A stretch of DNA of 53,673 bases from Escherichia phage vB_EcoM_SA91KD, in the sequence record NC_079183; one strand, 5' to 3'. The notes under the pieces were generated by a model. That model did not search any database and was not told the DNA's origin. It was given only the letters and a program-made list of their open reading frames with translations. Position 1 is the first letter of the stretch, and the number at the start of each line of letters is the position of its first letter. Both the position numbers and the translations under genes were made by a program. Positions 1 to 53,673 of this stretch are shown piece after piece.

Positions 1-153
1 CGATTATATGCGAGAAGAGATTCGATGCGTTAGCGTCGTTTCTCTTTGAGCTAGAATAAAACAAGTAAATTAAATATTTATTTATTCCCAATATTGCTAC
101 AATATTAAGAGTAATATTAGGAATGCGTAAAGTTAAAACCAAATGGTACATGG

Positions 154-224
154 TCGGTCAACTGTATCTCCTTCGGAGAAGGTACTTGGACCAATCTTCG
201 TTCACGGTCGGTCAGCTGTATCTC
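154..224 (+). repeat. Two 19-bp direct repeats (ggtcggtca[a/g]ctgtatctc) about 52 bp apart in the 5' leader
   Basis: Read directly; a third partial copy (tacatggtcggt) lies near 3414 downstream of the RNAP gene. Confidence 0.6.
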
Positions 225-263
225 GCCGAAATTTGTTCGAACAGTGGTCCGACTATGAAATAA

Positions 264-294
264 TTTTTTTTTTTTATAATTTTTTTTTTATTTT
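264..294. repeat. T-rich homopolymer tracts (T12, ATAAT, T10)
   Basis: Read directly in the leader. Confidence 0.8.
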
Positions 295-570
295 CAATAT
301 TGCTACAGAATTAATGAGACTAGAATTCGTAACAAAGCTACGAGACTCGAATTGTTTCAATATTAACGAGACTCAATCTGTGACAATATTATAATTTTTT
401 ATTTTGAGGCGGCGGGGAGGGGAAGCCCAACGTCCTATCGGACTTAAAATACGGTCCCTACCCCCAACTTTTTCTACAGCCTATCGGCTTAATGATAACA
501 CCAAGTTAGGCGCTTCGCTTATGAGTCAAAGTCAACAGCCCGTGCTGTGCTAACATTGGCACAGGTTTGT

Positions 571-589
571 GATATTAGTTGGACGTGAA
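571..589 (+). promoter_or_regulatory. Variant copy of the recurring promoter-like box (gATATTAGTTGGAcGTGAa)
   Basis: Matches the ACATTAGTTGGATGTGA consensus seen at 10 other sites; about 160 nt upstream of the RNAP start. Confidence 0.35.
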
Positions 590-748
590 TTGTGTAATGG
601 CTACGCTATTATAATCCGTTTCAGTTAAATCATACACAATCTTGGAGACTTACAAATTGACTAGACTACTATCACCACTCAAACTATCAAATCCGTTGTT
701 CCTGCTATCACTGCTCTGGTATACCGTGCCAAAGAGAAACAGAACTAT

Positions 749-2602
749 ATGCAGCCCCAGACTTGTGCTATTGCTGCCTTAGCCATCTTCAAGATGATGA
801 CGTCTTTCACTCGTGATGACGTTGTTCCTGCCATCGCGATGGTTGAACTGGCTTCTGCTTCTATTGCTGATGCCAACCGTTATAACAACGATTTGAAAGC
901 AATGCACTATGTTGACCCAGCTATCAACCTGATTGGTTTGGCTAAGCACTTTGGCTTCATCACCATGAACGAAGACAAGTCATTCCAACAAACTGATACA
1001 TGGGTTGAACTGGTTACAACCAAAGATACCGCAGTGCCATTCACTGAGCGTGTCACTACTGAATCTCGTCGCAAGCCTTTCGTTAAAGGTGGCAAAGTTA
1101 AGCCATCCAAAACTCTGAAAGCTGCAATCGAATTCCTGCAAGATACTGAGTACCATGTGGAGACTGAGATGGTTCGCATCATTCAGTCCATGCTTGAGCA
1201 ACGTACTTATGGTGGCTTGCAGATGCCAGAAGCTATCCAGACTGAACTCCATGTTTGGAACAATGCTGTAGCAATGATGAATCAGGACACACTGTATTCT
1301 GACTACTTTGCTGACAACCGTGGTCGCCTGTATCATGTAGCATGTGCTGGTCCTAACCCACAATCATCTGACTTTGCTCGTTGCTTGTATTCTCACAATG
1401 TTGAGAACATCGTTAAGAAGTTTAACGAAGATGGTTCTACTACCATTGCATACAATATGTTCATGGCAGAGCTGGAAGATATTTCCGGTGGTGAATGGTG
1501 CACTGCTAAGCGTTTGACTTATGTTGCTCAGAATCCTGCTGGTTCACTTGCTCGCATGATGAACATGCCTAAAGCTGAACGTCCTTCCAAGCCATTCACT
1601 TATGTTCGTCTGGCTCTGGATTGGTTCAAGTTTGAGACTACAGGTGAATGCGATTCTCGTGTAGGCTTTGGCTTAGATGCTAAATGCTCTGGTACTCAAT
1701 ATCTGGCATTCATTGCTGGTAATATGGAAATGGCTCGTGCTACAGGTCTGGTTGATTCTGAGACTAAAGCATCTGACCCATACCAGCTATCTCTTCGTGA
1801 ACTGTTGAAGTTATTAGACCGTTCTTCAATGAAACCATCTCCTGAAATCATGGATGAATTCTTGAATCCGAAAGCTGGTCGTAAGTTTATCAAAACTCCA
1901 TACATGGCTATCCAATATGGTGGTGGTAAAGCTGCATTAACTGGTTCTTCTGACTTCATTAGCTACATGACAGAAGCTCTCCAGATTCCTATGGAGAAAG
2001 CTGAGGCATTTGCTGAACTGTGTGTAGAAGCAATCCATAACGCATTGGGTGCTAAGATTAACATGTTCATCGAGAAAGCTGCTGATGCTGCATACAACCG
2101 TTGTGTTGAACTTGGTAAAGAGTACATCACATACCGTCACACTGATGGTCAGGTTGTAATGAAGCCTTGCTTCCCATCTCGTGAAATCTGTGAGGCATTC
2201 AGCATTCGTGTTGACTCTCAAACTCGTGTCATCTTTGGTCAGATTCAGGAGAACAAGCCTTGGACCATTCGTGAGTCCAACCCAACTAAAGAAGAGTTCA
2301 AGCGTACCTTCGTTGTTAACTACATTCAAGGTATTGACGCATTGGTTGCTCGTACTGTTGCAGTTAAAGCTAAAGAAGCTGGTCTTCGTGGCTTTACTTC
2401 AATCCATGATTGTTTCCGTTGCTGCTTAGCTGATGCTCCACGTATGATGGAAGTTATTCGTGCAGCATATGTTGAAATCTTTGTAACCAACAATCAATTC
2501 GAGAATCTGTCTAAGCAACTTGGTGGCATTCAGATGTATCATGAGAACATCGTAACCGAAGAGCTTCTGATGAGCGAACACGCTTACTACTTCTGTCAAT
2601 AA
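749..2602 (+). CDS. T7-family single-subunit RNA polymerase, compact form (617 aa)
   Basis: Motifs DNRGR (T7 DWRGR), GLDAKCSGTQ (motif A), RKFIKTPYMAIQYGG (motif B), SIHDCF (motif C). In-frame stop at 662-664 blocks any upstream extension. Confidence 0.85.
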   Translation: MQPQTCAIAALAIFKMMTSFTRDDVVPAIAMVELASASIADANRYNNDLKAMHYVDPAINLIGLAKHFGFITMNEDKSFQQTDTWVELVTTKDTAVPFTERVTTESRRKPFVKGGKVKPSKTLKAAIEFLQDTEYHVETEMVRIIQSMLEQRTYGGLQMPEAIQTELHVWNNAVAMMNQDTLYSDYFADNRGRLYHVACAGPNPQSSDFARCLYSHNVENIVKKFNEDGSTTIAYNMFMAELEDISGGEWCTAKRLTYVAQNPAGSLARMMNMPKAERPSKPFTYVRLALDWFKFETTGECDSRVGFGLDAKCSGTQYLAFIAGNMEMARATGLVDSETKASDPYQLSLRELLKLLDRSSMKPSPEIMDEFLNPKAGRKFIKTPYMAIQYGGGKAALTGSSDFISYMTEALQIPMEKAEAFAELCVEAIHNALGAKINMFIEKAADAAYNRCVELGKEYITYRHTDGQVVMKPCFPSREICEAFSIRVDSQTRVIFGQIQENKPWTIRESNPTKEEFKRTFVVNYIQGIDALVARTVAVKAKEAGLRGFTSIHDCFRCCLADAPRMMEVIRAAYVEIFVTNNQFENLSKQLGGIQMYHENIVTEELLMSEHAYYFCQ

Positions 2603-2718
2603 GAGAAACAGGGCTGTCATCGAAAGGTGATGGCCCTTTCTTTATTCTTTATTAATTAAATCCTTTAATTCCCAATATTCAAGCAATATTGCTGCATGTA
2701 ATATTGTTTCAATATTCG

Positions 2719-2736
2719 ACATTAGTTGGATGTGAA
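2719..2736 (+). promoter_or_regulatory. Promoter-like box ACATTAGTTGGATGTGAA
   Basis: Exact consensus copy, intergenic. Confidence 0.45.
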
Positions 2737-3568
2737 GTAACAGAATACGGAGAAGTATTCCGCATGTCATGTTGAAATCATTCTAGAAACATTTCAGCAT
2801 GTCAACTAAACATACAGTGTTGTAATGATGTGGCAATCATTGAACTCCCTGTCTTTGGCCGGACAAAGTTCCAACAACCATGTGTGAAGTAGGAATTAGA
2901 TTCGAAACTGTTCTTCAACTAAAGCATGTTCAATTGCGACAATATTGCTCCATCTCCTATTATAAAGGCCCACCCACAAGCCGGGAGATAACTTTAGCAA
3001 GACTGGAACTTTTGGACATGCTTCTTTCTTTCAATCAGAATTCGAAAGAAGAGCAGAGTCGGAGCAAAGCCGCGAAACTAATCCCGTAGCCCGCCCCGAT
3101 TTTGAGCAACAAATATTGTGACAATATTGTCGCAGTATGGCATGTAAATATTGCTACAAATTGGCATGTTGGAATGTGGCAGAATTGTTAGAGGACTAAT
3201 CACCTCGAAGATACAATCGTCTACCAATCTGGCATGTTAATTTTGTAACAGTATTTGTGCCAATTTCGCATGTAATAGCTGTATCAGTATTGACCCAATA
3301 TTCTTGCAACCCGCATGAATACTGGCTTCCAGCCAAGCGAAGGCTTTATCATCGCATGTAATATTGTGACAATATTGGGATAAAACCCTTTATTTAATTG
3401 GTTTTATTATGCTGTACATGGTCGGTTTTCCGTACCTGCTTGCTCCAATCTTAATGTGCCAAATACGTTAAGTATGGGAGTAAACCTGTAATTAATGACG
3501 CATGTTTAATTGTGACAAAATTCGTCTATTTGGCAGATGAATTAGTTGCAATTAAGCATGTCCATTTA

Positions 3569-3590
3569 TCATTAGTTGTATGTGAATAAG
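3569..3590 (+). promoter_or_regulatory. Promoter-like box variant (tCATTAGTTGtATGTGAa)
   Basis: Close match, about 280 nt upstream of the first early gene. Confidence 0.35.
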
Positions 3591-3873
3591 ACCAAATCTC
3601 TGTAAATTCTGCTGAAATTGTGTGACAGATTTTAGAGAGATTATGTCTCCAAGCTAATCATTGTAGTTTTTAGACACTTTGTGTGTCACATATATAGCCT
3701 GTGAAAAACGTGTGGTATATTGCTGGATTGCGACGCGCCCACCAGACTAGGAAGTCACTGACGGCGGCACACAGGAATACTATATAACTCCCTACAACTT
3801 TAAGGTGGATTGAGGTAAGACAAGACCTCCACAATCGTTCTGTAGGGAGTTTTCTTTAACTTAGGAGAATAAA

Positions 3874-4092
3874 ATGACTCGTTTTAAAGATTTGGAAGAT
3901 GGTGCAATCTTCTTTACGCGTGGCGGAGAACATCTGCAAAAAGTTTTGGAAGATGACATTAATGTAAATGCTGTATTCGTTGGTGATTCTAGCATTGGTG
4001 TTTTATTAAATGACAATGAAAGAACTTTTACAGAAGAGGAGTTTAAAGAAATCTCAGCTTCTGATTCAGTTCAAGAGCCAATTTCAGTTTAA
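3874..4092 (+). CDS. Hypothetical early protein (72 aa, acidic)
   Basis: ATG preceded by aggag RBS; first gene after the non-coding region. Confidence 0.6.
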   Translation: MTRFKDLEDGAIFFTRGGEHLQKVLEDDINVNAVFVGDSSIGVLLNDNERTFTEEEFKEISASDSVQEPISV

Positions 4093-4130
4093 TATGGGGG
4101 GGGGAGTAACCCTCCAACTTCGGAGCTATA

Positions 4131-4382
4131 ATGGACACCATCAACAAACGTGTAAAATTTGCTGACCTGTATGAAGGTCAAATATTCACTTATAATTCTA
4201 TCAAGTGTATTAAGGTAGTGGGTGAGTGTGGTTTATACAACACTGTAAGATTTCACGACCCAAGCCGGGCATGTAAACTTAAAGACAGTGATGTTGTTGA
4301 AATCGAAATCGCATTAGAGCCAGATGGTTCAAATGATGAAATCATTCTGCGTAAAACTGTTGGATACACTAAAGGATTCTAA
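4131..4382 (+). CDS. Hypothetical early protein (83 aa)
   Basis: ORF with RBS; tightly packed operon. Confidence 0.55.
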   Translation: MDTINKRVKFADLYEGQIFTYNSIKCIKVVGECGLYNTVRFHDPSRACKLKDSDVVEIEIALEPDGSNDEIILRKTVGYTKGF

Positions 4383-4384
4383 TC

Positions 4385-4573
4385 ATGGACTTCATCGTCT
4401 ACTTTAAGTTAAATGGTGTAGAGCAAAGATTGTACTTCAATTCTTTACTTCGTTTGCAACAGTGGGCGGAGAAGTTTGTTGGTTATGACTTTGAATACAT
4501 CAATGCGTGTACACCCGACGAACATGAGGAAATCGTGTTCAGTTCTTTAAATCAAATTCTGGAGGCCAAATGA
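4385..4573 (+). CDS. Hypothetical early protein (62 aa)
   Basis: ORF abutting the previous stop. Confidence 0.5.
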   Translation: MDFIVYFKLNGVEQRLYFNSLLRLQQWAEKFVGYDFEYINACTPDEHEEIVFSSLNQILEAK

Positions 4574-4836
4574 GCCAGTTTAAGTTAAAAGCAGATTTAA
4601 TCGAGTTGGCCTCTTATGAAGAGAAAGTCGAATTCATCCAAGAACGTTTGGTTGTCAACTACGGTGGTTGGATTGATGTTTCTACAGATGAGTTAGTGGT
4701 TCGTATCAAGGAAGAGTTTGGTATTGAAATCACTAACAAACAGTTTTATGAAGATGTTCTCACAGATAAAGTTATTCGAGGCATCACAAACAATTTCATG
4801 TCCAGCTTTATGGAAGGTGGGCCACGTTTAAAATGA
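4570..4836 (+). CDS. Hypothetical early protein (88 aa)
   Basis: Start overlaps the previous stop (ATGA). Confidence 0.55.
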   Translation: MSQFKLKADLIELASYEEKVEFIQERLVVNYGGWIDVSTDELVVRIKEEFGIEITNKQFYEDVLTDKVIRGITNNFMSSFMEGGPRLK

Positions 4837-4997
4837 AGAAGCTCAAATATATGACCAAAACGGTTACATACATGGCTATGTATGGTGCTTCAAAGCGTAA
4901 GGCTAAGAAATTGGCAAGAGCTGCAAATCCTCGTATGCCAGCACGTAAAGTGGCTAAAATCGTTAATCTAGTCTTTGGGAATTGGAGTATGAAATGA
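4833..4997 (+). CDS. Small lysine-rich basic protein (about 54 aa)
   Basis: ATG overlaps the upstream stop; below the ORF-track size cut-off, found by hand. Confidence 0.35.
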   Translation: MKKLKYMTKTVTYMAMYGASKRKAKKLARAANPRMPARKVAKIVNLVFGNWSMK

Positions 4998-5176
4998 GCA
5001 GGATTCTGACGTCAGCAATGTACAACCTGCATTTAGGATTCAGCTACACTACAGTAAAGCGTCAGGAGAAACGGCACTCTCGATTGCCTGCACGAACTGT
5101 TGCCAAAGAAGTGGGAAAAGCAGTCGAGATTCTAAAATTCTGCGGAACGTATTGTGATAATTTGGAGAGAAAATGA
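4982..5176 (+). CDS. Hypothetical small protein (60-64 aa)
   Basis: Track ORF; likely start is the ATG near 4994 after a ggag RBS. Confidence 0.4.
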   Translation: MEYEMSRILTSAMYNLHLGFSYTTVKRQEKRHSRLPARTVAKEVGKAVEILKFCGTYCDNLERK

Positions 5177-5346
5177 ACGACCAGCAATTCAACACATTCA
5201 TGCAGCAGATTAATCATCAAGAATTAATGGACACTCTCAAAGGCAAGAAGCCCGTTGAACGTAAATATCGTAAAATTGATAATTATATGCCAACAATCAT
5301 TGCATGTGTTGGATTCCTGATTGTTCTTTACTTCCTGGTGAAATAA
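5173..5346 (+). CDS. Small protein with C-terminal transmembrane anchor (57 aa)
   Basis: ggagaga RBS then ATG; C-terminal hydrophobic segment IIACVGFLIVLYFLV. Hand-derived. Confidence 0.4.
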   Translation: MNDQQFNTFMQQINHQELMDTLKGKKPVERKYRKIDNYMPTIIACVGFLIVLYFLVK

Positions 5347-5440
5347 TGTCGATTATTAAGAAATTAGTATTCTGTGCTTTAATGTTCCCTTTGGTGCTGC
5401 TCGTTGTGGGCAGCTTCATAATCTAAACTAAGGTAATTAA

Positions 5441-5749
5441 ATGGCTTCTTTACTCGAATTCTCGAATATTGCAAATGTTGCTAAGAATTCCATCCCTGCA
5501 AATACCGACGTAATTGCGTACATGCGTGTTGATGTAAGTCTGTTAGCTTTTGTAATGGACCACATCAACCTAATCGAAGCGCAGTTGTCTCAGTCTTATG
5601 AAACAGTTGACACTCTTCGTGAACTTCGTAAGGCAGAACAAAGCGCCTACGATGAATTAATGGAGCAGAAGAACAAGCTCCAAGAACAGTTGGCAGACGC
5701 ACTTCAACAAATTGAAGACATGAAGCCACCAGCAGAACCAACCGAATAA
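5441..5749 (+). CDS. Hypothetical protein with predicted coiled-coil C-terminus (102 aa)
   Basis: ORF with RBS; heptad-like charged C-terminal half. Confidence 0.55.
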   Translation: MASLLEFSNIANVAKNSIPANTDVIAYMRVDVSLLAFVMDHINLIEAQLSQSYETVDTLRELRKAEQSAYDELMEQKNKLQEQLADALQQIEDMKPPAEPTE

Positions 5750-5767
5750 TCAAACTTAGGAGTTATT

Positions 5768-6028
5768 ATGGCTACCAAAACAGGCATGATGATTGTCCCA
5801 AGCCGTAATAACTCTTTAAGCGGCTTTACACCATATAAAATCTATGAAGTGATTTCTGGCACTGGTGAAGCAAACCTGTCAGAAGTTGCTTTGAAGTTGG
5901 GCCGTATGGTCCACTCCGAAATCTCCTGTAACGTAGTTGATGATGAAGGTAAAATCCGTTTTGTAACAATGGATTTCTTTCGTGAATTTAACCTCAAATC
6001 TGAATTAGGAGTTCTGTACCATGAATGA
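5768..6028 (+). CDS. Hypothetical protein (86 aa)
   Basis: aggag RBS before ATG. Confidence 0.55.
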   Translation: MATKTGMMIVPSRNNSLSGFTPYKIYEVISGTGEANLSEVALKLGRMVHSEISCNVVDDEGKIRFVTMDFFREFNLKSELGVLYHE

Positions 6029-6203
6029 GGATGATGTTGTCTGCCCAAAGTGTGGCAGCAATAACGTAGACCATGTAGCACACGAAGCAGTGGGAATGTA
6101 TGGTCCAGTAGTTCTGGATAGTGCATTCTGTGTAGATTGTGGTTTAAACATTTATCGTGGAAAACTTATAGACAATAGTGGGAATATCCCGCCAAAAGGA
6201 TAA
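6021..6203 (+). CDS. Zinc-ribbon small protein (60 aa), first of a tandem paralog trio
   Basis: CPKCG...CVDCG pairs; C-terminus NIPPKG echoes the NIPLKG of the 6433 gene. Confidence 0.5.
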   Translation: MNEDDVVCPKCGSNNVDHVAHEAVGMYGPVVLDSAFCVDCGLNIYRGKLIDNSGNIPPKG

Positions 6204-6205
6204 TC

Positions 6206-6433
6206 ATGAAATTTAAATGTGTTGCTTCAACCAAAGACTACGTTCCAGTTGGCCTAATCATCGAGGGTGAAGCTGTTTCACCTTTGGAATTTAAAGTTAC
6301 CAAATCTGCTGAGAGTATTTCTCCAGCATTTCGTAAAGGTGCTGTCGTTCCCATGAATGGTGCATTCTGGACATGGCAGCGTGACCATCGCGCAGAGTTT
6401 GCAGATATTTGTGAACAAGGGAGCTTGCAGTAA
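6206..6433 (+). CDS. Small protein (75 aa), paralog pair with 6433-6639
   Basis: Both start M(A)KFKCV.ST. Confidence 0.5.
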   Translation: MKFKCVASTKDYVPVGLIIEGEAVSPLEFKVTKSAESISPAFRKGAVVPMNGAFWTWQRDHRAEFADICEQGSLQ

Positions 6434-6639
6434 TGGCTAAATTTAAATGTGTAAAATCAACATCCTATGGAGATTGCTCTCCTAAAGTTGGTGACGTGAT
6501 TGAGGGGAAACTCAAACATGGCCGAATCTTAATTTCGAAGGACAGTGACTGTAAGAATGTGTTTGGAAACCCGTATTGGGTTGATGGAGAAAATATTCCG
6601 CTAAAAGGCAGTATCTGGTCCTGGGAAGAAGTTGAATAA
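6433..6639 (+). CDS. Small protein (68 aa), paralog of 6206-6433
   Basis: N-terminal MAKFKCVKST matches the neighbour; start overlaps its stop. Confidence 0.5.
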   Translation: MAKFKCVKSTSYGDCSPKVGDVIEGKLKHGRILISKDSDCKNVFGNPYWVDGENIPLKGSIWSWEEVE

Positions 6640-6645
6640 TTTCCT

Positions 6646-6672
6646 CAACCACTTTTGTAATGAGAGTGGTTG
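6646..6672 (+). terminator. Hairpin (caaccact...agtggttg), possible intrinsic terminator
   Basis: 8-bp perfect stem with 11-nt loop right after the 6433-6639 stop; followed by AT-rich sequence, not a clean U-tract. Confidence 0.35.
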
Positions 6673-6702
6673 CTGAATATTATTAATTAACTTGGAGCAT
6701 TT

Positions 6703-6993
6703 ATGAAACAACGTACTCGTTTACAACGTGACCCAGCCACAGGTCGCTTGTTGCCAGCATATTTGAAGGTTGGTGACTTAGTTTACACTCGCGACTTTGC
6801 TTTTGACATTTGCCCAAGCAAAGCGTATGAAGTTCTTGCCACCAGCTTATCTGGTCCTAAGGTGATATTTGGTGCGCTTGAGCCCATTCAATTAACCGGA
6901 ACTCAGTTTGTCATTAAAGACGAATCTGGTTGCAACCGAATCTTCAATCTTGAAGGCGGCTTATCTAAATGGGAGAAGGTGAAGCGTGGGTAA
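6703..6993 (+). CDS. Hypothetical protein (96 aa)
   Basis: ggagcatttATG RBS context that recurs before several genes. Confidence 0.55.
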   Translation: MKQRTRLQRDPATGRLLPAYLKVGDLVYTRDFAFDICPSKAYEVLATSLSGPKVIFGALEPIQLTGTQFVIKDESGCNRIFNLEGGLSKWEKVKRG

Positions 6994-7219
6994 GAATTAT
7001 ATCGAAATGTTTAAGCAATTGTCTATAAATGGGCAGGAGTTCTTGTTAAACGATGTAAGACAAGATATTGAATTGTCTGACAAGTATTCTTATTTTGCCC
7101 AAAAGACAATTGTGAAGTGGACATTCTCTTACGTGTCCGCCAGTATTCCAGTAGAAACGCTTGTGATTAGCGGTTCTGGTGGTTCCGCATTATCCGCTTT
7201 GGAGAAACTAAAGCAATGA
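6986..7219 (+). CDS. Hypothetical protein (77 aa)
   Basis: Overlapping start/stop in operon. Confidence 0.5.
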   Translation: MGKNYIEMFKQLSINGQEFLLNDVRQDIELSDKYSYFAQKTIVKWTFSYVSASIPVETLVISGSGGSALSALEKLKQ

Positions 7220-7503
7220 ACAAGAATTCAATCTTACGCTATGTTGGTAAAACAAACTACAACTTTACCAACGGTAAGAAATACAAAATCGTCGCAGGTC
7301 GTGGCGACGGAGTTCCTCGCAACAACGGTACACTCGGTGCGTATATTCAATCTCCTTTGGGTTTTGTCGTTAATGACGATAACCGCAATTTATGTTATCG
7401 TACATTCTCCGATAATTGGGAACTTGTGAAAGATTCTGGCGAAGTTAGTTGGTATAAACCTGAATCAAACATGGACCCAATTCCAATTTCAAAGGTGATG
7501 TAA
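7216..7503 (+). CDS. Hypothetical protein (95 aa)
   Basis: ORF in operon, overlapping junctions. Confidence 0.5.
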   Translation: MNKNSILRYVGKTNYNFTNGKKYKIVAGRGDGVPRNNGTLGAYIQSPLGFVVNDDNRNLCYRTFSDNWELVKDSGEVSWYKPESNMDPIPISKVM

Positions 7504-7736
7504 TGAATTGGGTTATGAGAGATATTGTAATACCTTTCGTACTAATGTTGTTGTCTGTTCTGGTTGTCATTGGTGTGCCTACATACTTTGTTTACCAGTA
7601 TGAGTGTAAAACCTTTGCAGAATTGCAACAAACTGAATTCAAATACACTATCAATGGTTCCTGCTACGTCAAATCCAAAAGTGGCGAATGGATAACCAAA
7701 AATATGTGGTACTTTGATAAAGTACTTGGAGGATGA
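7503..7736 (+). CDS. Small membrane protein (77 aa, N-terminal TM helix)
   Basis: Hydrophobic segment IVIPFVLMLLSVLVVIGVPTYFVY. Confidence 0.5.
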   Translation: MNWVMRDIVIPFVLMLLSVLVVIGVPTYFVYQYECKTFAELQQTEFKYTINGSCYVKSKSGEWITKNMWYFDKVLGG

Positions 7737-7737
7737 A

Positions 7738-7935
7738 ATGCGTGTAAATACACATTTGTACAGCCACAAAAGCCACAGTCCTATGAACATCTTTGCTGGA
7801 TGGACTTTATGGTTTGTTGGTGAAGAATGCAGTCCTTGGCACAACGTTGAATGCAAATTCTTTCCAGCGAAGCCAACCAAAAAGCAAGTGCGCAAATTGC
7901 GTAGAAAGTTTATAAACGATTGTAAGTCCTGTTAA
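7738..7935 (+). CDS. Cys/His-rich small protein (about 65 aa)
   Basis: ATG 5 nt after ggagg RBS; the track ORF starts at an upstream TTG (7714). Confidence 0.45.
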   Translation: MRVNTHLYSHKSHSPMNIFAGWTLWFVGEECSPWHNVECKFFPAKPTKKQVRKLRRKFINDCKSC

Positions 7936-7975
7936 ATTAACAAGGAGCATTCATTGAGTGTTCCTGATTAATTCA

Positions 7976-7992
7976 ACATTAGTTGGATGTGA
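7976..7992 (+). promoter_or_regulatory. Promoter-like box ACATTAGTTGGATGTGA
   Basis: Exact consensus, intergenic, about 75 nt upstream of the SSB-like gene. Confidence 0.45.
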
Positions 7993-8064
7993 GAGACAAA
8001 GCTATTCCGTGGTTAGCAATGTCACTGAAACTTAAACTGTAATTAACTTAAGAGAATCTTAATC

Positions 8065-8436
8065 ATGGCACAATATTCAGATGTAAACACTGGCATCATC
8101 GGTCCTAACGGCTTCAAGAAAGACCCAAAACATCCCGACATTCGTGGACGTATTAACGTTGACGGAATCTGGTATTGGGTATCTGGTTGGAACAAGCAAG
8201 CAAATGGTAATGAATTTACCTCGCTGGCACTCACCATCATGACCCAAGAACAGGTCGATGAAATGATGCGCAAGCGTGAAGAGAAAGCTAAAGCCAAAGC
8301 TCAACCTCAAGCCGCTGCACAACAGCAACGTCAGCAACCTTCTGCTGCACAGCAACAGCAAGCTCCTGCTCAACAACAGCAGAGTAATTACAATCCAAAC
8401 GAGCCGAAAGACTTCGACGACGACATTCCATTCTAA
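8065..8436 (+). CDS. SSB-like protein with Gln-rich linker and host-type acidic tip DFDDDIPF (123 aa)
   Basis: C-terminus PNEPKDFDDDIPF matches the conserved SSB tail of enterobacterial SSB; compact N-terminal beta-rich domain. Confidence 0.65.
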   Translation: MAQYSDVNTGIIGPNGFKKDPKHPDIRGRINVDGIWYWVSGWNKQANGNEFTSLALTIMTQEQVDEMMRKREEKAKAKAQPQAAAQQQRQQPSAAQQQQAPAQQQQSNYNPNEPKDFDDDIPF

Positions 8437-8558
8437 TTGGAGATGCCCTATGAAAATTCTATGTTTTATAGGGCTACATAATTGGGAAATTTCACATGAA
8501 AACGATTATGTAACCTTTTGGGTTTGTAAGCATTGTTCAGCAATGCGTGAGGAATATC

Positions 8559-9455
8559 ATGGCAACTAACGTTATTGAAATACCTGCCAACTTGGTCAAA
8601 ACTGGCGACGTTGTAATTCATGAAGGTAAAGAGTATCTGATTGGGTATGTCTTCAGAATGGGTGTAGTTCAACTGCAATATTCTGGTGGATGTTTCAATT
8701 TTGAGTGGGACCAGGCAGTCAAAATCTTGGATAAACGTCCTACTACAGACTCCTTTGCAAAACCGGGCGCAACAACACGCGCAGTATTGGCAAGTCAAGT
8801 TCGACCCGGCAACACCTTATCTTATGGAATCAGGTTCTTTAAGATAAAGGAAGTTAAAGACCTGGGGGAAAGTGAGGTTCGCTTAATCCACGAAACAGGC
8901 TACTTTGACTTTTTACACAACCGCGTAGTCCATATTGTTAACGAGCCACCAGCTTTGGAAACTCCAACAATGGCATTCAACACCGAGATAAAGCCAGTGT
9001 TCCTTCCTTACGAGGGAGCAGTGAAACCATTCTCAGATGAAGAAGATGTTAAAGGTGCTGATGTTGAAGTTGGCGATGTTATCCGGTATAAAGGTGATTG
9101 GGCAACTGTCACAAATGCGTACAAACACCCAAATTCACCATACAATAAAATCAATATTAACTACGGCGACGTAAAAGGTTTGCAAGTACGTCTGATATTA
9201 ACTGGAACTTATTCGAGAAAGGTAAGAGCAGTAATGGAAACATTAAATATTCAAAATGCAATCGAAGCACAACGCATTCTTCTGCAAAAGCTGGAGCAAA
9301 TGTTGGAATTAACCCAGCTGCCTCCAACAGAAGATGGCAAGATGGCAATTGGCAATGCGTCAATTCGCGTGGACAAGGCAACAGTTATTAAAGCCGCACG
9401 CGATGAAATGAAAGCTGCCGCAAGCAAATCCGCAGAGCTTATCAAGAAGCTGTAA
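8559..9455 (+). CDS. Hypothetical early protein (about 298 aa)
   Basis: ATG 6 nt after gagg RBS (track ORF starts at GTG 8547); no recognisable motif. Confidence 0.55.
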   Translation: MATNVIEIPANLVKTGDVVIHEGKEYLIGYVFRMGVVQLQYSGGCFNFEWDQAVKILDKRPTTDSFAKPGATTRAVLASQVRPGNTLSYGIRFFKIKEVKDLGESEVRLIHETGYFDFLHNRVVHIVNEPPALETPTMAFNTEIKPVFLPYEGAVKPFSDEEDVKGADVEVGDVIRYKGDWATVTNAYKHPNSPYNKININYGDVKGLQVRLILTGTYSRKVRAVMETLNIQNAIEAQRILLQKLEQMLELTQLPPTEDGKMAIGNASIRVDKATVIKAARDEMKAAASKSAELIKKL

Positions 9456-9507
9456 TTAACAGAGGTCATTCCACTTCGAGTGGCCTCGATTAATTATAGG
9501 AGGAATT

Positions 9508-9717
9508 ATGGAAATACATATGTCTGGGGGTTTCTCCGGAGCAAAGATGCAAGGTGTAGTTTGTCCTGATTGCGGTCATGGTGGTGGCTCAAGCTATCCA
9601 TGTTGGTGCAGTAAATGTTACGACAAAGGTAGTAAAGTTTTAATGCTACCCTCTGTAAACAAATTCACTTATGTTTGCAGTTGGTCTGAATCTTTAAAAT
9701 TCCAACAGGGCAAGTAG
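9508..9717 (+). CDS. Cys-rich zinc-finger-like small protein (69 aa)
   Basis: CPDCG...CWCSKC...C pattern; taggagg RBS. Confidence 0.5.
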   Translation: MEIHMSGGFSGAKMQGVVCPDCGHGGGSSYPCWCSKCYDKGSKVLMLPSVNKFTYVCSWSESLKFQQGK

Positions 9718-9729
9718 TCTGGAGCATTC

Positions 9730-10080
9730 ATGAAAACTTTATACATTGCACTCACAATTTTGTTTGGGGTATTCGCATTCAAATCAGAAGCATCTGTTCG
9801 CAGCTTCCAGTGTGGCGGGTACAAAATGTCCGTTGAAACAATAACAATGAGCCAGCCACTCATTGCAACAATTTCTTTGCACGAGGGTACTTGGATTGAG
9901 ATTCCAGACAACGGAAATCCTAACCCAATGTCCACAGTGTTCTACAATACACAGAGCAGTAAGCTGGCCTTAGTTGGTGTTGACGCTGAGGAACGTTTGG
10001 TGCTACAGATTTATCGTGACATTGACTTCTTTCATGCCAAATTTCCATTGTTATCAACCTATTGTAAGGAAGTTAAATGA
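9730..10080 (+). CDS. Predicted secreted/periplasmic protein (116 aa)
   Basis: Signal-peptide-like N-terminus MKTLYIALTILFGVFAFKSEASV. Confidence 0.5.
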   Translation: MKTLYIALTILFGVFAFKSEASVRSFQCGGYKMSVETITMSQPLIATISLHEGTWIEIPDNGNPNPMSTVFYNTQSSKLALVGVDAEERLVLQIYRDIDFFHAKFPLLSTYCKEVK

Positions 10081-10310
10081 CGTCATCCGAATTTACCATT
10101 GATGGAGTACCATACTTACTTGAATCCAGTTGCGAATATCGTCACTGGTCAGTAATTCGCGACCGAGTAGTCAAATTCTTGGAGCGAGTAGGGAAAGATG
10201 CAGCTATTCTGACTACCGCCACAGTAGAAGGAACAACCGAAATCAATCGGGAGCTTGTATCTTTTAAATTAACCATCAACCCAACAGGAAATCCATTCCG
10301 TGAAAGTTGA
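10077..10310 (+). CDS. Hypothetical protein (77 aa)
   Basis: ORF in operon. Confidence 0.45.
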   Translation: MTSSEFTIDGVPYLLESSCEYRHWSVIRDRVVKFLERVGKDAAILTTATVEGTTEINRELVSFKLTINPTGNPFRES

Positions 10311-10569
10311 AGAACTGGCTGACCAACTTAAGGCAGCAAAACGAGAGTCTGCAAATCAATCAGAACGTGTTGCAAAACTGAAAGGGCAAGGCTCAACGTC
10401 CGAAGAAATCCAGTTATTTACAGATAATGTCTGGTTTTCAATGAATCGTGCACAATTTATCGAGATTCAGGAAGAACGTCTTACTGAACTGGAGAAGCGT
10501 GTAGAAACACTTGAGAGCTTGCTTGTAACACTGCAAGAAACTCTGGACCAGGAACTGAAAAATGTCTAA
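10300..10569 (+). CDS. Hypothetical coiled-coil protein (89 aa; start uncertain)
   Basis: Track ORF with GTG start overlapping the upstream stop. Confidence 0.4.
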   Translation: MKVEELADQLKAAKRESANQSERVAKLKGQGSTSEEIQLFTDNVWFSMNRAQFIEIQEERLTELEKRVETLESLLVTLQETLDQELKNV

Positions 10570-10978
10570 CGTTAAGCTGGGCCAACGCTCCCTTGACCGA
10601 CTCAAAGGTGTAAATCCTTCATTGGTGGCAGTTTTCAAGCGTGCATGTGAAACAATGCCGTTTGACGTAACTGTTCTTGAAGGATTGCGCACTTATGAGC
10701 GTCAACAAGAGCTTTTAAAGCAAGGTGCAACCAAAGTTCCAGTTAGCCGACACATGTCAGGCAACGCTTTAGATATTGCACCATATCCAATTGACTGGAA
10801 TGACCTCGAACGATTCAAAGTTTTAGCTCATCATATGTTCAAAGCTGCAAAAGAGCTTGGAATTACCATTCGTTGGGGTGGGAACTGGAGCCGTATTGAT
10901 GAAAATCAGCCGTATCCACCACTTGCACCAGGTAAGAAGAAGCTGATTGATATGCCGCACTTCGAACTTCCAGCATAA
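10562..10978 (+). CDS. Peptidase M15 (L-alanyl-D-glutamate peptidase type, T5-endolysin-like), 138 aa
   Basis: Zinc-site motifs SRHMSGNALDI and DMPHFE; region DIAPYPIDWNDLERF...KELGITIRWGGNW resembles the phage T5 endolysin (recalled from memory). Confidence 0.7.
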   Translation: MSNVKLGQRSLDRLKGVNPSLVAVFKRACETMPFDVTVLEGLRTYERQQELLKQGATKVPVSRHMSGNALDIAPYPIDWNDLERFKVLAHHMFKAAKELGITIRWGGNWSRIDENQPYPPLAPGKKKLIDMPHFELPA

Positions 10979-10986
10979 CTTCATCA

Positions 10987-11277
10987 ATGGAGCATCCGAT
11001 GAATTACGAAGATATCCCAAGAGAGTTGAATGCACTAGAGGCAAGGACCAGACGTGCAGAATCTGTTCTCCACCAGCACCTGTCACTTAATGTAAGTGAT
11101 GAAAAAAGGATGCGGTATACTTTGGAACTTGACGAAGTGGTTTATACTGTCAGCTACAACGAGAAGGCCGCTATTCTAAGTGCGCTTGTCAAAAGCGGAG
11201 AGGAGCGAATCAATCAGCTTAAAATTCTGGACACAGAATTGAAAGGTACTTGGGAGAAACTCAATGCAAAACGATAA
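10987..11277 (+). CDS. Hypothetical protein (92-96 aa)
   Basis: Likely ATG near 10999 after ggagcatccg RBS. Confidence 0.5.
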   Translation: MEHPMNYEDIPRELNALEARTRRAESVLHQHLSLNVSDEKRMRYTLELDEVVYTVSYNEKAAILSALVKSGEERINQLKILDTELKGTWEKLNAKR

Positions 11278-11812
11278 CATCGCTAAAGCAGTAGAACAGC
11301 TAAAGTCCTGGCGTAGAGATGAAACCTTACTGGTTCGTTTCTACACAGGCGAAACTAATTCTGAATTTGTAGATGCGTGGATTGATGGCCTATCTTGGCG
11401 TCACTATGATTTCGACATGCGAGATTATTTGCATGAAGAATACGGCATTGAATATCCAGAAGACGGCACATATGACGTAATTGAATCAAACGAAGAAGAT
11501 GTTACCGAAGTTTGTTTTGTTGACGGACTGTTCAGCATTCGTAAGTATGATAAGTTCAATGAGCTGCTTGTTGACACCGATTTGGATGTAATTCTTGCAG
11601 CATTCCGTAGTGGTGATATTGATATTTTCACTGTGGATGACTTGAACGACAAGGTTATTGCCCGATGTGATTCAATTGCGGAATATTTCCAACAATATGA
11701 TGGCATAGAAGTTCCAGACCACCTTCGTCCATATATTGATTGGGATGCAGTTGTAAGAGATTACGGAAGTGATTACACTTTCTCCGAAGGAATACTATTC
11801 TCAAATGCGTGA
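11264..11812 (+). CDS. Highly acidic protein, ArdA-like antirestriction (DNA-mimic) candidate, 182 aa
   Basis: About a quarter Asp/Glu; C-terminal EVPDHLRPYIDWDAVVRDYGSDYTFSEGILF resembles the conserved ArdA C-terminus as I recall it. Confidence 0.5.
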   Translation: MQNDNIAKAVEQLKSWRRDETLLVRFYTGETNSEFVDAWIDGLSWRHYDFDMRDYLHEEYGIEYPEDGTYDVIESNEEDVTEVCFVDGLFSIRKYDKFNELLVDTDLDVILAAFRSGDIDIFTVDDLNDKVIARCDSIAEYFQQYDGIEVPDHLRPYIDWDAVVRDYGSDYTFSEGILFSNA

Positions 11813-12044
11813 TTTAAATATTGCTGAACTTGAGGCTGGATTGATTGTTCACCACCAGACTCGAAACACTTTCTATCGTATTCTTGGACCCACAAAGATT
11901 AAAACTCACTGCGGAAGTTGGGTGGATGGGTTTGCTTACCAAGAGGTGAAGAAGTACGGGGACCATACTTTCTTAAGCATTGATTCTTCTACTATCTACA
12001 CACGACCGAAAGAGCTATTTGACTCGGATTGGAAAACACTGTAG
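11769..12044 (+). CDS. Hypothetical protein (79-91 aa; start GTG 11769 or ATG 11805)
   Basis: ORF overlapping the end of the acidic gene. Confidence 0.4.
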   Translation: MITLSPKEYYSQMRDLNIAELEAGLIVHHQTRNTFYRILGPTKIKTHCGSWVDGFAYQEVKKYGDHTFLSIDSSTIYTRPKELFDSDWKTL

Positions 12045-12110
12045 TTCCAGGCGGGTTTCTTCGAAGTGCCAAGCGGGTTTTGTACTCGCATTGGCCTTCT
12101 GCTTTAGTCT

Positions 12111-12130
12111 GAAACATTAGTGGGATTTGA
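12111..12130 (+). promoter_or_regulatory. Promoter-like box variant (gaaACATTAGTgGGATtTGA)
   Basis: First of three tandem copies in a non-coding kilobase. Confidence 0.4.
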
Positions 12131-12254
12131 TTCTGACCACTTAGGGAAGAAAGGCATTATACACTTATCGCCAAATGGGTGTCAAGCACTTTCTTCATTT
12201 ATTTTAATTTATTCTTATTATTCTCTTTGTTTGGAATATTGGAATAATTCTGAA

Positions 12255-12271
12255 ACATTAGTTGGAATTGA
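12255..12271 (+). promoter_or_regulatory. Promoter-like box (tctgaaACATTAGTTGGAaTTGA)
   Basis: Second tandem copy; shares the tctgaaac prefix with the 12111 and 14552 copies. Confidence 0.4.
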
Positions 12272-12391
12272 ATTAGTGTAATTCTGTCTGTACTCTTTTC
12301 CATTAGCAATTGTAGAGGGAGTCCACTGCAATAAGCGCAGCCTCAAACAACCAAGTCTGGACAACTTGGGAAGAGAGTGCAGCACAAAATT

Positions 12392-12408
12392 ACATTAGTT
12401 GGAGTTGA
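12392..12408 (+). promoter_or_regulatory. Promoter-like box (tACATTAGTTGGAgTTGA)
   Basis: Third tandem copy. Confidence 0.4.
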
Positions 12409-12690
12409 AGAAACAACATCAGATAATAACTTTGTAACTCGGTAGACCGTTGCGGCCGCATCGTGCGAGAATGTTCGACTCATTCTACAAAGTTATTTTC
12501 GATGGAATGTTTCCATCATATACATTTATCTTTTAACATAGGCCAAAGGGCCGGAATACTTATTCGCAGAAAAGCTATTCACTTGTTATAGGCGATGTAT
12601 TGGGATGAATTGGAACTAAATAAGCAAGCTGTTAGGGCTGAATAATTAGAGGGTTATGCCTCATGCTTATGTTAGTCATTCGAAAATAGG

Positions 12691-13024
12691 TTTGTGCCAC
12701 AAGCCGCTGGTGCTCTGAGGGAGTCGGACAAACAGGGCTTAGAGTGGCATAATCCGCACAAAACCGCGCCACCAGCTATGCCAAAGCGGGTGGTTTGGGT
12801 GAATGTATTGGGAAGGGTTGCAAAGCCTCTGTGGCCTCCGCAGCTTGCCAGGCTGCTATGCAGATATGATGCGTAGGTCGCACCCTAACGGGAGTAACCC
12901 TTCGCCAATGCAGTTATCCAGAATTGACACAAACGGTAGGCAGCGGCCCGATTTTCGGCCTTCCTGCGCTACTCTGTGGCCTGTTCCTGGGCCAAAAGAT
13001 GAGAAGAGAAGTCACAAACACTGA
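12691..13024 (+). ncRNA. GC-rich non-coding island; candidate structured RNA or small inserted element
   Basis: Visibly GC-richer than flanks; track ORFs here translate to Pro/Arg/Trp-rich nonsense; internal repeat ctctgtggcct twice; flanked by imperfect direct repeats (attcgaaaatagg / aatcgaaaattgg). Confidence 0.3.
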
Positions 13025-13045
13025 ATCGAAAATTGGAGAGTTCCT

Positions 13046-13255
13046 ATGGTTCAAAAATATGGCGTAATTAATCACGAAAACTTTCAGTTTAAGGGATACA
13101 CAATTGAAGAATTGTTAGAACTTATTGAAGGCTGGGAGATGAATGCGGAAGCAATAGGCAGTGACCTTGGTGATATGACTGGTGACTTAGCTATTGGCCC
13201 CAAAATTATGCGCGACTTGATTGCCAAAATTAAGGAGTTGCAAAATGGTTCGTAA
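13046..13255 (+). CDS. Hypothetical protein (69 aa)
   Basis: ggagag RBS then ATG. Confidence 0.55.
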   Translation: MVQKYGVINHENFQFKGYTIEELLELIEGWEMNAEAIGSDLGDMTGDLAIGPKIMRDLIAKIKELQNGS

Positions 13256-13565
13256 GCATTCTGCTAAAGTTTTGACGTTAAGAAATGTACTAATGTTTCC
13301 GTCAAGTGGGGAAGGAGAGGAAGAAACAATCCACTTCGTTCTCGTTGGTGGGCGTTGGTATTACAACGGGACCAATAACTTCACCGTAGGAATTTCGGAG
13401 AAAGACGGGTTCTGGAAGCACACTTTCAAAGACATACTCGAAAGCAGTGCTAAATACACCCTTACAGAAATTAAGAAATATTTCTACTACGGCCCAAACA
13501 AGTCCATGCAAATCGCAACCCGCGAATGGACAACAAACCAACCAGTTTACGGAGTTCCATTTTGA
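13245..13565 (+). CDS. Hypothetical protein (about 106 aa)
   Basis: ATG 7 nt after aaggag RBS; track ORF starts at an upstream alternative (13221). Confidence 0.55.
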   Translation: MVRKHSAKVLTLRNVLMFPSSGEGEEETIHFVLVGGRWYYNGTNNFTVGISEKDGFWKHTFKDILESSAKYTLTEIKKYFYYGPNKSMQIATREWTTNQPVYGVPF

Positions 13566-13852
13566 ACTTACAAGACAAATCTAAAGAAGAGTTGATTGAG
13601 ATTATCCAGAAAGAGCACGAACTCGCTGGCATCACAATTAACTTTGAACTCCAGGCAATGCAAGCTGTTGCTTTGGGTCATGGTCTAATGGCTACACTCA
13701 TTCATGCCAAGAATGTGTTAGGCGTTGACAACGAAAAATACCAAATTCTGGAGAAAGCTGCGCAAGAGCGGATTTCGCAGTGCTTGGTGACATTAGTTGA
13801 TTTGGGAATCGACGCAGAAACTGCGAACAAACGTATCCTACAAGGCCACTAA
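13526..13852 (+). CDS. Hypothetical protein (96-108 aa; start ATG 13526 or TTG 13562)
   Basis: Track ORF; a promoter-like box (gACATTAGTTGAttTGgg, 13788-13805) lies inside its 3' end. Confidence 0.45.
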   Translation: MDNKPTSLRSSILNLQDKSKEELIEIIQKEHELAGITINFELQAMQAVALGHGLMATLIHAKNVLGVDNEKYQILEKAAQERISQCLVTLVDLGIDAETANKRILQGH

Positions 13853-13853
13853 A

Positions 13854-14528
13854 ATGTCTTATCATGATGATGACAAAGAGATTGCACTATCAACGTGTAA
13901 GCAATGGCTCAATGATAATGATGCCGTCTATCTTGCCAAGGAAGATGTTATCATTATGTGGGTCCATTTTAATCCAGAATCGAAGCGCGGTGAGTGGCAA
14001 CGCTACAAGATGAAAGAGGCTTGTCGCATAATTAAAGCCACACGCGCTGGCTTCTCTGCTATGAAATACATCAAGCCAGAGATGCTGATGCTTGCTGCAC
14101 AGGAAGAAGAACGTGCATATAAGCAAGCTGTTAAATCTCGTTCAACTGTTCCTCCAGAGTTCTTTAATTTGGAGCGCGCTGGACACTTCAACAATTTAGA
14201 AATGTTGACACTGTGCCTGTTGCAAGAATTAGTTGGAAGAGGACAAAACATTGAAGCTGTTTGTCTTGGAGAACTCATGAAAGAGTTGTTCTCGGCAAAG
14301 GGCTTTGCTGTGCCAAACCGGACTTTACGCTGGAAATTGTTGCGAGCAGTCGCGCAAGAAGCTGGTGTAGTTGTTCGTGACAGAACAAACCGATTCACTG
14401 TAACTGGAGTTGGGCGTTTTGTAGCAATCCAGATTGAGGGTTATGACGAATCAATCATCACTGAACTCACTGTCGCTGAGACAAAGGATTTAGTAAACAA
14501 AACACTAGAACGATTCAATAGATATTGA
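13854..14528 (+). CDS. Hypothetical protein (224 aa)
   Basis: ATG 2 nt after the upstream stop (track ORF starts at TTG 13797); no recognisable motif. Confidence 0.55.
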   Translation: MSYHDDDKEIALSTCKQWLNDNDAVYLAKEDVIIMWVHFNPESKRGEWQRYKMKEACRIIKATRAGFSAMKYIKPEMLMLAAQEEERAYKQAVKSRSTVPPEFFNLERAGHFNNLEMLTLCLLQELVGRGQNIEAVCLGELMKELFSAKGFAVPNRTLRWKLLRAVAQEAGVVVRDRTNRFTVTGVGRFVAIQIEGYDESIITELTVAETKDLVNKTLERFNRY

Positions 14529-14557
14529 GTCGTTTGACGAATCAGAGCAGTTCTGAA

Positions 14558-14575
14558 ACATTAGTTGGATGTGGA
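14558..14575 (+). promoter_or_regulatory. Promoter-like box (tctgaaACATTAGTTGGATGTGgA)
   Basis: Near-exact consensus about 80 nt upstream of the 14652 gene. Confidence 0.45.
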
Positions 14576-14651
14576 AAGAGAAAGGCTCTTTAATTTTATC
14601 TAAGTCACGTCACCGTGGCGTGCAAAACTATTCAATATAAGGTATATACAA

Positions 14652-14990
14652 ATGGCTAAGATTGTAACCGTAACTCAGTACGAAGCTAACGATGGTTCCC
14701 TGTTCCTGACCGAAGCAGAGTGTAATGCACATGACTTCAAACTGGAAAACGGTGCTAAAATTGAGAAAGCTGCCGAAGCGTACCTGAACACCGTTGGCGC
14801 TATCGACCGTTCTCGCTCCATGCAGAAGAACACCATCGAGCAGTTCCTGGCATTCTACCTGCCGTGGGTTGAAGCTGGTGAGCCGGAAGTTGAGCGTACT
14901 AAGTTCGATACTCCGAAAGAAGCTAAAGTTGCTGACGCAAGTGTTGCCGAAGCTGCCGAAGCTGCTGTTGAAGAAGCTCCGGTATTCTAA
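14652..14990 (+). CDS. Acidic small protein, apparently highly expressed (112 aa)
   Basis: aagg RBS; strongly biased codon choice (ctg, ccg, cgt, ggt, ttc, aac) like the capsid and SSB genes; acidic Ala/Glu-rich C-terminus ending EEAPVF. Confidence 0.6.
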   Translation: MAKIVTVTQYEANDGSLFLTEAECNAHDFKLENGAKIEKAAEAYLNTVGAIDRSRSMQKNTIEQFLAFYLPWVEAGEPEVERTKFDTPKEAKVADASVAEAAEAAVEEAPVF

Positions 14991-15129
14991 GTTGCCGATG
15001 GCAAACTTGAGAGACTAAGCTAAATCGATCTGGCATGCACTGGAAGATTTCCGGTGCTGCCTTGAATCCCATTCCAGAGTGAGTGGGCTTCAATGAGCAT
15101 TCTTGTGATTAGAGTTGGGAGGTAGGCCG

Positions 15130-15336
15130 ATGCCCAAGCTCATGGCCCAGACAAGAGTGTTCATTGAAGTTACTTCAATATGGATTGTCGCCAAGTTGTG
15201 GAAGGACGTGCACACAGATTTAACGAAGAAAAGTAACAGCCTGAGAACTGTGAAAATTTCCCGTTATGTCGTGGGGAAGTGCACCATAACTTGGGTTCTT
15301 CACGTAGATATTACTCAAATATTTGCGGCTCGCTGA
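15130..15336 (+). CDS. Possible small protein (about 68 aa)
   Basis: Strong gggagg RBS 7 nt before ATG; odd composition, could be non-coding. Confidence 0.3.
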   Translation: MPKLMAQTRVFIEVTSIWIVAKLWKDVHTDLTKKSNSLRTVKISRYVVGKCTITWVLHVDITQIFAAR

Positions 15337-15878
15337 ATGTGAGCATCCATATTGAAGTAGTTTTCTGAGTCTTACGACGGGCCTAAACTGCCTGAAGTTA
15401 TTGCGACTGTTTTATTCATTTAAAATAAATGCAAATGATTCTGAAATGCGAGTTGCGGCTTAATTAAATTTAAGTCCTCTCCGTGGTCTTCCAATCCCAC
15501 GTAACCAAATTTGGCGCATTGTGGCTTCGAGATGTGATTAATAAATCGGAGCATTAATTAATTTGTATTCTGCGATGTAATGCAGACTTAAGTCCCTCAG
15601 TGCGCGTAGGGATGTGACAGAGTACAAACTTAATTCATTTAAAGTGAATTGCCCTGAGCATGGAAATAAACTGCTCAAACCGATGGTATCTACAAAGGTA
15701 GATTAAATCAGGTTGCCTGTTGGTACTTGGGTTCAACACCTGCTTGCACTCGCAAAGTAGTGCCTCGTACCTGAGATGAAGTGAGTCGGGACCATCAATC
15801 CCACGTTATGTCAAAACACAGTAGGCGACTCACGGATTCTACAAGCCTCGCAGTTCGGGAAAACCTGCGTTATCAAAA

Positions 15879-15888
15879 CCCCCCCCCC
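15879..15888. repeat. C10 homopolymer tract
   Basis: Read directly, 8 nt upstream of the tRNA-like element. Confidence 0.85.
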
Positions 15889-15895
15889 ATTATTT

Positions 15896-15982
15896 GGACG
15901 AGTAGCTCAGAAGGTCTGCTCCAGAGCTGGTAGAGCAATCTGTTCGACAGATGTGTCGTTGGTTCGAATCCAACCTCGTCCA
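15896..15982 (+). tRNA. tRNA-like element with atypical internal structure (possible pseudo-tRNA or non-canonical tRNA)
   Basis: Canonical 7-bp acceptor stem (GGACGAG / CTCGTCC) and T-arm (GTTGG-TTCGAAT-CCAAC) with discriminator A; the 55 nt between them cannot be folded by eye into standard D and anticodon arms. Anticodon not assignable. Confidence 0.35.
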
Positions 15983-16015
15983 CCCACTTTAATAATTCGC
16001 AATACTGGAGTCCTT

Positions 16016-16156
16016 ATGGATTTTGATGCACTTGATAACTTAGACTTCGGTGCTGCCGAAGAAGCAATTGAAGAACTTAAGAAGAAGCAGGACGAAGAAG
16101 CAATCGTTCCTGGTGAGGGCGATAACGACTGCTCAAGCGGTGCTTGCGCCATCTAA
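16016..16156 (+). CDS. Small acidic peptide with Cys/Ser-rich C-terminus (46 aa)
   Basis: ATG after ggag RBS; acidic N-terminal part then ...CSSGACAI-stop. Confidence 0.35.
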   Translation: MDFDALDNLDFGAAEEAIEELKKKQDEEAIVPGEGDNDCSSGACAI

Positions 16157-16164
16157 GGTGATTT

Positions 16165-16401
16165 ATGCAACAGCTTAAATCAATAATTCTTGGCGTCCTG
16201 ACTGCATTTGGCATTATCATTGCAGTGTTCCTCAAAGGCAAAAGCTCAGGCAAAGCCGAGGAGCGTCAGGAAGCCACAGAGAAGCAACTAGATTCATTAA
16301 AAGAATCTATCGAGATTAAGTCGCATGTTCAGAAAGAAGTGTCTAGCAGTTCTGATAGCAATGTCGATAGTGAGTTGCTCTCAAAGTGGGTTCGTAAGTG
16401 A
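16165..16401 (+). CDS. Membrane protein with N-terminal TM helix and charged helical periplasmic domain; i-spanin-like (78 aa)
   Basis: TM segment IILGVLTAFGIIIAVFL; aaggtg RBS; the next gene overlaps out of frame. Confidence 0.45.
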   Translation: MQQLKSIILGVLTAFGIIIAVFLKGKSSGKAEERQEATEKQLDSLKESIEIKSHVQKEVSSSSDSNVDSELLSKWVRK

Positions 16402-16534
16402 TTATTGCTTAATTGCACAACCAATCTATTTGGATGTTGCAGAAGTGAAAATATTATCACGCGAAACCAAAACACAGATTTTAGTCCACAATGAAACGTG
16501 GGCACAAAAGTGTTCGAAACTTACCCGACAGTGA
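16325..16534 (+). CDS. Predicted lipoprotein overlapping the 3' end of the preceding gene in another frame; o-spanin-like (69 aa)
   Basis: Signal/lipobox-like MFRKKCLAVLIAMSIVSC. The overlapped architecture is typical of Rz/Rz1. Confidence 0.4.
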   Translation: MFRKKCLAVLIAMSIVSCSQSGFVSDYCLIAQPIYLDVAEVKILSRETKTQILVHNETWAQKCSKLTRQ

Positions 16535-17521
16535 GTGAACAAGACGGACGTCTATAACTTCCCACATGGCCTAGCTAGTTGGTGGTGTAAAAGACTGACC
16601 AAGGTGACGACAGCCAAAGTCGAGGGAGTGCGCGACTTTAAATAACGAGACTCTAGCAACTTGTTGCGATGATGGTGTAAGCCCATGCGTTTGGAAGCAG
16701 GACTCCAACTCAAACAAACCTGCAAGTTGCTCTGGGCATAACAATTGAAATTGCTGCCTCGTATTGAACGCGAGAAAGTTCAGGTAGTCACTTCCTAGAA
16801 CAGTGGCCGGGAACACACCTAGACAAAAGTGCTTGAGAACGTTAGCTCTGTCTTGCCAGCATTAATGGCACGTTGGCCGCGTAAAGGCCACAGCGTCTGA
16901 CCAACGTATCGGTCACTAAATTCAATGGATTCGTAGAGTTAATTAAACCTGCACGATGGGATAGGGATGTAGCATCCGAGGCCGACTGTGTAATTGTGAA
17001 CTTCGCGTTCGCCGAATCCGCCAAATCAATGGGCTAGTGCAAATGTCAGTCACTAGAAGATGTGTTGCAAAACGTCTTCCATGATGTGCAAAGTGTCAGT
17101 CACGTGCCCGCCAATTTACCTCCAACAGTTATGCCTCTGTTCAAAAGGCTCAAGAGAGCGTCTGGCATACCGTAGCGATACGGCTTAGTTGCGCTGATTG
17201 TGTTGTGCAGAAAGAAAGTTCAGGCTTTCGTTTGGGTTACTCCTCATCCCGAAGTTAGCTGGATTCAAAATCCAGACTATGTTCCTATACACATGAAATA
17301 TGCAAGTCGAGGGTTCTTAATGTTCAAACATGATGCGAGCATTAAGCGGGTTTATACTTTTCCCCGATGGTCCCCATAAACAAGTCTGATTCACTTGGGC
17401 GGTTCGAATCAAATTTAATAAGTGTCTTGGCCGCAGTGGAAACATCATTTAAGCCAATGTTTTGTAATGTTCGTAATAGTCCACGTCAGGACACTTACTT
17501 AAATTTTAACTGGAGAGAAAC

Positions 17522-17743
17522 ATGAAAACTGCTGAAATTGCCGAAGAGATTTATAAGGCCGTAATAGCCAGCCAAATCACAAGTGAAGTCCTGCACATGG
17601 ATATTGAAGAAGTTCGCAATGCCTTTGGTGGTTTTGCAATCTTGTCAATAGAAGCTGCGGAAGCACTGACAAACACGTACAATCAACGCGAGTATGAAAA
17701 GCGTTCTGTACTAAATGCGTCATTACAGGCGTCATTAAAATAA
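17522..17743 (+). CDS. Hypothetical protein (73 aa)
   Basis: ggagag RBS then ATG; first gene after the non-coding region. Confidence 0.55.
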   Translation: MKTAEIAEEIYKAVIASQITSEVLHMDIEEVRNAFGGFAILSIEAAEALTNTYNQREYEKRSVLNASLQASLK

Positions 17744-17783
17744 TACCATTATCATGGTGCGGAGCTAATTAATCTCCCACCAT

Positions 17784-18254
17784 ATGAACCGGAGTCCAAC
17801 ATTGACCAAGCTGTCTAAGAAGTTTGTGTTAGACTGTGCTGCAAAAAGGTTTGACCAAATCAATTGGACTTGCAGTGGCAGATATGCGAGAACGGCAATA
17901 TATCTTAGTGGAAGACACTACAGTGTATGTAGGCACGTACTTGTATTCTACATGCACACAGGAAAGGTTGTTGACAAAGTTGACCATATTGATGGAAACA
18001 CCTTCAACGATGTTCCAGGCAATTTGCGGGAAGCAACACAACTTCAAAATTGCCACAACAGAAAGATAAACTCAAACAACTCATCTGGAGTTAAAGGTGT
18101 GCACAAAGATTCCAGAGGGAAATTTGTTGCAAGGTTGCGAGTAGGTAATGGTAAAAGAATTTTCATAGGCAACTTCGATAAACTAGAGGATGCCGAAATA
18201 GCTATCAACAAGGCCAGAACATTTTATCACGGAGAATACGCGAACAATGGCTAA
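17784..18254 (+). CDS. HNH homing endonuclease with AP2-type DNA-binding domain (156 aa)
   Basis: HNH_3-like HIDGNTFNDVPGNLREATQLQNCHN, then AP2-like GVKGVHKDSRGKFVARLRVGNGKRIFIGNF. Confidence 0.7.
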   Translation: MNRSPTLTKLSKKFVLDCAAKRFDQINWTCSGRYARTAIYLSGRHYSVCRHVLVFYMHTGKVVDKVDHIDGNTFNDVPGNLREATQLQNCHNRKINSNNSSGVKGVHKDSRGKFVARLRVGNGKRIFIGNFDKLEDAEIAINKARTFYHGEYANNG

Positions 18255-18906
18255 ACAAATTACTGCCACACTAGTAGATAGTATGGGGAACGACCTTACA
18301 ACGGTCAATGCAGCACGAGTTTCCTATGGTGCGCAATCCTTATCTTTAACAATGCGGGACGAGAAGTTAATTGAGTTTCTTGCAAAGCATAAGCACATTA
18401 CGCCGTTTCGCCACGCACAGGTAACATTGCGTTGTAAAGCTCCAATCTTTATTGCACGTCAGCTTGGCAAACATCAAACTGGCTTTAGCTGGAATGAAGT
18501 TAGTCGTCGATACAAAGATGGTGAAGCAATCGAGGTCGAATTCTTCATTCCAGACACTGTATTTGGTCGTCCTGAAAAGTTGATGACTCAGACTGCACAA
18601 CCGTTGCCACAAGATTTTGCCGATGACATTAAGTACCGTATGGAAGGCCATAACATGGCTTGCATCGCAGAATATGAGATGTTAATTGGTTTGGGGATTG
18701 CTCCAGAGCAAGCTCGCATGGTTCTTCCACAATCCATGATGACTGAATGGATTTGGACTGGCTCACTTTATGGCTGGGCATCTATGTATAATCAACGTTC
18801 CTCCGAACATGCGCAATACGAAGTTCGCTTGTTTGCGGAAGAAGTGAATAAAATCATGTCAGAACTATTCCCAATTTGTTGGAAGGCTCTGACCAACCAG
18901 GAATAA
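18247..18906 (+). CDS. thyX: Flavin-dependent thymidylate synthase ThyX-like (219 aa)
   Basis: Collinear with ThyX (VDSMGNDL...AARVSY...HITPFRHAQVTL.CKAPIFIARQ...SRRY...RSSEHAQYE); the RHR signature reads KHQ here. Confidence 0.7.
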   Translation: MAKQITATLVDSMGNDLTTVNAARVSYGAQSLSLTMRDEKLIEFLAKHKHITPFRHAQVTLRCKAPIFIARQLGKHQTGFSWNEVSRRYKDGEAIEVEFFIPDTVFGRPEKLMTQTAQPLPQDFADDIKYRMEGHNMACIAEYEMLIGLGIAPEQARMVLPQSMMTEWIWTGSLYGWASMYNQRSSEHAQYEVRLFAEEVNKIMSELFPICWKALTNQE

Positions 18907-18910
18907 ATAA

Positions 18911-20674
18911 ATGAACGTCAAGCAATGTGTGGCTAAGATTAAGCACGATGTACCAGACTGTAAATCCACATCTGGCAAGTCTTTACAGGTTTGGTTGAAT
19001 GTCGATGAAGCTGGTAATAAGAACTTCTCTGGTTACTGCTTTGCGTGTGGCGTTCTAGTACCAAATCCTTATGGTAATAATCCGGAGAACATTCCAGAGA
19101 TTAAGGTCAAAACTCCAGAAGAGATTCAGGAAGAAGTTGATGAAATCACTGCTTGTCCCCCGTTTGACTTAACTCATCGCAGCATTGAGCCGGAGTTCTG
19201 GAAAGCTGCTGGTGTTCGACTTCTGTATTCAGAGTATGATGGGAAGACTCCAAATGCTTTGGCGCATGGCTACACCAAAAATGGTAAACTTGTTCGTTGG
19301 AAGATTAAACTTCTGAACAAGAAAGTTATGTGGTCAGTTGGTGACACCCAGGGTAACGACCCTTACAACTGGATGGCTGCAAAAGCAATTGGCGGTAAGA
19401 CACTGTTCATCACAGAAGGTGAAGAAGACTGTATCGCATTGCGTCAAATCCTCAAGACCATGAACCGTGGTGGTGCATACGAAGATTTGGATTTTGCTGT
19501 AATTAGTTTGAGCGATGGGAGTGATTCCGTACACAAATGTCTGTCACCAGTTGCAGAAGAAATTAAGCAACGTTGGGAACAGGTTGTTATCGTATTTGAT
19601 GATGACGAACCTGGACGTAAAGCTGCAAAAGAAGCGTGTCGATTGTTGCCTGGTGCAATGATTGCAACACTTCCAGCTAACGATGCCAACGATTGTTTGA
19701 AGCGTGGCTTGCTCAAAGCTACTCAATCTGCTGTTGTGTTCCGTGCTGCTCGTCCTCTACCTACAGCACTTGTCAACAAAGAGCTTCTTATGGAAGAGCT
19801 TGATGACGAGGTTGAACAGGGTGTGGATTATCCTTGGCCCAAGCTAACCGACTTAATGTTTGGTCAACGTCGAGCCGAAGTTATTACAATCGGTGGTGCA
19901 GAAGGTGGTGGTAAAACTACACTATCCCGTCAGATTGTGCATCACAACATTACCAAGCATGATTGGGGAGTGTTTACTGCATACATGGAGGAAACTCCTA
20001 CAGAAACACTGCGCCGAATGGCTGGCCTCAATGACAACTTGCCATATTGGGAACCTGCGTTTACTCGTGAAGACCCTCGATATGATGAAGCTAAGTTCCG
20101 TCAAACTGCTGCGAAGATGCTTCGTAACATGGAGATTTGGGACCGCAAGCAAGCTGGAGAAGACCCTTATGAAACCTGGGATGGGTTAAAGACGATTCTT
20201 CGTCAGATTGGGCCAGACATTGATATGTTTGTCCTTGATAACTTAACCTACTTATCGGAAGGGATTTCTACCTCAGAGAAGAACGACTTCTTAGGTAAGC
20301 TGTATGCAGATATTACCAAACTGGCAGACCAATACCAGTTCCATGTAAATATTCTGTCGCACCTTAACCCTGTGGCAAAAGGTCAACGACCTCATGAAGA
20401 TGGCGGACGAATCAAGAAGTCAGACTTTACTGGCTCTCGTGCTGCTGCTAAATATTCTCATGGTATGTTCGGCTTTGAGCGTAATAGCCAGGCAGTTGAC
20501 CCAAACTGTTCTATCATTCGTTCCATTAAGGCTCGTAAGAGTGGTAAAACAGAAGGCTTCAAGACGTACTACGACACCGAATCCGGTCGAATCATTCAAC
20601 GTTCTTGGGATGACTCGCTGTTCGAAACTAAAGAGATTGTTCAACTTACTAAGAAGAACGGTCCTCATCAATAA
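18911..20674 (+). CDS. Bifunctional DNA primase-helicase (T7 gp4-like), 587 aa
   Basis: N-terminal Cys4 zinc ribbon, TOPRIM-like EGEEDCIAL, Walker A GGAEGGGKTT. Confidence 0.85.
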   Translation: MNVKQCVAKIKHDVPDCKSTSGKSLQVWLNVDEAGNKNFSGYCFACGVLVPNPYGNNPENIPEIKVKTPEEIQEEVDEITACPPFDLTHRSIEPEFWKAAGVRLLYSEYDGKTPNALAHGYTKNGKLVRWKIKLLNKKVMWSVGDTQGNDPYNWMAAKAIGGKTLFITEGEEDCIALRQILKTMNRGGAYEDLDFAVISLSDGSDSVHKCLSPVAEEIKQRWEQVVIVFDDDEPGRKAAKEACRLLPGAMIATLPANDANDCLKRGLLKATQSAVVFRAARPLPTALVNKELLMEELDDEVEQGVDYPWPKLTDLMFGQRRAEVITIGGAEGGGKTTLSRQIVHHNITKHDWGVFTAYMEETPTETLRRMAGLNDNLPYWEPAFTREDPRYDEAKFRQTAAKMLRNMEIWDRKQAGEDPYETWDGLKTILRQIGPDIDMFVLDNLTYLSEGISTSEKNDFLGKLYADITKLADQYQFHVNILSHLNPVAKGQRPHEDGGRIKKSDFTGSRAAAKYSHGMFGFERNSQAVDPNCSIIRSIKARKSGKTEGFKTYYDTESGRIIQRSWDDSLFETKEIVQLTKKNGPHQ

Positions 20675-20739
20675 CAGAGCTGCTACGCTGCATGGTTCGC
20701 CCACCAGCGTAGCCCTCACCAATCCATTGGAGCCATACT

Positions 20740-22674
20740 GTGTTGTATCCTTGGGAGAACATGTACGCCAGTGACATTGAAACAACTGGCCTGTTGGAGC
20801 AAATGCGTAAGCAAGCTGCACCACGTCTTCACAACATTGGATATATTGATGTTCTAACTCGTGAAGAAACTGTAATAGAGTGGACCGACAGAAAATCTAT
20901 CCAGGCATTTCTGGATACAGGCCCAACGCTAATCATGCACAACGGCGCAACCTTTGACTTTGAAGCACTGAGGTTCCTTGGTTACGACGTTTCAAAATGT
21001 ACCTTAATTGATACTTTGTTTATCAGTTGGTATCTGCAACCTCGTCGTGTTAAGCACGGCTTAGAAGGTTACGGCGAAGAGTTTGGTGTACCAAAACCAG
21101 TCATCGAAGATTGGGAAAATCAAACTCAAGAAGAGTACAACCATCGTGTGATGGAAGACTGCAAGATTCAGTTGAAGCTGTGGGAACAGCAATACATTCA
21201 ACTCTTGAAGATTTATAAATCTCCTAGCGAAGTTAAGCGCTTCGTTGAATACCTGATGACAAAAGCTCGTCAGCAAGTTATTCAGCAACGTACTCGCTGG
21301 AAGTTAAACATTGAGAAGGCATTGGCATTTAAAGCCAAACTGGAGCCAATGATTAAAGAGAAGACGGACGCATTGGAAGCATCAATGCCGCGTGTTCCGG
21401 AATATGTTATCAAGACCCGTCCAGCTAAATGCCACAAAATGAACGGGCAACTGTCTGCCACTGGAATTAAGTGGAAGGCTATTTGTGATGCAAACGGTTT
21501 GGACTGGAAAGACCCAGACCTGGCTATCAAAGTTCTTAAAGGTTATAAGAAGCCTAATGCTGGTTCACATGTTCAAATTAAGGATTGGTTGTTCAGCCTG
21601 GGTTGGGAACCGGAAACCTTTAAGTTTGACCGTAACAAGGAAACAGGTGAAACTCGCCAGATTCCACAAATCACTGTGAAGGATGAAGATGGCAATCCTG
21701 AAATATGTCCGAGCTTGCATAAGCTGGCGGAAAGAAACCCCGACTCTGGTATTCAACATCTTATTGGGATGGGCGTGTATAAACACCGTCTGTCTGTTGT
21801 TAATGGCTTCCTTCGCGACGTCGATGAAGATGGGTTCCTTACTGCACGATGCGGTGGCCTTACCAATACTTTACGCCTTAAGCATCGCGAACTTGTTAAC
21901 CTCCCTTCTATTCGTGTATTTGGCGGTGAAGAACTGCGTTCAATGCTGGAAGCGTGGCGTGAAGACTACGAACAGTTAGGCTCTGATTTGTGTTCTCTGG
22001 AAGACCGATGTAAGCACCACTTCCAGTGGATGTATGACCCTGAATACGTTAAGAAGCAGTTGGCACCAGACTATGATGCTCACCTTGCAATCGGCGTAAT
22101 TGGTGGATTTATTACAGAACAGGAGTCTCAGGACCACAAGGACGGAATTAAGAAGTGTAAACAACGTCCAATGTTTAAGACCACAAACTATGCTTGTCAG
22201 TATGGTGCTGGTATACCAACTGTAGCCCGTTCTGCTGGTTGCGACCAGAATACTGCTGCACGACTGCATAAAGCATATTGGGACTTGAACTGGTCTATTA
22301 AAGAGATTGCTGCAAACACCAAAGTTGTAACAATTGATGGTCAGATGTGGCAACAGAATCCGGTAAACAAATTCTGGTATTCATTGCGTACAGAGAAAGA
22401 CCGATTCTCCACATTGTGTCAGGGTACTGGTGCATATGTGTTTGATATTTGGTGTAACAACATCATTGCAATTTGTAATGAGCGTTGGGGATGTGACCCA
22501 CTTCTGTCCGGGCAATTCCACGACGAATTGATTCTCCAAGTTAAGAAAGGTTTCCGTGATTTGTGGACGGACTTGCTTAATGAGGCAATGGACCGAACCA
22601 ACAAAGAACTTAAACTTAACCGCGATTGTGCATGTGATGTGCAGTTCGGTGATAACTACGCAGAGATTCACTAA
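20740..22674 (+). CDS. Family A DNA polymerase with 3'-5' exonuclease domain (T7 gp5-like), 644 aa
   Basis: Exo I DIETTGL; polymerase motif B KTTNYACQYGAG; motif C QFHDE. GTG start per track; ATG at 20761 possible. Confidence 0.85.
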   Translation: MLYPWENMYASDIETTGLLEQMRKQAAPRLHNIGYIDVLTREETVIEWTDRKSIQAFLDTGPTLIMHNGATFDFEALRFLGYDVSKCTLIDTLFISWYLQPRRVKHGLEGYGEEFGVPKPVIEDWENQTQEEYNHRVMEDCKIQLKLWEQQYIQLLKIYKSPSEVKRFVEYLMTKARQQVIQQRTRWKLNIEKALAFKAKLEPMIKEKTDALEASMPRVPEYVIKTRPAKCHKMNGQLSATGIKWKAICDANGLDWKDPDLAIKVLKGYKKPNAGSHVQIKDWLFSLGWEPETFKFDRNKETGETRQIPQITVKDEDGNPEICPSLHKLAERNPDSGIQHLIGMGVYKHRLSVVNGFLRDVDEDGFLTARCGGLTNTLRLKHRELVNLPSIRVFGGEELRSMLEAWREDYEQLGSDLCSLEDRCKHHFQWMYDPEYVKKQLAPDYDAHLAIGVIGGFITEQESQDHKDGIKKCKQRPMFKTTNYACQYGAGIPTVARSAGCDQNTAARLHKAYWDLNWSIKEIAANTKVVTIDGQMWQQNPVNKFWYSLRTEKDRFSTLCQGTGAYVFDIWCNNIIAICNERWGCDPLLSGQFHDELILQVKKGFRDLWTDLLNEAMDRTNKELKLNRDCACDVQFGDNYAEIH

Positions 22675-22946
22675 TGCAAACTGTATATTCTATTTTCGAT
22701 ATGCAGGAATTAGAGCACCATATGTTTGCTGCTGATTCCGAAGTTCCAGCAAAGGACGCCGTAATGGCGTTCCTTGAAAAGATTAAGGACGAGGTGTTCG
22801 CTTCGTCTGACCCACAGTCTCAAGCATTCAACGACGAGACATTCAAAAACATCCAAACTTTAATTTCGGCAACGTCTTCAATTGAAGAGCTGTCCGAAGC
22901 ATTAGTTGGATATGACTTCCGGCTTGCTATGTTGCAAGTCGACTAA
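22674..22946 (+). CDS. Small acidic protein (90 aa)
   Basis: ATG overlaps the polymerase stop; a promoter-like box sits in its 3' end. Confidence 0.5.
   Translation: MQTVYSIFDMQELEHHMFAADSEVPAKDAVMAFLEKIKDEVFASSDPQSQAFNDETFKNIQTLISATSSIEELSEALVGYDFRLAMLQVD
22899..22916 (+). promoter_or_regulatory. Promoter-like box (gCATTAGTTGGATaTGAc) embedded in coding sequence
   Basis: Consensus match about 60 nt upstream of the 22977 gene. Confidence 0.35.
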
Positions 22947-22976
22947 CTCCTAAACTGAAATTTAAAGGTACTCAAA

Positions 22977-23843
22977 ATGGCATTTGCTGCTCCTACACTG
23001 GCCTCGAACAAGACTCCTTCTGCTGCACCATTACTGGAAGCGGGTGGTTATCCTGCTCGTGTTTGCCGTATTATCGACCTGGGCTTACAGCCTGGTTCTG
23101 CTAAATATCCTACCCCGTCCCTGAAACTTCTGGTGACTTTCGAACTGCTCGACGAGTACATGAAAGAAGTTGACAGTGAAGGTAAAATGGTCATGGTTCA
23201 AGACCCAGACGAAGATGACGGCATCATGATGGCGAAGAATCTTGAAGACAAGCCGCGTTGGTTTGACTTTGAGTTTACCTATAATGCTGATGGTTTCATG
23301 GGTGAGAACTCCCACATCTACAAATTCGCTAAGGCGATTGATGCACTGGAAGTTAAACCTAATCTGGAACAAGGTATTCAGGGCCATCCTGCCAAGAACC
23401 TGCCGGATTGGTTGGGCGAACCTCTGATTGTTGGCATTGTTCAATATACCAAGCAGTCAGGTAAGAATGCTGGCCAGGTTGCAAACAAAGTTGCTACCTT
23501 CTCTCCGATGAAATCTAAGGAGAAGAAAGAAGCTAAAGCTCTGGTTAACCCGACTGTCTTCTTTGACATGTCTGAGCCGGACTTAGAAGTATTCAACAAA
23601 CTGCCAGGTGGCGAATCTCCGTATGCAATCAAGAACCGTATTACTTCCGGTGTTGATTTCTACAAGACTAAGCTGTCTGCACTGTTAGGCGGTAAACCTG
23701 CCGATGAAGGCGCTGTACCGAATCAGGCTTCTGATGAAGAAGTTGATGCAGCTATGAAAGCTGAACTGGAAGCACAGGCTGCTGCAAAAGCACAGCGTGA
23801 AGCGGAAGGTGGTGCTGCTGGCGGTACGGGTATGCCGTTCTAA
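22977..23843 (+). CDS. Abundant DNA-metabolism protein, putative ssDNA-binding/annealing protein (288 aa)
   Basis: Between polymerase and exonuclease, as gp2.5 sits in T7-like modules; high-expression codon choice; Ala/Glu-rich tail ending in Phe. No firm motif. Confidence 0.4.
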   Translation: MAFAAPTLASNKTPSAAPLLEAGGYPARVCRIIDLGLQPGSAKYPTPSLKLLVTFELLDEYMKEVDSEGKMVMVQDPDEDDGIMMAKNLEDKPRWFDFEFTYNADGFMGENSHIYKFAKAIDALEVKPNLEQGIQGHPAKNLPDWLGEPLIVGIVQYTKQSGKNAGQVANKVATFSPMKSKEKKEAKALVNPTVFFDMSEPDLEVFNKLPGGESPYAIKNRITSGVDFYKTKLSALLGGKPADEGAVPNQASDEEVDAAMKAELEAQAAAKAQREAEGGAAGGTGMPF

Positions 23844-23851
23844 TTATAAAT

Positions 23852-24913
23852 ATGGCTCCTTCGGGAGCCTTTAATTTGGAGCTTACCAAAGTGAGTAAGA
23901 AACGAGTTTTGTTGCTGGTTGACGGCGACATGGTTGCATTCAGTCACTGTGCTGCTGAGGAATACGGCAAAGATTCAGAAGATATTAACTTTGCTAAGAT
24001 TCAAATGTCAATGGATTCCAAGATGGAATTCCTCGCGAAACGTGTAGGAGCTACAGAAGTAGTTACTTGCATTTCACCATCCAAAACATTCCGTAACGTT
24101 CTTGCCGAGAATTACAAAGGCAATCGTGATGATGTTTGGCGACCAGAAAACTTGAAGAATGCGAAAGCACATCTTATGGTTGCCTGGAATGGCGTGTGGA
24201 TGAAAGGCCTGGAAGCAGATGACCTTCTTGCCGTATTCGCACGACATGAATATGAAATGACAATGGGTAAACGTAATGAGATTAAGAGCCTCAAGCGCAT
24301 TGGTCCTTGCACATATGATGAAGTCTGGATTGCGTCGCTGGACAAAGACTTGCGACAAATCGGGCAGAATGGTGGTGCTGGTCCAGTAATTAAACATTAC
24401 CAATGGGAACGAGAAACCCAGGGTATTGGTGAGAAGGTTGTAACTCCGCAGGATTACGGAGAACTCAAATTAATCATCAAGGACAATGGCAAATCGAAAA
24501 AGAAAGAAGTTAAAGGCAATGGCCCCAAATTCTTCTTGCATCAATTGCTTATTGGCGACTCAACGGATAACGTTATGGGTTGCGGAGTTCTTGAAGAAAG
24601 AATTTACAAAACTGGTGCCAAAGCCGGAGAAACTTATTTCCGTCGTGATGGCATTGGTGCAGTTGCTTCATTCGAGATGCTGGATGGTACAACATCCTAT
24701 GCAGAAGGTTTGAAGAAAGTTATTGGTGCATACATTATGCGCTTCGGAGATGGTTGGGAACAAGAGCTGCTCAAAGTGGGCCGTCTTGTTTACATGCACC
24801 ATCAAATTGAAAAGGGTAATTGTGTTCGCTTGTGGCATTACAAGAACATTAACGAATACTTTGACCTTAAAGAGAATCGTATCCTCACTCAAGAAGAGTA
24901 CCTCCAGAAATAA
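23852..24913 (+). CDS. 5'-3' exonuclease (T7 gp6 / FEN-like), 353 aa
   Basis: N-terminal LLVDGDMVAFSHCAAEE resembles T7 gp6 LVMDGDWLVFQAMSAAE. Confidence 0.7.
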   Translation: MAPSGAFNLELTKVSKKRVLLLVDGDMVAFSHCAAEEYGKDSEDINFAKIQMSMDSKMEFLAKRVGATEVVTCISPSKTFRNVLAENYKGNRDDVWRPENLKNAKAHLMVAWNGVWMKGLEADDLLAVFARHEYEMTMGKRNEIKSLKRIGPCTYDEVWIASLDKDLRQIGQNGGAGPVIKHYQWERETQGIGEKVVTPQDYGELKLIIKDNGKSKKKEVKGNGPKFFLHQLLIGDSTDNVMGCGVLEERIYKTGAKAGETYFRRDGIGAVASFEMLDGTTSYAEGLKKVIGAYIMRFGDGWEQELLKVGRLVYMHHQIEKGNCVRLWHYKNINEYFDLKENRILTQEEYLQK

Positions 24914-24924
24914 TTGGAGTTGGA

Positions 24925-25449
24925 ATGGCTTACGGTTATTGTGGAACGGAAGCCAAGTTTGTATCTTGGCTCCAATCTGCTATTCGAAGTGTTTGGTCTA
25001 AACACCCAAGCAAACTCGCGCTAATACAATCTCGACGCATTGCATTGAAGGTCGGTGACTCAAAGAAACCAATCTTCCACATTCAGTGCTACCATTGTAA
25101 GAAGTTGTATAAGCTCAAAGAGATTGAAGTAAACCACAAAGTTCAAGTTGGTGGCCTCCTTAAATTGGAAGACCTGCACCGCTTTGTGGACAACCTTCTA
25201 CTGGTTCAGCCAGAAGATTTGGAATTGCTGTGTAAAGATTGTCACGGCATTATTACATACATGGAACGATATGGTGTATCACGACGTGATGCAGTCATTG
25301 AGAAGAAGTGTATTGCATTTGCCAAATTGTCTGACGAAGAGCAAATTGCCAAGTGCAATCTTGCTAAAATAGAGCCAGTTCCTAAAACCAAAATCGGACG
25401 CAAGAATGCTGTTCGAGAATACCTGAGAAAGAATCTTAATGTCTATTAA
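24925..25449 (+). CDS. Cys/His-rich putative HNH-type nuclease or zinc-binding protein (174 aa)
   Basis: CYHC ... NH ... CKDCH spacing is consistent with an HNH zinc finger. Confidence 0.4.
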   Translation: MAYGYCGTEAKFVSWLQSAIRSVWSKHPSKLALIQSRRIALKVGDSKKPIFHIQCYHCKKLYKLKEIEVNHKVQVGGLLKLEDLHRFVDNLLLVQPEDLELLCKDCHGIITYMERYGVSRRDAVIEKKCIAFAKLSDEEQIAKCNLAKIEPVPKTKIGRKNAVREYLRKNLNVY

Positions 25450-26194
25450 GCTCCTCGCTGATGGTACAAGATATACAAAGGCTCACGCACATGATTGGGA
25501 AGACCCAAACTGTCTTATTCGTGGTCGATGCGAATTGTACATCAAAATTGACGGCATACGAGCGATTCGTAATGCTTCTGGTGAGGTATGGAGCCGCAAC
25601 TCTAAACCTCTCCCTCACTGCGACCATCTCAAATTTAAAGATGCGGAAATCTTTCGCGGTTCCTGGAACGAGACTTCATCTATCCTTGGGCGTATCGACC
25701 CTCCGACCGTACCGTTATCGCAAGAAAACGTTTATGAGTTGAGCGATGGTGCTGTTGACCCACGCTTGTACATCGGCTGGTGCAAAGACCCAAGCAATGA
25801 AAACCTTAAGGCATTGATGGATAAATATCTGGCGCTTGGTCATGAAGGTATCATTGTCCGTGATGCAAAAGGTAAATGGTGGAAGATTGTACCATATAAA
25901 TATGCCGATGTGAAGATTACTGGTATGAAAGAAGGTACTGGTGCTCTTAAAGGTATGTGTGGTTCTATCTCTTCGAACTACGGCAGTGCTGGTTCAATGG
26001 TGAAAGATTGCCTGGCAGACCACGGTATTCCAGAATCTAACACATTGATTCGTAAGTGGTTGTGGGAACATCGCCACGAGCTAATTGGTTCGATTATGCA
26101 AGTTCGATATCGTGAGAAGACAGAAGCTGGTAAGTTCCGGTTCCCGTCACTCGTTCGTTTACGTGCAGACAAAAGTGAGGAAAGTTTTGATTAA
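25439..26194 (+). CDS. ATP-dependent ligase, nucleotidyltransferase superfamily (251 aa)
   Basis: Motif I KIDGIR; later EGIIVRD and K-rich motifs. Unusually short for a DNA ligase. Confidence 0.6.
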   Translation: MSIKLLADGTRYTKAHAHDWEDPNCLIRGRCELYIKIDGIRAIRNASGEVWSRNSKPLPHCDHLKFKDAEIFRGSWNETSSILGRIDPPTVPLSQENVYELSDGAVDPRLYIGWCKDPSNENLKALMDKYLALGHEGIIVRDAKGKWWKIVPYKYADVKITGMKEGTGALKGMCGSISSNYGSAGSMVKDCLADHGIPESNTLIRKWLWEHRHELIGSIMQVRYREKTEAGKFRFPSLVRLRADKSEESFD

Positions 26195-26813
26195 GCGACT
26201 AGCTGTTATTCTCAATGGACCTCCTGGCTGCGGTAAAGACACCATTGCAAATAAGATTGTTGCTGCCGAGGAACCTTACTTTCTTGGCAGACGCAAATTC
26301 ATTAAACACCAGTTTAAGGATGCACTGTATGAGCATACTGCCAAACACTTTCAAGTTGATGTGGACAAGTTTATCCACTACGCTTCGGACCGTGACCTCA
26401 AAGACTCTATCTCCCTTGCAGGTCTTGGTGGCAGAACACCTCGTCAGGCTCTTATTCACGTTAGCGAAGATGTGTATAAACCTCGCCACGGACAAGACTA
26501 CTTCGGTAAGGTTGAAGCTGCTCGTGTTGAAGAACTCGCGGGGCGTATGGGTGGCATTATTAATGTCATTTATCCCGATGGCGGTTTTGGTGATGAAGTC
26601 GTTGCCATTGAGTCTGCTTATGATTTTGTCCTCATTGTGCGTTTGCATCGTGATGGTTTTGATTTCACGGGCGATTCTCGCAGATACATCAACCTCCCAG
26701 ACACACCTACCCGCGTAACAGTGGATGAACATCTAGTTGATGGTAAAGTGGGTGATTCTGTATTCAAAGTGTTCAACTGGATTGAACGCGTAACTTATCA
26801 AGTAGAGAAATAA
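26187..26813 (+). CDS. Deoxynucleoside monophosphate kinase (T4 gp1-like P-loop kinase)
   Basis: P-loop ILNGPPGCGKDT. No ATG available: start is probably TTG 26187 after a gagg RBS (or GTG 26175), overlapping the ligase stop. Confidence 0.6.
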   Translation: MIKRLAVILNGPPGCGKDTIANKIVAAEEPYFLGRRKFIKHQFKDALYEHTAKHFQVDVDKFIHYASDRDLKDSISLAGLGGRTPRQALIHVSEDVYKPRHGQDYFGKVEAARVEELAGRMGGIINVIYPDGGFGDEVVAIESAYDFVLIVRLHRDGFDFTGDSRRYINLPDTPTRVTVDEHLVDGKVGDSVFKVFNWIERVTYQVEK

Positions 26814-26815
26814 TC

Positions 26816-27409
26816 ATGTCTTGTATGACCCAAGTTGTTGCAGTTAAACGAGTGCATCCTAATGCGAAATTACCTGTGTACGCTACTGCTGGCGCTGCTG
26901 CTGCTGACGTTTGTACTATCTCCGATAGCACTGTTGTTATCAACCCCGGCTGCTCTGTTGCTTTCGATACTGGCCTCCAATTCGAGGTTCCAGTTGGATA
27001 CGAACTCAAAGTACATAGCCGTTCTGGTCATGGCTTTAAGTCTGGCATCCGCTTGGCAAATTGCACAGGAATTCTGGACTCCGATTATCGTGGCAATCTT
27101 ATGGTTAAGCTGCACAACGACTCGGACACAGCCTTTGTGGTTCAGCCAGGTGAACGTATTTGTCAAGTGCAAGTTAGTAAAGCTACTCAACACCATTTCG
27201 TTGAAGTTGACCGCTTGAATGCAACTGGTCGTGGTGAAGGTGGCTTTGGCTCAACTGGTCGTGTGGAGCTTGGTCAGCACGAAAGACCACATATTCCTGA
27301 TGGTTCACACTCGCACAGCATGTCTGTTGTTGGCGAAGGCACAACGGCCTTTGTTTCAGGAACAACTTCAATTGGTGCCCACACTCACGGGGCCGAACGT
27401 TACAAATAA
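26816..27409 (+). CDS. dut: Trimeric dUTPase with about 47-aa His-containing C-terminal extension (197 aa)
   Basis: dUTPase motifs RSGHG, GILDSDYRG, RGEGGFGSTG; then extension ...DGSHSHSMSVV...GAHTHGAERYK. Confidence 0.8.
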   Translation: MSCMTQVVAVKRVHPNAKLPVYATAGAAAADVCTISDSTVVINPGCSVAFDTGLQFEVPVGYELKVHSRSGHGFKSGIRLANCTGILDSDYRGNLMVKLHNDSDTAFVVQPGERICQVQVSKATQHHFVEVDRLNATGRGEGGFGSTGRVELGQHERPHIPDGSHSHSMSVVGEGTTAFVSGTTSIGAHTHGAERYK

Positions 27410-27427
27410 ATCTGGAACCTATCTGAA

Positions 27428-27757
27428 ATGAAACTGTCCTCACCTGTTGTAGTAAATAACCGCAAAGTTAAATTTGCATATCTCAAGTCTAATGTCACCT
27501 CCACTGGTGGCGGGACTTATCTCACCCGTGCACTTGCAGTTCGCAACGAAACAGGTGCGGATGTTATCGTTTTCATGCTCCCTCATGGTGAAAACACAAT
27601 CAAGAACGTCGAACGTATCAAGCGTGGGCGCGAAGATTTAATGTCGGCTGTCAAGCCGCTGATACTGCCATTTAAGATTGTGGTGGTTGTTGGTTCTACC
27701 CAAGCATATCTTGAAGATTTCTATAAAGATATGGCCTGGAGCGATATTAAATATTAA
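27428..27757 (+). CDS. Hypothetical protein (109 aa); small-terminase position
   Basis: ORF upstream of TerL; no motif. Confidence 0.45.
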   Translation: MKLSSPVVVNNRKVKFAYLKSNVTSTGGGTYLTRALAVRNETGADVIVFMLPHGENTIKNVERIKRGREDLMSAVKPLILPFKIVVVVGSTQAYLEDFYKDMAWSDIKY

Positions 27758-27774
27758 GCGACACGCATAATTAG

Positions 27775-27792
27775 GGAGGCTATCTGGCCTCC
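27775..27792 (+). terminator. Hairpin ggaggc-tatctg-gcctcc followed by T-rich sequence
   Basis: 6-bp GC-rich perfect stem then tatcttatt. Confidence 0.5.
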
Positions 27793-27812
27793 TATCTTAT
27801 TCGGAGTCGCTT

Positions 27813-27998
27813 ATGCGCACAATACAATGTCCTAACTGCCATTATGAAATTGCAGAAGATGATTTCATAACGCAACAATGTCCTATCTGTGATTCATATA
27901 TGCCACTAAATCGCCTGTATTTAAAGGCCGATTCTGGTTTAGGCAGCATCATTCGCATCAATCCCGTGCAAACTCAGCCATTAGTGGATTGTGATTAA
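27813..27998 (+). CDS. Zinc-ribbon small protein (61 aa)
   Basis: CPNCH...CPICD; ggag RBS. Confidence 0.5.
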   Translation: MRTIQCPNCHYEIAEDDFITQQCPICDSYMPLNRLYLKADSGLGSIIRINPVQTQPLVDCD

Positions 27999-28017
27999 AA
28001 ACAAAGAGAACGAATCA

Positions 28018-30036
28018 ATGTCAAAGACTGATGACCTCGGACCGGAGTTTAATGATACAGTAGCCTCGTATCTTGCCAAACACTACGGTGACGTATTAAA
28101 AGTCTCAAGAGAAAGATTCTGTATTCTATCTTTGCCATTGCTCCGTCGATATATTTCAGAAAATACTGCAATAGTTGACAGCTATGAAGAACAAATTCAA
28201 GCAGAGTTAGAAGGCCAGGGTCTTGAAAACGATGCTGTATTGCGTTCCGTTTTCAGAGCACAACTTGAGCGTCTTCGCTCTGGCGACAAGAAAGACTCAA
28301 CTGCCTATGCAGACGAGTTGAAGAAAGGTATTCAAGCTGGTGTTACTGACCGTGTTGTGGGTTCTACTTTGGAAGAGCCAAACTCGGAATACGATAACAC
28401 CGACGAACTCGTAGACAAGATTCTGCATGACCCACATAACGTGGACCCAACTGTAATCCCTGCCAAGGTTGCAGAACGTGTTCGCAAAATCTTGATGAAA
28501 AGTTTCGAAGCCTTTGGTAAATGGCAGTTCCATATCCAAATGGGATTTCCATTTCAAGCACAAGACTTTCACGATGTGATATTTAATGTTGGGCAAAAGG
28601 TTGTTGATGGTGAGATTGACCGCTTAATAGTGACCATTCCTCCACGACACTCTAAGACCCAGCTTATGAGTATTGCGTTGCCCTTGTATTCATTTTGCCA
28701 CAATGAATCAAGCCATAACATTATCACCTCGTATGCAGAAGACGTTGTTCTTGAATCGAGTGGTTACATCCGTGCTGTAATGATGGACCCACTGTTCCAA
28801 CGTATATTCCCGAAGGTGAGAATCGACCCCAACAAACGTTCTCTTGAACGCTGGGGTACAACCAAAGCTGGAGTTATGCACGCAGTACCTACTGGTGGTA
28901 AGCTAACTGGTAAAGGTGCTGGACTTCTTGTTGCAAAATACTCTGGTTGTTTCGTGGTGGATGACGTTATCAAACCGAAAGATGCCTACTCTGACACAGT
29001 TCGAGCAGAAATCAACGACCGATTTGATAACACCTTTATGTCCCGTCTTGCCAACGATGGTTGCATAACTGATTCGCACGGGAACCAAATTAAGTGTGCC
29101 CGTACACCAATGGTTATCATCATGCAGCGAGTTCATGACCAGGATTTAGTTGGTTACATACTCCGTGGTGGCTCTTCTGACAAATACCATTATCTCAATA
29201 TCCCAGCGATTATTGAGAAAGGTGTTGGAAGTGCTGAATGGTATGATAAGTTAATCAAGAAGCAGAACTACACTCATGCTATCCCCATTCTGTATAATTT
29301 GAACAGGAAGGAAGAGAAGTCTGCATTATGGCCTTCACGTAAGAGCTTAGAATCTCTGGAGGCAATGAAAGAGTCTAACCCATACACATACAATTCACAG
29401 TATGCTGGCGACCCATCTGCACAAGGCCACGGCCTTATCAAAGAAGATTGGTGGCAAGAGTATGAACCAGACGTTTTCGACAGAAGTCGCATAGTCAGAA
29501 GTTTTATCACAGCGGATACGGCATCAACTGCCAAATCTTATTCTGATTATTCGGTCCTTAAGCATTGGGGCGTGACTAAAGAGCGTGATGTTTATTGTTT
29601 AGATATTATGCTTGGTAAGTTTGAAACTCCAGAACTCAAGACTGCTATTATCGACTTCTGGAACAAATGCAACAAGTTGGACTTGAAATGTGTAGGTTGT
29701 ATTCCTCGTGCATTGTACATGGAAGACAAGTCTGCTGGACAATTCTTGAACCAACAATTCATTAGAGATGGGAGTGTCCGAGTTTTACCGCTGCCTCGTG
29801 ATGGCATTAATGGTAATGACAAGGTAACTCGATTCCTTAACGCAATCCCATATTTCTCGCAAAAGAGAATATTCTTCCCTGCTGGTCATGAACACATTGA
29901 CCACGTTAGACGTGAAATACTTGGATTCACTTCTTTGGGTAGTGGTACTGGACACGACGATTGTGTCGATAACGTTTCAGATATGGTTGCAATCGAATTC
30001 TCTGGCCCAAGTGCCAACTACTCCGCATGGATGTAA
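28018..30036 (+). CDS. Terminase large subunit (about 672 aa)
   Basis: Walker-A-like VTIPPRHSKT, Walker-B-like CFVVDD, C-terminal nuclease-like region; lambda gpA-like size and position. ATG at 28018; track ORF starts at GTG 27991. Confidence 0.7.
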   Translation: MSKTDDLGPEFNDTVASYLAKHYGDVLKVSRERFCILSLPLLRRYISENTAIVDSYEEQIQAELEGQGLENDAVLRSVFRAQLERLRSGDKKDSTAYADELKKGIQAGVTDRVVGSTLEEPNSEYDNTDELVDKILHDPHNVDPTVIPAKVAERVRKILMKSFEAFGKWQFHIQMGFPFQAQDFHDVIFNVGQKVVDGEIDRLIVTIPPRHSKTQLMSIALPLYSFCHNESSHNIITSYAEDVVLESSGYIRAVMMDPLFQRIFPKVRIDPNKRSLERWGTTKAGVMHAVPTGGKLTGKGAGLLVAKYSGCFVVDDVIKPKDAYSDTVRAEINDRFDNTFMSRLANDGCITDSHGNQIKCARTPMVIIMQRVHDQDLVGYILRGGSSDKYHYLNIPAIIEKGVGSAEWYDKLIKKQNYTHAIPILYNLNRKEEKSALWPSRKSLESLEAMKESNPYTYNSQYAGDPSAQGHGLIKEDWWQEYEPDVFDRSRIVRSFITADTASTAKSYSDYSVLKHWGVTKERDVYCLDIMLGKFETPELKTAIIDFWNKCNKLDLKCVGCIPRALYMEDKSAGQFLNQQFIRDGSVRVLPLPRDGINGNDKVTRFLNAIPYFSQKRIFFPAGHEHIDHVRREILGFTSLGSGTGHDDCVDNVSDMVAIEFSGPSANYSAWM

Positions 30037-30251
30037 ATATGGCGGTTATCACTCGATTAGATGCCCGCTCACGCAAGAACAATTCCTTCCAGATTCAAGA
30101 TTTGGAAGGAAACATTTTGTGTGTGATTGAGGCAGTTTCTACCACAGAGAGCGACTGTGTTAAGTTAAAGCACGAGTCAAATCTGCGACTCCACACCTCC
30201 GACAACATTCAAATTGTTAAGGGTAATGGAACTATTCTAAGGAAGAAATAA
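30027..30251 (+). CDS. Small protein between terminase and portal (gpW-like position), 70-74 aa
   Basis: Same position as lambda W. Confidence 0.4.
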   Translation: MDVNMAVITRLDARSRKNNSFQIQDLEGNILCVIEAVSTTESDCVKLKHESNLRLHTSDNIQIVKGNGTILRKK

Positions 30252-31567
30252 TGACTTCCAAGAAGAAAAACAATCTTTCTGTTAAAGTTGCAGATGGGTT
30301 AGAAAACCTTGTAACGGGGTTGGGCGGTCAGGCAGATAAGTCCACTTTCAACCAGTGGACTTTCTCAAACAAGAACGCGAATTATCGCGAACTTATGAAC
30401 CGCTTCCGTGAGGACTGGGTTGCACAGAAAGTGTGTACCGTCATTCCTCAGGATATGACGCGTAAGTGGCGACATATTGATAGCGAAGAAGGACGCAAGG
30501 CGGATAAGAAACTTCGTATTCGTAAGCTGTTCCGTGAAGCATATCAATGGGCCAGATTGTATGGTACTTCATTTGTTCTGCTCGACCTGAAAGGTACGGG
30601 TAAACTTGATACGCCGTTGCGACTGGATAACTTGAAGACTGGATGTATTAAATCCATGAGAGTTATTGACCGCTCACGCTTATTTGCCGCAGGAACTATG
30701 GTTCTGGACCCTTTGAGTCCTCACTATGGTTTGCCAGAGTATTACACTTTGGCTGGGTATCCCGGCTATATCCATTACACTCGTTTCCTTCGGTTCGAGG
30801 GTACTGAACTACCACTGTTCGAATTTCAACGTAACATGTGGTATTCCGATTCGGTACTTATTCCACTGCTGAAAACGATTGACCAATTCTATACAACTGC
30901 CGCTGCTGCTGCCAGCCTTGCCCAAGAAGCCACCATTGATGTGGTAACTGTTGAAGGCTTGCAATCTTTGCTTACATCACCGGAAGGTGAAGCTGCTGTG
31001 ATGAAGCGCTTCAAACTTATGAAGCTGGCAAAGAGTATTTATAACGTCTTAATTCTCGATAACACTGAGAAGTATGACACCAAGTCAATTGCACTATCTG
31101 GTGTGAAAGATTTGATTTGGGAATACTTGAAGATAGTTGCTGCCGCAGTTGGTATTCCGGCTACACGTTTCCTTTCTGCATCTCCAGACGGTATGAACGC
31201 TACGGGCGAATCTGACCTCGTAAACTATATCGACTTGTTGACTGGCTTGCAGACTTCTGTGTTCGACCCTCGTTTAGATGTGGTAGACAAGATTGTCCAG
31301 GCGCACTTTGGCATTGAAGAATATAACTACGAATGGTTAGATATCTTCCCTGAATCCAATGTTGAGAAAGCGAAGCGAGCTAAAGATTTGGCATTTGCTG
31401 TTGACCTGCTGGTTAACAACGGTACTATCACTACCGAAGTTGCAAACGAAGTTATGTTCCATTCGGGCGTGTTCGGAACTTGTGACCTTGGCAAACCAAA
31501 TCCTAATCCTCCTAACATCCAAAAGGGTAACGCAAGTGAAGCAAAACCAAAACCTGGTTCAGCTTAA
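30251..31567 (+). CDS. Portal protein (438 aa)
   Basis: aagga RBS; position immediately after TerL/W; size fits portals. Confidence 0.6.
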   Translation: MTSKKKNNLSVKVADGLENLVTGLGGQADKSTFNQWTFSNKNANYRELMNRFREDWVAQKVCTVIPQDMTRKWRHIDSEEGRKADKKLRIRKLFREAYQWARLYGTSFVLLDLKGTGKLDTPLRLDNLKTGCIKSMRVIDRSRLFAAGTMVLDPLSPHYGLPEYYTLAGYPGYIHYTRFLRFEGTELPLFEFQRNMWYSDSVLIPLLKTIDQFYTTAAAAASLAQEATIDVVTVEGLQSLLTSPEGEAAVMKRFKLMKLAKSIYNVLILDNTEKYDTKSIALSGVKDLIWEYLKIVAAAVGIPATRFLSASPDGMNATGESDLVNYIDLLTGLQTSVFDPRLDVVDKIVQAHFGIEEYNYEWLDIFPESNVEKAKRAKDLAFAVDLLVNNGTITTEVANEVMFHSGVFGTCDLGKPNPNPPNIQKGNASEAKPKPGSA

Positions 31568-32600
31568 CGACGAAGATACCGTGAATGAAGTAGTTTTGTT
31601 GAACGACAAGGCTACTTTAACGACCCGTCGTTTACGTGACTCTGGCGAAATGATTGCAGAATGCACCATCGCTCGTACTGGCATTATGCTGTACAAGGCG
31701 AAAGAACTTGGTGAAATTGCAAAACATCTGGACCCAGAATCTATTTGCCGTGTTCGTACCAAGCCGGAAGTATTATTTGACGAAGCAACCATCGAAGGCT
31801 GTCGTTCAATTCCGGTTACTATCGGCCATCCGAAAAATGATGTTAACATCAAGAACAACAAAGAACTCCAGAAAGGGTTCATCGAAGGGCGTCCAGTTGC
31901 AGACGGTTCTTTCTTGGCTGCATCAATCGTTTTGAATGACGAGCAAGCTATTCGATTAGTTGATTCTGGCGTTGACCAAATCTCCTTGGGCCATAATGCT
32001 GAACTGGCTGTGTCAGAAGATGATGAAGCTGACTTCGATAAAGTTCGCATTATCCCTAACCATGCTGCAATTGTTGTTCGTGGTCGTGCTCAGACTACTC
32101 GCATTGGTGACTCTGGTGAAGAGATTGCCATTGTTGATAAGGCAACCTTTGACGTTGTTGAAGCAGAGCGTGATGCAGCGCTTGACAAGATTAGTGTCCT
32201 TGAGCAGAAACTTGCTGATGCAGAAACTGCACGACTATCCGATGAAGCCATTCAGGCTGAGGTAGACAAACGTGTAATTGCTCGTACAGCACTGCTTGTT
32301 GATGTGGCACGTCTTGGCGACGAGTTCTCCAACCTCGATTTCTCCGGCAAGACCGATGCAGAAATTAAGTTGGCTGTAGTTAATAAATTGCATGACAAGG
32401 ATTTCAGCGATAAGAGCGAGGACTATATCTCCGCCCGTTTCGATGCAGCTCTTGAAGATTGCGATTCCATTACTTTGGGAGATGCCCTGAATCAGTCTAT
32501 GCAATTCTCTGCTAAGAAAGATTCAGAAGCTCGTAAACCTAAAGTTTCTATTTCCGAAGAAGCTAACAAACGTCGTTTAGAACGCTTCAACTCTTTATAA
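31536..32600 (+). CDS. Putative prohead protease / scaffolding protein (start uncertain)
   Basis: Between portal and decoration/capsid (lambda C/Nu3 position); C-terminal coiled-coil-like region ERDAALDKISVLEQKLADAETARL. GTG 31536 or ATG near 31645. Confidence 0.45.
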   Translation: MKQNQNLVQLNDEDTVNEVVLLNDKATLTTRRLRDSGEMIAECTIARTGIMLYKAKELGEIAKHLDPESICRVRTKPEVLFDEATIEGCRSIPVTIGHPKNDVNIKNNKELQKGFIEGRPVADGSFLAASIVLNDEQAIRLVDSGVDQISLGHNAELAVSEDDEADFDKVRIIPNHAAIVVRGRAQTTRIGDSGEEIAIVDKATFDVVEAERDAALDKISVLEQKLADAETARLSDEAIQAEVDKRVIARTALLVDVARLGDEFSNLDFSGKTDAEIKLAVVNKLHDKDFSDKSEDYISARFDAALEDCDSITLGDALNQSMQFSAKKDSEARKPKVSISEEANKRRLERFNSL

Positions 32601-32609
32601 GGTAAGACA

Positions 32610-33083
32610 ATGCCAAAGCAAGATTGGTCTATTAATACTGGTGAAGCATATGCAGGTGAACAATATGGCCTGGCTACCACCAACTCCCAGCGCCTGACTT
32701 ACGTTGCCGAAGAAGAAATGGCAAACTTTGGTCTGGCTGTTGTTCAAGGCACGGCTTCTAATCAGGTTAAACCTGGTATTGAATCTGATGGCACTGTTCT
32801 GGGCATTACTATGCGCCAGATTAACATCGAATCTGCTACTCGTCCTGGCGACGGCACTGTTGCAATCAAAGTTGGCTGGCCTCTGGGCGTTATGTTGTCT
32901 GGCCCAATCATGGTCAAACTGAAAACTGCAATCACCGACAAGAACATTGGTGTATCCACTGAAGGTGAATTTGGTGGCGTTGGTGCTGGCTATACTAAGG
33001 CAACCAACCTGACTGCACTTCGTTATCCGGCTTCCGCTGGTGATGTTGTCCCGGTCATGATTAACGTAGTCCCAAAGCCGTAA
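32610..33083 (+). CDS. Putative head decoration protein (157 aa), zero-frame product
   Basis: aaggtaag RBS; lambda gpD-like position just upstream of the capsid gene; ends ...VVPKP-stop with a slippery heptamer in the last codons. Confidence 0.55.
   Translation: MPKQDWSINTGEAYAGEQYGLATTNSQRLTYVAEEEMANFGLAVVQGTASNQVKPGIESDGTVLGITMRQINIESATRPGDGTVAIKVGWPLGVMLSGPIMVKLKTAITDKNIGVSTEGEFGGVGAGYTKATNLTALRYPASAGDVVPVMINVVPKP
33071..33077 (+). other. Candidate -1 programmed ribosomal frameshift site C_CCA_AAG
   Basis: Canonical X_XXY_YYZ heptamer with zero-frame codons CCA AAG, 4 nt before the stop; the -1 frame is open into the Ig-like ORF; inverted repeat cctaca/tgtagg lies 20 nt downstream. Confidence 0.55.
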
Positions 33084-33658
33084 CGCCACCTCCAGCTCCT
33101 ACAGTATCTGCTGTTGTAGGGGCTGTAACTGCGGACGCATCTGCCTCTGATGCTACTGTAACTGTGGACAAACTGTTTGAATTTGAGAACTCCGCAGCAA
33201 CAGATTATAACTTCGCTGTTACACCTCCTGTGACTGGTGTTTCTGTGGCGGCAAACGGCACTGTGACTGTACTTAGTGCAACGACTACAGCCACTTCTGC
33301 GATAATCAAGGCAACGAATAAAACAGAATCTGGTGTAACTGCATCTAAACAGATTACGATTAAGCCTAAACCTCCTGCACCTACGGTGTCTGCTGTAGCT
33401 GGAGTTGTAACGGCTGATGCGTCTTCTACTGATGCCACTGTAACTGTAGACAAGCTGTTCAAGTTTGGTAACTCTACAGCAACAGACTACACCTACGCTA
33501 TTACGCCTCCTGTGACTGGCGTTTCTGTGGCTGCAAATGGTACTGTAACCGTCTTGAATGAGGCAACTACCGATACCTCTGCCACGGTTAAGGCAACAAA
33601 CAAAACAACCTCCAGCGTGACTGCAACTAAAGAAATTGCTATTACGCCGAAGTCTTAA
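33077..33658 (+). CDS. Frameshift extension ORF encoding two tandem Ig-like (BIG-type) domains
   Basis: Open in the -1 frame from the slippery site; no ATG or RBS of its own; two about 95-aa repeats (PPAPTVSAV...TVDKLF.F.NS.ATDY...ITPPVTGVSVAANGTVTVL...KATNKT). Confidence 0.55.
   Translation, partial: AVTPPPAPTVSAVVGAVTADASASDATVTVDKLFEFENSAATDYNFAVTPPVTGVSVAANGTVTVLSATTTATSAIIKATNKTESGVTASKQITIKPKPPAPTVSAVAGVVTADASSTDATVTVDKLFKFGNSTATDYTYAITPPVTGVSVAANGTVTVLNEATTDTSATVKATNKTTSSVTATKEIAITPKS
33086..33655 (+). repeat. Tandem duplication, two units of about 285 nt each
   Basis: Units at about 33086-33370 and 33371-33655 are clearly homologous at nucleotide and protein level. Confidence 0.8.
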
Positions 33659-33680
33659 GTTGTGATGGCGCAATTAATAG

Positions 33681-34721
33681 TTGCGCCTCACCAAACAAAA
33701 CGGATTAATTTACATGCCTAAGATGATTAAACTGGCGGACGGTTCTGAATTCGAACTGAACGACGCTATCACCCGTATTCAGGATTCTGGCACTGTTGTC
33801 CTGAATGACGACGATGCAGTATTCTTTCAACGCCAGCTTGAGTACATTGAAGCTCAAACTTACGACACTCTGTATCCAGAACTGGAAGCTCGTGCTGCTT
33901 TCGGTGTGGACACTACTGGCGGTGCTGGCGTAAACACTCTGACTTATCGTTCTTACAACCATGTTGGTAAAGCTCAGGTAATTAACGCCCGTGCAACCGA
34001 CCTGCCGAAGTCCAGCATTTCTGGTAAAGAATACAGCATCCCTGTTAAATCTGTTGGTACTGCATTTGACTACGATATTGATGAAGTGGCGTCTGCTGCT
34101 GTTACTGGCCTCCCGCTGGAAACTCGTAAAGCAAATGCTGCTATTCGTGGTTACGAACAGTATGTCAACTCTGCTGCATGGTACGGCGATAAAGCTAACG
34201 GTTTTGTTGGCTTCTTCGAAAACCCAGACATTACCAAAGCAACTGTTGCTCAGGGTGCTGGCGGTTCTACTAAGTGGGCCGAGAAGACTCCGACCGAAGT
34301 TATTGCCGACCTGACTGCTGCTGTGTCTGCAATGTATTCCTCTACTCTGAAAATCATGCGCCCGGATGAAATCTGGATGCCTGTTGAGCATGAGCAGTAC
34401 ATCTTCAACACTGCACGTTCTGAGCAGTCTGATAAGACGATTGGTCAATTCTTCATTGACAACAACCAGTTCATCAACTCCCGTGATAAAATCAAGGGTC
34501 TGAACGCAATCAAAGGTCACGGCGATGCTGGCTCTGACTGCTTCGTTGTTGTTTGCCGCAATGCAATGGGCAACCGTACTTTCCGTCTGCGTGAACCCCT
34601 GCCGCTGACCTGGCAACCAGTACAGCTTCATGGTCTGGTTTATGAAGTTCCTGGCCGTGGTCGTTTCGCTGGCTTCCAAGCGATGTATCCGGCAGCAATC
34701 TCCATCAACTCCGGCATCTGA
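33681..34721 (+). CDS. Major capsid protein (about 335-346 aa)
   Basis: Lambda gpE-like position and size; high-expression codon choice. Start TTG 33681 per track, or ATG 33714. Confidence 0.65.
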   Translation: MRLTKQNGLIYMPKMIKLADGSEFELNDAITRIQDSGTVVLNDDDAVFFQRQLEYIEAQTYDTLYPELEARAAFGVDTTGGAGVNTLTYRSYNHVGKAQVINARATDLPKSSISGKEYSIPVKSVGTAFDYDIDEVASAAVTGLPLETRKANAAIRGYEQYVNSAAWYGDKANGFVGFFENPDITKATVAQGAGGSTKWAEKTPTEVIADLTAAVSAMYSSTLKIMRPDEIWMPVEHEQYIFNTARSEQSDKTIGQFFIDNNQFINSRDKIKGLNAIKGHGDAGSDCFVVVCRNAMGNRTFRLREPLPLTWQPVQLHGLVYEVPGRGRFAGFQAMYPAAISINSGI

Positions 34722-34767
34722 TAAATAGGGCGGGATTATTCTCGCCCATAACTTAAGAGAAATAGTA

Positions 34768-35208
34768 ATGCAGATTAAGAACAACGAATCACGCAACCTT
34801 CAATTCTTCTTCTATAAGAAGGGAAAGTCAGGCAAAGCTGAACTGGACTTTGTTCACATTCCTGGTGGCGCAACTGTAGAAATCGACGATGAAATCTACA
34901 AATCTCTTACGTCATCTCTGACGGAAGTTGAAGAACTGCGCGAAGAAGTGGTTCCGCTTGATGACGAGAATATCGGTGCTTCTGTTAAGACCGGTAAAGA
35001 AGCTCTTGTCATTAAAGAGTATTACAGCACTGGCAAAACTCGCAAAGTCAACCTGGTTAAAGAGGCAATCAAAGCTGGTTCTCTTACCATTGTTGAACGT
35101 GTGAAAGTTGGTATGCCTGACATTGATGCTATTCTGACTAAGAATGGTATTGATATTAAGGGTATGCCGGAAGACGTTAAACTGGCACTCTACGATAAGT
35201 TGGCGTAA
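34768..35208 (+). CDS. Hypothetical head/neck protein (146 aa)
   Basis: First gene after capsid. Confidence 0.5.
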   Translation: MQIKNNESRNLQFFFYKKGKSGKAELDFVHIPGGATVEIDDEIYKSLTSSLTEVEELREEVVPLDDENIGASVKTGKEALVIKEYYSTGKTRKVNLVKEAIKAGSLTIVERVKVGMPDIDAILTKNGIDIKGMPEDVKLALYDKLA

Positions 35209-35598
35209 ATGATAACACTGACCGATTTGGTTAAACGTTATCCGGCAATGGCTGACATGACCCCAGAGCGTTTTGATATTCTAGTTGAAGATGCAAAACT
35301 CATCATGGGGACAATCGAATCGCGTTGGTGTGGGTTTTATGACCCAGCTATGGCATCACTAATAGCGCATTGGTCTGCAACAATTGATGACCTAATGCCT
35401 GGTGATGCCGCAATGCCAGCTATGCCTGTTAGTCGTACCGATGTGGACGATGTTCAGGTAGAGTTTAGCGACCGAATCATTTCAACAATTCCTTATGTTG
35501 AAGCTGATTTCATGTCTACTGTGTACGGTCAACGTTACTTGCAATGGCGGCGAATGGCATTTGCTGGGCCGAGGGTTAGCCCTGGGTCGCAGTTTTGA
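35209..35598 (+). CDS. Putative head-tail connector / head completion protein (129 aa)
   Basis: Position only. Confidence 0.4.
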   Translation: MITLTDLVKRYPAMADMTPERFDILVEDAKLIMGTIESRWCGFYDPAMASLIAHWSATIDDLMPGDAAMPAMPVSRTDVDDVQVEFSDRIISTIPYVEADFMSTVYGQRYLQWRRMAFAGPRVSPGSQF

Positions 35599-35957
35599 TT
35601 AACCAACGTCGAGCATTTAACCGCTACACAACCACTCGTATGTATCTTGAGGTATATCAAGAAGGTTACTACGATGACAAAAATAATTGGGTTGGTGATT
35701 CATATGCTCCAAAGAAACCCATCCGATGTACTCCCATACCTTATGGTGACAGGGATTCTGGCGTAAGCGGCCAATCGCTTAAAGCTACAGAAGTCGGAGA
35801 GCGCCAACCTGCATTCATGCAAGTACATTCCCGAACTGAAATGCCGATGAAGTCTATCCTAACTATCTACGGCCTTCGTTATAAAGTTATTTCTGTTTCT
35901 GACTATAAGGCAGCTGGATTCTTTGAAGTCATTGCTGCAAAGGAGCTAGAGAAATGA
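35595..35957 (+). CDS. Putative neck / tail completion protein (120 aa)
   Basis: Position only; overlapping junctions. Confidence 0.4.
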   Translation: MINQRRAFNRYTTTRMYLEVYQEGYYDDKNNWVGDSYAPKKPIRCTPIPYGDRDSGVSGQSLKATEVGERQPAFMQVHSRTEMPMKSILTIYGLRYKVISVSDYKAAGFFEVIAAKELEK

Positions 35958-36466
35958 TTTATGATGAAGATATTCAGGCGATGAAGGATATTGTGGACGT
36001 CTGTGTTGGCGTCCCACGCTTTTCTTATGAGATGCAGATAAACGCACCCCGACCATCTGATAACTATGCCGCAATAAAATGTGTGTCGTCAGTTAATCCA
36101 GGCTTTGATGAAACTCGAATCGAAGTACGCGATGGTGAGGAGGTATTTGTTACGAGAGGGATTCGAATCTTAACCTTCTATATTCTCTTCTCACGTCGTG
36201 GGAGTGAATATGTTAAGTTTGATAATTCCTTCTTCCGTCCAGATGTTCAGGCCATGCTTAAGAGCAAGGGCTTTGCAACACTTGACAAAAATCCACTGAA
36301 TCTTGCCTCGTTAACTCTTGAGACGAATTGGGAATTCCGAGAAGGAATCCAAATCAAATTCAATGTTTTGCGTGAAGACGTGATGAGCATTGGTACAATG
36401 TCTGACGCCAGTGTTGGCGGCAAATTCTACGACGGTGGTGAACCCATCCTAATTAAGGGAATCTAA
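35954..36466 (+). CDS. Putative tail completion / sheath-terminator protein (170 aa)
   Basis: Position immediately upstream of the sheath gene. Confidence 0.4.
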   Translation: MIYDEDIQAMKDIVDVCVGVPRFSYEMQINAPRPSDNYAAIKCVSSVNPGFDETRIEVRDGEEVFVTRGIRILTFYILFSRRGSEYVKFDNSFFRPDVQAMLKSKGFATLDKNPLNLASLTLETNWEFREGIQIKFNVLREDVMSIGTMSDASVGGKFYDGGEPILIKGI

Positions 36467-37915
36467 ATGGCAATTCCAATTTCCGACATCATCCAGGTCA
36501 ACATTGCGGTAAGTCCTAACGCTGTTGCCGTGGAAGGTTTTGGTCCTCTTCTGTTTCTGAGTAAAGAGTTTACTCCGACTTTGGGCGAAGCTGTTCCTGT
36601 TCGCCAGTACACCAGCATGGCTGCTGTATCTACTGATTTCCCATCTGGTGAAATCTATCAAGCTGCATTAGCGTGGTTCTCTCAGAAGCCAACTCCAAAG
36701 TATTTCCTCGTAGGTGCTATCACCCATGAAGATGTTACTCTGGCAACTCCTGGTACTGTAACCGCATCTTCTGCTGCGACCCTGGAAACCATTACTGCGT
36801 TAACTAATGGTGTTCTGTCCATTAATATTAATGGCGTTGATAAGTCCACTGCACCTATCAACTTCTCGTCTGCAAAAGACTTTAATGCTGCTGCATCAAT
36901 GCTTAATGCTGCATTTGTTACTGCTGGCATTCCTGCAACTGCTTCGCAGACCACAGGCACTTTCAAAATCACTACCAACGAAACTGGTTCCACTGCTATC
37001 ATTGGTAACGTGTATGGTTCTGCTGCTGAGGCATTTGAATTAGATTCTGCTTCAAGCCCTGTACATGTTCAAGGTACTGATGAAGTGTCTATTGGCACCG
37101 ACCTCAATGCAATCTTGAACTCTGCGTTCGACTTCTTCTTTGTTGCTATTGACCGCAAATATCGTGGCAGCGCTGATGGTAATAACCAGATGACTGTTGC
37201 CAAGTGGGCAGAAGCAAACGGCAAAGTGTTTGGTTGGGCTGATAGCGACCCGCAGATTCTGGTTCCTGGTGCTGAGTCTAGCTTTAAGCGTGCCAAAGAG
37301 CAGAACCTCCAACGTACTCTGTTGGTGTATGATGCGTCTGACAATGGTGACGAGTATCCAGAAGTTTCTATCCTGGGCCGTGCATCGACTGTTAACTTCA
37401 ACGTTGCAAACTCTTCGCTCGTTCTGGCATTTAAACAAGGTCCAGCTATCAAGACTGCTGACTTGTCCCCGAACCAGCTTGCTGCACTTGAGCGTGTGAA
37501 TGGTAACGCATTCATCAACGTCGGCGGTAACACTATGTTCTACAACGGCAAGATGGCTGACGGTACTTGGTTCGATACCGTGCAGGGTGTTTCTTGGTTA
37601 ACCTCCAAGATTCGTGCTAACGTGTTCAACCTGTTCTACACCTCCACTACCAAGATTCCTTGGACGGACACTGGTGTTGCTCTGGTGAACCAGCAAGTAA
37701 CCCTGGCTCTGGAACTGGCAGTGACCAATGGTCTGATTGCTCCAGGTTACGACAATGAAGGCAACTTCTATCCAGATGGCTACAAAGTCTTGGCTACCGA
37801 CTTGGCTCTGATGCAATCTCAGAAAGGTGCTCGTATCTGGGAAGGCACTTCCTTCATTGCAATTGGCTCTGGCGCATTGCAGGGTGCAGTTATCTCTGGC
37901 AACTTCGTTCAGTAA
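36467..37915 (+). CDS. Tail sheath protein (482 aa)
   Basis: About 480-aa protein followed by a 151-aa tube-sized protein, chaperone and tape measure (Mu gpL/gpM order). Confidence 0.6.
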   Translation: MAIPISDIIQVNIAVSPNAVAVEGFGPLLFLSKEFTPTLGEAVPVRQYTSMAAVSTDFPSGEIYQAALAWFSQKPTPKYFLVGAITHEDVTLATPGTVTASSAATLETITALTNGVLSININGVDKSTAPINFSSAKDFNAAASMLNAAFVTAGIPATASQTTGTFKITTNETGSTAIIGNVYGSAAEAFELDSASSPVHVQGTDEVSIGTDLNAILNSAFDFFFVAIDRKYRGSADGNNQMTVAKWAEANGKVFGWADSDPQILVPGAESSFKRAKEQNLQRTLLVYDASDNGDEYPEVSILGRASTVNFNVANSSLVLAFKQGPAIKTADLSPNQLAALERVNGNAFINVGGNTMFYNGKMADGTWFDTVQGVSWLTSKIRANVFNLFYTSTTKIPWTDTGVALVNQQVTLALELAVTNGLIAPGYDNEGNFYPDGYKVLATDLALMQSQKGARIWEGTSFIAIGSGALQGAVISGNFVQ

Positions 37916-37925
37916 GGTGCGATAA

Positions 37926-38381
37926 GTGAAACAATATTCTTTCTATAATACCGACCTCATTATCGACGGTGCTCGTGTAGATGGTTTTACCTCTGGTAAT
38001 TCCATCATCACTGCTCGTCGTAACGCACCTCAACACCTGCCTGTTATTGACGCGTATGGTAAGTTGGCTGTAGCTACTACGGCTGACTTATCTGGTACTA
38101 TTACTTTCCCGCTTCTGCAAACCGCAGACTGGAACGAAATCCTGTACAGCCGTGCTCAGTTAACTCAGGCAACTGGCCTGTCTGGCAACAAATCTCTGTG
38201 GCAACCACTCCAGATTCAGATTGTTGACAAGATGGGTGATGTGCTGGTCAATGGTGTAAACGGCGCTATCTTGCAGCAACCTGCAATTCAGCGTGGTGTG
38301 TCCTTCACGTCTAACGTGTGGTCTATCTTTGTAGAGCGCCTCCAGATTAAGACTGGCTCTTATCCGGAAATTGGCGTTTAA
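37926..38381 (+). CDS. Tail tube protein (151 aa)
   Basis: Position and size; GTG start. Confidence 0.5.
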   Translation: MKQYSFYNTDLIIDGARVDGFTSGNSIITARRNAPQHLPVIDAYGKLAVATTADLSGTITFPLLQTADWNEILYSRAQLTQATGLSGNKSLWQPLQIQIVDKMGDVLVNGVNGAILQQPAIQRGVSFTSNVWSIFVERLQIKTGSYPEIGV

Positions 38382-38392
38382 TTGGAGTAAGT

Positions 38393-38851
38393 ATGGCTTG
38401 TGAATTGCTTCAACGTGAATTCACAAACTCCAAAGGAGAAACAGTGTTAGTCGTTGTTCGACAATTGTCGGCTTCGGCTGCACTGTCTCTTCACGCGGAG
38501 TTGGTAAGCAAGTTAGGCTCACGAGTATTTCCATTCATCGAAGGTAAATATAACTTCGCTGATATTATATACTTGATGCAGCAAGTAGAGCATACCGTAT
38601 TCACAGAATTGTTTAAGCGTGTTATCAGCATGCACTCGTCCATAGATGGACAAGAAATCAAACCTGCATTATATGATATGCAGTTCAATGGCGAATTGAT
38701 GTTGTCTTGCCATGTCTTTGCTTTCGTGCTCGAAGCAAACTTCCTTGATTTTTTCAAGCAAGGGCTCGAAATCAACGAACAGAGACGATTGGAGGCGGAG
38801 GAAGCATCCAAGCTGGCAGAGCAGAAGAATTCGAGTCCGGAGACAGTTTAG
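38393..38851 (+). CDS. Tail assembly chaperone (152 aa)
   Basis: Position between tube and tape measure; acidic C-terminus. Confidence 0.45.
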   Translation: MACELLQREFTNSKGETVLVVVRQLSASAALSLHAELVSKLGSRVFPFIEGKYNFADIIYLMQQVEHTVFTELFKRVISMHSSIDGQEIKPALYDMQFNGELMLSCHVFAFVLEANFLDFFKQGLEINEQRRLEAEEASKLAEQKNSSPETV

Positions 38852-39010
38852 TATCCCTGTTCCCCGACATAAAATATTTTCTGCATCGTCCTATAATCGA
38901 AGACAGTTCTCTCTGCAAGTTACGTGAATTGCAAGATGGAACCTATTCGATTATGGACTTATTGCTATTCCACGACATTCTCGATTTGCGTAAGAAACTC
39001 GAACCAGTAG

Positions 39011-42000
39011 ATGAAGACAATGGCTAATCAAAAAGATTTAATGAAGTTGAGCGTTAATGAGTTAATTGCATTAGGCTCTCAAAGCGGTCTGACTTTCCAT
39101 GCTGGTATGAAGAAGTCGCACATGGTTCAACAACTTAGTGCGAGCGCTGCTTCGGGATGGCTGGATACAAATGCAGAATTAATGGGTGGGTCGTTCGAAG
39201 ATGACAGTTTAATTACTGAATCTTTGGGTGACTCTTCCATGATTTCAGACGCTGCCCACATTGCACAAGTGCTTTCAAGTGCTGGCTACACAGAAGCATT
39301 TCATGCAGCAATGAATGGCCCATCACACCATGTAGAAGCTGTTCACGCATACATGGAAAGGCTTGGCGTTAGCACAGATGATGTGTGGATGCACATGCCA
39401 AAGCCAAATCCGAACTTACCGCAAGGTAGCTTCAACATGCTTAATGCCTATATGCGAGATACTTTGCAAGGGCATCAAGATATTATGCCAGAAATCCCAG
39501 GTCACTATTCTGGTGATATTATGGCAGAATACTCCACCAACCGTGGAAACATTGCTGACTCCTACAACTACATGGCTCACATGTATGTTGACCGTGAGCA
39601 ATACAGCAATCATGAACAATACGCAAGAGACATTAGTCGAGTTGCCAAACGTCTGGAACGAGAGTTACCCTCAGCCTTTAAGGAAGTTGGGTATACATCC
39701 GCATCTAATGTAGGAAATAAATCGGCCCCACATATTTCTTACATGGATGCACTACCTCAAATTGGTTCTCCTTCAATTGTTTCTGGCATTGCACATCCTC
39801 GTGCACCACTTAACGCATCTGGACTTCCTCTTGGTTCTTATGGTTCTGGCATAAATCCAGAATACTCCCTCACCGCATCACTAACTGGTGGCACAGGTTG
39901 GAGCGAGCCAAGCAAGGCTTTGTATTCTTCTATTAGTGAAGCTGTTAAATCTGCTGCCAAAGTTTATTCTGGCTCCAAAGGGATGCTGAATACTCGTCAT
40001 GAAGTATCTGACCGTGACATGATTATGGACAGCGCAACTCGCTATACAGATTTGGAAGAAGCCAGAAGCGGATACGAAAACCTCCGTTCTGAACTTGCAG
40101 ATGAGCCAGCTTATTCTGCATCAAGTGTTCGAGCTATCCTCGAAAACACTTATGATAAAATGGATGCCGAACCTGTTCGCATTCCAAAGATGAAGGGAGC
40201 TTCACAGCGAGTCGATAAAGATTCACTGTCAACATCTACAGATTTTACAGCACAACTTGGAGAGGCCACCAATTGGAACTCTGCAAGAATGCGTCGTGAG
40301 GAACTTGCGATTGCAAACATGGATAGTGCTGGATTCCGTGATGTATCAGACTATGGTACAGGACGTTCCGAGTCCCCCGTCCGATTCCATGACTTAGAAC
40401 AGGGTAGCCAAGAGTGGCTAGACTTCCGTAAAAATTATGACATAACTGGCTCAACTGTTGGAACCTTCTTAGGAAACAACCCATACACCCGACCTTGGGC
40501 TGGGATGATTGATAAGATTGGCCTATCTCGTAGTAAAGAGCACAGCGATTTCACCAAGAAGATGTTCGCTGATGGTCACAGGACGGAAGAAGAAGCACGC
40601 GCCCGTGTTAGCAAGGAATTTGGATTTGATATCAAACAAACTGGCGCTATAACAAATGACAACTATCCCGCCTTCATGTATTCTCCTGATGGTCTTATTG
40701 GGGATGATGCCATTTGGGAGCACAAGAATCCGCAAAGGGCTGGTAAGTTTGCTGACCTTCTTAAAGGCGACCATCCAGACTACATGGACCAAATTCAATT
40801 TGGTATGCACGTTTCTGGCCGTTCTCGTGCTTTGTTCTCACAAACCATCAACGACGAAACACGTTCACAGTGGATTGAGAAGGACGAAGGATGGTACGAA
40901 AGAAACCGAAATCGCCTTGATTCTGTGCTTGGCCGTCTTGATGCTGGGCGAGAGTTTGTTAGAAACAATGCTGGATTAGAACGAGAAGAGCTGATTGCTG
41001 GTGCAAGAAGTGCAATGACTGGTGATGGAATCTGGAAAGATATTCGTCAAAGGTCTACTCGTGGCTATTCTGCTGCTGCTGGCACTCCAGAAGACCCGTT
41101 TATTGGTTCACGTTCTTCGTACAATCCAGGGGCATCTTACTCTGACTACAAGCCAAACTTTGTAATGCACGAGCAAAACTTTCCGGCAACCACTGGAAAT
41201 GGTGACACCGGAAATGACTCGATGGCATTGTCTGTTAAGAAAGGTATTCTTGCTGCCCAGGAAGAAAACAGGCAGAAAGGTATCGGTGCAGATGCAGACT
41301 TTGATGGCAAAGCCGACTCAATGGGTTGGAACCGTGAAAGATTTGATGCTGCCAATGGCGGTGGATATTCTGGCGGTGGCGGTGGTCGTGGCGGCAACTT
41401 CACAAGTGGTGGCAACTACTATGATGACTACGGTCGCATGGGTGGTTCGTTAGCTGCTGGCATTGCTGGTGGCAGTATTGGTTCAGCAACCAACGGAGTT
41501 ATGCAAGCATTGATGGCAACTCCTGCGGGACGTATGGCTGCTGTAGGCATTGGTGCTATTCAGATTGGCAATGAAGCTGCTGAATACATGAATGACTTTA
41601 TCGGCAACTCGCTTGATGCTGGTGTGATAAATCCTAATGAATACTCTTCTATGTCGCAAGGCTTGGAGATGTTAGGACTCAACTCACAACAAGCGGCACG
41701 TCTGAATCAAACCACACATAGTGCCTATAACACCATGCTTAACGGCGACCCTAGCGCCGCTGTGAACATCGTTCGCGGCAGTAGGGGATTGCTCACCATA
41801 GGTGATATTCGTGCGACAGGCGGCGACCCTGTGGCCCTGGCTCGCATCATGCAGGAAAGGGGCAAGGAACGTGGCTGGAGCCAGGCCCGTATCGCAGGTG
41901 CTGCCGAAATGGCTGGCCTGAATGGGATGGCGCGAGCCTACGACCGCACGGAATACAGCCATGAGCAAGCTGGCTCGGTGGTAGAAGCAGGTAGAAACTC

Positions 42001-42736
42001 CGACTTTGCCGAAGGTATGGCCCAATCGGAAATGTTGCAGGGAAGCCGCGCACGGGTGCTGCCAAGCTACAACGTGCCACAAAGTGTCTTATCTAATGGT
42101 GCTTCTGTATTTGAGGCTGGCAGTGATGCACTTGATGGTGTACGCACTGGATTCAACAGGACACGAGAGTTTGCTGGAAGTGTTTACGACTTTATTGCTC
42201 AGGAAGAATCTGGTGGTCGTGAATACAACAAAGATGGTTCTCGTGTAACAAGTCGCACTGGTGCTCGTGGAGTAATGCAGATTCTCCCTTCGACTGCCCG
42301 TGACCCAGGATTTGGAATCAGGCCGTCTGATGGAACTCCAGAAGATGATGCACGAGTTGGTCGTGAATACTATGACGCAATGTACAAGCGTTATGGCGAC
42401 CACGAAAAGGCAATGGCTGCTTACACAGATGGTCCTGGCACTGTTGACAAAGCTGTTGATAAGAATGGATTGGATTGGCTGACTGCTGTTCCTGTACAAG
42501 CACAGAATCGCGTCAAAGCATTCCGTGAATGGTCCAAGTCTTCTCAATCTTTGGAAGAAGGTGCTACAGGGTTTACTCGTAATGGAATGTCATACGGCCA
42601 AACCCAAACTGTTGTTAATGTTAAGATTGATGCTAAGGTCAACAACCAGACTGCTTCTGCTACAGTTGCAATTCCTGGTGGTCAGACTGTGACTCAACAA
42701 ATGAACATGAATAACGGTGCGCAACAAAGAAGGTAA
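39011..42736 (+). CDS. Tape-measure-position multidomain virion protein with embedded YqaJ-like nuclease domain and C-terminal lytic transglycosylase domain (1241 aa)
   Basis: Central YqaJ motifs: W..FRKNYDITGSTVGTFLGNNPYTRPW, FMYSPDGLIGDDAIWEHK (D...E.K), YMDQIQFGMHVSG. Gly-rich segment GGGYSGGGGGRGGNF. C-terminal SLT-like EESGGREYN...GARGVMQILPSTA. Confidence 0.7.
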   Translation: MKTMANQKDLMKLSVNELIALGSQSGLTFHAGMKKSHMVQQLSASAASGWLDTNAELMGGSFEDDSLITESLGDSSMISDAAHIAQVLSSAGYTEAFHAAMNGPSHHVEAVHAYMERLGVSTDDVWMHMPKPNPNLPQGSFNMLNAYMRDTLQGHQDIMPEIPGHYSGDIMAEYSTNRGNIADSYNYMAHMYVDREQYSNHEQYARDISRVAKRLERELPSAFKEVGYTSASNVGNKSAPHISYMDALPQIGSPSIVSGIAHPRAPLNASGLPLGSYGSGINPEYSLTASLTGGTGWSEPSKALYSSISEAVKSAAKVYSGSKGMLNTRHEVSDRDMIMDSATRYTDLEEARSGYENLRSELADEPAYSASSVRAILENTYDKMDAEPVRIPKMKGASQRVDKDSLSTSTDFTAQLGEATNWNSARMRREELAIANMDSAGFRDVSDYGTGRSESPVRFHDLEQGSQEWLDFRKNYDITGSTVGTFLGNNPYTRPWAGMIDKIGLSRSKEHSDFTKKMFADGHRTEEEARARVSKEFGFDIKQTGAITNDNYPAFMYSPDGLIGDDAIWEHKNPQRAGKFADLLKGDHPDYMDQIQFGMHVSGRSRALFSQTINDETRSQWIEKDEGWYERNRNRLDSVLGRLDAGREFVRNNAGLEREELIAGARSAMTGDGIWKDIRQRSTRGYSAAAGTPEDPFIGSRSSYNPGASYSDYKPNFVMHEQNFPATTGNGDTGNDSMALSVKKGILAAQEENRQKGIGADADFDGKADSMGWNRERFDAANGGGYSGGGGGRGGNFTSGGNYYDDYGRMGGSLAAGIAGGSIGSATNGVMQALMATPAGRMAAVGIGAIQIGNEAAEYMNDFIGNSLDAGVINPNEYSSMSQGLEMLGLNSQQAARLNQTTHSAYNTMLNGDPSAAVNIVRGSRGLLTIGDIRATGGDPVALARIMQERGKERGWSQARIAGAAEMAGLNGMARAYDRTEYSHEQAGSVVEAGRNSDFAEGMAQSEMLQGSRARVLPSYNVPQSVLSNGASVFEAGSDALDGVRTGFNRTREFAGSVYDFIAQEESGGREYNKDGSRVTSRTGARGVMQILPSTARDPGFGIRPSDGTPEDDARVGREYYDAMYKRYGDHEKAMAAYTDGPGTVDKAVDKNGLDWLTAVPVQAQNRVKAFREWSKSSQSLEEGATGFTRNGMSYGQTQTVVNVKIDAKVNNQTASATVAIPGGQTVTQQMNMNNGAQQRR

Positions 42737-42741
42737 GGAGT

Positions 42742-42757
42742 TGGGGAGAAATCCCCA
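42742..42757 (+). terminator. Hairpin tgggga-gaaa-tcccca followed by ctttccttt
   Basis: 6-bp stem, GAAA tetraloop, T-rich tail just after the tape-measure stop. Confidence 0.55.
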
Positions 42758-42768
42758 GCTTTCCTTTA

Positions 42769-42784
42769 CATTAGTTGAATATGT
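42769..42784 (+). promoter_or_regulatory. Promoter-like box variant (ttACATTAGTTGaATaTGta)
   Basis: Only copy noticed in the late region; about 25 nt upstream of the baseplate gene block. Confidence 0.4.
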
Positions 42785-42808
42785 ATTAATTTCAATAGGT
42801 ATATCGCA

Positions 42809-43918
42809 ATGCCGTGGCTACGCAGAGTTGAAGTAATAGTTTCACGTAAAGAAGACCCAAGCATTCGAACAGTATTTAAATCACATCGTATTGATTTTGA
42901 AGTCCGTTCTACTGTTGGGTGGCCCGCCGATACAGCAAACATAACTCTGTTTAACTTGTCATTAGAAGAAGTTAAGTTCCTCCAGGACAAGACCTACGGA
43001 GATATGTATATTGAAATTCGTGCAGGGTATGCAGAAGATGAACGCTCCGATTCTGGTGGCGGGACTTCTAGTGGCGGTGTTAAGAAGTTTGGTCAGAAGG
43101 CCGAACAGAGTGACCGCGTAACAGTGTCTACATCACTGCCAACCATCTTCTCCGGAATTATTACAAACGCAGTTGGCTATAGAAAGCCTCCTGAACATGT
43201 AACACAATTGTTTTGTATTTCCAAGGCGTATGGTGCATCCACTGATTTCAAACAGTTGACTGCAATCAAGCCTGGAACCAAGCTCATTGATGCAATGCGC
43301 TCAATGTGTTCTGACTATGGATTCAATACCATCTCCACATTTGGTGTTGAAGATTCAGTCCTTGAAACAGTGATGCCTCGTGGGCGTGTGTTTCATGACA
43401 CATTCTTAAACGAATTTCGTAACATGCTTGGCGAGTATAACTTGCTATACACTGTTACAACTGGTGAAGTTCAAATCTTCCCAGACACCTTTGGTGATAA
43501 AGATGCAGTAAACAGAATGTCTAAAGACAGAGAGCCAGTTAAGCTGGATGCCAACTCAGTCATTGGAAACCCTGTTGCTGGAATCTGCACCTACACTTTA
43601 AACACATTCCTAAACCCATCTTTCCAACCAGGGATGATTCTTGATGTATCTCCTTTGCTTGGAGATGAACTACTTGCCAATGGTGTGACCTCTGTTTCAG
43701 GGGAAGGTATTGTACTTAATACAGACCAGTCCGTATTCCGGTGGGCTGTTGAAGACAAATACTTTATCATGGAAGTTGTGCATAAAGGTTCGACTCACAC
43801 AACCACTTATCAAACATCAATCACTGCAATCCTGGGTGGCAATACAATGATGGGTGGTAAGGAAGCTGCGTGGCAGGAAATGTATGCTAACAGTGGAATG
43901 GCAATGGAGTCATTTTAA
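42809..43918 (+). CDS. Tail protein, Mu gp43-like (DNA circularisation protein) position (369 aa)
   Basis: Synteny with Mu/P2-type tail modules. Confidence 0.5.
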   Translation: MPWLRRVEVIVSRKEDPSIRTVFKSHRIDFEVRSTVGWPADTANITLFNLSLEEVKFLQDKTYGDMYIEIRAGYAEDERSDSGGGTSSGGVKKFGQKAEQSDRVTVSTSLPTIFSGIITNAVGYRKPPEHVTQLFCISKAYGASTDFKQLTAIKPGTKLIDAMRSMCSDYGFNTISTFGVEDSVLETVMPRGRVFHDTFLNEFRNMLGEYNLLYTVTTGEVQIFPDTFGDKDAVNRMSKDREPVKLDANSVIGNPVAGICTYTLNTFLNPSFQPGMILDVSPLLGDELLANGVTSVSGEGIVLNTDQSVFRWAVEDKYFIMEVVHKGSTHTTTYQTSITAILGGNTMMGGKEAAWQEMYANSGMAMESF

Positions 43919-44805
43919 TGTCTATCTTTGATACCGACCTCATTGGTGGTGTGTCCTCTGGCTTGAAGAATTTCAGTTACGGGCATCATCCATCTATTGT
44001 TATGTGGTCCAATGGGCCTGCAACACAGAAGGAAGAGGAGTCAGGACTATTTGGTGGGTTTGCTAAATCTCTTGAGAGCTTGCCTGTTGTTGGTGAGTCT
44101 GCCACCGAAAGTTTTAACTCCTTCAAATTCGATGCTATGGTTAGTGAAGAACACGCATCGGAAACAACTGTAACCAAGTTCCCTGTTAGTTCTGGGTTCC
44201 TGGTTAGCGACCATGTTATTAACCAGAACAGGGTGCTTAAGTTAACCGCTGTTGCTGTCAACATGCAGAACTCCTCCATGTGGACTGCATCTGTACAAGG
44301 TTTGTCTGTTGCTTCTGGTGCAATCTTCAATAGTCCGGTTATCCCAATTCTTGGTGGAATTGCTGGTGGCGTTGCTTCCGCATTTGAGACAAGCAACCGA
44401 ATCCAGTCTACTTATGATTTGTTTAACAGCTTCCGTGTTACGGGGCAGAAGTTATACATCTCCACCATTCTGGGACCCTATTTGAATTGTGTAGTAACCT
44501 CAATCAAAACCAAACATGATAAGATGACTTCTGCAATGTTGTCGGTTGAAATCTTGTTTGAAGAGTTGCAAACAGTAGGAGAAGACGTTCTTGCCAGCGA
44601 GGCTCGTAAGGCAATGGAATCAATGTCTGATTACTCCGAATTTGCAAAGGTTGCTCAGAGTTTGGGGATGGGTGTTCTTGGAGGTGTTCCACTTCCGGGA
44701 CTTGGTGCTCTTGGCACTCCTCCAACCAAACAGTTATCCAACTTGAAAGGTAAGTTGAGCAAACTCGCTTCTCCACTTTCTTCTATCAAGGGGCGTATTC
44801 TATGA
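43918..44805 (+). CDS. Baseplate hub / tail protein, Mu gp44-like position (295 aa)
   Basis: Synteny; Gly-rich C-terminal region. Confidence 0.45.
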   Translation: MSIFDTDLIGGVSSGLKNFSYGHHPSIVMWSNGPATQKEEESGLFGGFAKSLESLPVVGESATESFNSFKFDAMVSEEHASETTVTKFPVSSGFLVSDHVINQNRVLKLTAVAVNMQNSSMWTASVQGLSVASGAIFNSPVIPILGGIAGGVASAFETSNRIQSTYDLFNSFRVTGQKLYISTILGPYLNCVVTSIKTKHDKMTSAMLSVEILFEELQTVGEDVLASEARKAMESMSDYSEFAKVAQSLGMGVLGGVPLPGLGALGTPPTKQLSNLKGKLSKLASPLSSIKGRIL

Positions 44806-45164
44806 TTGAGCAGGAACATCAAGCTCTAAAACAAATTGCTGACCTTCTGCCCACCGGATACGTTAAAAGTGTTCCTTACAACATAAGGAAAGATGTGTCG
44901 TTTGAGTTTAATGGTGTGACAGTTAAAATGTCTGCACTGTACTTAAACGAACCTTTAAACTGCTACATGTTTGACTTAGCTTGGGGAGCCACGAATAAAA
45001 TATTCGGAATCCCTATTCGATGCGGTATTGATATTCTTAAGCAATACAAGACTCCGCTTCCAAACATGTACGCAGCTAACACAGTATTCCCTGGTGAAGA
45101 AGTAACAAGCTACCGACAACTCTACCTATTCATTATTGACGAGAGTGTACTCGAACGTGGCTAG
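44802..45164 (+). CDS. Hypothetical baseplate-module protein (120 aa)
   Basis: Position only. Confidence 0.4.
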   Translation: MIEQEHQALKQIADLLPTGYVKSVPYNIRKDVSFEFNGVTVKMSALYLNEPLNCYMFDLAWGATNKIFGIPIRCGIDILKQYKTPLPNMYAANTVFPGEEVTSYRQLYLFIIDESVLERG

Positions 45165-45951
45165 TCATAACAATAACCAAAATGCTCCTGACATTAACAC
45201 AAGTTATCCAGGACACATCTACAATTTCGATGCCGTAACACAGACTTGCGAAGTCCAGCTTGCAATCGAAAACTTGTTCGTGGGTTATGCCGAAGCCTAC
45301 ACCTTGCAGCCAAAACAAAGGTTGCAGGGTGTTCCTGTTCAGTTTATTCAGGGTGGCGGCTGGAGCTTAACCCATCCGGTTCCAGATGGAACTCCCTGTT
45401 ACGTCCATTTCTCCCAACGAGGAATAGACCATTGGTTGTCAGAAAACAAGAGCAGTGCTGGCTTAATAAATGGGCGACCTGCCCCAGAGTTCAGCCAACT
45501 GTTCTCACACAATGCTGCCGTATGTACCATTGGGACTCAGCCTTTGACTAAAGTTATTCCAGGATTTAATGGTGGAGTAGCAGAACTGCGTAATGCAGAC
45601 AGGAGCCAAAGACTAACACTGCATGGTGATGGTTTAATTGAAATCATTACTGGTGCTGCGAAGATTCAAATCACAAAAGATTCGGAGATTCTCGTTGAAG
45701 TTACGTCGCAAGCTACAGTTAAAGCGCCGCAGATTACATTGGATGGTGATACGACCGTTACAAAATCTTTAACAGTGATGGGCGGCATGGCTGTATCTGG
45801 GACTAAAGACGGCTCCACTGCAACGTTCACTGGTAACTTTAAGATGGATGGTAACATGGTCCAAACTGGTTCCCTCACTCTTAATGGTATTAAGGTTGAT
45901 GGCCACACTCACACTAACCCAGAAGGCGGCGATGTTGGGCCGATGAAATAA
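45136..45951 (+). CDS. Baseplate spike / assembly protein V-like (271 aa)
   Basis: C-terminal repeats then HTHTNPEGG metal-binding-like apex motif typical of gpV/gp45 spikes. TTG start per track. Confidence 0.6.
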   Translation: MTRVYSNVASHNNNQNAPDINTSYPGHIYNFDAVTQTCEVQLAIENLFVGYAEAYTLQPKQRLQGVPVQFIQGGGWSLTHPVPDGTPCYVHFSQRGIDHWLSENKSSAGLINGRPAPEFSQLFSHNAAVCTIGTQPLTKVIPGFNGGVAELRNADRSQRLTLHGDGLIEIITGAAKIQITKDSEILVEVTSQATVKAPQITLDGDTTVTKSLTVMGGMAVSGTKDGSTATFTGNFKMDGNMVQTGSLTLNGIKVDGHTHTNPEGGDVGPMK

Positions 45952-46322
45952 TGGCTGGAAATTTAGCTCTTGATTCAAACCACGACATTATTATTGGTCG
46001 TGGAACAACTCGTATTTCAGGTGCTGCTCAGGTCGCTCAATTGGTTAAGTGCCGATTGCTGACAATCTTCGGAGAATGGAAGCTCGACAATTCGTTGGGC
46101 TTACCGTGGTTCGAAGCAATCTTCACAAAGCAAGTGCGTCCCTCGGACATTGAGGCAGCAATAGCCAATATCATTCGTGGAACTGCTGGTGTTCAGCAAC
46201 TAATATCTATAGATATTGATGCAGACTACCGAGCCAGAAAACTTGGAATCTCCTTTACTGCATTGTCTGACTATGGCGACATTACGGAATTCTTAACATG
46301 GCAACAATCAAATACGGCGTAA
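45951..46322 (+). CDS. Baseplate wedge protein (gpW / gp25-like), 123 aa
   Basis: Size and position just upstream of the gpJ-like gene. Confidence 0.5.
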   Translation: MAGNLALDSNHDIIIGRGTTRISGAAQVAQLVKCRLLTIFGEWKLDNSLGLPWFEAIFTKQVRPSDIEAAIANIIRGTAGVQQLISIDIDADYRARKLGISFTALSDYGDITEFLTWQQSNTA

Positions 46323-47455
46323 CAGAGAACGGCTTTGTTCGTAAGCCTGTGGCCGACGTTGTATCAAGCCTTAATAACAAATTTATTGCCGCATTTGGTT
46401 CCAACTTTGATATAAGTCCGGAATCTCCCGATGGGCAGTATATTGGAATTATGGCAGACGAAATAGCTTCGTGCTGGGAACAGGCCGAACAAGTATTCAA
46501 CGCATTCCGTCCAGGTGCTGTATCTGGTATTGGGCTGGATAACGTTTGTGAGTTAACAAACACTGTTCGATATGTTGATAAACCTTCACAAGCAACTGTT
46601 CTATGCAAGGGTGATACGGGGACTATTGTTCCTGCTGGCTCTGTTGTAACTGACGGAACAATGCGCTTCGTGCTGGACACAGACGTAACACTACCAGGTG
46701 ACGTAACTGTTATTGCAGAAGAGCCGGGTGAGTATTATATCGCACCTAACACCATCAACAAAATTGTAACTCCTGTTGCTGGTTGGGCTTCTGTTAACAA
46801 TGAAACAGCTGGTGAGACAGGTATTAACTATGAGCCAGACCCACAACTTCGAGCACGTCGAGAAAAGACTACGGCAGTCAGTAGCACAGCCACAGTCGAA
46901 GCCATCTATGCTTCACTCGCTGACCTCGATATTAATTACATTCGTGTTCGTGATAATGATACCGGCTCTCCTATTGGCAATCAGCCTTCGGGCACTGTAT
47001 TTGTTGTAGTTGATGGCGGCACCAATAACGATATTGCCCGTCGAATCTACAATGCCAAAACTGGTGGCGTTCCTACGCACGGTAATATCACAATCACTGT
47101 GGCAGACTCAAAAGGCTATCCGCACGATATTCACTTCAGCCGACCAACCTACACAGACATTTATGTCAAAGGTACGTTCCGTCGCCGTGCAAATGCCAAC
47201 TTGAGTTCTAACGATGCTATTCGTCAATTGACCGAAGCAACTGTTAACTATCTCAACTCCCTGCAACCAGGGCAGAGTGTAGTATGGTCTAACATGTTTG
47301 CTCCCATCATGGCTGCAACACAGTCGCTTGAAATTGATTCTTTGTTTATCGGTATTGCTCCAAACCCAACTGGAACAGCAACTATCGATTTAGATATTGA
47401 TAAGCGTGCTCGTGGCGTTGCTGCCAATATAACCTACACTGACGTAACGGTATAA
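46298..47455 (+). CDS. Baseplate J-like protein (385 aa)
   Basis: Size and synteny (W-J-I order). Confidence 0.55.
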   Translation: MATIKYGVTENGFVRKPVADVVSSLNNKFIAAFGSNFDISPESPDGQYIGIMADEIASCWEQAEQVFNAFRPGAVSGIGLDNVCELTNTVRYVDKPSQATVLCKGDTGTIVPAGSVVTDGTMRFVLDTDVTLPGDVTVIAEEPGEYYIAPNTINKIVTPVAGWASVNNETAGETGINYEPDPQLRARREKTTAVSSTATVEAIYASLADLDINYIRVRDNDTGSPIGNQPSGTVFVVVDGGTNNDIARRIYNAKTGGVPTHGNITITVADSKGYPHDIHFSRPTYTDIYVKGTFRRRANANLSSNDAIRQLTEATVNYLNSLQPGQSVVWSNMFAPIMAATQSLEIDSLFIGIAPNPTGTATIDLDIDKRARGVAANITYTDVTV

Positions 47456-47456
47456 T

Positions 47457-48098
47457 ATGGCTGGTAAACATGGCTTAGACATGCTGCTTTCGCAGTATGC
47501 ACTTTCACCAAACCTTCGCAAGTATATCTCCATTTTCTTGGAAGAGTTTGCAGAAGTTAAACAAGCCATGACTGACTCAATCAAGTACAGATACTTAGCA
47601 GACTCATTCGGCATCATGGTTGATGACCTTGCATATATTGTAGGGGCTTCTCGTGTAATTCACGGTGCCGCAGCACTTGGGTACTTTGGCTTTTATGCCA
47701 ACCCAGGTGCATTCTCTGCTGGTGATGACAATGACCCGAATGTCGGTGGTATTCTGAAATCAGATTACGACAGAGACTCTGGCGACTTTGTTCGAACAGA
47801 TGCACAGTTGAAGGCTGCAATACGTGCCCGAATCATTAAGATAACTGGCAACTGTACTATCGAACAAATCATCACGTACATTGAGTTAGTTGTGGGAAGG
47901 GAACTAAAACTCCAAATCATCGAAGGATTTCAGACAATGGATTATGTTGTTCATGAAATGTTGTCTGTACCTGAGAAAGTTCTTATGGCACACATGCTTC
48001 CGAACTTTAAACCTGTTGGTGTCAAGATTACCCTCAAAGATGCTGGAGGCAATATTGCCTTGGTTTATGGTTCCAAAGATTATCCTCCGGAGAAATAA
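47457..48098 (+). CDS. Baseplate/tail protein I-like (213 aa)
   Basis: Synteny. Confidence 0.5.
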   Translation: MAGKHGLDMLLSQYALSPNLRKYISIFLEEFAEVKQAMTDSIKYRYLADSFGIMVDDLAYIVGASRVIHGAAALGYFGFYANPGAFSAGDDNDPNVGGILKSDYDRDSGDFVRTDAQLKAAIRARIIKITGNCTIEQIITYIELVVGRELKLQIIEGFQTMDYVVHEMLSVPEKVLMAHMLPNFKPVGVKITLKDAGGNIALVYGSKDYPPEK

Positions 48099-49246
48099 TG
48101 ACTCAACGTCTTAAGTTTAATTTTCCCTGGGCGCAAGATGGTGAAGTTAAAGACCCGGACTTGGACACCACTGCGCCAAGTTTTATCGCAGACAGGTATG
48201 CCAACTTAGGTTGGGAAGTTGAAAAGCCACCTAACGAGTGGCAAAACTTTTTATCTCAAATTAGCGATTTAAAGATTATATCCCTCCTGTTTAGCGGTAT
48301 TGCTGAGTTTGATTCAAGTGTAACTTACCAGGTTGGTGCAGTATCCTCGCTTGATGGTGTTGTTCGTGTCTACACTCCCAAAGGTTGGGAAGAAGTATTG
48401 GACCTCAAAAAGGTTGAGTATCTTAACAACGTAAGTAACTTAAAGTCTATTTACGATGGGCACTTGGCTGCAACCAATCCTCATAAAGAAACTGTAGACA
48501 CCATCACAGACAAAACTTATAGCAAAGCTGCCATAGATGATGCCTTTGGTAGCAAGACAGACCCGAGAACTATTGTGTATCATAAGCTGCAAACTGGACG
48601 TGTCCACCAAGAGACTCCACAGCAGCTTGGAACACTGCCAACATCTGGCGGTAAGTTTTCTGGACCTGTGTCACTATTGGGTGGGATGAAGTTTGGGACA
48701 AACATCACAATTCAAATGAACCCAGGAAATGGGAGAATTGAGATGCGAGCAGGTAATAGGATTCTGTCCATCGATGCGCTTGGCAATGTTTTGTGGAGCA
48801 TAGTTGGTGGTGAAGAGTATCCAGTGATGACAGAACTGAACTACTCAGAGTTCCAGATGCGCTGGGGAAGCAGGTTCGCACTTCCTGTGCCGTACCTGGA
48901 CATGAATATTACCAAAACTTTAAATGACGCATCCTCCGTAAATGGTTGGACTATTTCAACATCTGCGCCTCCTGTTTTCCAGGCTGTAGACGGAGGACTT
49001 AGGGTAGATAACAACACAGTAACTTTCGAAGGCTTTCAGAACGCAGCACCAGGAACTTTTGTGGTTTATGCTATGGATGGCACAGGCAAGAAGTTGCGAG
49101 CTGTAGTAGACGCCCCTAGTGGAAACTACGCATCAATGAGCACACTTCTAACAAACCTAGGCCTGACAAATGCAACGTATGTTTCAAGGATAACATACTA
49201 CCCAAGACTGACAGCATACAACAAATCAATGTTAGCGAGCGTATAA
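48098..49246 (+). CDS. Tail fiber protein (382 aa)
   Basis: Follows the baseplate genes; Gly/Thr/Ser/Asn-rich beta-type composition. Confidence 0.5.
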   Translation: MTQRLKFNFPWAQDGEVKDPDLDTTAPSFIADRYANLGWEVEKPPNEWQNFLSQISDLKIISLLFSGIAEFDSSVTYQVGAVSSLDGVVRVYTPKGWEEVLDLKKVEYLNNVSNLKSIYDGHLAATNPHKETVDTITDKTYSKAAIDDAFGSKTDPRTIVYHKLQTGRVHQETPQQLGTLPTSGGKFSGPVSLLGGMKFGTNITIQMNPGNGRIEMRAGNRILSIDALGNVLWSIVGGEEYPVMTELNYSEFQMRWGSRFALPVPYLDMNITKTLNDASSVNGWTISTSAPPVFQAVDGGLRVDNNTVTFEGFQNAAPGTFVVYAMDGTGKKLRAVVDAPSGNYASMSTLLTNLGLTNATYVSRITYYPRLTAYNKSMLASV

Positions 49247-50605
49247 ATGGCAATTCGTCCTAAACTGAACCGAGTGTGGACTTCAAACAACTCTGTTGCA
49301 AGACGTGACCCAGGGGATGAAAAATACCTCAAGGGTTGGGTTGCGGAGATTCCGACCTATCAGGTTCTTAACTACCTGCAATACAAGATTGACACCACAA
49401 TGCTTGCACAAGCAGAGCGTGGAATCTTTGAGTGGGGAAATGATGTAAGTTATGGCGTTGGTAGTTTGGCTTGGGACGAAACAGACAAGACTATTTATGT
49501 TTGTACTGTCGCCAGTCCTAACAAAACACTACGCCCAAGTGCAAACTCTGCACAGTGGAGTCCAAGCTCCATCCAAGTTTCTCGTGCAAACTACGACTCA
49601 ATTGTTGCAGCAATCAATGCGCACATTGCAGACGTAACCACAAACCCGCACAAAGTAACTGCTGCACAAATTGGCGCATACAACAAGTCCGAGCTTGATT
49701 CGATTGTTGCCAACTACCGTGCAATGGTTCAAGCACACGTAGCGGACTATGACAACCCTCACAAACTTACTGCGGTCCAGGTTGGTGCTGTTCCTGTAAC
49801 TGGTGGTGCATACACTGGTGAAGTTACTTTCACGACTGTGTACCTGAATGACTCCAAGACTGCCCAGATTGTTAACGGTGGAGGTCTGTATCTTCGTAAT
49901 GGGAGCTACTACCTTGGAATTAACGGAACCACGGGAAATCCAGAGGCAGGTACTGCTGCAAGTAAGTCGCGCATTGTAACGGAACTAAACTTCCCAGATG
50001 TTAAGGCAGCACAAGAACCTGGGTATGCCACGCCACTTGAGTCGTTTCAAATGGGGCTTATCAATTCGATAAACATCCAGCGCGGGACTGGTACTGCATC
50101 CACCACAGGCGAGCCAGCATTCGACCCAAGTACCGGTATGTTAGGTATTAACAATGTGGAGTTTAAGTTGGAGATGTCTGATATTGTTCGGCTCCCCAGC
50201 AACTATGAATTCACCATTTGTTTTGATTACCTCCACACATTTCTGCCAGACCGCTCCGATTGGAGTATCGCCGCAGGAACAAACCTTGCCAGAATCTTGG
50301 TTCGTAAAAATGGCACATTGGCTATATATGTGTATATCCCATCTGCCAATAAAAATGCAATTTTTGCTTCTGCGACAATTCCAGCGTCCCTTAGCGGAAC
50401 AATTGTTCGGATAGTCGGTGTATATGATGGGTCTACATATAGGTTGTATATAAACGGCGTGTTGGCTGCATCACAGGCTGGGGCACCTCCTGCCGACAGC
50501 TCTGCACCAAGCATCTATATTCCAAAGTATCCTGATACAGTTCGTATCAGAAACTTTAGGCTGTGGCCTTCCGCGCTAACTGCCAAACAGATTTCAACTT
50601 TATAG
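49247..50605 (+). CDS. Tail fiber protein with NPHK(V/L)TA(A/V)Q(I/V)GA repeats (452 aa)
   Basis: Short conserved fiber-like repeats. Confidence 0.55.
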   Translation: MAIRPKLNRVWTSNNSVARRDPGDEKYLKGWVAEIPTYQVLNYLQYKIDTTMLAQAERGIFEWGNDVSYGVGSLAWDETDKTIYVCTVASPNKTLRPSANSAQWSPSSIQVSRANYDSIVAAINAHIADVTTNPHKVTAAQIGAYNKSELDSIVANYRAMVQAHVADYDNPHKLTAVQVGAVPVTGGAYTGEVTFTTVYLNDSKTAQIVNGGGLYLRNGSYYLGINGTTGNPEAGTAASKSRIVTELNFPDVKAAQEPGYATPLESFQMGLINSINIQRGTGTASTTGEPAFDPSTGMLGINNVEFKLEMSDIVRLPSNYEFTICFDYLHTFLPDRSDWSIAAGTNLARILVRKNGTLAIYVYIPSANKNAIFASATIPASLSGTIVRIVGVYDGSTYRLYINGVLAASQAGAPPADSSAPSIYIPKYPDTVRIRNFRLWPSALTAKQISTL

Positions 50606-50613
50606 GATTCAAA

Positions 50614-51651
50614 ATGGCTAAAGGTTATTCTTTAGATGCATTGGTTAAGGAGAAGTGGTCAAGGTACACCACTTCCGTGACCACTGGTACAGACTTCGAC
50701 AACCTAAATACTGTAGAGCTTAGTGGAATATATTACATTCCATCAATATCTCTTGCGAACAGTCTTCTTAATATCCCGGTTAAGGTCGCTGGCATTGTAG
50801 AAGTTCTTCCGTGGTCCAACTCCACAGGGTGCGTCATACAAAGGTTTACCACATACAGCGATGGGACTGAGTGGAAGAGGTCATATGATGGGGTTAAGTG
50901 GTCCCCGTGGAGCCAGACACTAACATCGTTAAACGTATTTAGTGTAATGTACCCAATAGGCATTGTCGTCCAGTTTGATAACGCCACTAACCCAAACAAC
51001 TCCTTCATCGGAACTGTGTGGGAACAGATTGTAGATGGCCGCTCTGCCCGTGCTGCCACTGGTCCGGAAGCTGGTACGGCTGATGGTCAGATTGGTTCAG
51101 TAGCTGGGTCTGATACAACCACGATTGCTGTGACAAACATGCCAGGCCACACGCACGGTATGCAGAACCACACGCACGGTATTGCATCTCACACCCACAC
51201 GATGGCTCACACCCACACCATTAACCATGACCACGGTGCAGTGACGTCAAGCTCTGCTGGTGCACACACTCACACAGTATCTGGTACTGCTGCAAGTAAT
51301 GGCAACCACACTCACACTGTGCCGTCGGTTAACGGTGGTAACTCAGGTGGTAGCATACCACTCCGCTCAGGCCGCAATGACGTAGAATCAAACTCTACAA
51401 ACACTGGCACTGCTGGTGCACATACTCACTCAGTAAGCGGAACTGCTGCCTCTTCTGGCGCTCACACGCACTCTGTTGACTTACCCAACTTCACAGGTAC
51501 AAGTGGTGGCTCCAGTGCTGGTAACACAGGCGGTACGGCACTGACCACTGGTGGCCCCAGCAATAACGAAACAACCTCAACTGGTGGCGGGACCGCACTC
51601 AATGTGCGCAACTCTTCACACTATTACGCCTTCTGGAAACGGGTGGCTTAA
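50614..51651 (+). CDS. Tail fiber / collar-domain protein with multiple H-T-H triads (about 345 aa)
   Basis: ATG after agga RBS (track ORF starts at 50563); repeats PGHTHG, NHTHG, SHTHT, AHTHT, GAHTHTV, NHTHTV, GAHTHSV (x2); Gly/Ser/Thr-rich. Confidence 0.55.
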   Translation: MAKGYSLDALVKEKWSRYTTSVTTGTDFDNLNTVELSGIYYIPSISLANSLLNIPVKVAGIVEVLPWSNSTGCVIQRFTTYSDGTEWKRSYDGVKWSPWSQTLTSLNVFSVMYPIGIVVQFDNATNPNNSFIGTVWEQIVDGRSARAATGPEAGTADGQIGSVAGSDTTTIAVTNMPGHTHGMQNHTHGIASHTHTMAHTHTINHDHGAVTSSSAGAHTHTVSGTAASNGNHTHTVPSVNGGNSGGSIPLRSGRNDVESNSTNTGTAGAHTHSVSGTAASSGAHTHSVDLPNFTGTSGGSSAGNTGGTALTTGGPSNNETTSTGGGTALNVRNSSHYYAFWKRVA

Positions 51652-51659
51652 GGAAAACA

Positions 51660-52001
51660 ATGGAACGACTATCCATTCAGATGTTTGTGGACCTGATGCA
51701 CCAATATGGCGTATGGCACGGATTATTGGCTGGTCTTACGGCTTTAATTCGTGGGGCATATGAGAGTGAAGGCTTAAGCAAGGCGCTGCTGGATGCGGCG
51801 CTGTGCAGCTTAATCGGCTTGTTTGCCTTTCATGTTGCTGGCACATTTGAAACCTTCACGACTAACGTCACTATGCAGTTAGTATTGGCTATCGTGATTG
51901 GTGTCATCGGTGCAAACCTCATTATTACAACTGTCAGGGAAAGTTTCTCTGGCGCAATCAAACAACTTAATCCTTTGACGTGGTTCAAGAAGGCACGATG
52001 A
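51660..52001 (+). CDS. Holin-like membrane protein (113 aa)
   Basis: Two to three hydrophobic helices, charged C-terminus, immediately upstream of a cell-wall hydrolase. Confidence 0.55.
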   Translation: MERLSIQMFVDLMHQYGVWHGLLAGLTALIRGAYESEGLSKALLDAALCSLIGLFAFHVAGTFETFTTNVTMQLVLAIVIGVIGANLIITTVRESFSGAIKQLNPLTWFKKAR

Positions 52002-52018
52002 AATGATAAGGAACTCGA

Positions 52019-52573
52019 ATGCTATCATTCAAAGTCCTTGCAGTTCTGGCAGCTTTAGTTCACATCAACGCCCCAGCTTCGGTTGGGGCAGTGAATTCTG
52101 CTATTACAGATTTTGCAAGTCATTCTTATTTAAATGGAAGTCTGAAACTATCTTCTTCACAACGCAAAGAGCTAGAATGCTATACTAAAGTTATCTGGTA
52201 TGAAGCTCGCGGAGAAGACAAACATGGAAAGATTCTGGTAGCTAATGTCGTCCGTAATAGAACAGAGTTCGGGAAGCCATTCGCTAACACCGTTTGTGAT
52301 GTTGTCTATCAACGCAATCAATTTGCATGGACACGAGAAGCAAAGAAGAAGAATGCCCAATGGAAGCATGTAGCAAAGATTAATTATGCCACAGAACAAC
52401 AACAAGTTCTGGACACCATTAATGTTGCAATCTCTTTTGTACTATTTAATCAACCCTCTGTCACCAAAGCAACCCACTTTTGTACAGCATCGGAGAAGTG
52501 CAACTTCAAGAATGTTAAAGGTTTGGGTCGTTATGGTGGCCATAAATTCTATGAGTATCTAGGAAATCTGTGA
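52019..52573 (+). CDS. Cell-wall hydrolase, SleB / Hydrolase_2 family, with N-terminal signal sequence (184 aa)
   Basis: Signal-like [24 protein letters not shown]; core [24 protein letters not shown]...[17 protein letters not shown]. Confidence 0.7.
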
Positions 52574-53673
52574 TGGCTTACACTACCTTTTCGCAAACCA
52601 AGAATAACCAACTACTAGAGCCAATGTTCTTTGGTCAGAATGTTAACGTTGCTCGATATGACCAACAGAAGTACAGCATCTTCGAGAAGTTAATCGAGAA
52701 GCAGTTATCTTTCTTTTGGCGACCTGAAGAGGTTGATGTTAGCCAGGACCGAATTGACTATGCTGGTCTTCCTGAATGTGAGAAGCACATCTTCACCAGC
52801 AATTTACGATACCAAATCCTGCTTGACTCCATTCAGGGACGCGGGCCAACTACAGTTTTGCTGCCAATTGTGAGCATTCCTGAACTGGAAACTTGGATTG
52901 AAACTTGGTCATTCTCAGAGACAATTCACTCCCGTTCTTACACGCATATTATTCGTAATATCGTGACAGACCCAAGTGTAATTTTCGATGAAATTGTGGA
53001 GAATGAGCACATTAAAATGCGTGCAATTGGCATATCACAATATTATGATGAGCTTCAACATCTAACTTCCATGTGGCATCTGCATGAAGATAAAGTTTCT
53101 CTTCGTGAGCTTAAGAAGAAGCTATATTTATGCCTCATGTCCATTAATGCACTAGAAGCAATCCGCTTTTATGTCAGCTTTGCTTGCTCATTTGCCTTCG
53201 CTGAACGCAAGTTAATGGAAGGAAATGCCAAGATTATTCGCTTAATTGCTCGTGATGAAGCACTCCATTTGACTGGAACTCAGCACATGCTGAACCTTCT
53301 TGCAAGCGGTGTTGATGACCCAGAAATGGCAGAAATTGCTAAAGAATGCCGCCAAGAATGCCAAGAAATGTTCGAAAATGTGGCCCAACAAGAGAAAGAT
53401 TGGGCTGATTATTTGTTCAAAGATGGCTCCATGATAGGCTTAAATAAGCAAATTCTGTGCGGATATGTGGAATATATTACAAATATTCGTATGCAAGCAG
53501 TTGGATTGGATGCTCCATTCAAAGGTGCTACTAACCCGATTCCTTGGATTAACGCATGGTTGAATTCGGATGCTGTACAAGTTGCTCCACAAGAAACGGA
53601 GATTAGTTCGTACCTTGTCGGGCAGATTGATTCCGAAGTTGACACCAATGCTCTGGGCGGATTTGAGCTTTAA
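52570..53673 (+). CDS. nrdB: Ribonucleotide reductase class Ia small subunit NrdB (367 aa)
   Basis: Long stretches match enterobacterial NrdB as I recall it ([109 protein letters not shown]). ORF ends at the last base of the window. Confidence 0.85.

What the first reader, a model, noticed from the sequence alone, without database searches (positions are those of the whole stretch)
571..42788. Recurring 17-18 bp box ACATTAGTTGGATGTGA: candidate phage-specific promoter
At least 11 same-strand copies at about 571, 2719, 3569, 7976, 12111, 12255, 12392, 13788, 14558, 22899 and 42769, with a shared tctgaaac prefix in three. Almost all sit in intergenic gaps ahead of gene blocks. Length and conservation resemble single-subunit RNAP promoters rather than sigma70 promoters. 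Most copies are in the early/middle region and only one was noticed in the late region, which may reflect temporal classes or a second late-promoter type.
Basis: seen in the sequence. Interest (0 to 1): 0.55.

Follow-up and report, generated by a model that had tools for sequence, protein, structure and literature searches.

The report
Predicted phage RNA polymerase promoters
The repeated 17-base box is real and is very probably the promoter read by this phage's own small T7-like RNA polymerase. The same boxes were already annotated as "putative phage promoters" in the reference phage phiEcoM-GJ1, so this is a sound but ordinary, still untested, prediction.

Summary
**Observation:** confirmed. 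The box (A)CATTAGTTGGAnnTGA(A) has 10 strong copies, all on the + strand. They score 22-30 bits; the best other site scores 13, and 0.31 matches are expected by chance. The eleventh claimed copy (about 13788) is at chance level and is not conserved.

**What the window is:** a Chaseviridae phage, genus Carltongylesvirus (95% identical to DE15/ST32, 92% to phiEcoM-GJ1). It encodes a 617-aa single-subunit RNA polymerase with the T7 RNAP fold.

**Evidence for the promoter reading:**
- One contiguous conserved block, with no -35/-10 pair.
- All copies point the same way as the genes.
- 9 of 10 lie between annotated genes, and three follow hairpins.
- Across four genera, at the same gene junctions, the box is 80% identical and its flanks 31-44%.
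- Relatives whose RNAP is 39-55% identical keep TTAGTTG but change the 3' half. Relatives with a different hairpin at the position of the T7 specificity loop lack the box.

**Prior knowledge:** GenBank EF460875 (phiEcoM-GJ1, 2008) annotates the same boxes at the same positions as "putative phage promoter 1-9". No experimental proof turned up; ICTV 2022 says Chaseviridae promoters are "not yet identified". No second late-region motif exists.

**Verdict:** already known as a prediction; low interest.

The parts
572..588 (+). Box copy ATATTAGTTGGACGTGA, 24.3 bits. It lies upstream of the RNAP gene and directly after the hairpin at 545-564.
   Evidence: Conserved upstream of the RNAP gene in GJ1 (571, not annotated there), DE15 (568), Myduc (172) and Okapia (355).
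749..2602 (+). Gene for the single-subunit RNA polymerase (617 aa as it reads in this window), the presumed reader of the boxes.
   Evidence: Pfam RNA_pol PF00940, 65 bits. AlphaFold model pLDDT 91.7. Best structural matches are T7 RNAP, E 1e-18, 14-16% identity. A profile of the family aligns to T7 RNAP residues 316-590 and 793-858.
2610..2637 (+). Terminator-like hairpin (12 pairs, then a T-rich tail) just after the RNAP stop codon and 80 nt before box 2719.
2719..2735 (+). Box copy with a perfect consensus, 29.7 bits. Equals GJ1 'putative phage promoter 1'.
   Evidence: A box sits just after the RNAP gene in Y2, Myduc and Okapia too.
3569..3585 (+). Box copy TCATTAGTTGTATGTGA, 25.3 bits. 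Equals GJ1 promoter 2. It lies 289 nt upstream of the first ORF of the early gene block (3874).
7976..7992 (+). Box copy with a perfect consensus, 28.6 bits. Equals GJ1 promoter 3. It lies 73 nt upstream of the ORF at 8065 (SSB homologue).
   Evidence: A box sits before the SSB gene in Y2, Myduc and Okapia.
12114..12130 (+). First of three tandem box copies in the non-coding stretch 12045-12802. 24.9 bits. Equals GJ1 promoter 4.
12255..12271 (+). Second tandem copy, 27.4 bits, 141 nt after the first. Its 5' part equals GJ1 promoter 5.
12392..12408 (+). Third tandem copy, 26.3 bits, 137 nt after the second. GJ1 lacks the 137 nt between copies 2 and 3 and carries a single hybrid box.
14558..14574 (+). 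Box copy ACATTAGTTGGATGTGG, 28.4 bits. Equals GJ1 promoter 7. It lies 30 nt after one ORF and 78 nt before the next.
   Evidence: A box sits at the same junction in Y2, Myduc and Okapia.
22899..22915 (+). Box copy GCATTAGTTGGATATGA, 24.8 bits. Equals GJ1 promoter 8. It lies inside the 3' end of the small ORF 22674-22946, 62 nt before the ORF at 22977.
42737..42762 (+). Terminator-like hairpin (11 pairs) between the 1241-aa tail gene and box 42768. A hairpin of different sequence sits at the same place in Y2, Myduc and Okapia.
42768..42784 (+). The only late-region box, ACATTAGTTGAATATGT, 22.4 bits (the weakest). Equals GJ1 promoter 9. It lies 25 nt before the ORF at 42809, the counterpart of the gene annotated 'baseplate hub' in Y2.
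14226..14243 (+). Doubtful ORF-internal box-like site GAATTAGTTGGAAGAGGA, 12.8 bits (chance level here). Equals GJ1 'promoter 6'. It encodes ELVGRG, and the codons TTA GTT GGA are kept in four genera.
13790..13806 (+). 13.0 bits, inside an ORF, not conserved. Most likely chance.

Best explanation
The boxes are promoters for the phage's own single-subunit, T7-family RNA polymerase (ORF 749-2602).

Proposed sequence of events (inferred):
1. Host RNA polymerase makes the first RNAP transcripts.
2. The phage enzyme binds the duplex box. The invariant 5' half TTAGTTG is probably read by the beta-hairpin at residues 477-508, which sits where the T7 specificity loop lies.
3. The enzyme melts the 3' half (nnTGA) and starts at or just after the conserved TGA(A), often on a purine-rich start such as GAAAC.
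4. It then transcribes rightward through the co-oriented gene blocks.

Roles of individual copies (inferred):
- The copy at 572 would give positive feedback on the RNAP gene.
- The copies at 2719 to 22899 would drive early and middle genes.
- Late genes would be served by read-through plus the single weak copy at 42768, which sits behind a hairpin.

Shown here: the motif, its statistics, its placement, its conservation, and the RNAP fold. Inferred: binding, the start point, and timing.
For: - **Statistics:** 10 copies against 0.31 expected, all on the + strand. Scores are bimodal: 22-30 bits against 13 or less.
- **Architecture:** one conserved block of about 17 nt. No other column from -20 to +40 exceeds 0.8 bit, so there is no -35/-10 pair.
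- **Placement:** 7 of 10 lie outside even a permissive ORF set that covers 90% of the genome (P = 1e-5). Against the GJ1/DE15 annotation, 9 of 10 are intergenic. Boxes 572 and 42768 directly follow hairpins, and box 2719 follows the RNAP terminator.
- **The enzyme:** it has the T7 RNAP fold, with the catalytic motifs invariant.
- **Conservation:** at five shared gene junctions in four genera (this phage, Erwinia Y2, Proteus Myduc, Pectobacterium/Dickeya Okapia) the box is 80% identical. Flanks are 40% upstream, 44% over the first 10 nt downstream and 31% beyond that. The box is also the top de novo intergenic motif in each of those genomes.
- **Change with the RNAP:** contigs whose RNAP is 55%, 45% and 39% identical keep TTAGTTG but have 3' halves GGGnTTGAA, AAtATGGA and ATAATGGA. 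The contig whose RNAP has a different hairpin sequence (L132), and the Vibrio and Aeromonas Nefertitivirinae phages, lack the box; the two phages have other recurring motifs instead.
- **Independent opinion:** the GJ1 record annotates the same boxes as putative phage promoters. [quoted passage not shown]
Against: - There is no direct evidence. No transcription start mapping or in vitro transcription for any Chaseviridae phage turned up in the held literature, and ICTV 2022 states the promoters 'have not yet been identified' (PMC12842549).
- The base right after the box is A in 7 of the 10 window sites (21 of the 28 sites in four genera). One base further on, G, the start base T7 RNAP prefers, occurs in only 2 of the 10 window sites (10 of 28), and T in 5 of 10. 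The start point is therefore unclear.
- Purine enrichment after the box is modest: 0.58 against 0.52 for the genome.
- In Myduc, the box before the gene corresponding to the window's ORF 42809 ends 2 nt before the start codon, which would give a leaderless message.
- The RNAP lacks about 230 residues of the T7 N-terminal domain, so T7-style upstream recognition cannot be assumed.
- Only one weak copy serves 30 kb of late genes.
Confidence: 0.85

Rival explanations
1. The boxes are binding sites for another phage DNA-binding protein, such as a replication initiator (iterons) or a transcription regulator, and not for the RNAP itself.
For: Three copies are tandem at 137-141 nt spacing in a 760-nt non-coding stretch. 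That stretch also holds an AT-rich tract and a perfect sigma70 consensus on the minus strand, which looks origin-like.
Against: - Seven copies are dispersed singly at gene-block boundaries.
- All ten share the gene orientation, and the motif is asymmetric, unlike typical dimer operators.
- The window has a separate palindromic family (AATATTG-N3-CAATATT) that fits the operator role better.
- Loss or change of the box tracks RNAP divergence.
Confidence: 0.06
2. The boxes are promoters for the host RNA polymerase redirected by a phage factor, as with T4 MotA boxes, and not for the phage polymerase.
For: The box contains TTGGAT, which matches 4 of 6 positions of the -35 hexamer TTGACA. ICTV says host machinery takes part in transcription.
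Against: No -10-like element is conserved at any fixed distance downstream. The sigma70 pattern scan finds fewer promoter-like sites than shuffles do, and none at the boxes. The phage carries its own RNAP, which would otherwise have no candidate promoter.
Confidence: 0.05
3. The box acts in RNA, for example as a processing or stability signal inside longer transcripts.
For: Strand specificity and intergenic position would also fit an RNA signal. ACAT...ATGT could form a 4-bp stem.
Against: The two 3' stem positions (box positions 12 and 13, counting the first A as 0) vary while their partners are invariant, so the stem does not covary. The distance to the next start codon ranges from 25 to about 400 nt. 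No Rfam family matches.
Confidence: 0.03

Closest known systems
'Putative phage promoters 1-9' of Escherichia phage phiEcoM-GJ1 (GenBank EF460875.1; Jamalludeen et al. 2008, Appl Environ Microbiol 74:516)
   Same: Same sequence and same positions relative to genes. GJ1 promoters 1, 2, 3, 4, 5, 7, 8 and 9 correspond to window 2719, 3569, 7976, 12114, 12255/12392, 14558, 22899 and 42768. GJ1 promoter 6 corresponds to the weak site at 14226.
   Different: The window has a third tandem copy (12392), because a 137-nt segment between boxes is absent from GJ1. The copy upstream of the RNAP gene (572) is present in GJ1 at 571 but is not annotated there. GJ1 promoter 6 does not stand out statistically in this window.
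Promoters of T7-group single-subunit RNAPs (T7, T3, SP6, K11; Autographiviridae)
   Same: - A single conserved block of about 17-23 bp.
- Co-oriented with the genes and sited at gene-block boundaries, often behind terminators.
- Tandem copies in a non-coding stretch, which recalls the T7 primary origin with phi1.1A/phi1.1B (from my own knowledge).
- Read by a T7-fold enzyme.
- From memory, TTAG.TG resembles positions -15 to -9 of the SP6 and K11 promoters (ATTTAGGTG, AATTAGGGC). This is a lead, not a test.
   Different: - The RNAP is only 14-16% identical to T7 RNAP and about 230 residues shorter at the N-terminus.
- There is no TATA-like -4..-1 element and no conserved GGGAGA start.
- In this family the 5' half is the conserved part and the 3' half drifts.
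- The host virus is a myovirus.
Hairpin promoters of the phage N4 virion RNAP
   Same: They are also read by a divergent T7-family polymerase.
   Different: N4 promoters are DNA hairpins (as I recall). The box here has no conserved hairpin. A hairpin-containing motif (GGCTC-TTC-GAGCC) does recur in the distant Chaseviridae phage Aeromonas pAh6-C, but not in this window.

Membership tests
phiEcoM-GJ1-type putative phage promoter (Chaseviridae, Cleopatravirinae) | Matches the consensus (A)CATTAGTTGGAtgTGA(A) | tested here: met
   10 sites at 22-30 bits. The GJ1 features extracted from the record have the same sequences.
phiEcoM-GJ1-type putative phage promoter (Chaseviridae, Cleopatravirinae) | Occupies the same positions relative to genes as in the reference genome | tested here: met
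   One-to-one correspondence with GJ1 promoters 1-5 and 7-9. The same junctions carry a box in Y2, Myduc and Okapia.
T7-type single-subunit RNAP promoter | The genome encodes a T7-family single-subunit RNAP | tested here: met
   PF00940. The model matches T7 RNAP at E 1e-18. Profile alignment to T7 RNAP residues 316-590 and 793-858.
T7-type single-subunit RNAP promoter | One contiguous conserved block rather than two hexamers | tested here: met
   Information content is confined to 17 columns, and the flanks stay below 0.8 bit.
T7-type single-subunit RNAP promoter | Same orientation as the genes, located between genes | tested here: met
   10 of 10 on the + strand. 7 of 10 lie outside a permissive ORF set, P = 1e-5, and 9 of 10 outside annotated genes.
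T7-type single-subunit RNAP promoter | The motif co-varies with the polymerase across relatives | tested here: met
   The 3' half changes in relatives with RNAP at 66%, 55%, 45% and 39% identity. The motif is absent where the hairpin at the specificity-loop position differs. The sample is small and no formal statistic was computed.
T7-type single-subunit RNAP promoter | Transcripts start at a fixed base at the 3' edge of the block | not testable with these tools
   No transcriptome or 5'-end data turned up for any Chaseviridae phage.
T7-type single-subunit RNAP promoter | The purified polymerase initiates specifically from the block | not testable with these tools
   This is a bench experiment. 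ICTV 2022 says the promoters are not yet identified.
Bacterial sigma70 promoter | -35 and -10 hexamers 16-18 bp apart | tested here: not met
   No second conserved element within -20..+40. No pattern hit at the boxes.
Replication-origin iterons | Copies clustered at one locus, usually in both orientations or as close arrays | tested here: not met
   Only 3 of 10 are clustered (12114-12408). The rest are single and dispersed over 42 kb.

The most novel reading that the evidence does not exclude
The tandem array of three boxes at 12114-12408 may be more than a set of promoters. Together with the adjacent AT-rich tract (12190-12235) and the perfect minus-strand sigma70 consensus (12185-12156), it could be a transcription-activated replication origin.

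Separately or in addition, the third box could drive a small structured non-coding RNA at about 12422-12500. Two substitution pairs between this phage and GJ1/DE15 in the outer stem, and one more in an inner stem, preserve base pairing.

More broadly, a compact 617-aa RNAP that lacks much of the T7 N-terminal domain may recognise its promoter in a way not seen in T7.
Probability: 0.2. Interest if true: 0.45.

Novelty: already known. Interest (0 to 1): 0.2.

Why it matters
Chaseviridae are myoviruses that carry a podovirus-type RNA polymerase, and the ICTV profile still lists their promoters as unidentified. The box is the obvious candidate. It is short, highly conserved and paired with an unusually small polymerase (617-648 aa against 883 in T7).

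If it were confirmed at the bench, it would add a compact RNAP-promoter pair that may not cross-react with T7, which could be useful for expression systems. It would also settle how this family times its genes.

As a genome-scan finding it adds little. The same prediction has been in GenBank since 2008. The only increments here are the comparative support and the view of how the motif drifts as the RNAP diverges.

Tried and rejected
- **Exact-pattern scan of IMG/VR** for CATTAGTTGGANNTGA.
- **First two de novo motif scripts.** One timed out, and the other was swamped by coding low-complexity repeats. Restricting the search to non-ORF sequence worked.
- **The original GJ1 paper and the Erwinia Y2 paper** are not held, so the authors' wording on the promoters is known only through the GenBank features.
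- **The ST32, Yersinia-phage, Tiny and ETEC papers** contain nothing on Chaseviridae promoters.
- **Second late-promoter motif.** After masking the boxes, nothing recurs in 22-53.6 kb except ribosome-binding contexts and a coding tandem repeat at 33088-33651.
- **tRNA-like reading of the element after box 12392.** ARAGORN and Rfam, even on a 136-nt search space, give no tRNA match, only chance-level snoRNA hits.
- **Hairpin within the box.** Rejected, because the 3' stem positions vary without compensation.
- **Purine-rich initial transcribed region.** Only a weak enrichment, 0.58 against 0.52.
Full report
**1. The observation**

A search for ACATTAGTTGGATGTGA with up to three mismatches finds 10 sites, all on the + strand: 572, 2719, 3569, 7976, 12114, 12255, 12392, 14558, 22899 and 42768. 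Dinucleotide-preserving shuffles give 0.31.

Aligning the sites shows one conserved block, (A)CATTAGTTGGA-t-g-TGA(A). Columns from -20 to -1 and from +18 to +40 carry less than 0.8 bit each.

A 19-nt weight matrix gives a clean two-class picture:

| Class | Score |
|---|---|
| The 10 box sites | 22.4-29.7 bits |
| Next best + strand sites (13790, 14226) | 13.0 and 12.8 bits |
| Best - strand site | 10.2 bits |
| Best site in shuffled sequence | mean 12.9, maximum 16.8 bits |

It also has no counterpart in close relatives. The 'tctgaa' prefix at three sites is correct. A motif search that knew nothing of the box, run on all non-ORF 16-mers, returns it as the top recurring element.

**2. What the window is**

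The first 25 kb are 95% identical to Escherichia phages vB_EcoM_DE15 and ST32 and 92% identical to phiEcoM-GJ1. These belong to family Chaseviridae, subfamily Cleopatravirinae, genus Carltongylesvirus. All long ORFs are on the + strand.

ORF 749-2602 encodes a 617-aa protein:
- It matches Pfam RNA_pol only weakly (65 bits).
- As a single sequence it matches nothing in the PDB.
- An AlphaFold model built on 35 homologues is confident (pLDDT 91.7).
- Its best structural matches are T7 RNAP and the mitochondrial RNAPs (E 1e-18, 14-16% identity, TM about 0.6).
- A profile of the family aligns to T7 RNAP residues 316-590 and 793-858.
- The invariant columns include the polymerase catalytic motifs (D310; R378/K382/Y390/G391; H553/D554).
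- The part before the DxRGRxY motif is about 230 residues shorter than in T7.
- A beta-hairpin at 477-508 sits where the T7 specificity loop would be. This is inferred from the spacing to the HD motif.

**3. Placement**

I used a deliberately permissive ORF set (87 ORFs covering 90% of the genome). Seven of the ten boxes lie outside it (binomial P = 1e-5). Judged against the GJ1 and DE15 annotations, nine of ten are intergenic. The exception is 22899, which lies in the last 50 nt of a 90-aa ORF.

Hairpins accompany three boxes:
- Box 2719 lies 80 nt after a strong terminator-like hairpin that closes the RNAP gene (2610-2637).
- Box 572 directly follows a hairpin (545-564).
- Box 42768 directly follows a hairpin (42737-42762).

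The sigma70 pattern scan finds fewer promoter-like sites than in shuffles, and none at the boxes.

**4. Comparative evidence**

The box is the top intergenic motif in three other genera:

| Phage | Consensus |
|---|---|
| Erwinia phage Y2 | RCWTTAGTTGGATGTGAA |
| Proteus phage Myduc | ACATTAGTTGAGTGTGAA |
| Pectobacterium/Dickeya phage Okapia (= PP101 species) | RCATTAGTnGRAnGTGA |

It sits at the same junctions in all four genera:
- before the RNAP gene;
- after the RNAP gene;
- before the SSB gene;
- before the gene that follows the 243-aa ORF (window 14652);
- before the gene after the long tail gene (window 42809; annotated 'baseplate hub' in Y2).

Pooled over 27 between-genus pairs, identity is 80% in the box. 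It is 40% upstream, 44% in the first 10 nt downstream and 31% beyond. Before the gene corresponding to window 42809, all four genera have a GC-rich hairpin of different sequence just ahead of the box.

Metagenome contigs with more distant RNAPs show a graded series:

| Contig | RNAP identity | Motif |
|---|---|---|
| L130 | 55% | GTTAGTTGG(G/A)nTTGAA |
| L131 | 45% | CATTAGTTGAAtATGGAgaata |
| L133 | 39% | C(A/T)TTAGTTGAT(A/T)ATGGA(A/G), seven copies, all on one strand |

The 5' half TTAGTTG is therefore retained and the 3' half drifts. These RNAPs keep an 'IRV...R-VIFG'-type sequence in the 477-508 hairpin.

Relatives with a different hairpin sequence behave differently. Contig L132 (41% identical, hairpin 'SLFLGTGEQ') has no such motif. 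The Nefertitivirinae have other recurring elements: GGGCTCG-N3-4-CTCGCCCACTAGA in Vibrio phage VPs20, and a GGCTC-TTC-GAGCC hairpin motif in Aeromonas phage pAh6-C.

This is the pattern expected if the polymerase reads the box. The sample is small, and I did not compute a phylogeny-corrected statistic.

**5. Mechanism**

Best explanation (confidence 0.85): the boxes are promoters of the phage single-subunit RNAP.

The following steps are inferred, not shown:
- The hairpin at 477-508 reads the invariant TTAGTTG.
- The variable 3' half is the melting and initiation region.
- Transcription starts at or just after TGA(A).

The start base is uncertain. If the box is aligned on the SP6 and K11 promoters (recalled from memory; they share TTAG.TG at -15 to -9), +1 falls on the second base after the box. 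That base is G in 2 of the 10 window sites and 10 of 28 sites across four genera, T in 5 of the 10 window sites, and the base immediately after the box is mostly A.

- Box 572 would feed back positively on the RNAP gene.
- The copies from 2719 to 22899 would drive early and middle genes.
- The 30-kb late region has only the weakest box (42768), and no other motif recurs there. Late expression probably relies on read-through.

Rivals are unlikely for the reasons given with each one: another DNA-binding protein or iterons, host RNAP with a phage factor, and an RNA-level signal.

**6. What is known**

GenBank EF460875.1 (phiEcoM-GJ1; Jamalludeen et al. 2008) carries nine 'putative phage promoter' features. 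Their sequences and positions are those of the window's boxes.
- GJ1 promoter 6 equals the weak ORF-internal site at 14226.
- GJ1 promoter 5 is a hybrid of window boxes 12255 and 12392, because GJ1 lacks the 137 nt between them.
- The copy upstream of the RNAP gene exists in GJ1 at 571 but is not annotated.

[quoted passage not shown] I found no transcript mapping or in vitro work in the held literature. The element is therefore a known prediction that remains unproven.

**7. Verdict**

Novelty: already known. Interest is low (0.2).

The side observations listed separately are the more original material, but none is established. They are the palindromic operator-like family flanking the RNAP gene, the origin-like 12.0-12.8 kb region with a covarying stem, the disrupted RNAP start codon, and the distinct motifs of Nefertitivirinae.

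Noticed in passing
window 90-106, 296-312, 2674-2690, 2700-2716, 3112-3128, 3123-3139, 3239-3255, 3286-3302, 3360-3376 (and 8061-8077): A second repeat family: the palindrome AATATTG-N3-CAATATT, with 10 hits against 0.40 expected. It is often preceded by GCATGT; 11 of the 19 + strand GCATGT copies lie in 2694-3556.

The copies flank the RNAP gene on both sides, and one ends 2 nt before box 2719. The same element recurs in Myduc (GCATGTAATATTGTGA, 7 copies) and in contig L130 (7 copies).

It looks like a set of operators for a dimeric DNA-binding protein. Which protein is unknown.
   Followed up: partly
window 12045-12802: A 760-nt stretch with no convincing gene. Besides the three tandem boxes, it holds an AT-rich tract (12190-12235) and a perfect sigma70 consensus (TTGACA-18-TATAAT) on the minus strand at 12185-12156. 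All genes of this genome are on the + strand. These features are conserved in GJ1 and DE15. The arrangement recalls the T7 primary origin (tandem phage promoters plus an AT-rich region); that comparison is from my own knowledge.
   Followed up: partly
window 12422-12500 (GJ1 about 10667-10745): An inverted repeat just after box 12392 has substitutions that preserve pairing. The window reads ATAACTTTGTA/TACAAAGTTAT, and GJ1 and DE15 read AGAGCTTTGTA/TACAAAGCTCT. An inner stem also changes in step: GAATG/CATTC against GAACG/CGTTC.

The RNA fold has z = -2.4. There is no Rfam or tRNA match. It may be a small structured RNA made from the phage promoter.
   Followed up: partly
window 12272-12408 compared with GJ1: GJ1 lacks exactly the 137 nt between boxes 12255 and 12392 and carries one hybrid box. 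This suggests that the boxes serve as recombination points for gaining or losing segments.
   Followed up: partly
window 655-665: Relative to GJ1 and DE15, the window has a 6-nt insertion (TGACTA). It destroys the ATG used as the RNAP start in GJ1 and ST32 (648 and 646 aa; that ATG has a good ribosome-binding site, GGAGACTTACAAATG). It also creates an in-frame TAG, which leaves the 617-aa ORF starting at 749.

Either the first 29 residues are dispensable or this is an assembly error. Other records call the same gene at 617, 646, 648 or 704 aa.
   Followed up: partly
window about 444 to about 3055: By homology with phage Mangalitsa (3234-bp direct terminal repeat predicted by PhageTerm), the terminal repeat would span roughly window 444-3055. 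It would contain the RNAP gene and boxes 572 and 2719. Myduc likewise has a 3202-bp repeat that contains the RNAP gene.

Window 1-443 holds the sigma70-like promoter that GJ1 annotates (363-392). It would then precede only the right-hand copy of the repeat. That leaves open how the left-hand RNAP copy is first transcribed.
   Followed up: partly
L006 (Vibrio phage VPs20) 2318, 2352, 2473, 3555, 5107, 8238, 20997; L007 (Aeromonas phage pAh6-C) 23738, 24495, 24529, 25082, 28883: Phages of the other subfamily (Nefertitivirinae; RNAP about 34% identical) lack the box. They have their own one-strand intergenic motifs, starting just after the RNAP gene: (A)GGGCTCG-N3-4-CTCGCCCACTAGA in VPs20, and a GGCTC-TTC-GAGCC(A)AAAG hairpin motif in pAh6-C. 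These are candidate promoters of a different type. I found no mention of them in the papers I read.
   Followed up: partly
window 14226-14243: The ORF-internal site GAA TTA GTT GGA AGA GGA (ELVGRG) equals GJ1 'promoter 6'. It keeps the synonymous codon choices TTA GTT GGA in Y2, Myduc and Okapia, and scores about 20 bits in Myduc and Okapia. It could be a weak internal promoter or simply a conserved coding sequence.
   Followed up: partly
L130 18330-19304; L131 151-1035; proteins P0074, P0078, P0080, P0116: Some relatives of this RNAP sit on contigs that carry phage integrase genes. Others sit on bacterial chromosome-sized contigs (Hafnia alvei, Enterobacter ludwigii, Lelliottia, Pseudomonas brenneri). 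Chaseviridae are described as lytic, so there may be temperate or integrated relatives.
   Followed up: no
window 15895-15986: One tRNA gene, called tRNA-Ser (GCT) by ARAGORN and matched by Rfam tRNA at 45.6 bits. ARAGORN calls the corresponding genes in GJ1 and DE15 tRNA-Leu (CAG), while the GJ1 record annotates its gene as tRNA-Arg with a possible intron. The identity of this tRNA is unsettled.
   Followed up: no
window 33088-33651: A tandem duplication of 282 nt at 75% identity inside the late region. This is the region where Y2 annotates an Ig-domain protein.
   Followed up: no

What the first reader, a model, noticed from the sequence alone, without database searches (positions are those of the whole stretch)
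749..2602. Compact T7-family RNA polymerase lacking the N-terminal promoter-binding domain
The ORF has all catalytic landmarks of single-subunit RNAPs (DNRGR, motif A GLDAKCSGTQ, motif B RKFIKTPYMAIQYGG, motif C SIHDCF) but corresponds only to roughly T7 residues 235-883. An in-frame stop at 662-664 and a non-coding 748-nt leader rule out a longer N-terminus here. The missing part includes the AT-rich recognition loop region used for promoter binding and opening. The size is similar to the combined two-subunit N4 RNAP II, which needs accessory factors, so this enzyme probably relies on a separate factor or an N-terminal fragment encoded elsewhere.
Basis: partly seen in the sequence, partly recalled or inferred. 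Interest (0 to 1): 0.7.

Follow-up and report, generated by a model that had tools for sequence, protein, structure and literature searches.

The report
Compact phage RNA polymerase, reduced N-terminus
This is the already-annotated T7-type RNA polymerase gene of a Chaseviridae coliphage; the whole family is about 240 residues shorter than T7's enzyme because its front domain is cut down and replaced by a small family-specific fold, and in this genome a private 6-base insertion has also destroyed the normal start codon.

Summary
The ORF (749-2602, 617 aa), its four catalytic motifs and the in-frame TAG at 662-664 are all real. The window is a complete Carltongylesvirus (phiEcoM-GJ1/ST32-like, Chaseviridae) genome, and this is its gp1 RNA polymerase (99.5% aa identity to ST32).

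Two corrections:
- **The 617-aa start is not the native one.** All relatives checked start 29 codons upstream, at an ATG behind a GGAGAC Shine-Dalgarno. The window keeps those codons intact and in frame (665-748). A private 6-nt insertion turns ATG ACT into ATT GAC TAG ACT.
- **The N-terminal domain is reduced, not absent.** About 150 residues fold confidently into a helical bundle with a beta-hairpin and a conserved basic loop (RRKPFVKGGKVKPSK). This region has no sequence match to T7's N-terminal domain (Pfam RPOL_N absent, T7 control positive).

The counterpart of T7 1-100, which includes the AT-rich loop, is missing, along with about 36 thumb residues. The polymerase core, specificity loop and catalytic residues are retained.

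No N-terminal-domain-like ORF or N4 gp1/gp2 homologue exists elsewhere in the genome. The gene upstream is nrdB.

A strand-specific motif of about 18 nt (aaCATTAGTTGGATGTGA, 9 copies) is the likely promoter.

The architecture is family-wide (107 phage records). At about 646 aa it is smaller than N4 RNAPII (673 aa). I found no biochemical characterisation of it.

The parts
749..2602 (+). RNA polymerase ORF as callable in this sequence (617 aa plus stop). It corresponds to residues 30-646 of the family's native protein.
   Evidence: 99.5% aa identity to ST32 gp1
665..748 (+). In-frame, intact codons for the conserved N-terminal helix (TTITTQTIKSVVPAITALVYRAKEKQNY). They are cut off from any start codon in this genome.
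   Evidence: The helix spans residues 5-26 of the model, with pLDDT up to 93.
656..664 (+). The lesion ATT GAC TAG. A 6-nt insertion (TGACTA, 657-662) relative to all relatives destroys the ancestral ATG and creates the in-frame TAG.
   Evidence: alignment. The window variant has 0 hits and the ancestral variant 4 hits in IMG/VR.
644..649 (+). Shine-Dalgarno GGAGAC, 6 nt upstream of the ancestral start position. No comparable SD precedes the ATG at 749.
   Evidence: (ST32 table lists TGGAGACttacaaATG)
571..590 (+). Promoter-like box gaTATTAGTTGGACGTGAAt, 68 nt upstream of the ancestral start.
   Evidence: Syntenic copies lie upstream of the RNAP gene in Myduc and 4HA13.
665..1015 (+). Family-specific N-terminal domain: five helices and a beta-hairpin (FITMNEDKSFQQT, nt 956-994), with a winged-helix-like topology.
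1067..1111 (+). Conserved basic loop RRKPFVKGGKVKPSK (the first Arg is invariant), just before the helix that aligns with T7 residue 316. The greedy alignment places it opposite T7 GRRPLALVRTH (~291-300).
1313..1327 (+). DNRGR, equivalent to T7 D421-R425 (the DxxGR block).
1670..1699 (+). Motif A GLDAKCSGTQ (Asp equivalent to T7 D537).
1880..1924 (+). Motif B RKFIKTPYMAIQYGG (Lys equivalent to T7 K631, Tyr to T7 Y639).
2198..2299 (+). Specificity-loop equivalent (FSIRVDSQTRVIFGQIQENKPWTIRESNPTKEEF). It is a beta-hairpin region aligned to T7 ~739-775, with net charge 0.
2399..2416 (+). Motif C SIHDCF (His-Asp equivalent to T7 H811-D812).
2610..2637 (+). Strong intrinsic-terminator-like hairpin (12 pairs) followed by a T-run, directly after the RNAP stop codon.
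2718..2737 (+). Promoter-like box immediately downstream of the RNAP gene (gaCATTAGTTGGATGTGAAg). It is syntenic in Y2, Myduc and 4HA13.
3571..22915 (+). Seven further copies of the box on the coding strand, at 3571, 7978, 12116, 12257, 12394, 14560 and 22901. All but 22901, which lies in the 3' end of ORF 22674-22946, fall in gaps between ORFs.
   Evidence: 9 copies in all against 0.23 expected, with 0 of 100 shuffles reaching 9..

Best explanation
This gene encodes the Chaseviridae gp1 RNA polymerase, a single-polypeptide member of the T7-like (family-A, right-hand) RNAPs.

Shown:
- The native form is ~646 aa (about 72.8 kDa). It starts at the ATG that relatives carry at the position of window nt 656.
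- The window itself carries a private 6-nt insertion that removes that ATG. Only Met30 (nt 749) is left as a start, unless the insertion is a sequence error.
- The polymerase core is retained and aligns to T7 316-883. It includes the DxxGR block, motifs A/B/C with the T7 D537, K631, Y639, H811 and D812 equivalents, the specificity-loop hairpin and the C-terminal foot.
- The front of the enzyme is rebuilt. T7's 325-residue N-terminal domain is replaced by ~150 residues. These comprise a five-helix/beta-hairpin domain found only in this family and a conserved basic loop.
- The counterpart of T7 1-100, which includes the AT-rich recognition loop, is absent. About 36 thumb residues are also missing, and in the low-confidence N-terminal alignment so is much of subdomain H.

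Inferred:
- Host RNAP makes the enzyme early, because the gene is the first gene of the genome and lies inside the long terminal repeat in relatives.
- The enzyme then transcribes the phage from ~18-bp promoters of consensus aaCATTAGTTGGATGTGA(a/g).
- It reads the promoter core with the specificity loop. The small N-terminal domain, with its hairpin and basic loop, does the job of T7's promoter-binding domain in reduced form.
- One promoter copy in front of its own gene would give positive feedback.
- Whether it needs a helper protein is open. I lean (about 55:45) towards autonomous promoter recognition.
For: Identity and family:
- megablast places the window in Carltongylesvirus.
- tblastn gives 99.5% aa identity to ST32 gp1, and 107 phage records carry the gene.
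- The protein matches PF00940 and PHROG 414.

Structure:
- The AlphaFold model has pLDDT 92.5 and pTM 0.86.
- Foldseek's best match is T7 RNAP at E 6e-19.
- hhalign against T7 gives 98% probability, and 99.6% against a 9-sequence T7-like profile. The catalytic residues map one to one.

Native start:
- Six relatives share the ATG and the SD.
- The N-terminal helix is conserved in distant homologues.
- The insertion is private to the window.

Reduced N-terminal domain:
- RPOL_N is absent while the T7 control is positive.
- The N-terminal profile hits only 57 clusters among 1.84 billion representatives. They are 44-901 aa long, most 600-850 aa, with the match at the N-terminus of the long ones. 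None has the size or alignment position of a canonical T7-like RNAP.
- The N-terminal profile matches no solved structure by sequence.
- The compact size is family-wide. Most of the 120 listed homologues are 626-732 aa, a few reach 779-901 aa, and all show PF00940 as their only Pfam domain.

Promoter:
- There are 9 strand-specific copies against 0.23 expected, eight of them between ORFs.
- The motif is conserved, with genus-specific variants, in 4HA13, Y2 and Myduc, including syntenic copies flanking the RNAP gene.
- Myduc, whose box reads TTGAG instead of TTGGA, has a 4-aa insertion in the specificity loop.
- Eight consensus promoters were predicted independently for phage PP101 (PMC6989608).
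Against: - There is no biochemical or transcript-mapping evidence at all. The ICTV profile states that promoters 'have not yet been identified'.
- The N-terminal alignment to T7 is not significant on its own (E 0.11).
- The hairpin tip is acidic (NEDK) and variable in length, unlike T7's Val237-bearing intercalating hairpin.
- The fold of the N-terminal domain matches winged-helix proteins as well as it matches T7.
- According to the N4 review, most characterised T7-like RNAPs other than T7's own need factors.
- All clear motif copies lie in the first 23 kb, so late genes may be transcribed differently.
- If the 6-nt insertion is real, this particular phage makes a protein that lacks conserved helix 1. 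That sits awkwardly with the helix being essential.
Confidence: 0.6

Rival explanations
1. The enzyme is a factor-dependent minimal RNAP, working like N4 RNAPII or mitochondrial RNAP. The cut-down N-terminal domain is a docking platform for one or more phage early proteins that bind or melt the promoter. One candidate is the SSB-like protein at 8065-8436, which sits directly behind a promoter box. The 302-aa and 243-aa proteins of unknown function are others. On this view the polymerase alone cannot open double-stranded promoters.
For: - The AT-rich loop region and the RPOL_N domain are lost.
- The thumb is truncated, as in N4 RNAPII.
- The N-terminal domain resembles protein-interaction winged-helix domains (kleisin, cullin WHB) as much as DNA-binding ones, and its hairpin tip is acidic.
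- The N-terminal domain of N4 RNAPII is proposed to recruit cofactors rather than bind the promoter (PMC7145618 citing Molodtsov & Murakami 2018).
- An SSB family gene lies 73 nt behind a box copy.
- Many small early ORFs have no known function.
Against: - There are no homologues of N4 gp1, gp2 or gp15.
- No partner gene is conserved next to the RNAP in divergent loci.
- The candidate promoter has 15-18 conserved positions, unlike N4 RNAPII's short AT-rich -7..+2 element.
- The specificity loop is retained, has T7-like length and is charge-neutral. N4 RNAPII's loop is reported to be too negatively charged to bind DNA.
- The protein is closer to T7 than to N4 RNAPII. hhalign gives 98-99.6% probability for T7, against 94.7% over only 186 columns for gp16.
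Confidence: 0.3
2. The 617-aa gene model is an artefact. The 6-nt insertion at 657-662 is an assembly or sequencing error, possibly arising from collapsing the two terminal-repeat copies. On this view the phage really encodes the ordinary 646-aa protein, and nothing about this window differs from ST32 or GJ1.
For: - The insertion is private to the window.
- It looks like a T plus a tandem GACTA duplication in a short repeat context.
- The 28 downstream codons are undamaged and identical in protein sequence to ST32.
- No SD precedes the ATG at 749, while a good one precedes the destroyed ATG.
- The exact 617-aa product is not on record in public assemblies.
Against: - A 6-nt error is unusual for short-read assemblies.
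- The reads cannot be inspected here.
- A real, recent mutation would look the same.
Confidence: 0.5
3. The enzyme is split. The missing T7-type N-terminal domain is supplied by a separate ORF elsewhere in the genome, or by an upstream exon just outside the window.
For: - N4 RNAPII provides a precedent for a split enzyme.
- Some relatives are annotated with longer ORFs, such as the 724 aa of Shigella phage 2KOFFS.
Against: - A T7-like N-terminal-domain HMM against all 634 six-frame ORFs of at least 40 aa gives a best E of 0.29.
- tblastn finds nothing.
- Pfam and PHROG scans of ten early ORFs show no RNAP-related family.
- The window is the whole genome. Its last ORF is nrdB, which also precedes the RNAP region in the four relatives whose fetched records extend upstream.
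- The 2KOFFS extension is an unrelated upstream ORF that happens to lack a stop. It joins the RNAP at the normal SD/ATG.
- The protein's own N-terminus folds as a complete domain packed on the core.
Confidence: 0.03

Closest known systems
gp1 RNA polymerase of phiEcoM-GJ1, ST32 and other Chaseviridae (annotated, not characterised)
   Same: It is the same gene. It has 92-99.5% aa identity within Carltongylesvirus and 66-77% to Erwinia, Pectobacterium and Proteus genera. It sits in the same position, after nrdB and the terminal non-coding region, and is flanked by the same promoter-like boxes.
   Different: Only the window carries the 6-nt insertion that removes the ATG. The literature calls this a 'large' T7/Autographiviridae-like RNAP. 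I found no mention that it lacks the canonical N-terminal domain.
T7 RNA polymerase (883 aa; PDB 1CEZ, 1QLN, 3E2E)
   Different: It is about 240 residues shorter. It has no RPOL_N domain by sequence. It has no counterpart of T7 1-100, which carries the AT-rich recognition loop. In the low-confidence N-terminal alignment most of subdomain H (181-209) and the tip of the intercalating hairpin (236-242) are absent. The thumb is shorter by ~36 residues and the fingers insertion 589-612 is missing. The N-terminal ~120 residues are a family-specific domain.
[quoted passage not shown]
   Different: This enzyme is one polypeptide, not a heterodimer. It has no sequence match to gp15. The genome has no gp1 or gp2 cofactor homologues. 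The protein is closer to T7 than to N4 RNAPII. Its candidate promoter is long and specific rather than a short AT-rich element. At ~646 aa it is slightly smaller.
Mitochondrial RNA polymerases (yeast Rpo41, human POLRMT)
   Different: Mitochondrial enzymes are much larger, with PPR and N-terminal extensions, and they keep a T7-like N-terminal domain. No Mtf1/TFB2M-like gene was seen in this genome, though only ten early ORFs were scanned.

Membership tests
T7-like single-subunit RNA polymerases | Polymerase domain of the RNA_pol family (Pfam PF00940), with a right-hand family-A fold | tested here: met
T7-like single-subunit RNA polymerases | Catalytic residues: two Asp (T7 D537, D812), K631, Y639, H811 and the DxxGR block (D421/R423/R425) | tested here: met
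   The profile alignment maps D217/D338/K410/Y418/H581/D582 (645-aa numbering) to T7 D421/D537/K631/Y639/H811/D812. These are invariant columns in the 64-sequence family alignment.
T7-like single-subunit RNA polymerases | Specificity-loop beta-hairpin inserted in the fingers between motifs B and C | tested here: met
   Four predicted strands at residues 505-536, aligned to T7 ~735-775 and of similar length.
T7-like single-subunit RNA polymerases | Canonical N-terminal domain (Pfam RPOL_N PF14700) | tested here: not met
   There is no PF14700 hit at E<=1 for the 645-aa translation, whereas T7 RNAP gives E 1.2e-34 in the same call. All 120 listed homologues carry PF00940 only.
T7-like single-subunit RNA polymerases | AT-rich recognition loop (T7 93-101) | tested here: not met
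   Even the greedy profile alignment starts at T7 residue 101, so nothing corresponds to T7 1-100. This part of the alignment is low-confidence.
T7-like single-subunit RNA polymerases | Intercalating beta-hairpin (T7 230-245) | tested here: inconclusive
T7-like single-subunit RNA polymerases | Promoter-specific, DNA-dependent RNA synthesis | not testable with these tools
   The only evidence is indirect: a 15-18-nt strand-specific motif with 9 copies against 0.23 expected, conserved across genera.
N4 RNAPII-type minimal heterodimeric RNAP | Enzyme split into two polypeptides (gp15-like and gp16-like) | tested here: not met
   A single continuous ORF, modelled as one chain with pTM 0.86.
N4 RNAPII-type minimal heterodimeric RNAP | Truncated N-terminal domain and truncated thumb | tested here: met
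   About 150 residues stand in for T7's 315 before the thumb. About 36 thumb residues are missing. The feature is described for N4 RNAPII in PMC4496689.
N4 RNAPII-type minimal heterodimeric RNAP | Cofactors gp1 and gp2 (an ssDNA-binding recruiter) encoded by the phage | tested here: not met
   tblastn of N4 gp1 and gp2 against the window gives no hit for gp1 and E>=3.8 for gp2. An unrelated SSB family gene exists at 8065-8436. Its role was not tested.
N4 RNAPII-type minimal heterodimeric RNAP | Sequence relationship closer to gp15/gp16 than to T7-type enzymes | tested here: not met
   gp15 gives no alignment (probability 0.4%). gp16 gives 94.7% over 186 columns. T7 gives 98-99.6% over 453-601 columns.
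Chaseviridae gp1 RNA polymerase | High identity to the annotated gp1 of phiEcoM-GJ1 and ST32, and the same genome position | tested here: met
   99.5% aa identity to ST32 and 92.1% to GJ1. Nucleotide identity over nt 1-4000 is 90-96%. nrdB lies upstream in relatives.
Chaseviridae gp1 RNA polymerase | Native ATG start with a GGAGAC Shine-Dalgarno, giving a ~646-aa product | tested here: not met
   The SD is present, but a private 6-nt insertion replaces ATG with ATT GAC TAG.

The most novel reading that the evidence does not exclude
The ~646-aa Chaseviridae enzyme may be a self-sufficient, promoter-specific RNA polymerase. It would be smaller than any single-subunit RNAP I know to have been characterised. 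It would open and read an ~18-bp double-stranded promoter using only the specificity loop and a ~120-residue family-specific winged-helix-like domain, without the AT-rich recognition loop. In the low-confidence N-terminal alignment most of subdomain H, which T7 refolds on leaving the promoter, is also missing. That would define a new minimal solution for promoter recognition and promoter escape in this enzyme family.
Probability: 0.3. Interest if true: 0.65.

Novelty: new variant of a known kind. Interest (0 to 1): 0.45.

Why it matters
T7-type RNA polymerases are central tools for in-vitro mRNA production and orthogonal expression. They are also the model for how a single protein finds, opens and leaves a promoter. 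In T7 all of those steps depend on its 325-residue N-terminal domain.

This phage family (107 genome records) runs on an enzyme that keeps the catalytic core and specificity loop but has less than half of that domain, in a different fold. The genome nevertheless appears to use long, specific promoters.

If the enzyme works alone, it is a smaller orthogonal polymerase-promoter pair. It would also be a natural experiment showing which parts of the T7 N-terminal domain are dispensable. If it needs a helper, it gives a second, single-chain example of the N4 RNAPII / mitochondrial strategy in an easily grown coliphage.

The practical corrections matter too:
- Annotations of this gene vary between 617, 646 and 704-724 aa.
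- The literature calls the enzyme 'large'.
- The start codon in this genome is damaged.

Tried and rejected
1. **N-terminal fragment encoded elsewhere.** Rejected.
   - tblastn of T7 1-325, N4 gp15, gp1 and gp2 against the window found nothing.
   - An HMM of nine T7-like N-terminal domains against all 634 six-frame ORFs gave a best E of 0.29.
   - Pfam and PHROG scans of ten early ORFs showed no RNAP-related family.
2. **Upstream exon outside the window.** Rejected. The window is the full genome. nrdB is its last gene, and it also precedes this region in the four relatives whose fetched records extend upstream.
3. **The longer 704-724-aa annotations as a real N-terminal extension.** Rejected. 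In Shigella phage 2KOFFS / P0001 an inserted upstream ORF simply lacks a stop before the normal SD/ATG.
4. **Sequence homology of the N-terminal ~150 residues.**
   - To T7: not significant (E 0.11).
   - To N4 gp15: none.
   - To any solved structure: none.
   - To Pfam: none.
5. **A conserved neighbouring cofactor gene.** In prophage loci from Pseudomonas brenneri and Hafnia alvei the RNAP is flanked by 0.6-1.5 kb of non-coding DNA, as here. No shared partner gene is present.
6. **Reading the box as a sigma-70 promoter.** Rejected. No -10 element lies at the proper spacing after TTGGAT, and the scan shows no enrichment (12 sites against 10.6 expected).
7. **Rfam scan of nt 1-4000.** No RNA family matched.
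8. **Papers not held in the library.** The phiEcoM-GJ1 genome paper (PMC2223254) and the N4 RNAPII structure paper (PMC6120196) could not be read. From memory, the GJ1 abstract reports nine putative phage promoters. That would match the nine boxes here, but I could not verify it.
Full report
**What the window is.** Megablast of nt 1-4000 finds 60 phage records. The best are Escherichia phages Ecp_YSF, flopper and ST32 at 94-96% identity, all Chaseviridae of the genus Carltongylesvirus. All genes lie on the + strand. The last ORF (52570-53673) is nrdB and ends at the last base of the window. In the four relatives whose fetched records extend upstream, nrdB directly precedes the region that corresponds to window position 1. 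The window is therefore a whole genome opened just after nrdB, and the finding concerns its first gene, the annotated 'RNA polymerase' gp1.

**Checking the observation.** The ORF 749-2602 encodes 617 aa. Pfam RNA_pol matches aa 293-592 (E 8e-18). The T7-like RNAP family PHROG 414 matches aa 172-616 against profile positions 374-816 of 816 (E 1.5e-96). TAG at 662-664 is in frame, and no start codon lies between it and 749. The description of the sequence is accurate.

**The start of the gene.**
- ST32, flopper, Ecp_YSF and MLP1 annotate a 646-aa protein with 29 extra N-terminal residues, MTTITTQTIKSVVPAITALVYRAKEKQNY.
- In the window these codons are intact and in frame at 665-748.
- All six relatives aligned read GGAGACttacaaATGACTACT. 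This includes DE15, whose annotators chose the downstream ATG. The window reads GGAGACttacaaATTGACTAGACTACT, a 6-nt insertion that destroys the ATG and creates the TAG.
- The exact window variant is absent from IMG/VR, while the ancestral variant occurs in four contigs.
- The exact 617-aa product is not on record in public assemblies.
- The extension is not an annotation accident. Its SVxPxI helix is conserved in homologues down to ~35% identity. It is modelled as a confident helix (residues 5-26) packed into the N-terminal domain.
- A good Shine-Dalgarno precedes the destroyed ATG, and none precedes the ATG at 749.

The native family protein is therefore ~646 aa. The window carries either a recent lesion or a sequence error, and I cannot tell which.

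**How compact, and where the residues went.**
- A profile of 64 family members aligns to T7 RNAP with 98% probability, matching residue 151 (645-aa numbering) to T7 316 and the C-terminus to T7 881.
- Against a profile of nine diverse T7-like RNAPs the probability is 99.6%.
- D421, D537, K631, Y639, H811 and D812 of T7 all have identical counterparts.
- Segments of T7 with no counterpart are 347-354, 367-376 and 381-398 (thumb), 589-612 (fingers) and several shorter loops.
- In the low-confidence N-terminal part, the segments with no counterpart are 1-100, 181-209, 236-242, 266-286 and 307-314.
- The AlphaFold model of the 645-aa translation is confident (pLDDT 92.5, pTM 0.86).
- Foldseek puts T7 RNAP first (E 6e-19).

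About 500 residues are thus a standard T7-type core, and about 145 at the front are not superposed with it.

**The N-terminal region.** It is not empty.
- Residues 1-117 form five helices and a beta-hairpin (99-109) with pLDDT 85-98.
- A loop follows that contains the most conserved N-terminal element, RRKPFVKGGKVKPSK, whose first Arg is invariant.
- Then comes the helix that aligns with T7 316.
- By sequence the region is an orphan. Pfam RPOL_N is absent at E<=1, while T7 scores 1.2e-34 in the same search. Nothing matches among PDB sequences. N4 gp15 does not match.
- A profile search of 1.84 billion representative proteins finds only 57 clusters. Most are 600-850 aa, with the match at the N-terminus, and several are the compact RNAPs. 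None has the size or alignment position of a canonical T7-like RNAP.
- The best local profile match of the N-terminal part to T7 is helix plus hairpin, 87-120 against T7 214-257. That is the position of the intercalating hairpin, but the E-value is 0.11.
- The hairpin tip is acidic and variable in length across the family.

My reading is a strongly reduced, diverged promoter-binding domain. Its equivalence to T7's hairpin is plausible but unproven.

**Is the missing part encoded elsewhere?** No.
- tblastn with T7 1-325 and with N4 gp15, gp1 and gp2 finds nothing.
- An HMM of nine T7-like N-terminal domains against all 634 six-frame ORFs of at least 40 aa has a best E of 0.29.
- The full-length HMM hits only this ORF.
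- Ten early ORFs scanned against PHROGs and Pfam include an SSB family protein (8065-8436), an endolysin and an ArdA-like anti-restriction protein, but nothing RNAP-related.
- The 704-724-aa versions in Shigella phage 2KOFFS and in cluster P0001 come from an inserted upstream ORF that lacks a stop before the usual SD/ATG.

**Family-wide character.** A search of 5.8 billion proteins returns 165 homologues. Most of the 120 listed are 626-732 aa, a few reach 779-901 aa, and all show PF00940 as their only Pfam domain. In the phage collection 107 records carry the gene, from Escherichia, Erwinia, Aeromonas, Yersinia, Shewanella, Pectobacterium, Proteus, Pantoea and Vibrio phages. The compact architecture is a stable property of the lineage, not a truncation in one genome.

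**How it probably works.**
- A box, ATTAGTTGGAYGTGA, occurs nine times within two mismatches, always on the + strand. Only 0.23 copies are expected, and no shuffle reached nine.
- With flanks the consensus is aaCATTAGTTGGATGTGA(a/g). Eight copies lie between ORFs, and the copy at 22901 lies in the 3' end of ORF 22674-22946.
- One copy lies 68 nt before the ancestral RNAP start, one just after the RNAP terminator, one 73 nt before the SSB gene, and three in tandem at 12116-12408.
- The same box, with genus-specific variants, is the top repeated word in the first 30 kb of 4HA13 (..TTGGAAtTGA) and Y2 (TTTAGTTGGATGTGAAg), and second-ranked in Myduc (CATTAGTTGAGtGTGAAg). Syntenic copies flank the RNAP gene.
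- Myduc, the one with TTGAG, has a 4-residue insertion at the tip of the specificity-loop equivalent. This is suggestive but rests on a single case.
- The box is not a sigma-70 promoter.
- The PP101 paper predicted eight such promoters. The ICTV profile nevertheless says promoters are not yet identified.
- A strong terminator hairpin follows the RNAP stop codon.
- In Myduc, 4HA13 and Mangalitsa the RNAP gene lies inside the ~3.1-3.2-kb direct terminal repeat.

I infer early expression by host RNAP, then phage-RNAP transcription from the boxes, with a feedback copy in front of its own gene. The box has 15-18 conserved positions, and the specificity loop is retained, of T7-like length and charge-neutral. 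By contrast N4 RNAPII has a short AT-rich promoter, and its loop is reported to be too negatively charged to bind DNA. This tilts me towards autonomous recognition. On the other side, the AT-rich loop region is lost, and most characterised T7-like enzymes are factor-dependent. That keeps the factor-dependent rival alive at about 0.3.

**Comparison with what is known.** The gene is known and annotated. [quoted passage not shown] I found no paper noting the missing canonical N-terminal domain and none characterising the enzyme. [quoted passage not shown] The Chaseviridae enzyme is a single chain of ~646 aa, closer in sequence to T7 than to N4 RNAPII, and has a different N-terminal domain. I rate it a new variant of a known kind. 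It is moderately interesting, and it is testable with simple biochemistry in a coliphage.

**Verdict.** Interest is 0.45. The most novel reading still open is an autonomous ~73-kDa promoter-specific RNAP, at probability ~0.3.

Noticed in passing
window 71-108, 277-314, 351-366, 2655-2716, 2924-2948, 3106-3138, 3354-3380, 3500-3522: The non-coding DNA on both sides of the RNAP gene carries at least eight copies of a palindromic box, AATATTG-N3-5-CAATATT. It looks like an operator. Large non-coding flanks around the RNAP gene are also seen in distant prophage homologues (L020-L023).
   Followed up: partly
window 146-173, 200-227, 3414-3441: There are three copies of a 28-nt repeat, GTACATGGTCGGTCAACTGTATCTCCTT (79% identity). 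Two are upstream and one downstream of the RNAP gene. They overlap small ORFs that some relatives annotate as hypothetical proteins.
   Followed up: no
L018 1-3202 (Myduc); L019 1-3120 (4HA13); (Mangalitsa, and two places per record in JL1, PYps23T, PM1, Y2 and ZPAH14): In relatives with mapped ends, the RNAP gene lies inside the ~3.1-3.2-kb direct terminal repeat. A virion genome therefore carries two copies. The window has the repeat collapsed, since its first 30-50 nt do not recur.
   Followed up: partly
L021 (Pseudomonas brenneri chromosome CP122540.1); L022 (Hafnia alvei chromosome): Compact RNAP homologues (38-53% identity) sit in bacterial chromosomes, inside myovirus-like prophages with an integrase a few kb away. 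The ICTV profile describes Chaseviridae as lytic.
   Followed up: partly
L005 1069-3243 (Shigella phage 2KOFFS); protein cluster P0001 (704 aa, 271 member sequences): A sub-lineage has an insertion upstream of the RNAP gene. Its small ORF (MTNEEYRALAADGARLKEEGQGW...) runs in frame into the RNAP without a stop, which gives annotations of 704-724 aa.
   Followed up: partly
L004 739-2592 (phage DE15): DE15 is annotated with the 617-aa start although its upstream ATG and Shine-Dalgarno are intact. Start annotation of this gene is inconsistent across GenBank records.
   Followed up: yes
window 12116-12408: Three promoter-like boxes lie in tandem, ~140 nt apart, in a ~750-nt gap without ORFs (12045-12800). 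Each is preceded by ctgaaAC or aattAC.
   Followed up: no
window 574-22915 versus 23000-53673; variant box at 42771: All nine good copies of the box lie in the first 43% of the genome. The structural-gene half has only a weaker variant (CATTAGTTGAAtatg) at 42771, just before the ORF at 42809. Late genes may depend on read-through or on another polymerase.
   Followed up: partly
window 15895-15986, with a C10 run at about 15880-15889: A single tRNA-Ser(GCT) gene of 92 nt is preceded by a run of ten C.
   Followed up: no
window 8065-8436: An SSB family gene (PHROG 7364, E 1.5e-42) lies 73 nt downstream of a perfect box copy (7978-7992). The arrangement is conserved in Y2, Myduc and 4HA13. N4-type minimal RNAPs use ssDNA-binding cofactors, so it is a candidate helper.
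   Followed up: partly

What the first reader, a model, noticed from the sequence alone, without database searches (positions are those of the whole stretch)
2603..3873. GCATGT-box array in an AT-rich region just downstream of the RNAP gene: candidate origin / early promoter cluster
About twelve GCATGT(a/t)AAT-type boxes at 40-150-bp spacing plus caatattgctac motifs (also present in the leader near 90 and 295) fill 1.27 kb without genes. In T7 the primary replication origin, with promoters and an AT-rich segment, lies immediately downstream of gene 1. Some boxes resemble extended -10 elements (TGtAATAT), so host-RNAP early promoters are also possible.
Basis: partly seen in the sequence, partly recalled or inferred. 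Interest (0 to 1): 0.5.

Follow-up and report, generated by a model that had tools for sequence, protein, structure and literature searches.

The report
Structured noncoding RNA array after RNAP gene
The repeated GCATGT boxes downstream of this phage's RNA polymerase gene are real, but rather than promoter or origin boxes they look like the paired strands of a conserved series of hairpins (with one loop-loop contact) in a non-coding transcript of unknown function that no RNA database lists.

Summary
The window is a complete Carltongylesvirus genome (family Chaseviridae, ST32/GJ1-like). Eleven GCATGT and one GCATGA lie on the + strand in 2694-3561 (0.19 expected, P about 3e-16). AATATTG-N3-CAATATT palindromes cluster there and in the leader, and no conserved ORF is present.

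A different motif, CATTAGTTGGAtgTGAA, recurs about 10 times in intergenic gaps and is the likely phage-polymerase promoter. Two copies (2720, 3570) bracket the array. Sigma-70 geometry is not enriched or conserved, and the boxes are not regularly spaced iterons.

GCAUGU is self-complementary through G.U pairs. The boxes and their flanks form sense-strand hairpins with z-scores of -3 to -6, weaker on the antisense strand. Compensatory changes across five or more genera support them. A 7-bp kissing interaction (3458-3464 with 3528-3534) covaries perfectly in nine taxa. Rfam has no match.

The region also straddles the right end of the roughly 2.6-kb direct terminal repeat (about 3062, mapped from four relatives).

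Best reading: a structured non-coding leader RNA made from the 2720 promoter, whose function (processing, regulation, possibly replication priming) is untested.

The parts
2610..2637 (+). Intrinsic terminator hairpin (GNRA-type loop, then a T-run) ending the RNA polymerase transcription unit
   Evidence: 12-bp stem followed by TTCTTTATTC. Relatives carry a UUCG-loop hairpin at the same place.
2674..2716 (+). Two AATATT-type palindromes flanking GCATGT box 1 (2694-2699)
   Evidence: Model R1 scores 2694-2767 as a paralogous hairpin module (E 1.4e-4).
2720..2736 (+). Copy P2 of the genome-wide motif CATTAGTTGGATGTGAA, the candidate phage-RNAP promoter that would drive rightward transcription of the array
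   Evidence: about 10 + strand copies. The copies checked against the ORF list lie in intergenic gaps. The PYps23T record ends its terminal repeat inside this motif.
2743..2760 (+). Conserved hairpin GAAUAC-GGAGAA-GUAUUC just downstream of P2
   Evidence: Read from the sequence. Conserved in 4HA13, PP101, PM1 and L020/L024.
2762..2804 (+). Hairpin containing GCATGT boxes 2 (2762) and 3 (2797); CAUGU 2768-2772 pairs with box 3
   Evidence: Inverted repeat I3. MFE fold. Sense z = -3.35 against antisense -0.60. Box-box pairing in the consensus fold.
2842..2871 (+). Conserved hairpin GAACU..cccUG(UC/AG)...(GA/CU)CAaAGUUC
   Evidence: 9 pairs, two of them with a compensatory double change in the window lineage. 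Invariant arms in 7 taxa.
2922..3023 (+). Long imperfect inverted repeat: box 4 (2924) pairs with its exact complement ACATGC (3016-3021). It encloses the near-invariant element CCTATTATAAAGGCCCACCCACAAGCCGGGA (2956-2986).
   Evidence: I4. MFE fold. z = -3.5 sense and -2.2 antisense. The 31-nt element is conserved even in the most distant lineage, L032. No consensus helix was recovered across genera for the long arms.
3060..3065 (.). Inferred right end of the long direct terminal repeat (DTR). The left end maps to about 449-454, giving a repeat of about 2.6 kb that holds the RNAP gene.
   Evidence: By homology with Y2 (the record carries both copies, DTR 1-2608), PM1 (DTR 1-2665), and 4HA13 and Myduc (PhageTerm 3120 and 3202). 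Not measured for this phage. PYps23T was reported differently (window 584/2730).
3106..3139 (+). Two overlapping palindromes (AATATTGTGACAATATT at 3112-3128 and AATATTGTCGCAGTATG at 3123-3139) forming a local hairpin
   Evidence: -13.4 kcal/mol for 3106-3145.
3140..3262 (+). Large hairpin domain. Its core, 3163-3238, is closed by box 6 (3164) paired with box 7 (3232). It contains an inner hairpin GAGG-ACUAAUCA-CCUC. Box 5 (3140) lies in the outer stem.
   Evidence: RNAalifold with pair counts on 7 taxa: 88% of cells paired against 82% in shuffles (0/500), 21 double-change cells against 10, slid controls 31-45%. 3106-3265 folds at -56.8 kcal/mol, z = -6.0 sense against -4.0 antisense. The alternative neighbour pairings are not supported.
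3268..3376 (+). Boxes 8 (3268), GCATGA (3313) and 9 (3354). A small covarying hairpin AGCC-AAGCGAA-GGCU (3331-3345) is followed by UUUAUC, then the best-conserved unit GCATGTAATATTGTGACAATATT (3354-3376).
   Evidence: Helices 6 and 7 of A4 carry compensatory changes. TTGTGAC is invariant across genera. The MFE fold pairs 3313-3317 with 3355-3359.
3377..3416 (+). AT- and T-rich spacer (GGGAUAAAACCC, then T-runs)
   Evidence: AT-rich in all genera but not conserved in sequence.
3452..3470 (+). Hairpin whose loop CCAAA (3459-3463, within GCCAAAU 3458-3464) forms the kissing interaction
   Evidence: the stem has 3 pairs with compensatory changes. The loop pairs with 3528-3534 in 9 of 9 taxa.
3500..3561 (+). 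About 26-bp hairpin closed by box 10 (3500) paired with box 11 (3556); apical loop AUUUGGC (3528-3534)
   Evidence: 7 of 19 pairs have compensatory changes, and each pair of the apical stem has 5-6 double changes with none broken. z = -5.8 sense against -3.2 antisense. Model R1 scores 81.7 bits on the sense strand and 23.6 on the antisense. There is one 57-82-bit + strand hit in each of the 15 Cleopatravirinae loci that gave a match; L032 gave none.
3570..3586 (+). Copy P3 of the promoter-like motif (CATTAGTTGTATGTGAA). In several relatives this copy reads ATTAGTTGCATGTGAA, so it contains a GCATGT box.
3788..3853 (+). Strong hairpin plus UUUU immediately before the first downstream gene (RBS about 3861, ATG 3874)
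   Evidence: MFE fold. z = -3.5. Conserved in Carltongylesvirus and Sabourvirus.
90..395 (+). Leader copies of the AATATTG-N3-CAATATT-type element (90-106, 296-312, 348-364, about 380-395), without GCATGT boxes. They lie outside the terminal repeat, on its left flank.
573..589 (+). Copy P1 of the promoter-like motif, upstream of the RNAP gene

Best explanation
The 1.27-kb stretch is the conserved non-coding junction region of Cleopatravirinae chaseviruses. The GCATGT boxes are neither promoter hexamers nor iterons. In the rightward (sense) strand, GCAUGU pairs with another GCAUGU (G.U, C-G, A-U, U-A, G-C, U.G). Its usual flanks, box-(A)AUAUUG-UGAC on the 5' side and GUYR-CAAUAUU-box on the 3' side, are mutually complementary.

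The array therefore folds into at least five hairpin domains clamped by box-box duplexes, plus a 7-bp loop-loop (kissing) contact.

I infer three further steps.
1. The folded molecule is RNA.
2. It is made by the phage's own small T7-like RNA polymerase from the promoter-like motif at 2720. A second start lies at 3570, and a strong hairpin with a U-run at 3788-3853 precedes the first gene.
3. It acts as a structured leader or non-coding RNA. Its long, near-continuous duplexes (17+9 bp and longer) are the kind of substrate host RNase III cuts, so processing or stabilisation that gates expression of the downstream genes is the most likely role.

Shown by computation: box enrichment, orientation and conservation; hairpins with covariation; the kissing loop; stronger folding on the sense than the antisense strand.

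Inferred: RNA rather than single-stranded DNA, the transcription start, and any function.
For: Enrichment and strand bias.

Conservation: boxes are conserved at orthologous positions in Carltongylesvirus, Sabourvirus, Suwonvirus, Loessnervirus and Myducvirus while the sequence between them varies.

Motif shape: the logo around 77 boxes shows downstream nAAtaTTGtgACAA and upstream caAtt, which are complementary arms.

Pairing partners: the MFE fold of 2731-3873 puts nearly every box in a stem. The partners are 3164/3232, 3313/3354, 3500/3556, 2924 with ACATGC 3016-3021, and 2797 with CAUGU 2768-2772. The same holds in 4HA13, Myduc and Y2.

Folding energy: z = -3 to -6 on the sense strand and weaker on the antisense strand, for example -56.8 against -43.7 kcal/mol and -31.9 against -18.7 kcal/mol. 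Coding controls give -0.4 to -1.4.

Covariation:
- Domain 3163-3238.
- Hairpin 3500-3561.
- Module 3417-3561 with the pseudoknot: 92.6% of cells paired against 79.7% in shuffles, 14 pairs and 37 cells compensatory against 8.1 and 12.3, 0/500 shuffles as high, slid controls at most 41%.
- Kissing loop: 100% paired in 9 taxa, with A-U to G-C and A-U to U-A double changes.

A covariance model of one hairpin finds paralogues only inside the array and only on the + strand, and orthologues in 15 related loci.

The promoter-like motif sits immediately upstream at 2720, and all genes read rightward.
Against: No transcript data exist, so the promoter role of CATTAGTTGGA and the existence of the RNA are inferred.

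Because GCAUGU is self-complementary, folding programs will pair boxes regardless. The invariant box pairs carry no covariation information, and support comes from the adjacent helices and the kissing loop.

The structures were derived from the same small alignments (7-9 taxa) on which they were counted.

Strict conservation of G1 and U6, never ACAUGU or GCAUGC, implies sequence-specific recognition that pairing alone does not explain.

The long inverted repeat 2922-3023 gave no consensus helix across genera.

Single-stranded + strand DNA would satisfy the same covariation.

The hairpins are confined to this one region, unlike T7's dispersed RNase III sites.
Confidence: 0.55

Rival explanations
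1. T7-style replication origin. Phage-polymerase transcripts from the 2720/3570 promoters prime DNA synthesis in the following AT-rich DNA. The structured transcript could serve as a pre-primer, as in ColE1 RNA II or mitochondrial R-loop priming. This can coexist with the RNA-structure finding.
For: The map position matches T7 phi1.1A/B plus origin (established knowledge of T7). Two promoter-like motifs lie in the region. AT- and T-rich tracts occur at 3377-3416, and GC is 0.32-0.36 locally. GC skew is about 0 over 1-3000 and +0.10 to +0.13 from 3000 onward. The replication genes seen in annotated relatives (DNA polymerase, DNA ligase) and listed in family descriptions (primase/helicase) are consistent with a T7-like scheme.
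Against: There is no regular iteron spacing, and the boxes are explained by hairpin pairing. AT-richness is modest. The skew change coincides with the polymerase gene and is not specific. A second non-coding region, 12045-12690, has three tandem promoter copies and a long T-rich tract and fits the T7 origin pattern at least as well. The repeat end falls in the middle of the array.
Confidence: 0.15
2. Signals for terminal-repeat duplication and packaging. The oriented boxes and hairpins act in DNA, for example in + strand DNA displaced during repeat duplication, or as terminase sites. The analogy is with the short-repeat arrays beside T7's terminal repeat.
For: The array straddles the inferred right end of the repeat (about 3062), with 4 boxes inside and 8 outside. 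The palindromes also flank the left end, in the leader. The inverted repeat 2922-3023, with a perfect Watson-Crick box/antibox pair, ends 40 bp from the repeat end. Sequence to the right of the two ends is weakly similar. From memory, T7 has about 12 oriented CCTAAAG heptamers next to its repeat and needs polymerase pausing at the concatemer junction.
Against: Helices rich in invariant G.U pairs and a kissing-loop contact are typical of RNA and would be weak in DNA. The best-supported hairpins lie 100-500 bp beyond the repeat end. The repeat ends were not measured for this phage, and PYps23T was reported with different ends.
Confidence: 0.12
3. Binding sites in double-stranded DNA for a phage-encoded protein: operators or iterons recognising GCATGT-N6-TTGTGAC, or the AATATTG-N3-CAATATT palindrome.
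For: The composite motif is about 18 bp with invariant GCATGT and TTGTGAC. The palindrome arms are conserved in sequence rather than by compensation. The motif changes to GTATGA-type boxes in Nefertitivirinae, which suggests co-evolution with a phage factor rather than a universal host factor.
Against: No DNA-binding domain was found in the ten downstream small proteins. A single orientation, pairwise complementary flanks, covariation and sense-antisense asymmetry are not expected of simple protein sites.
Confidence: 0.08
4. Cluster of host sigma-70 early promoters.
For: TGn.A...T strings are enriched: 10 on the + strand and 9 on the - strand against 3.4 expected. One -35/-10 candidate, TTGCGA-18-TATTAT, lies at 2934-2963.
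Against: The -35/-10 scan shows no enrichment, with 13 sites against 11.3 expected. The extended -10 matches are symmetric by-products of the palindrome. The -10 positions vary between genera while non-promoter positions are invariant. A strong terminator closes the host-transcribed polymerase unit at 2610-2637.
Confidence: 0.05

Closest known systems
T7 region just downstream of gene 1: promoters phi1.1A/B, RNase III site R1.1 and the primary origin (from established knowledge of T7)
   Same: A non-coding control stretch directly after a single-subunit RNA polymerase gene. It contains phage-polymerase promoters and RNA hairpins, and all genes read in one direction.
   Different: It is about ten times longer and holds at least five long hairpins that share one self-complementary hexamer, plus a kissing loop. 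The hairpins are not dispersed between genes as T7 RNase III sites are. Neither cleavage nor origin activity has been shown. The polymerase is only about 620-646 aa and very divergent: a Pfam RNA_pol match only, and no PDB sequence hit.
Short-repeat arrays (oriented CCTAAAG heptamers) flanking the T7 terminal repeat (recalled from the T7 sequence, not tested here)
   Same: About a dozen copies of a short motif in a single orientation, right at or next to a direct terminal repeat boundary, of unknown function.
   Different: The chasevirus boxes are positionally conserved across genera, are embedded in covarying hairpins and spread over 870 bp. The T7 heptamers are dense, simple direct repeats.
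Kissing-loop regulatory RNAs such as ColE1 RNA I/RNA II
   Same: A 7-nt loop-loop Watson-Crick contact between two hairpins, in a transcript near a possible replication start.
   Different: The contact here is within one molecule (loops 65 nt apart), there is no antisense partner, and no link to priming has been shown.
Rfam families
   Same: None.
   Different: No Rfam 15 family matches 1-4200 on either strand, even at E up to 1.

Membership tests
Sigma-70 promoter cluster | TTGACA-like and TATAAT-like hexamers 16-18 bp apart, more frequent than chance and on the coding strand | tested here: not met
   13 sites against 11.3 +/- 2.7 in shuffles; 9 of the 13 are on the - strand.
Sigma-70 promoter cluster | Extended -10 (TGnTATAAT-like) conserved at orthologous sites | tested here: not met
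   The strings are enriched on both strands because of the palindrome. The hexamer positions, including -7T and -11A, change between genera while TTGTGAC stays invariant.
Iteron-type replication origin | Direct repeats of 17-22 bp at regular (helical) spacing next to an AT-rich unwinding element | tested here: not met
   Spacings are 68, 35, 127, 216, 24, 68, 36, 86, 146 and 56 bp. Only a 6-nt core is invariant.
T7-type primary origin | Phage-polymerase promoter(s) immediately upstream | tested here: inconclusive
   Promoter-like motif copies lie at 2720 and 3570, but promoter activity itself is untested.
T7-type primary origin | Markedly AT-rich segment downstream of the promoters | tested here: inconclusive
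   GC is 0.32-0.36 in some 200-nt windows against 0.44 for the genome, and there is a T-rich tract at 3377-3416.
T7-type primary origin | Replication initiates there | not testable with these tools
   Needs marker-frequency or 2D-gel mapping.
Phage single-subunit RNAP promoter (applied to the GCATGT unit itself) | One conserved motif of about 17-23 bp dispersed upstream of transcription units across the genome | tested here: not met
   The GCATGT/TTGTGAC units occur only in 2694-3561. The dispersed motif is a different one, CATTAGTTGGAtgTGAA.
Conserved structured RNA element | Base pairs maintained by compensatory substitutions across lineages, beyond shuffled and slid controls | tested here: met
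   (0/500 shuffles reach the observed values; slid controls 17-49% paired).
Conserved structured RNA element | Folding more stable than composition-matched shuffles, and specific to one strand | tested here: met
   (sense z down to -6.0, antisense weaker, coding controls about -1). (81.7 against 23.6 bits).
Conserved structured RNA element | The region is transcribed | not testable with these tools
   Inferred only from the upstream promoter-like motif and the single direction of all genes.
RNase III processing site | About two helical turns (20 bp or more) of largely continuous double-stranded RNA | tested here: met
   Hairpin 3500-3561 has 17 + 9 bp; domain 3140-3262 is longer.
RNase III processing site | Cleavage by RNase III | not testable with these tools
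   Needs an rnc host or an in-vitro cleavage assay.
Known Rfam family | Covariance-model match | tested here: not met
   no match at E up to 1.

The most novel reading that the evidence does not exclude
The array encodes a 0.85-1.1-kb structured non-coding RNA of a new family, built from hairpins clamped by two-fold-symmetric GCAUGU.GCAUGU duplexes plus a kissing loop. This RNA has a trans or architectural role. It could be a folded pre-primer or R-loop organiser that starts replication at the repeat/unique junction, as in ColE1 RNA II or mitochondrial priming by a T7-like polymerase. Alternatively it could be a decoy that ties up a dimeric host double-stranded-RNA enzyme such as RNase III.
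Probability: 0.15. Interest if true: 0.8.

Novelty: new variant of a known kind. Interest (0 to 1): 0.55.

Why it matters
Chaseviruses are myoviruses that carry a very small, divergent T7-like RNA polymerase. The ICTV profile says their promoters are still unidentified, and I found no transcription study of them.

This analysis provides several things.
- It separates three signals that a reader could easily merge: a dispersed promoter-like motif, a palindrome family, and the GCATGT boxes.
- It places the terminal-repeat end inside the same region.
- It shows that the boxes belong to a conserved folded molecule with unusually clean covariation, including a loop-loop contact.

That gives concrete, cheap experiments: transcript mapping, an RNase III mutant host, and compensatory mutants of five loop bases. 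It also offers a candidate new phage RNA family.

If the RNA turns out to prime replication or to titrate a host enzyme, it would be a new mechanism for this phage family. If it is only a processed leader, it is a useful but ordinary piece of annotation.

Tried and rejected
- Sigma-70 promoters: rejected after the scan, the extended -10 count and cross-genus conservation.
- Sigma-54 (TGGCAC-N5-TTGC): by eye the spacing is off by 1-2 nt, and the upstream G is not conserved in the box logo.
- Host-factor sites (CRP, Fur/Zur, TyrR, LexA, PhoB, OmpR): only recalled consensus sequences compared by eye, with no convincing fit. A universal host factor also fits poorly with the motif being different in a Vibrio chasevirus.
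- GCATGT units as a second class of phage-polymerase promoter: considered because of the SP6-like GTGACA-N5-G. Rejected because the part after GTGACA is not conserved in Myduc and the units are confined to one region.
- Small ORFs or start-stop ATG-TAA mini-ORFs at the boxes: no Shine-Dalgarno sequence was seen by eye, ORF lengths are not conserved, and there are no PHROG hits.
- tRNA and Rfam searches: nothing in the region.
- Pfam and PHROG scans of ten downstream early proteins for a DNA- or RNA-binding partner: nothing informative.
- Alternative neighbour pairings 3140/3164 and 3232/3268, which model R1 scores as paralogous hairpin modules: not supported by covariation.
- A consensus helix across genera for the 2922-3023 inverted repeat: not recovered.
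- Literature: no paper describing the array or mapping chasevirus transcription starts was found. The GJ1 genome paper is not held. From memory it reported nine putative phage promoters and a sigma-70-like promoter before ORF1.
Full report
**Identity of the window.** The region 2400-4100 matches ST32/GJ1-like Escherichia and Yersinia myoviruses at 90-97% identity. ST32 is classified as Chaseviridae, Cleopatravirinae, Carltongylesvirus. The window shows no long internal repeat, so it appears to be a complete genome with the terminal repeat collapsed. ORF 749-2602 is the single-subunit RNA polymerase. It matches Pfam RNA_pol at residues 293-592 but has no sequence-level hit in the PDB. The ICTV profile states that chasevirus promoters are not yet identified and that genomes carry direct terminal repeats of about 3 kb.

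**Check of the observation.**
- GCATGT occurs 19 times on the + strand of the genome. Eleven copies lie in 2694-3561, and a conserved GCATGA sits at 3313. Only one copy in the region is on the - strand.
- The outside rate predicts 0.19 copies (P about 3e-16). Dinucleotide shuffles of the region give a mean of 0.57 and a maximum of 4.
- The 'caatattgctac' element is a 17-bp palindrome, AATATTG-N3-CAATATT. Twelve of its 19 near-matches lie in the leader (90-364) and in 2674-3376.
- ORFs inside the stretch have no PHROG family, and other annotators treat them inconsistently.

**A different motif is the dispersed, promoter-like one.** A search for recurrent 20-mers (up to 4 mismatches) found one dominant family, (tctgaaa)CATTAGTTGGAtgTGAa. 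It is always on the + strand, at 573, 2720, 3570, 7977, 12115, 12256, 12393, 14559, 22900 and 42769, with a weak copy at 27979. The copies checked against the ORF list (7977, 12115, 12256, 12393, 14559) fall in intergenic gaps, and the copy at 42769 follows a terminator-like hairpin. This is the pattern expected of phage-polymerase promoters, and it agrees with the statement that PHIRE predicted eight such promoters in PP101. Two copies bracket the GCATGT array. The GCATGT and palindrome motifs, by contrast, are confined to the two non-coding regions that flank the polymerase gene.

**Host promoters and iterons.**
- The -35/-10 scan is not enriched: 13 sites against 11.3 expected.
- Extended -10-like strings are enriched on both strands because TGTGACAAT and TGTCACAAT are the two readings of the palindrome.
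- In alignments of five to nine genera, GCATGT and TTGTGAC are invariant, while the positions that would be the -10 hexamer vary.
- Box spacing is irregular.

**Conservation.** Every Cleopatravirinae array examined has 9-14 + strand GCATGT and 0-1 on the - strand, many at orthologous positions. The genomes were 4HA13, PM1/PP101, Y2/SSEM1, Myduc and several metagenomic relatives. The Nefertitivirinae phage VPs20 has a non-coding stretch of similar length with different repeats, GTATGA-type boxes and a CTCGCCCACTAG motif. This argues for co-evolution with the phage lineage rather than with a universal host factor.

**What the boxes are.**
- A logo of 77 boxes shows nAAtaTTGtgACAA downstream and caAtt upstream. 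These are complementary arms.
- GCAUGU pairs with itself if G.U pairs are allowed. In the minimum-energy fold of 2731-3873, nearly all boxes sit in stems. The pairs are 3164 with 3232, 3313 with 3354, 3500 with 3556, 2924 with the lone antisense copy at 3016-3021, and 2797 with CAUGU at 2768-2772. The same tendency holds in 4HA13, Myduc and Y2.
- Sense-strand folding is far more stable than shuffles (z = -3 to -6) and more stable than the antisense strand. Coding controls give z = -0.4 to -1.4.

**Covariation.**
- Domain 3163-3238: 88% of cells paired and 21 double-change cells, against 10 in shuffles (0/500). Slid controls give 31-45%. The alternative neighbour pairings are not supported.
- Hairpin 3500-3561: a 17-bp lower stem with several compensatory pairs, and an apical stem in which every pair changes on both sides in 5-6 of 9 taxa with none broken.
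- Kissing loop: the apical loop AUUUGGC (3528-3534) is complementary to GCCAAAU (3458-3464), which lies in the loop of a neighbouring hairpin. The two covary perfectly: AUUUGGC/GCCAAAU, AAUUGGC/GCCAAUU, AUUCGGC/GCCGAAU and AAUCGGC/GCCGAUU. All 9 taxa are 100% paired.
- The whole 3417-3561 module with this contact exceeds all 500 shuffles on every measure.

A covariance model of the hairpin finds paralogous modules only in the array and only on the + strand. It finds one strong orthologue in each of 15 related loci and none in the divergent L032 lineage or in VPs20. Rfam has nothing here.

**Terminal repeat.** The Y2 and PM1 records carry both repeat copies (DTR 1-2608 and 1-2665). 4HA13 and Myduc have PhageTerm-predicted repeats of 3120 and 3202 bp. 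All four map to homologous points: window about 449-454, inside a GC-rich hairpin of the leader, and about 3060-3065. The array therefore straddles the repeat's right end, with four boxes inside and eight outside. PYps23T, a congener of this phage, was reported with a 2339-bp repeat. Its ends fall exactly inside the promoter-like motif copies, at window 584 and 2730. I could not resolve this conflict.

**Mechanism.** The strand specificity, the many invariant G.U pairs, the one-sided A-U/G.U changes and a loop-loop contact all point to a folded single strand, most simply RNA. The promoter-like motif at 2720 lies just upstream, and every gene reads rightward. I therefore infer a structured leader or non-coding RNA made by the phage polymerase. 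It contains duplexes long enough for RNase III, and a strong hairpin with a U-run lies at 3788-3853 before the first gene. The function is not shown. Processing or regulation is my leading guess. A role of the region as a T7-like origin, or in repeat duplication and packaging through + strand DNA hairpins, remains possible. Strict conservation of G1 and U6 in the boxes suggests that something also reads the sequence itself.

**Verdict.** What is there is an undescribed, conserved, highly structured non-coding element at the junction between the terminal repeat and the unique sequence.

Noticed in passing
window 573, 2720, 3570, 7977, 12115, 12256, 12393, 14559, 22900, 42769 (weak copy at 27979): A dispersed, + strand-only motif (tctgaaa)CATTAGTTGGAtgTGAa; the copies checked lie in intergenic gaps. 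It is the likely phage-RNAP promoter consensus, although the ICTV profile says chasevirus promoters are unidentified.
   Followed up: partly
window 655-665, compared with L001 (ST32) 673-684: Relative to ST32 and PYps23T the window has a 6-bp insertion (TGACTA) that turns the annotated RNAP start ATG ACT into ATT GAC TAG. The ORF would then start at ATG 749, 29 codons later. This is either a real variant or an assembly error.
   Followed up: partly
window 12045-12690: A second non-coding region of about 650 bp holds three tandem promoter-motif copies and a long T-rich tract (12190-12235). It fits the T7 primary-origin pattern at least as well as the region under study.
   Followed up: no
L004/L005 (PYps23T) ends; window 584 and 2730: The published, experimentally derived terminal-repeat ends of PYps23T fall exactly inside two copies of the promoter-like motif (ATTAGTTGGA|YGTGAA). 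They disagree with the homologous ends of Y2, PM1, 4HA13 and Myduc. This could be a PCR or template-switch artefact at the 17-nt repeat, or a real difference.
   Followed up: partly
window 425-500 and 3036-3111; L011, L023, L002, L006: Sequence 8-30 nt to the right of the two inferred repeat ends is weakly similar. The clearest case is Y2, with CGGTCCCTTAAC against CGTTCCCATAAC. This hints at a shared terminase recognition element. The left end lies in the loop region of a conserved GC-rich hairpin (about 416-472).
   Followed up: partly
L006 (Myduc) 2767-2984 and 2985-3202: An exact tandem duplication of about 218 bp, including a GCATGT box, ends precisely at the PhageTerm-predicted repeat boundary (3202). 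It may be an assembly artefact at the repeat edge.
   Followed up: no
L033/L009 (Vibrio phage VPs20) 2160-3200, 20770, 20997: This Nefertitivirinae phage has an analogous non-coding stretch of about 1 kb after the RNAP gene, but with GTATGA-type boxes (GGGTATGAAGATGTCTG) and a recurrent CTCGCCCACTAG motif at 2473, 3555, 5107 and 20997 that may be its promoter.
   Followed up: partly
window 150-170, 204-224, 3417-3431: A third repeated element, (AT)GGTCGGT(C/T)..., occurs twice in the leader and once in the array and is conserved across genera. It contains TGGTC, which I recall as a preferred T7 primase site.
   Followed up: no
window 33088-33366 and 33370-33648: An adjacent direct duplication of about 280 bp at 75% identity inside the structural gene region.
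   Followed up: no
window 15886-15986: A 92-nt tRNA-Ser(GCU) call, unusually long, is preceded by a run of about ten C and a weak promoter-motif match at 15888.
   Followed up: no
window 1-3000 against 3000-26000: GC skew is about 0 across the leader and RNAP gene, then rises to +0.05 to +0.13 from about 3 kb to about 26 kb, and returns to near 0 in the late region.
   Followed up: no
window 3195-3202 and 3654-3663: The loop ACUAAUCA of the inner hairpin in domain 3163-3238 and the conserved block GCUAAUCAUU share CUAAUCA in the same orientation. No complementary partner was looked for.
   Followed up: no

Follow-up and report, generated by a model that had tools for sequence, protein, structure and literature searches.

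The window analysed here is a stretch of 53,673 nucleotides from Escherichia phage vB_EcoM_SA91KD (NC_079183) in which every gene lies on the + strand. [quoted passage not shown] The initial annotation had pointed to an enterobacterial host, and the close kinship with coliphages bears this out. Judging by the genes annotated in its 95.8%-identical relative, the phage has a T7-type (single-subunit) RNA polymerase, a helicase/primase (18911-20674) and a PolA-type DNA polymerase (20740-22674), as well as a 5'-3' exonuclease, a ligase and nucleotide-metabolism enzymes. The SSB-like gene belongs to a block of small genes that was called host-takeover-like in the published genome paper (PMC6266442), and the replication genes follow approximately 10 kb downstream of it. 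A second SSB was found in the window neither by PHROG scans of 20 ORFs nor by phmmer searches of all six-frame ORFs with E. coli SSB and T7 gp2.5; the gp2.5 query returned nothing below E=4. Since many phages simply rely on host SSB, the absence of another SSB from the window is weak evidence.

The features of the locus are collected in Table 1. The window contains 11 matches to a 20-nt promoter consensus. The promoter-like site is among them and is identical to the annotated 'putative phage promoter 3' that precedes gp15 in phiEcoM-GJ1. No sigma-70-like promoter or terminator-like site was found on the + strand between 7700 and 8800. Because the phage-type site is identical to an annotated promoter and no sigma-70-like site was found, the SSB-like gene probably has its own phage RNA polymerase promoter. 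The gene had originally been labelled early; with a phage-RNA-polymerase-type promoter of its own it is rather a 'middle/DNA-metabolism' gene than an 'early' gene of the host RNA polymerase. Two other ORFs overlap it, one antisense (99 aa, 8077..8376) and one in the +2 frame (97 aa, 8276..8569), and both are by-products of the CAG/CAA-rich linker.

Table 1. Features of the SSB-like gene and its upstream region (positions in the window)
Feature	Residues	Position	Strand	Description	Basis
Promoter-like site		7974..7993	+	phage-RNA-polymerase-type, CAACATTAGTTGGATGTGAG, 72 nt 5' of ATG	
Shine-Dalgarno-like site		8050..8055	+	weak, AAGAGA, 9 nt before ATG	direct sequence reading
CDS	1-123	8065..8436	+	SSB-like, orthologue of phiEcoM-GJ1 gp15; ATG start, 123 aa, TAA stop 8434-8436	
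Beta domain	1-60	8065..8244	+	predicted four-stranded domain, strands 8-14, 26-32, 35-46, 49-58	AF2
C-terminal alpha-helix	61-79	8245..8301	+	TQEQVDEMMRKREEKAKAKA, predicted to complete the beta4-alpha unit	DSSP on AF2 models
Linker	80-115 (about)	8302..8409	+	Gln/Ala/Pro-rich, predicted disordered	
Tip	116-123	8410..8433	+	DFDDDIPF, the E. coli SSB C-terminal tip (SSB-Ct)	

The phage protein ends ...SNYNPNEPKDFDDDIPF and E. coli K-12 SSB, read from NC_000913.3, ends ...SNEPPMDFDDDIPF. The last eight residues are identical, just as the initial annotation had claimed in recognizing the host SSB acidic tip. The tail peptide of the phage protein is NPNEPKDFDDDIPF, and an 'NEP' just upstream of the tip is common to both proteins with a one-residue offset. 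Tip residues F117, D118, P122 and F123 are invariant among 31 aligned homologues, and in the six-frame translation of the window this ORF is the only one with an acidic [ILVM]PF ending. The tip is no chance feature. Of 31 residues of the linker, 15 are Q, 7 are A and 3 are P; unlike that of E. coli SSB, it lacks glycine. Its AF2 confidence is that of a disordered segment (pLDDT <50 over residues 82–118), and its length varies through indels among close relatives. When the PDB was searched with the full protein sequence, it was matched only at residues 73–123, by the C-terminal tails of SSB from Klebsiella and E. coli. The SSB-like organisation proposed at the outset is present in each of its parts, with a predicted folded domain, a disordered Gln-rich linker and a host-identical acidic tip.

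The N-domain had been described as non-canonical, and the profile searches agree. Neither the phage protein nor any of 132 family members matched PF00436. The NCBIfam SSB models align to residues 58–123 through their own C-terminal parts, with scores far below their cutoffs: TIGR00621 reaches 22.9 bits (cutoff 53.95) on an alignment to the tail that extends back to residue 40, and NF006533 reaches 25 bits (cutoff 260). Comparison of the family profile with an SSB OB alignment by hhalign aligned nothing, the OB alignment being shallow, with sequences at least 92% identical to E. coli SSB. Pfam searches with the protein and with the N-domain alignment gave low-complexity or chance matches only (PAT1, HSP70, Shiga-toxin B). 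A PDB search with the Chaseviridae N-domain profile gave nothing, and one with a broad 43-sequence family profile gave chance trypsin matches only (E~1.4). Since the N-domain is no standard OB-fold SSB domain, the ordinary homologue of the host gene against which the initial annotation had set its proposal was not found.

The orthologue has been annotated as 'single-stranded DNA-binding protein' in phiEcoM-GJ1-like records since the phiEcoM-GJ1 genome, in which it is gp15, was deposited. Genome papers give the SSB label by BLAST alone (PMC6266442). Because SSB models match the tail and never the N-domain, the existing label has been deduced from the tail. PHROG 7364, named 'single strand DNA binding protein', matches residues 1–91 on profile positions 1–93 (E=1.5e-42). 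PHROG 18154, which bears the same name, covers the N-domain too, and distant relatives of the phage protein also match PHROG 7364 or 18154; the names of these groups derive from member annotations, not tested function. A literature search found no experimental work on the family, on DUF736 or on Chaseviridae SSB, be it on the oligomeric state or on the binding of ssDNA or of partners. Relatives were already annotated as SSB. The N-domain has neither a Pfam family nor a solved relative. No description was found in the literature of the non-OB topology, of how large the family is, of its one- and two-domain members or of the host-matched tips.

The structure was predicted by AF2 with two inputs, a close-homologue alignment and then an N-domain-only alignment. 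Both runs gave the same confident model (pLDDT >90 over residues 11–60). The N-terminal part is as short as had been estimated (~75 residues), with predicted strands between residues 8 and 58 followed by a helix that starts at residue 61 and ends at 74 or 79 depending on the model. BFVD models of distant relatives superpose at 1.1–2.2 Å over ~60 residues; since these models are independent, the fold prediction is reproducible. Residues 1–60 carry the family motif N-G-(I/L)-x2-N-x2-K-x4-HPD-x2-G ... G-x2-YW-x-SGW-x-K ... F-x-SL and are mildly basic (six K+R to five D+E, pI 8.1). In the alignment of close homologues (n=62, nearly all on ~53-kb phage contigs) the invariant residues are G10, N15, P24, G28, G34, W36, W42, F51, L54, M59 and T60. 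The columns conserved across the family are G10, N15, P24, G28, G34, W42 and S53. The helix is kept in the Chaseviridae subfamily, is shorter in some other members and is missing from many short ones.

The nearest structural matches of the AF2 model are proteins that bind ssDNA or RNA. The Burkholderia PC4 homologue BPSL1147 ranked 1 (score 4.8), followed by the Whirly protein StWhy2 at rank 2 (4.5), Borrelia Pur-alpha at rank 3 (4.2) and the PC4-like SSB of phage T5 (4bg7) at rank 6 (4.0). MoSub1 appeared at ranks 15 and 33 (3.8 and 3.6), Pur-alpha repeat III at rank 40 (3.5) and MRP2 at rank 42 (3.5). The AF2 models contain the beta-beta-beta-beta-alpha unit of the PC4-like/Whirly fold, which is the topology of a PC4-like half-domain (PMC7549692). 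Phage T5 SSB and the PC4-like proteins (PF02229; PDB 4bg7, 1pcf, 5a4n; YdbC; Whirly; Pur-alpha) are among the closest known systems. T5 SSB is a PC4-like dimer (PMC7145681, PMC7549692) and an example of a non-OB fold able to serve a phage replisome (PMC7145681).

No Pfam match to PF02229 was found for the protein or its 132 relatives. The hhalign probability against PC4 was 0.08% with alignment A2 and 2–3% (P=0.015–0.025) with the broad family profile, the PC4 alignment being thin (a T5-type homologue search gave 4 sequences). The register of the alignment is structurally sensible, with HPD..G..V.G..YW placed over EFMGRHYLGIREYY and the conserved YW of the family over the 'EYW' of PC4. The Trp of this 'EYW' motif, W89 of PC4, stacks on DNA (PMC4350104). 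Sequence-level tests thus do not establish homology to PC4. Because many short family members lack the helix, it is the four-strand unit that forms the conserved core, and a strict PC4-like reading loses strength. We conclude that the N-domain is not a standard OB SSB domain and that its predicted topology is PC4-like, with membership of the PC4 family unproven by sequence.

A profile of the N-domain was searched against 1.84 billion cluster representatives (clusters at 50% identity). At E<=1e-3 it matched 2,361 clusters, of which 141 reached E<=1e-10; the proteins are almost without exception 70–170 aa long. The family consensus is xYDxxNxGxLFxNDRKxxDxHPDxxGxxxxxGxxYWxSGWxKxxxxGxxFxSL ... DDDIPF. 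An SSB-Ct-like ending, ...[DE]x[ILVM]PF, is present in 85 of the 148 best representatives, where DIPF occurs 42 times and EIPF, DVPF and DLPF are also found. Another 26 of the 148 have an acidic and aromatic ending, which brings the total with an SSB-Ct-like or acidic-aromatic ending to 111 (~75%). Many family members have nearly no linker, and some keep the domain without the tip. Two tandem beta-unit domains occur in 15 of the same 148 representatives. These tandem members are consistent with two units together making up the working module, an arrangement shared by type I and type II PC4-like proteins.

Among Pfam families, DUF736 (PF05284) alone recurs. It was matched over strands 1–4 by 18 of 132 members (best E=3e-4), all under the Pfam gathering score of 22.1 bits, and not by the window protein itself. 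A BFVD structure search likewise returned family members only, plus one weak DUF736 match at rank 19. Mesorhizobium ICEs and plasmids carry DUF736 as a backbone gene and, like phages of the family, are elements passing through ssDNA (PMC8627217). Because DUF736 is itself uncharacterised, the match adds no functional information.

Family members occupy slots normally held by ssb genes in replication and recombination modules. In Vibrio phage phiVC8, the member follows the helicase and precedes an endonuclease, PolA, primase and PurZ. The order in Acinetobacter phage Bhz20 is primase, helicase, DNA polymerase, member, PurZ. In one metagenomic phage (L011) a two-domain member is followed by PolA, Prim-Pol and a PurZ-like gene, and in another (L009) an ERF annealing protein and then a YqaJ exonuclease stand directly before an 83-aa member. 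RusA precedes the member in Methylophilales phage MEP301.

The tips follow the host. The coliphage protein carries the E. coli SSB ending, and members from Erwinia/Pantoea phages have the ending NEPPMDFDDDIPF, in agreement with the E. coli SSB tail over 13 residues. EPADLDDDLPF is the ending of the member from an Acinetobacter phage, and APADLDDDLPF that of the SSB encoded on the A. calcoaceticus chromosome. When 185,579 species genomes were scanned, DLDDDLPF directly before a stop codon turned up mostly in Acinetobacter/Moraxellaceae, with 52 Acinetobacter among the first 80 loci listed. Recent capture of the 3' end of a host ssb gene was considered as the source of the tips. It is ruled out by the DNA, as four of the eight tip codons differ synonymously between the phage and E. 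coli ssb and the Acinetobacter phage and SSB tips are identical at no more than 25 of 30 nt. Since matching tips have diverged synonymously, their identity has been kept by selection on the peptide and not by recent DNA capture. Nothing speaks more strongly for a reading of the tail by host proteins than these host-matched tips maintained by selection.

The protein resembles E. coli and other bacterial SSBs in its three-part plan of a DNA-binding domain, putative in the phage protein, a disordered low-complexity linker and an acidic tip, and the expected role is the same, namely ssDNA coating and recruitment of partners via the tip. The differences lie in the N-domain, which is about half the size of the bacterial one and is modelled as a four-strand meander with a helix, whereas bacterial SSB has a five-strand OB barrel. 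A tetramer is not expected for the phage protein. T7 gp2.5 and T4 gp32 are also phage replicative SSBs with acidic C-terminal tails that bind partners; gp2.5 ends in Phe, and the transcription and replication gene set of the window phage is comparable to that of T7. However, gp2.5 and gp32 have OB folds and tails that do not copy the host SSB tip, and neither shows sequence similarity to the window protein. The SSB of phage HK620 has a host-like C-terminal hexapeptide, NDYPPF, that is needed to recruit the phage annealing protein Sak4 (PMC5928155). It is paralleled by a family member (P0097) that adjoins ERF/YqaJ, but HK620 SSB is a 21-kDa tetrameric canonical SSB and the family of the window protein is not canonical.

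We think it fairly probable that the gene product is the phage's own ssDNA-binding protein on a non-OB scaffold, a dimer that acts in replication and recombination and links phage ssDNA to the host SSB interactome. Two beta4(-alpha) units would pair, as a homodimer or as a pseudo-dimer in two-domain relatives, into a curved beta surface like that of PC4 and Whirly. Against a dimer of this kind, PC4-like domains dimerise through the helix that many short members lack. Contacts of this surface to ssDNA would be made by conserved residues, both aromatic and basic. The i, i+2 rule puts W38, W42 and K44 on the same face of strand 3, and F51 and R29 are further candidates. The protein may coat phage ssDNA from the phage helicase-primase and PolA replisome, with the disordered Q/A/P linker keeping the tail free. 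The terminal ...DDDIPF-COO- would then dock into the SSB-Ct pockets of host partners. Partners of the E. coli SSB-Ct include Pol III chi, PriA, RecQ, RecO, RecJ, ExoI, RNase HI, UDG, Topo III and DnaG. The tail may equally be a handle for replisome or annealing proteins of the phage. Phage ssDNA would in this way be kept connected to the host genome-maintenance toolkit. Expression from a dedicated phage RNA polymerase promoter would fit a protein needed in stoichiometric amounts.

The initial annotation had left the choice between a minimal phage SSB that recruits host partners and a decoy. As a decoy, the protein would be a non-DNA-binding, perhaps oligomeric, carrier showing many copies of the host tip, and it would titrate host SSB-interacting proteins such as ExoI, RecJ, RecQ, PriA and chi. 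Host replication and repair would be shut down, or nuclease attack on phage DNA blunted. A tip identical to that of the host speaks for a decoy, as do the very small and weakly basic N-domain and the place of the gene among early/middle small genes described as host-takeover-like (PMC6266442). A decoy does not, however, explain why members adjoin DNA polymerase/primase or ERF/YqaJ in unrelated phages, or why aromatic and basic residues exposed on the beta strands are conserved across the family. The closest structural matches of the domain bind ssDNA or RNA, many members are nearly without a linker, and some retain the domain with no tip at all. We therefore regard a decoy as quite unlikely. 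The evidence from sequence and gene context favours the SSB, because of the position of the gene in unrelated phages, the absence of another SSB in the window and the host-matched tips.

An SSB could also carry a tail that mainly serves the phage's own replisome in the style of gp2.5, with the resemblance to the host tip incidental or secondary. The tails of T7 gp2.5 and T4 gp32 bind phage partners, and that of gp2.5 serves T7 DNA polymerase and helicase. This precedent (see also PMC10359462, PMC12339929), the recruitment of phage Sak4 by the HK620 SSB tail (PMC5928155) and the T7-style single-subunit RNA polymerase, helicase/primase and PolA of the window phage speak for such a use. Yet the tips track host-specific variants beyond the minimal need for acidic and aromatic residues, with PADLDDDLPF in both the Acinetobacter phage and Acinetobacter SSB and the Erwinia/Pantoea phage ending shared with enterobacterial SSB. 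Such close copying of the host is hard to explain if phage proteins alone read the tail, and a tail mainly for the phage replisome seems rather improbable to us. Use of the tail by host partners and by phage partners is not mutually exclusive. PC4 is a transcription cofactor, and the PC4-like topology of the domain could instead point to a PC4/N4-SSB/Drc-like cofactor of transcription or initiation that helps the phage RNA polymerase by stabilising melted DNA at promoters or origins and does not coat the lagging strand. The window phage encodes its own RNA polymerase, and LUZ7 Drc is a precedent for an ssDNA-binding RNA polymerase cofactor (PMC7145618). A role in replication and recombination is what the SSB-type linker and tip suggest, and so does the position of members beside PolA/primase/PurZ or ERF/YqaJ in phages that have no phage RNA polymerase, which makes a cofactor of this type very unlikely. 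The chance is slimmer still that the AF2 model misleads and the protein is an ordinary OB-fold SSB, homologous to bacterial SSB and highly diverged or truncated. The TIGR00621 alignment does stretch back to residue 40, a by-eye reading finds superficial N-terminal echoes of SSB strand 1 (N-x-I/V-x-L-x-G ... DP), and a few members have sub-threshold matches to the OB-fold Shiga-toxin B family.

If the N-domain binds ssDNA, the protein would be a minimal SSB of ~60 structured residues, unlike the bacterial SSB fold and yet using the host SSB-Ct 'language', and it would offer a compact natural system in which DNA coating can be separated from partner recruitment. Database 'SSB' labels for the family would in that case prove to have been given by the tail alone. 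If instead the decoy were true, it would be a new host-takeover mechanism targeting the SSB interactome. More tentatively, and with somewhat less than even confidence, we suggest that non-OB phage SSBs like this protein form a large superfamily (>2,000 clusters at 50% identity) that has gone unrecognised and may reach DUF736 of conjugative elements. Its ~55-residue beta4 unit would work in pairs in a PC4/Whirly-like manner, and the host-copied SSB tip would have been acquired or retained repeatedly. On that reading a second fold would have converged on the complete bacterial SSB design of core, disordered linker and interactome hook, seizing the host SSB interactome. The portability of phage recombineering proteins depends on host-matched SSB tips (bioRxiv 10.1101/2020.04.14.041095, PMC12054835, PMC13490951). 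Since some family members adjoin ERF/YqaJ, a practical use in recombineering is possible. In phages with 2-aminoadenine (PurZ), the family is in addition a marker of the replication module.

In Vibrio phage phiVC8 (L003), Acinetobacter phage Bhz20 (L004) and a metagenomic phage contig (L011), all 2-aminoadenine (PurZ) phages, family members are found inside the replication module, where they directly adjoin PolA-type polymerase and PurZ. Z-genome replication clusters may include this small SSB-like protein as a matter of course.

The SSB-type tip normally requires its terminal carboxylate. In phiVC8 p31 (L003 4803-5318) and in the Chaseviridae relative P0020, the protein as annotated or called continues 14-15 residues beyond the ...DDDIPF / ...ESIPF motif. 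Such an extension would bury the terminal carboxylate of the tip. Its source could be a sequencing error, an annotation error or natural loss of tip function.

The 'phage promoter' consensus of phiEcoM-GJ1, AAACATTAGTTGGATGTGAA, was matched to the window with up to 5 mismatches allowed. Eleven 20-nt matches were recovered, all on the + strand, and one of them lies directly upstream of the SSB-like gene. These promoter-like sites probably delimit the phage-RNAP transcription units of the window. Their positions are listed below together with those of the other features.

Features of the window discussed in the text
Feature	Position	Strand	Basis or remark
Promoter-like 20-nt sites	570, 2717, 3567, 7974, 12112, 12253, 12390, 14224, 14556, 22897, 42766	+	Consensus match
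99-aa Leu-rich ORF	8077-8376	-	Antisense, overlaps SSB-like gene
97-aa ORF	8276-8569	+ (other frame)	Overlaps SSB-like gene
302-aa ORF	8547-9455	+	Second gene downstream of SSB-like gene
tRNA-Ser, anticodon GCT, 92 nt	15895-15986	+	ARAGORN
HNH endonuclease ORF	17784-18254	+	PHROG 99
HNH endonuclease ORF	24925-25449	+	PHROG 1985

The 99-aa and 97-aa ORFs arise from the CAG/CAA-rich linker region and are without support as genes. The 302-aa ORF matches a PHROG family only over its C-terminal 140 residues (PHROG 20048, category 'function unknown'), and its N-terminal ~160 residues matched none in the PHROG comparison. Its phiEcoM-GJ1 counterpart, gp17, is shorter (229 aa). While ARAGORN assigns the tRNA of the window to serine, the sole tRNA in the phiEcoM-GJ1 record is labelled tRNA-Arg, with the remark that it 'may contain an intron'. 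Both HNH endonuclease ORFs, probably mobile genes of the homing type that vary among relatives, are insertions into the module for nucleotide metabolism and replication.

P0063, a protein of 1,158 aa, owes its E-value of 2.5e-35 in the family profile search to 21 partial matches, all confined to profile positions 40-72, which comprise the strand 3-4 hairpin plus helix. P0063 looks like a repeat protein. Finally, GenBank PP952070.1, 'Staphylococcus phage Pel53', shares 88.5% identity with the coliphage region across 78% of the query. Staphylococcus hyicus, which that record gives as host, looks doubtful, and the label is possibly the result of contamination or mislabelling.
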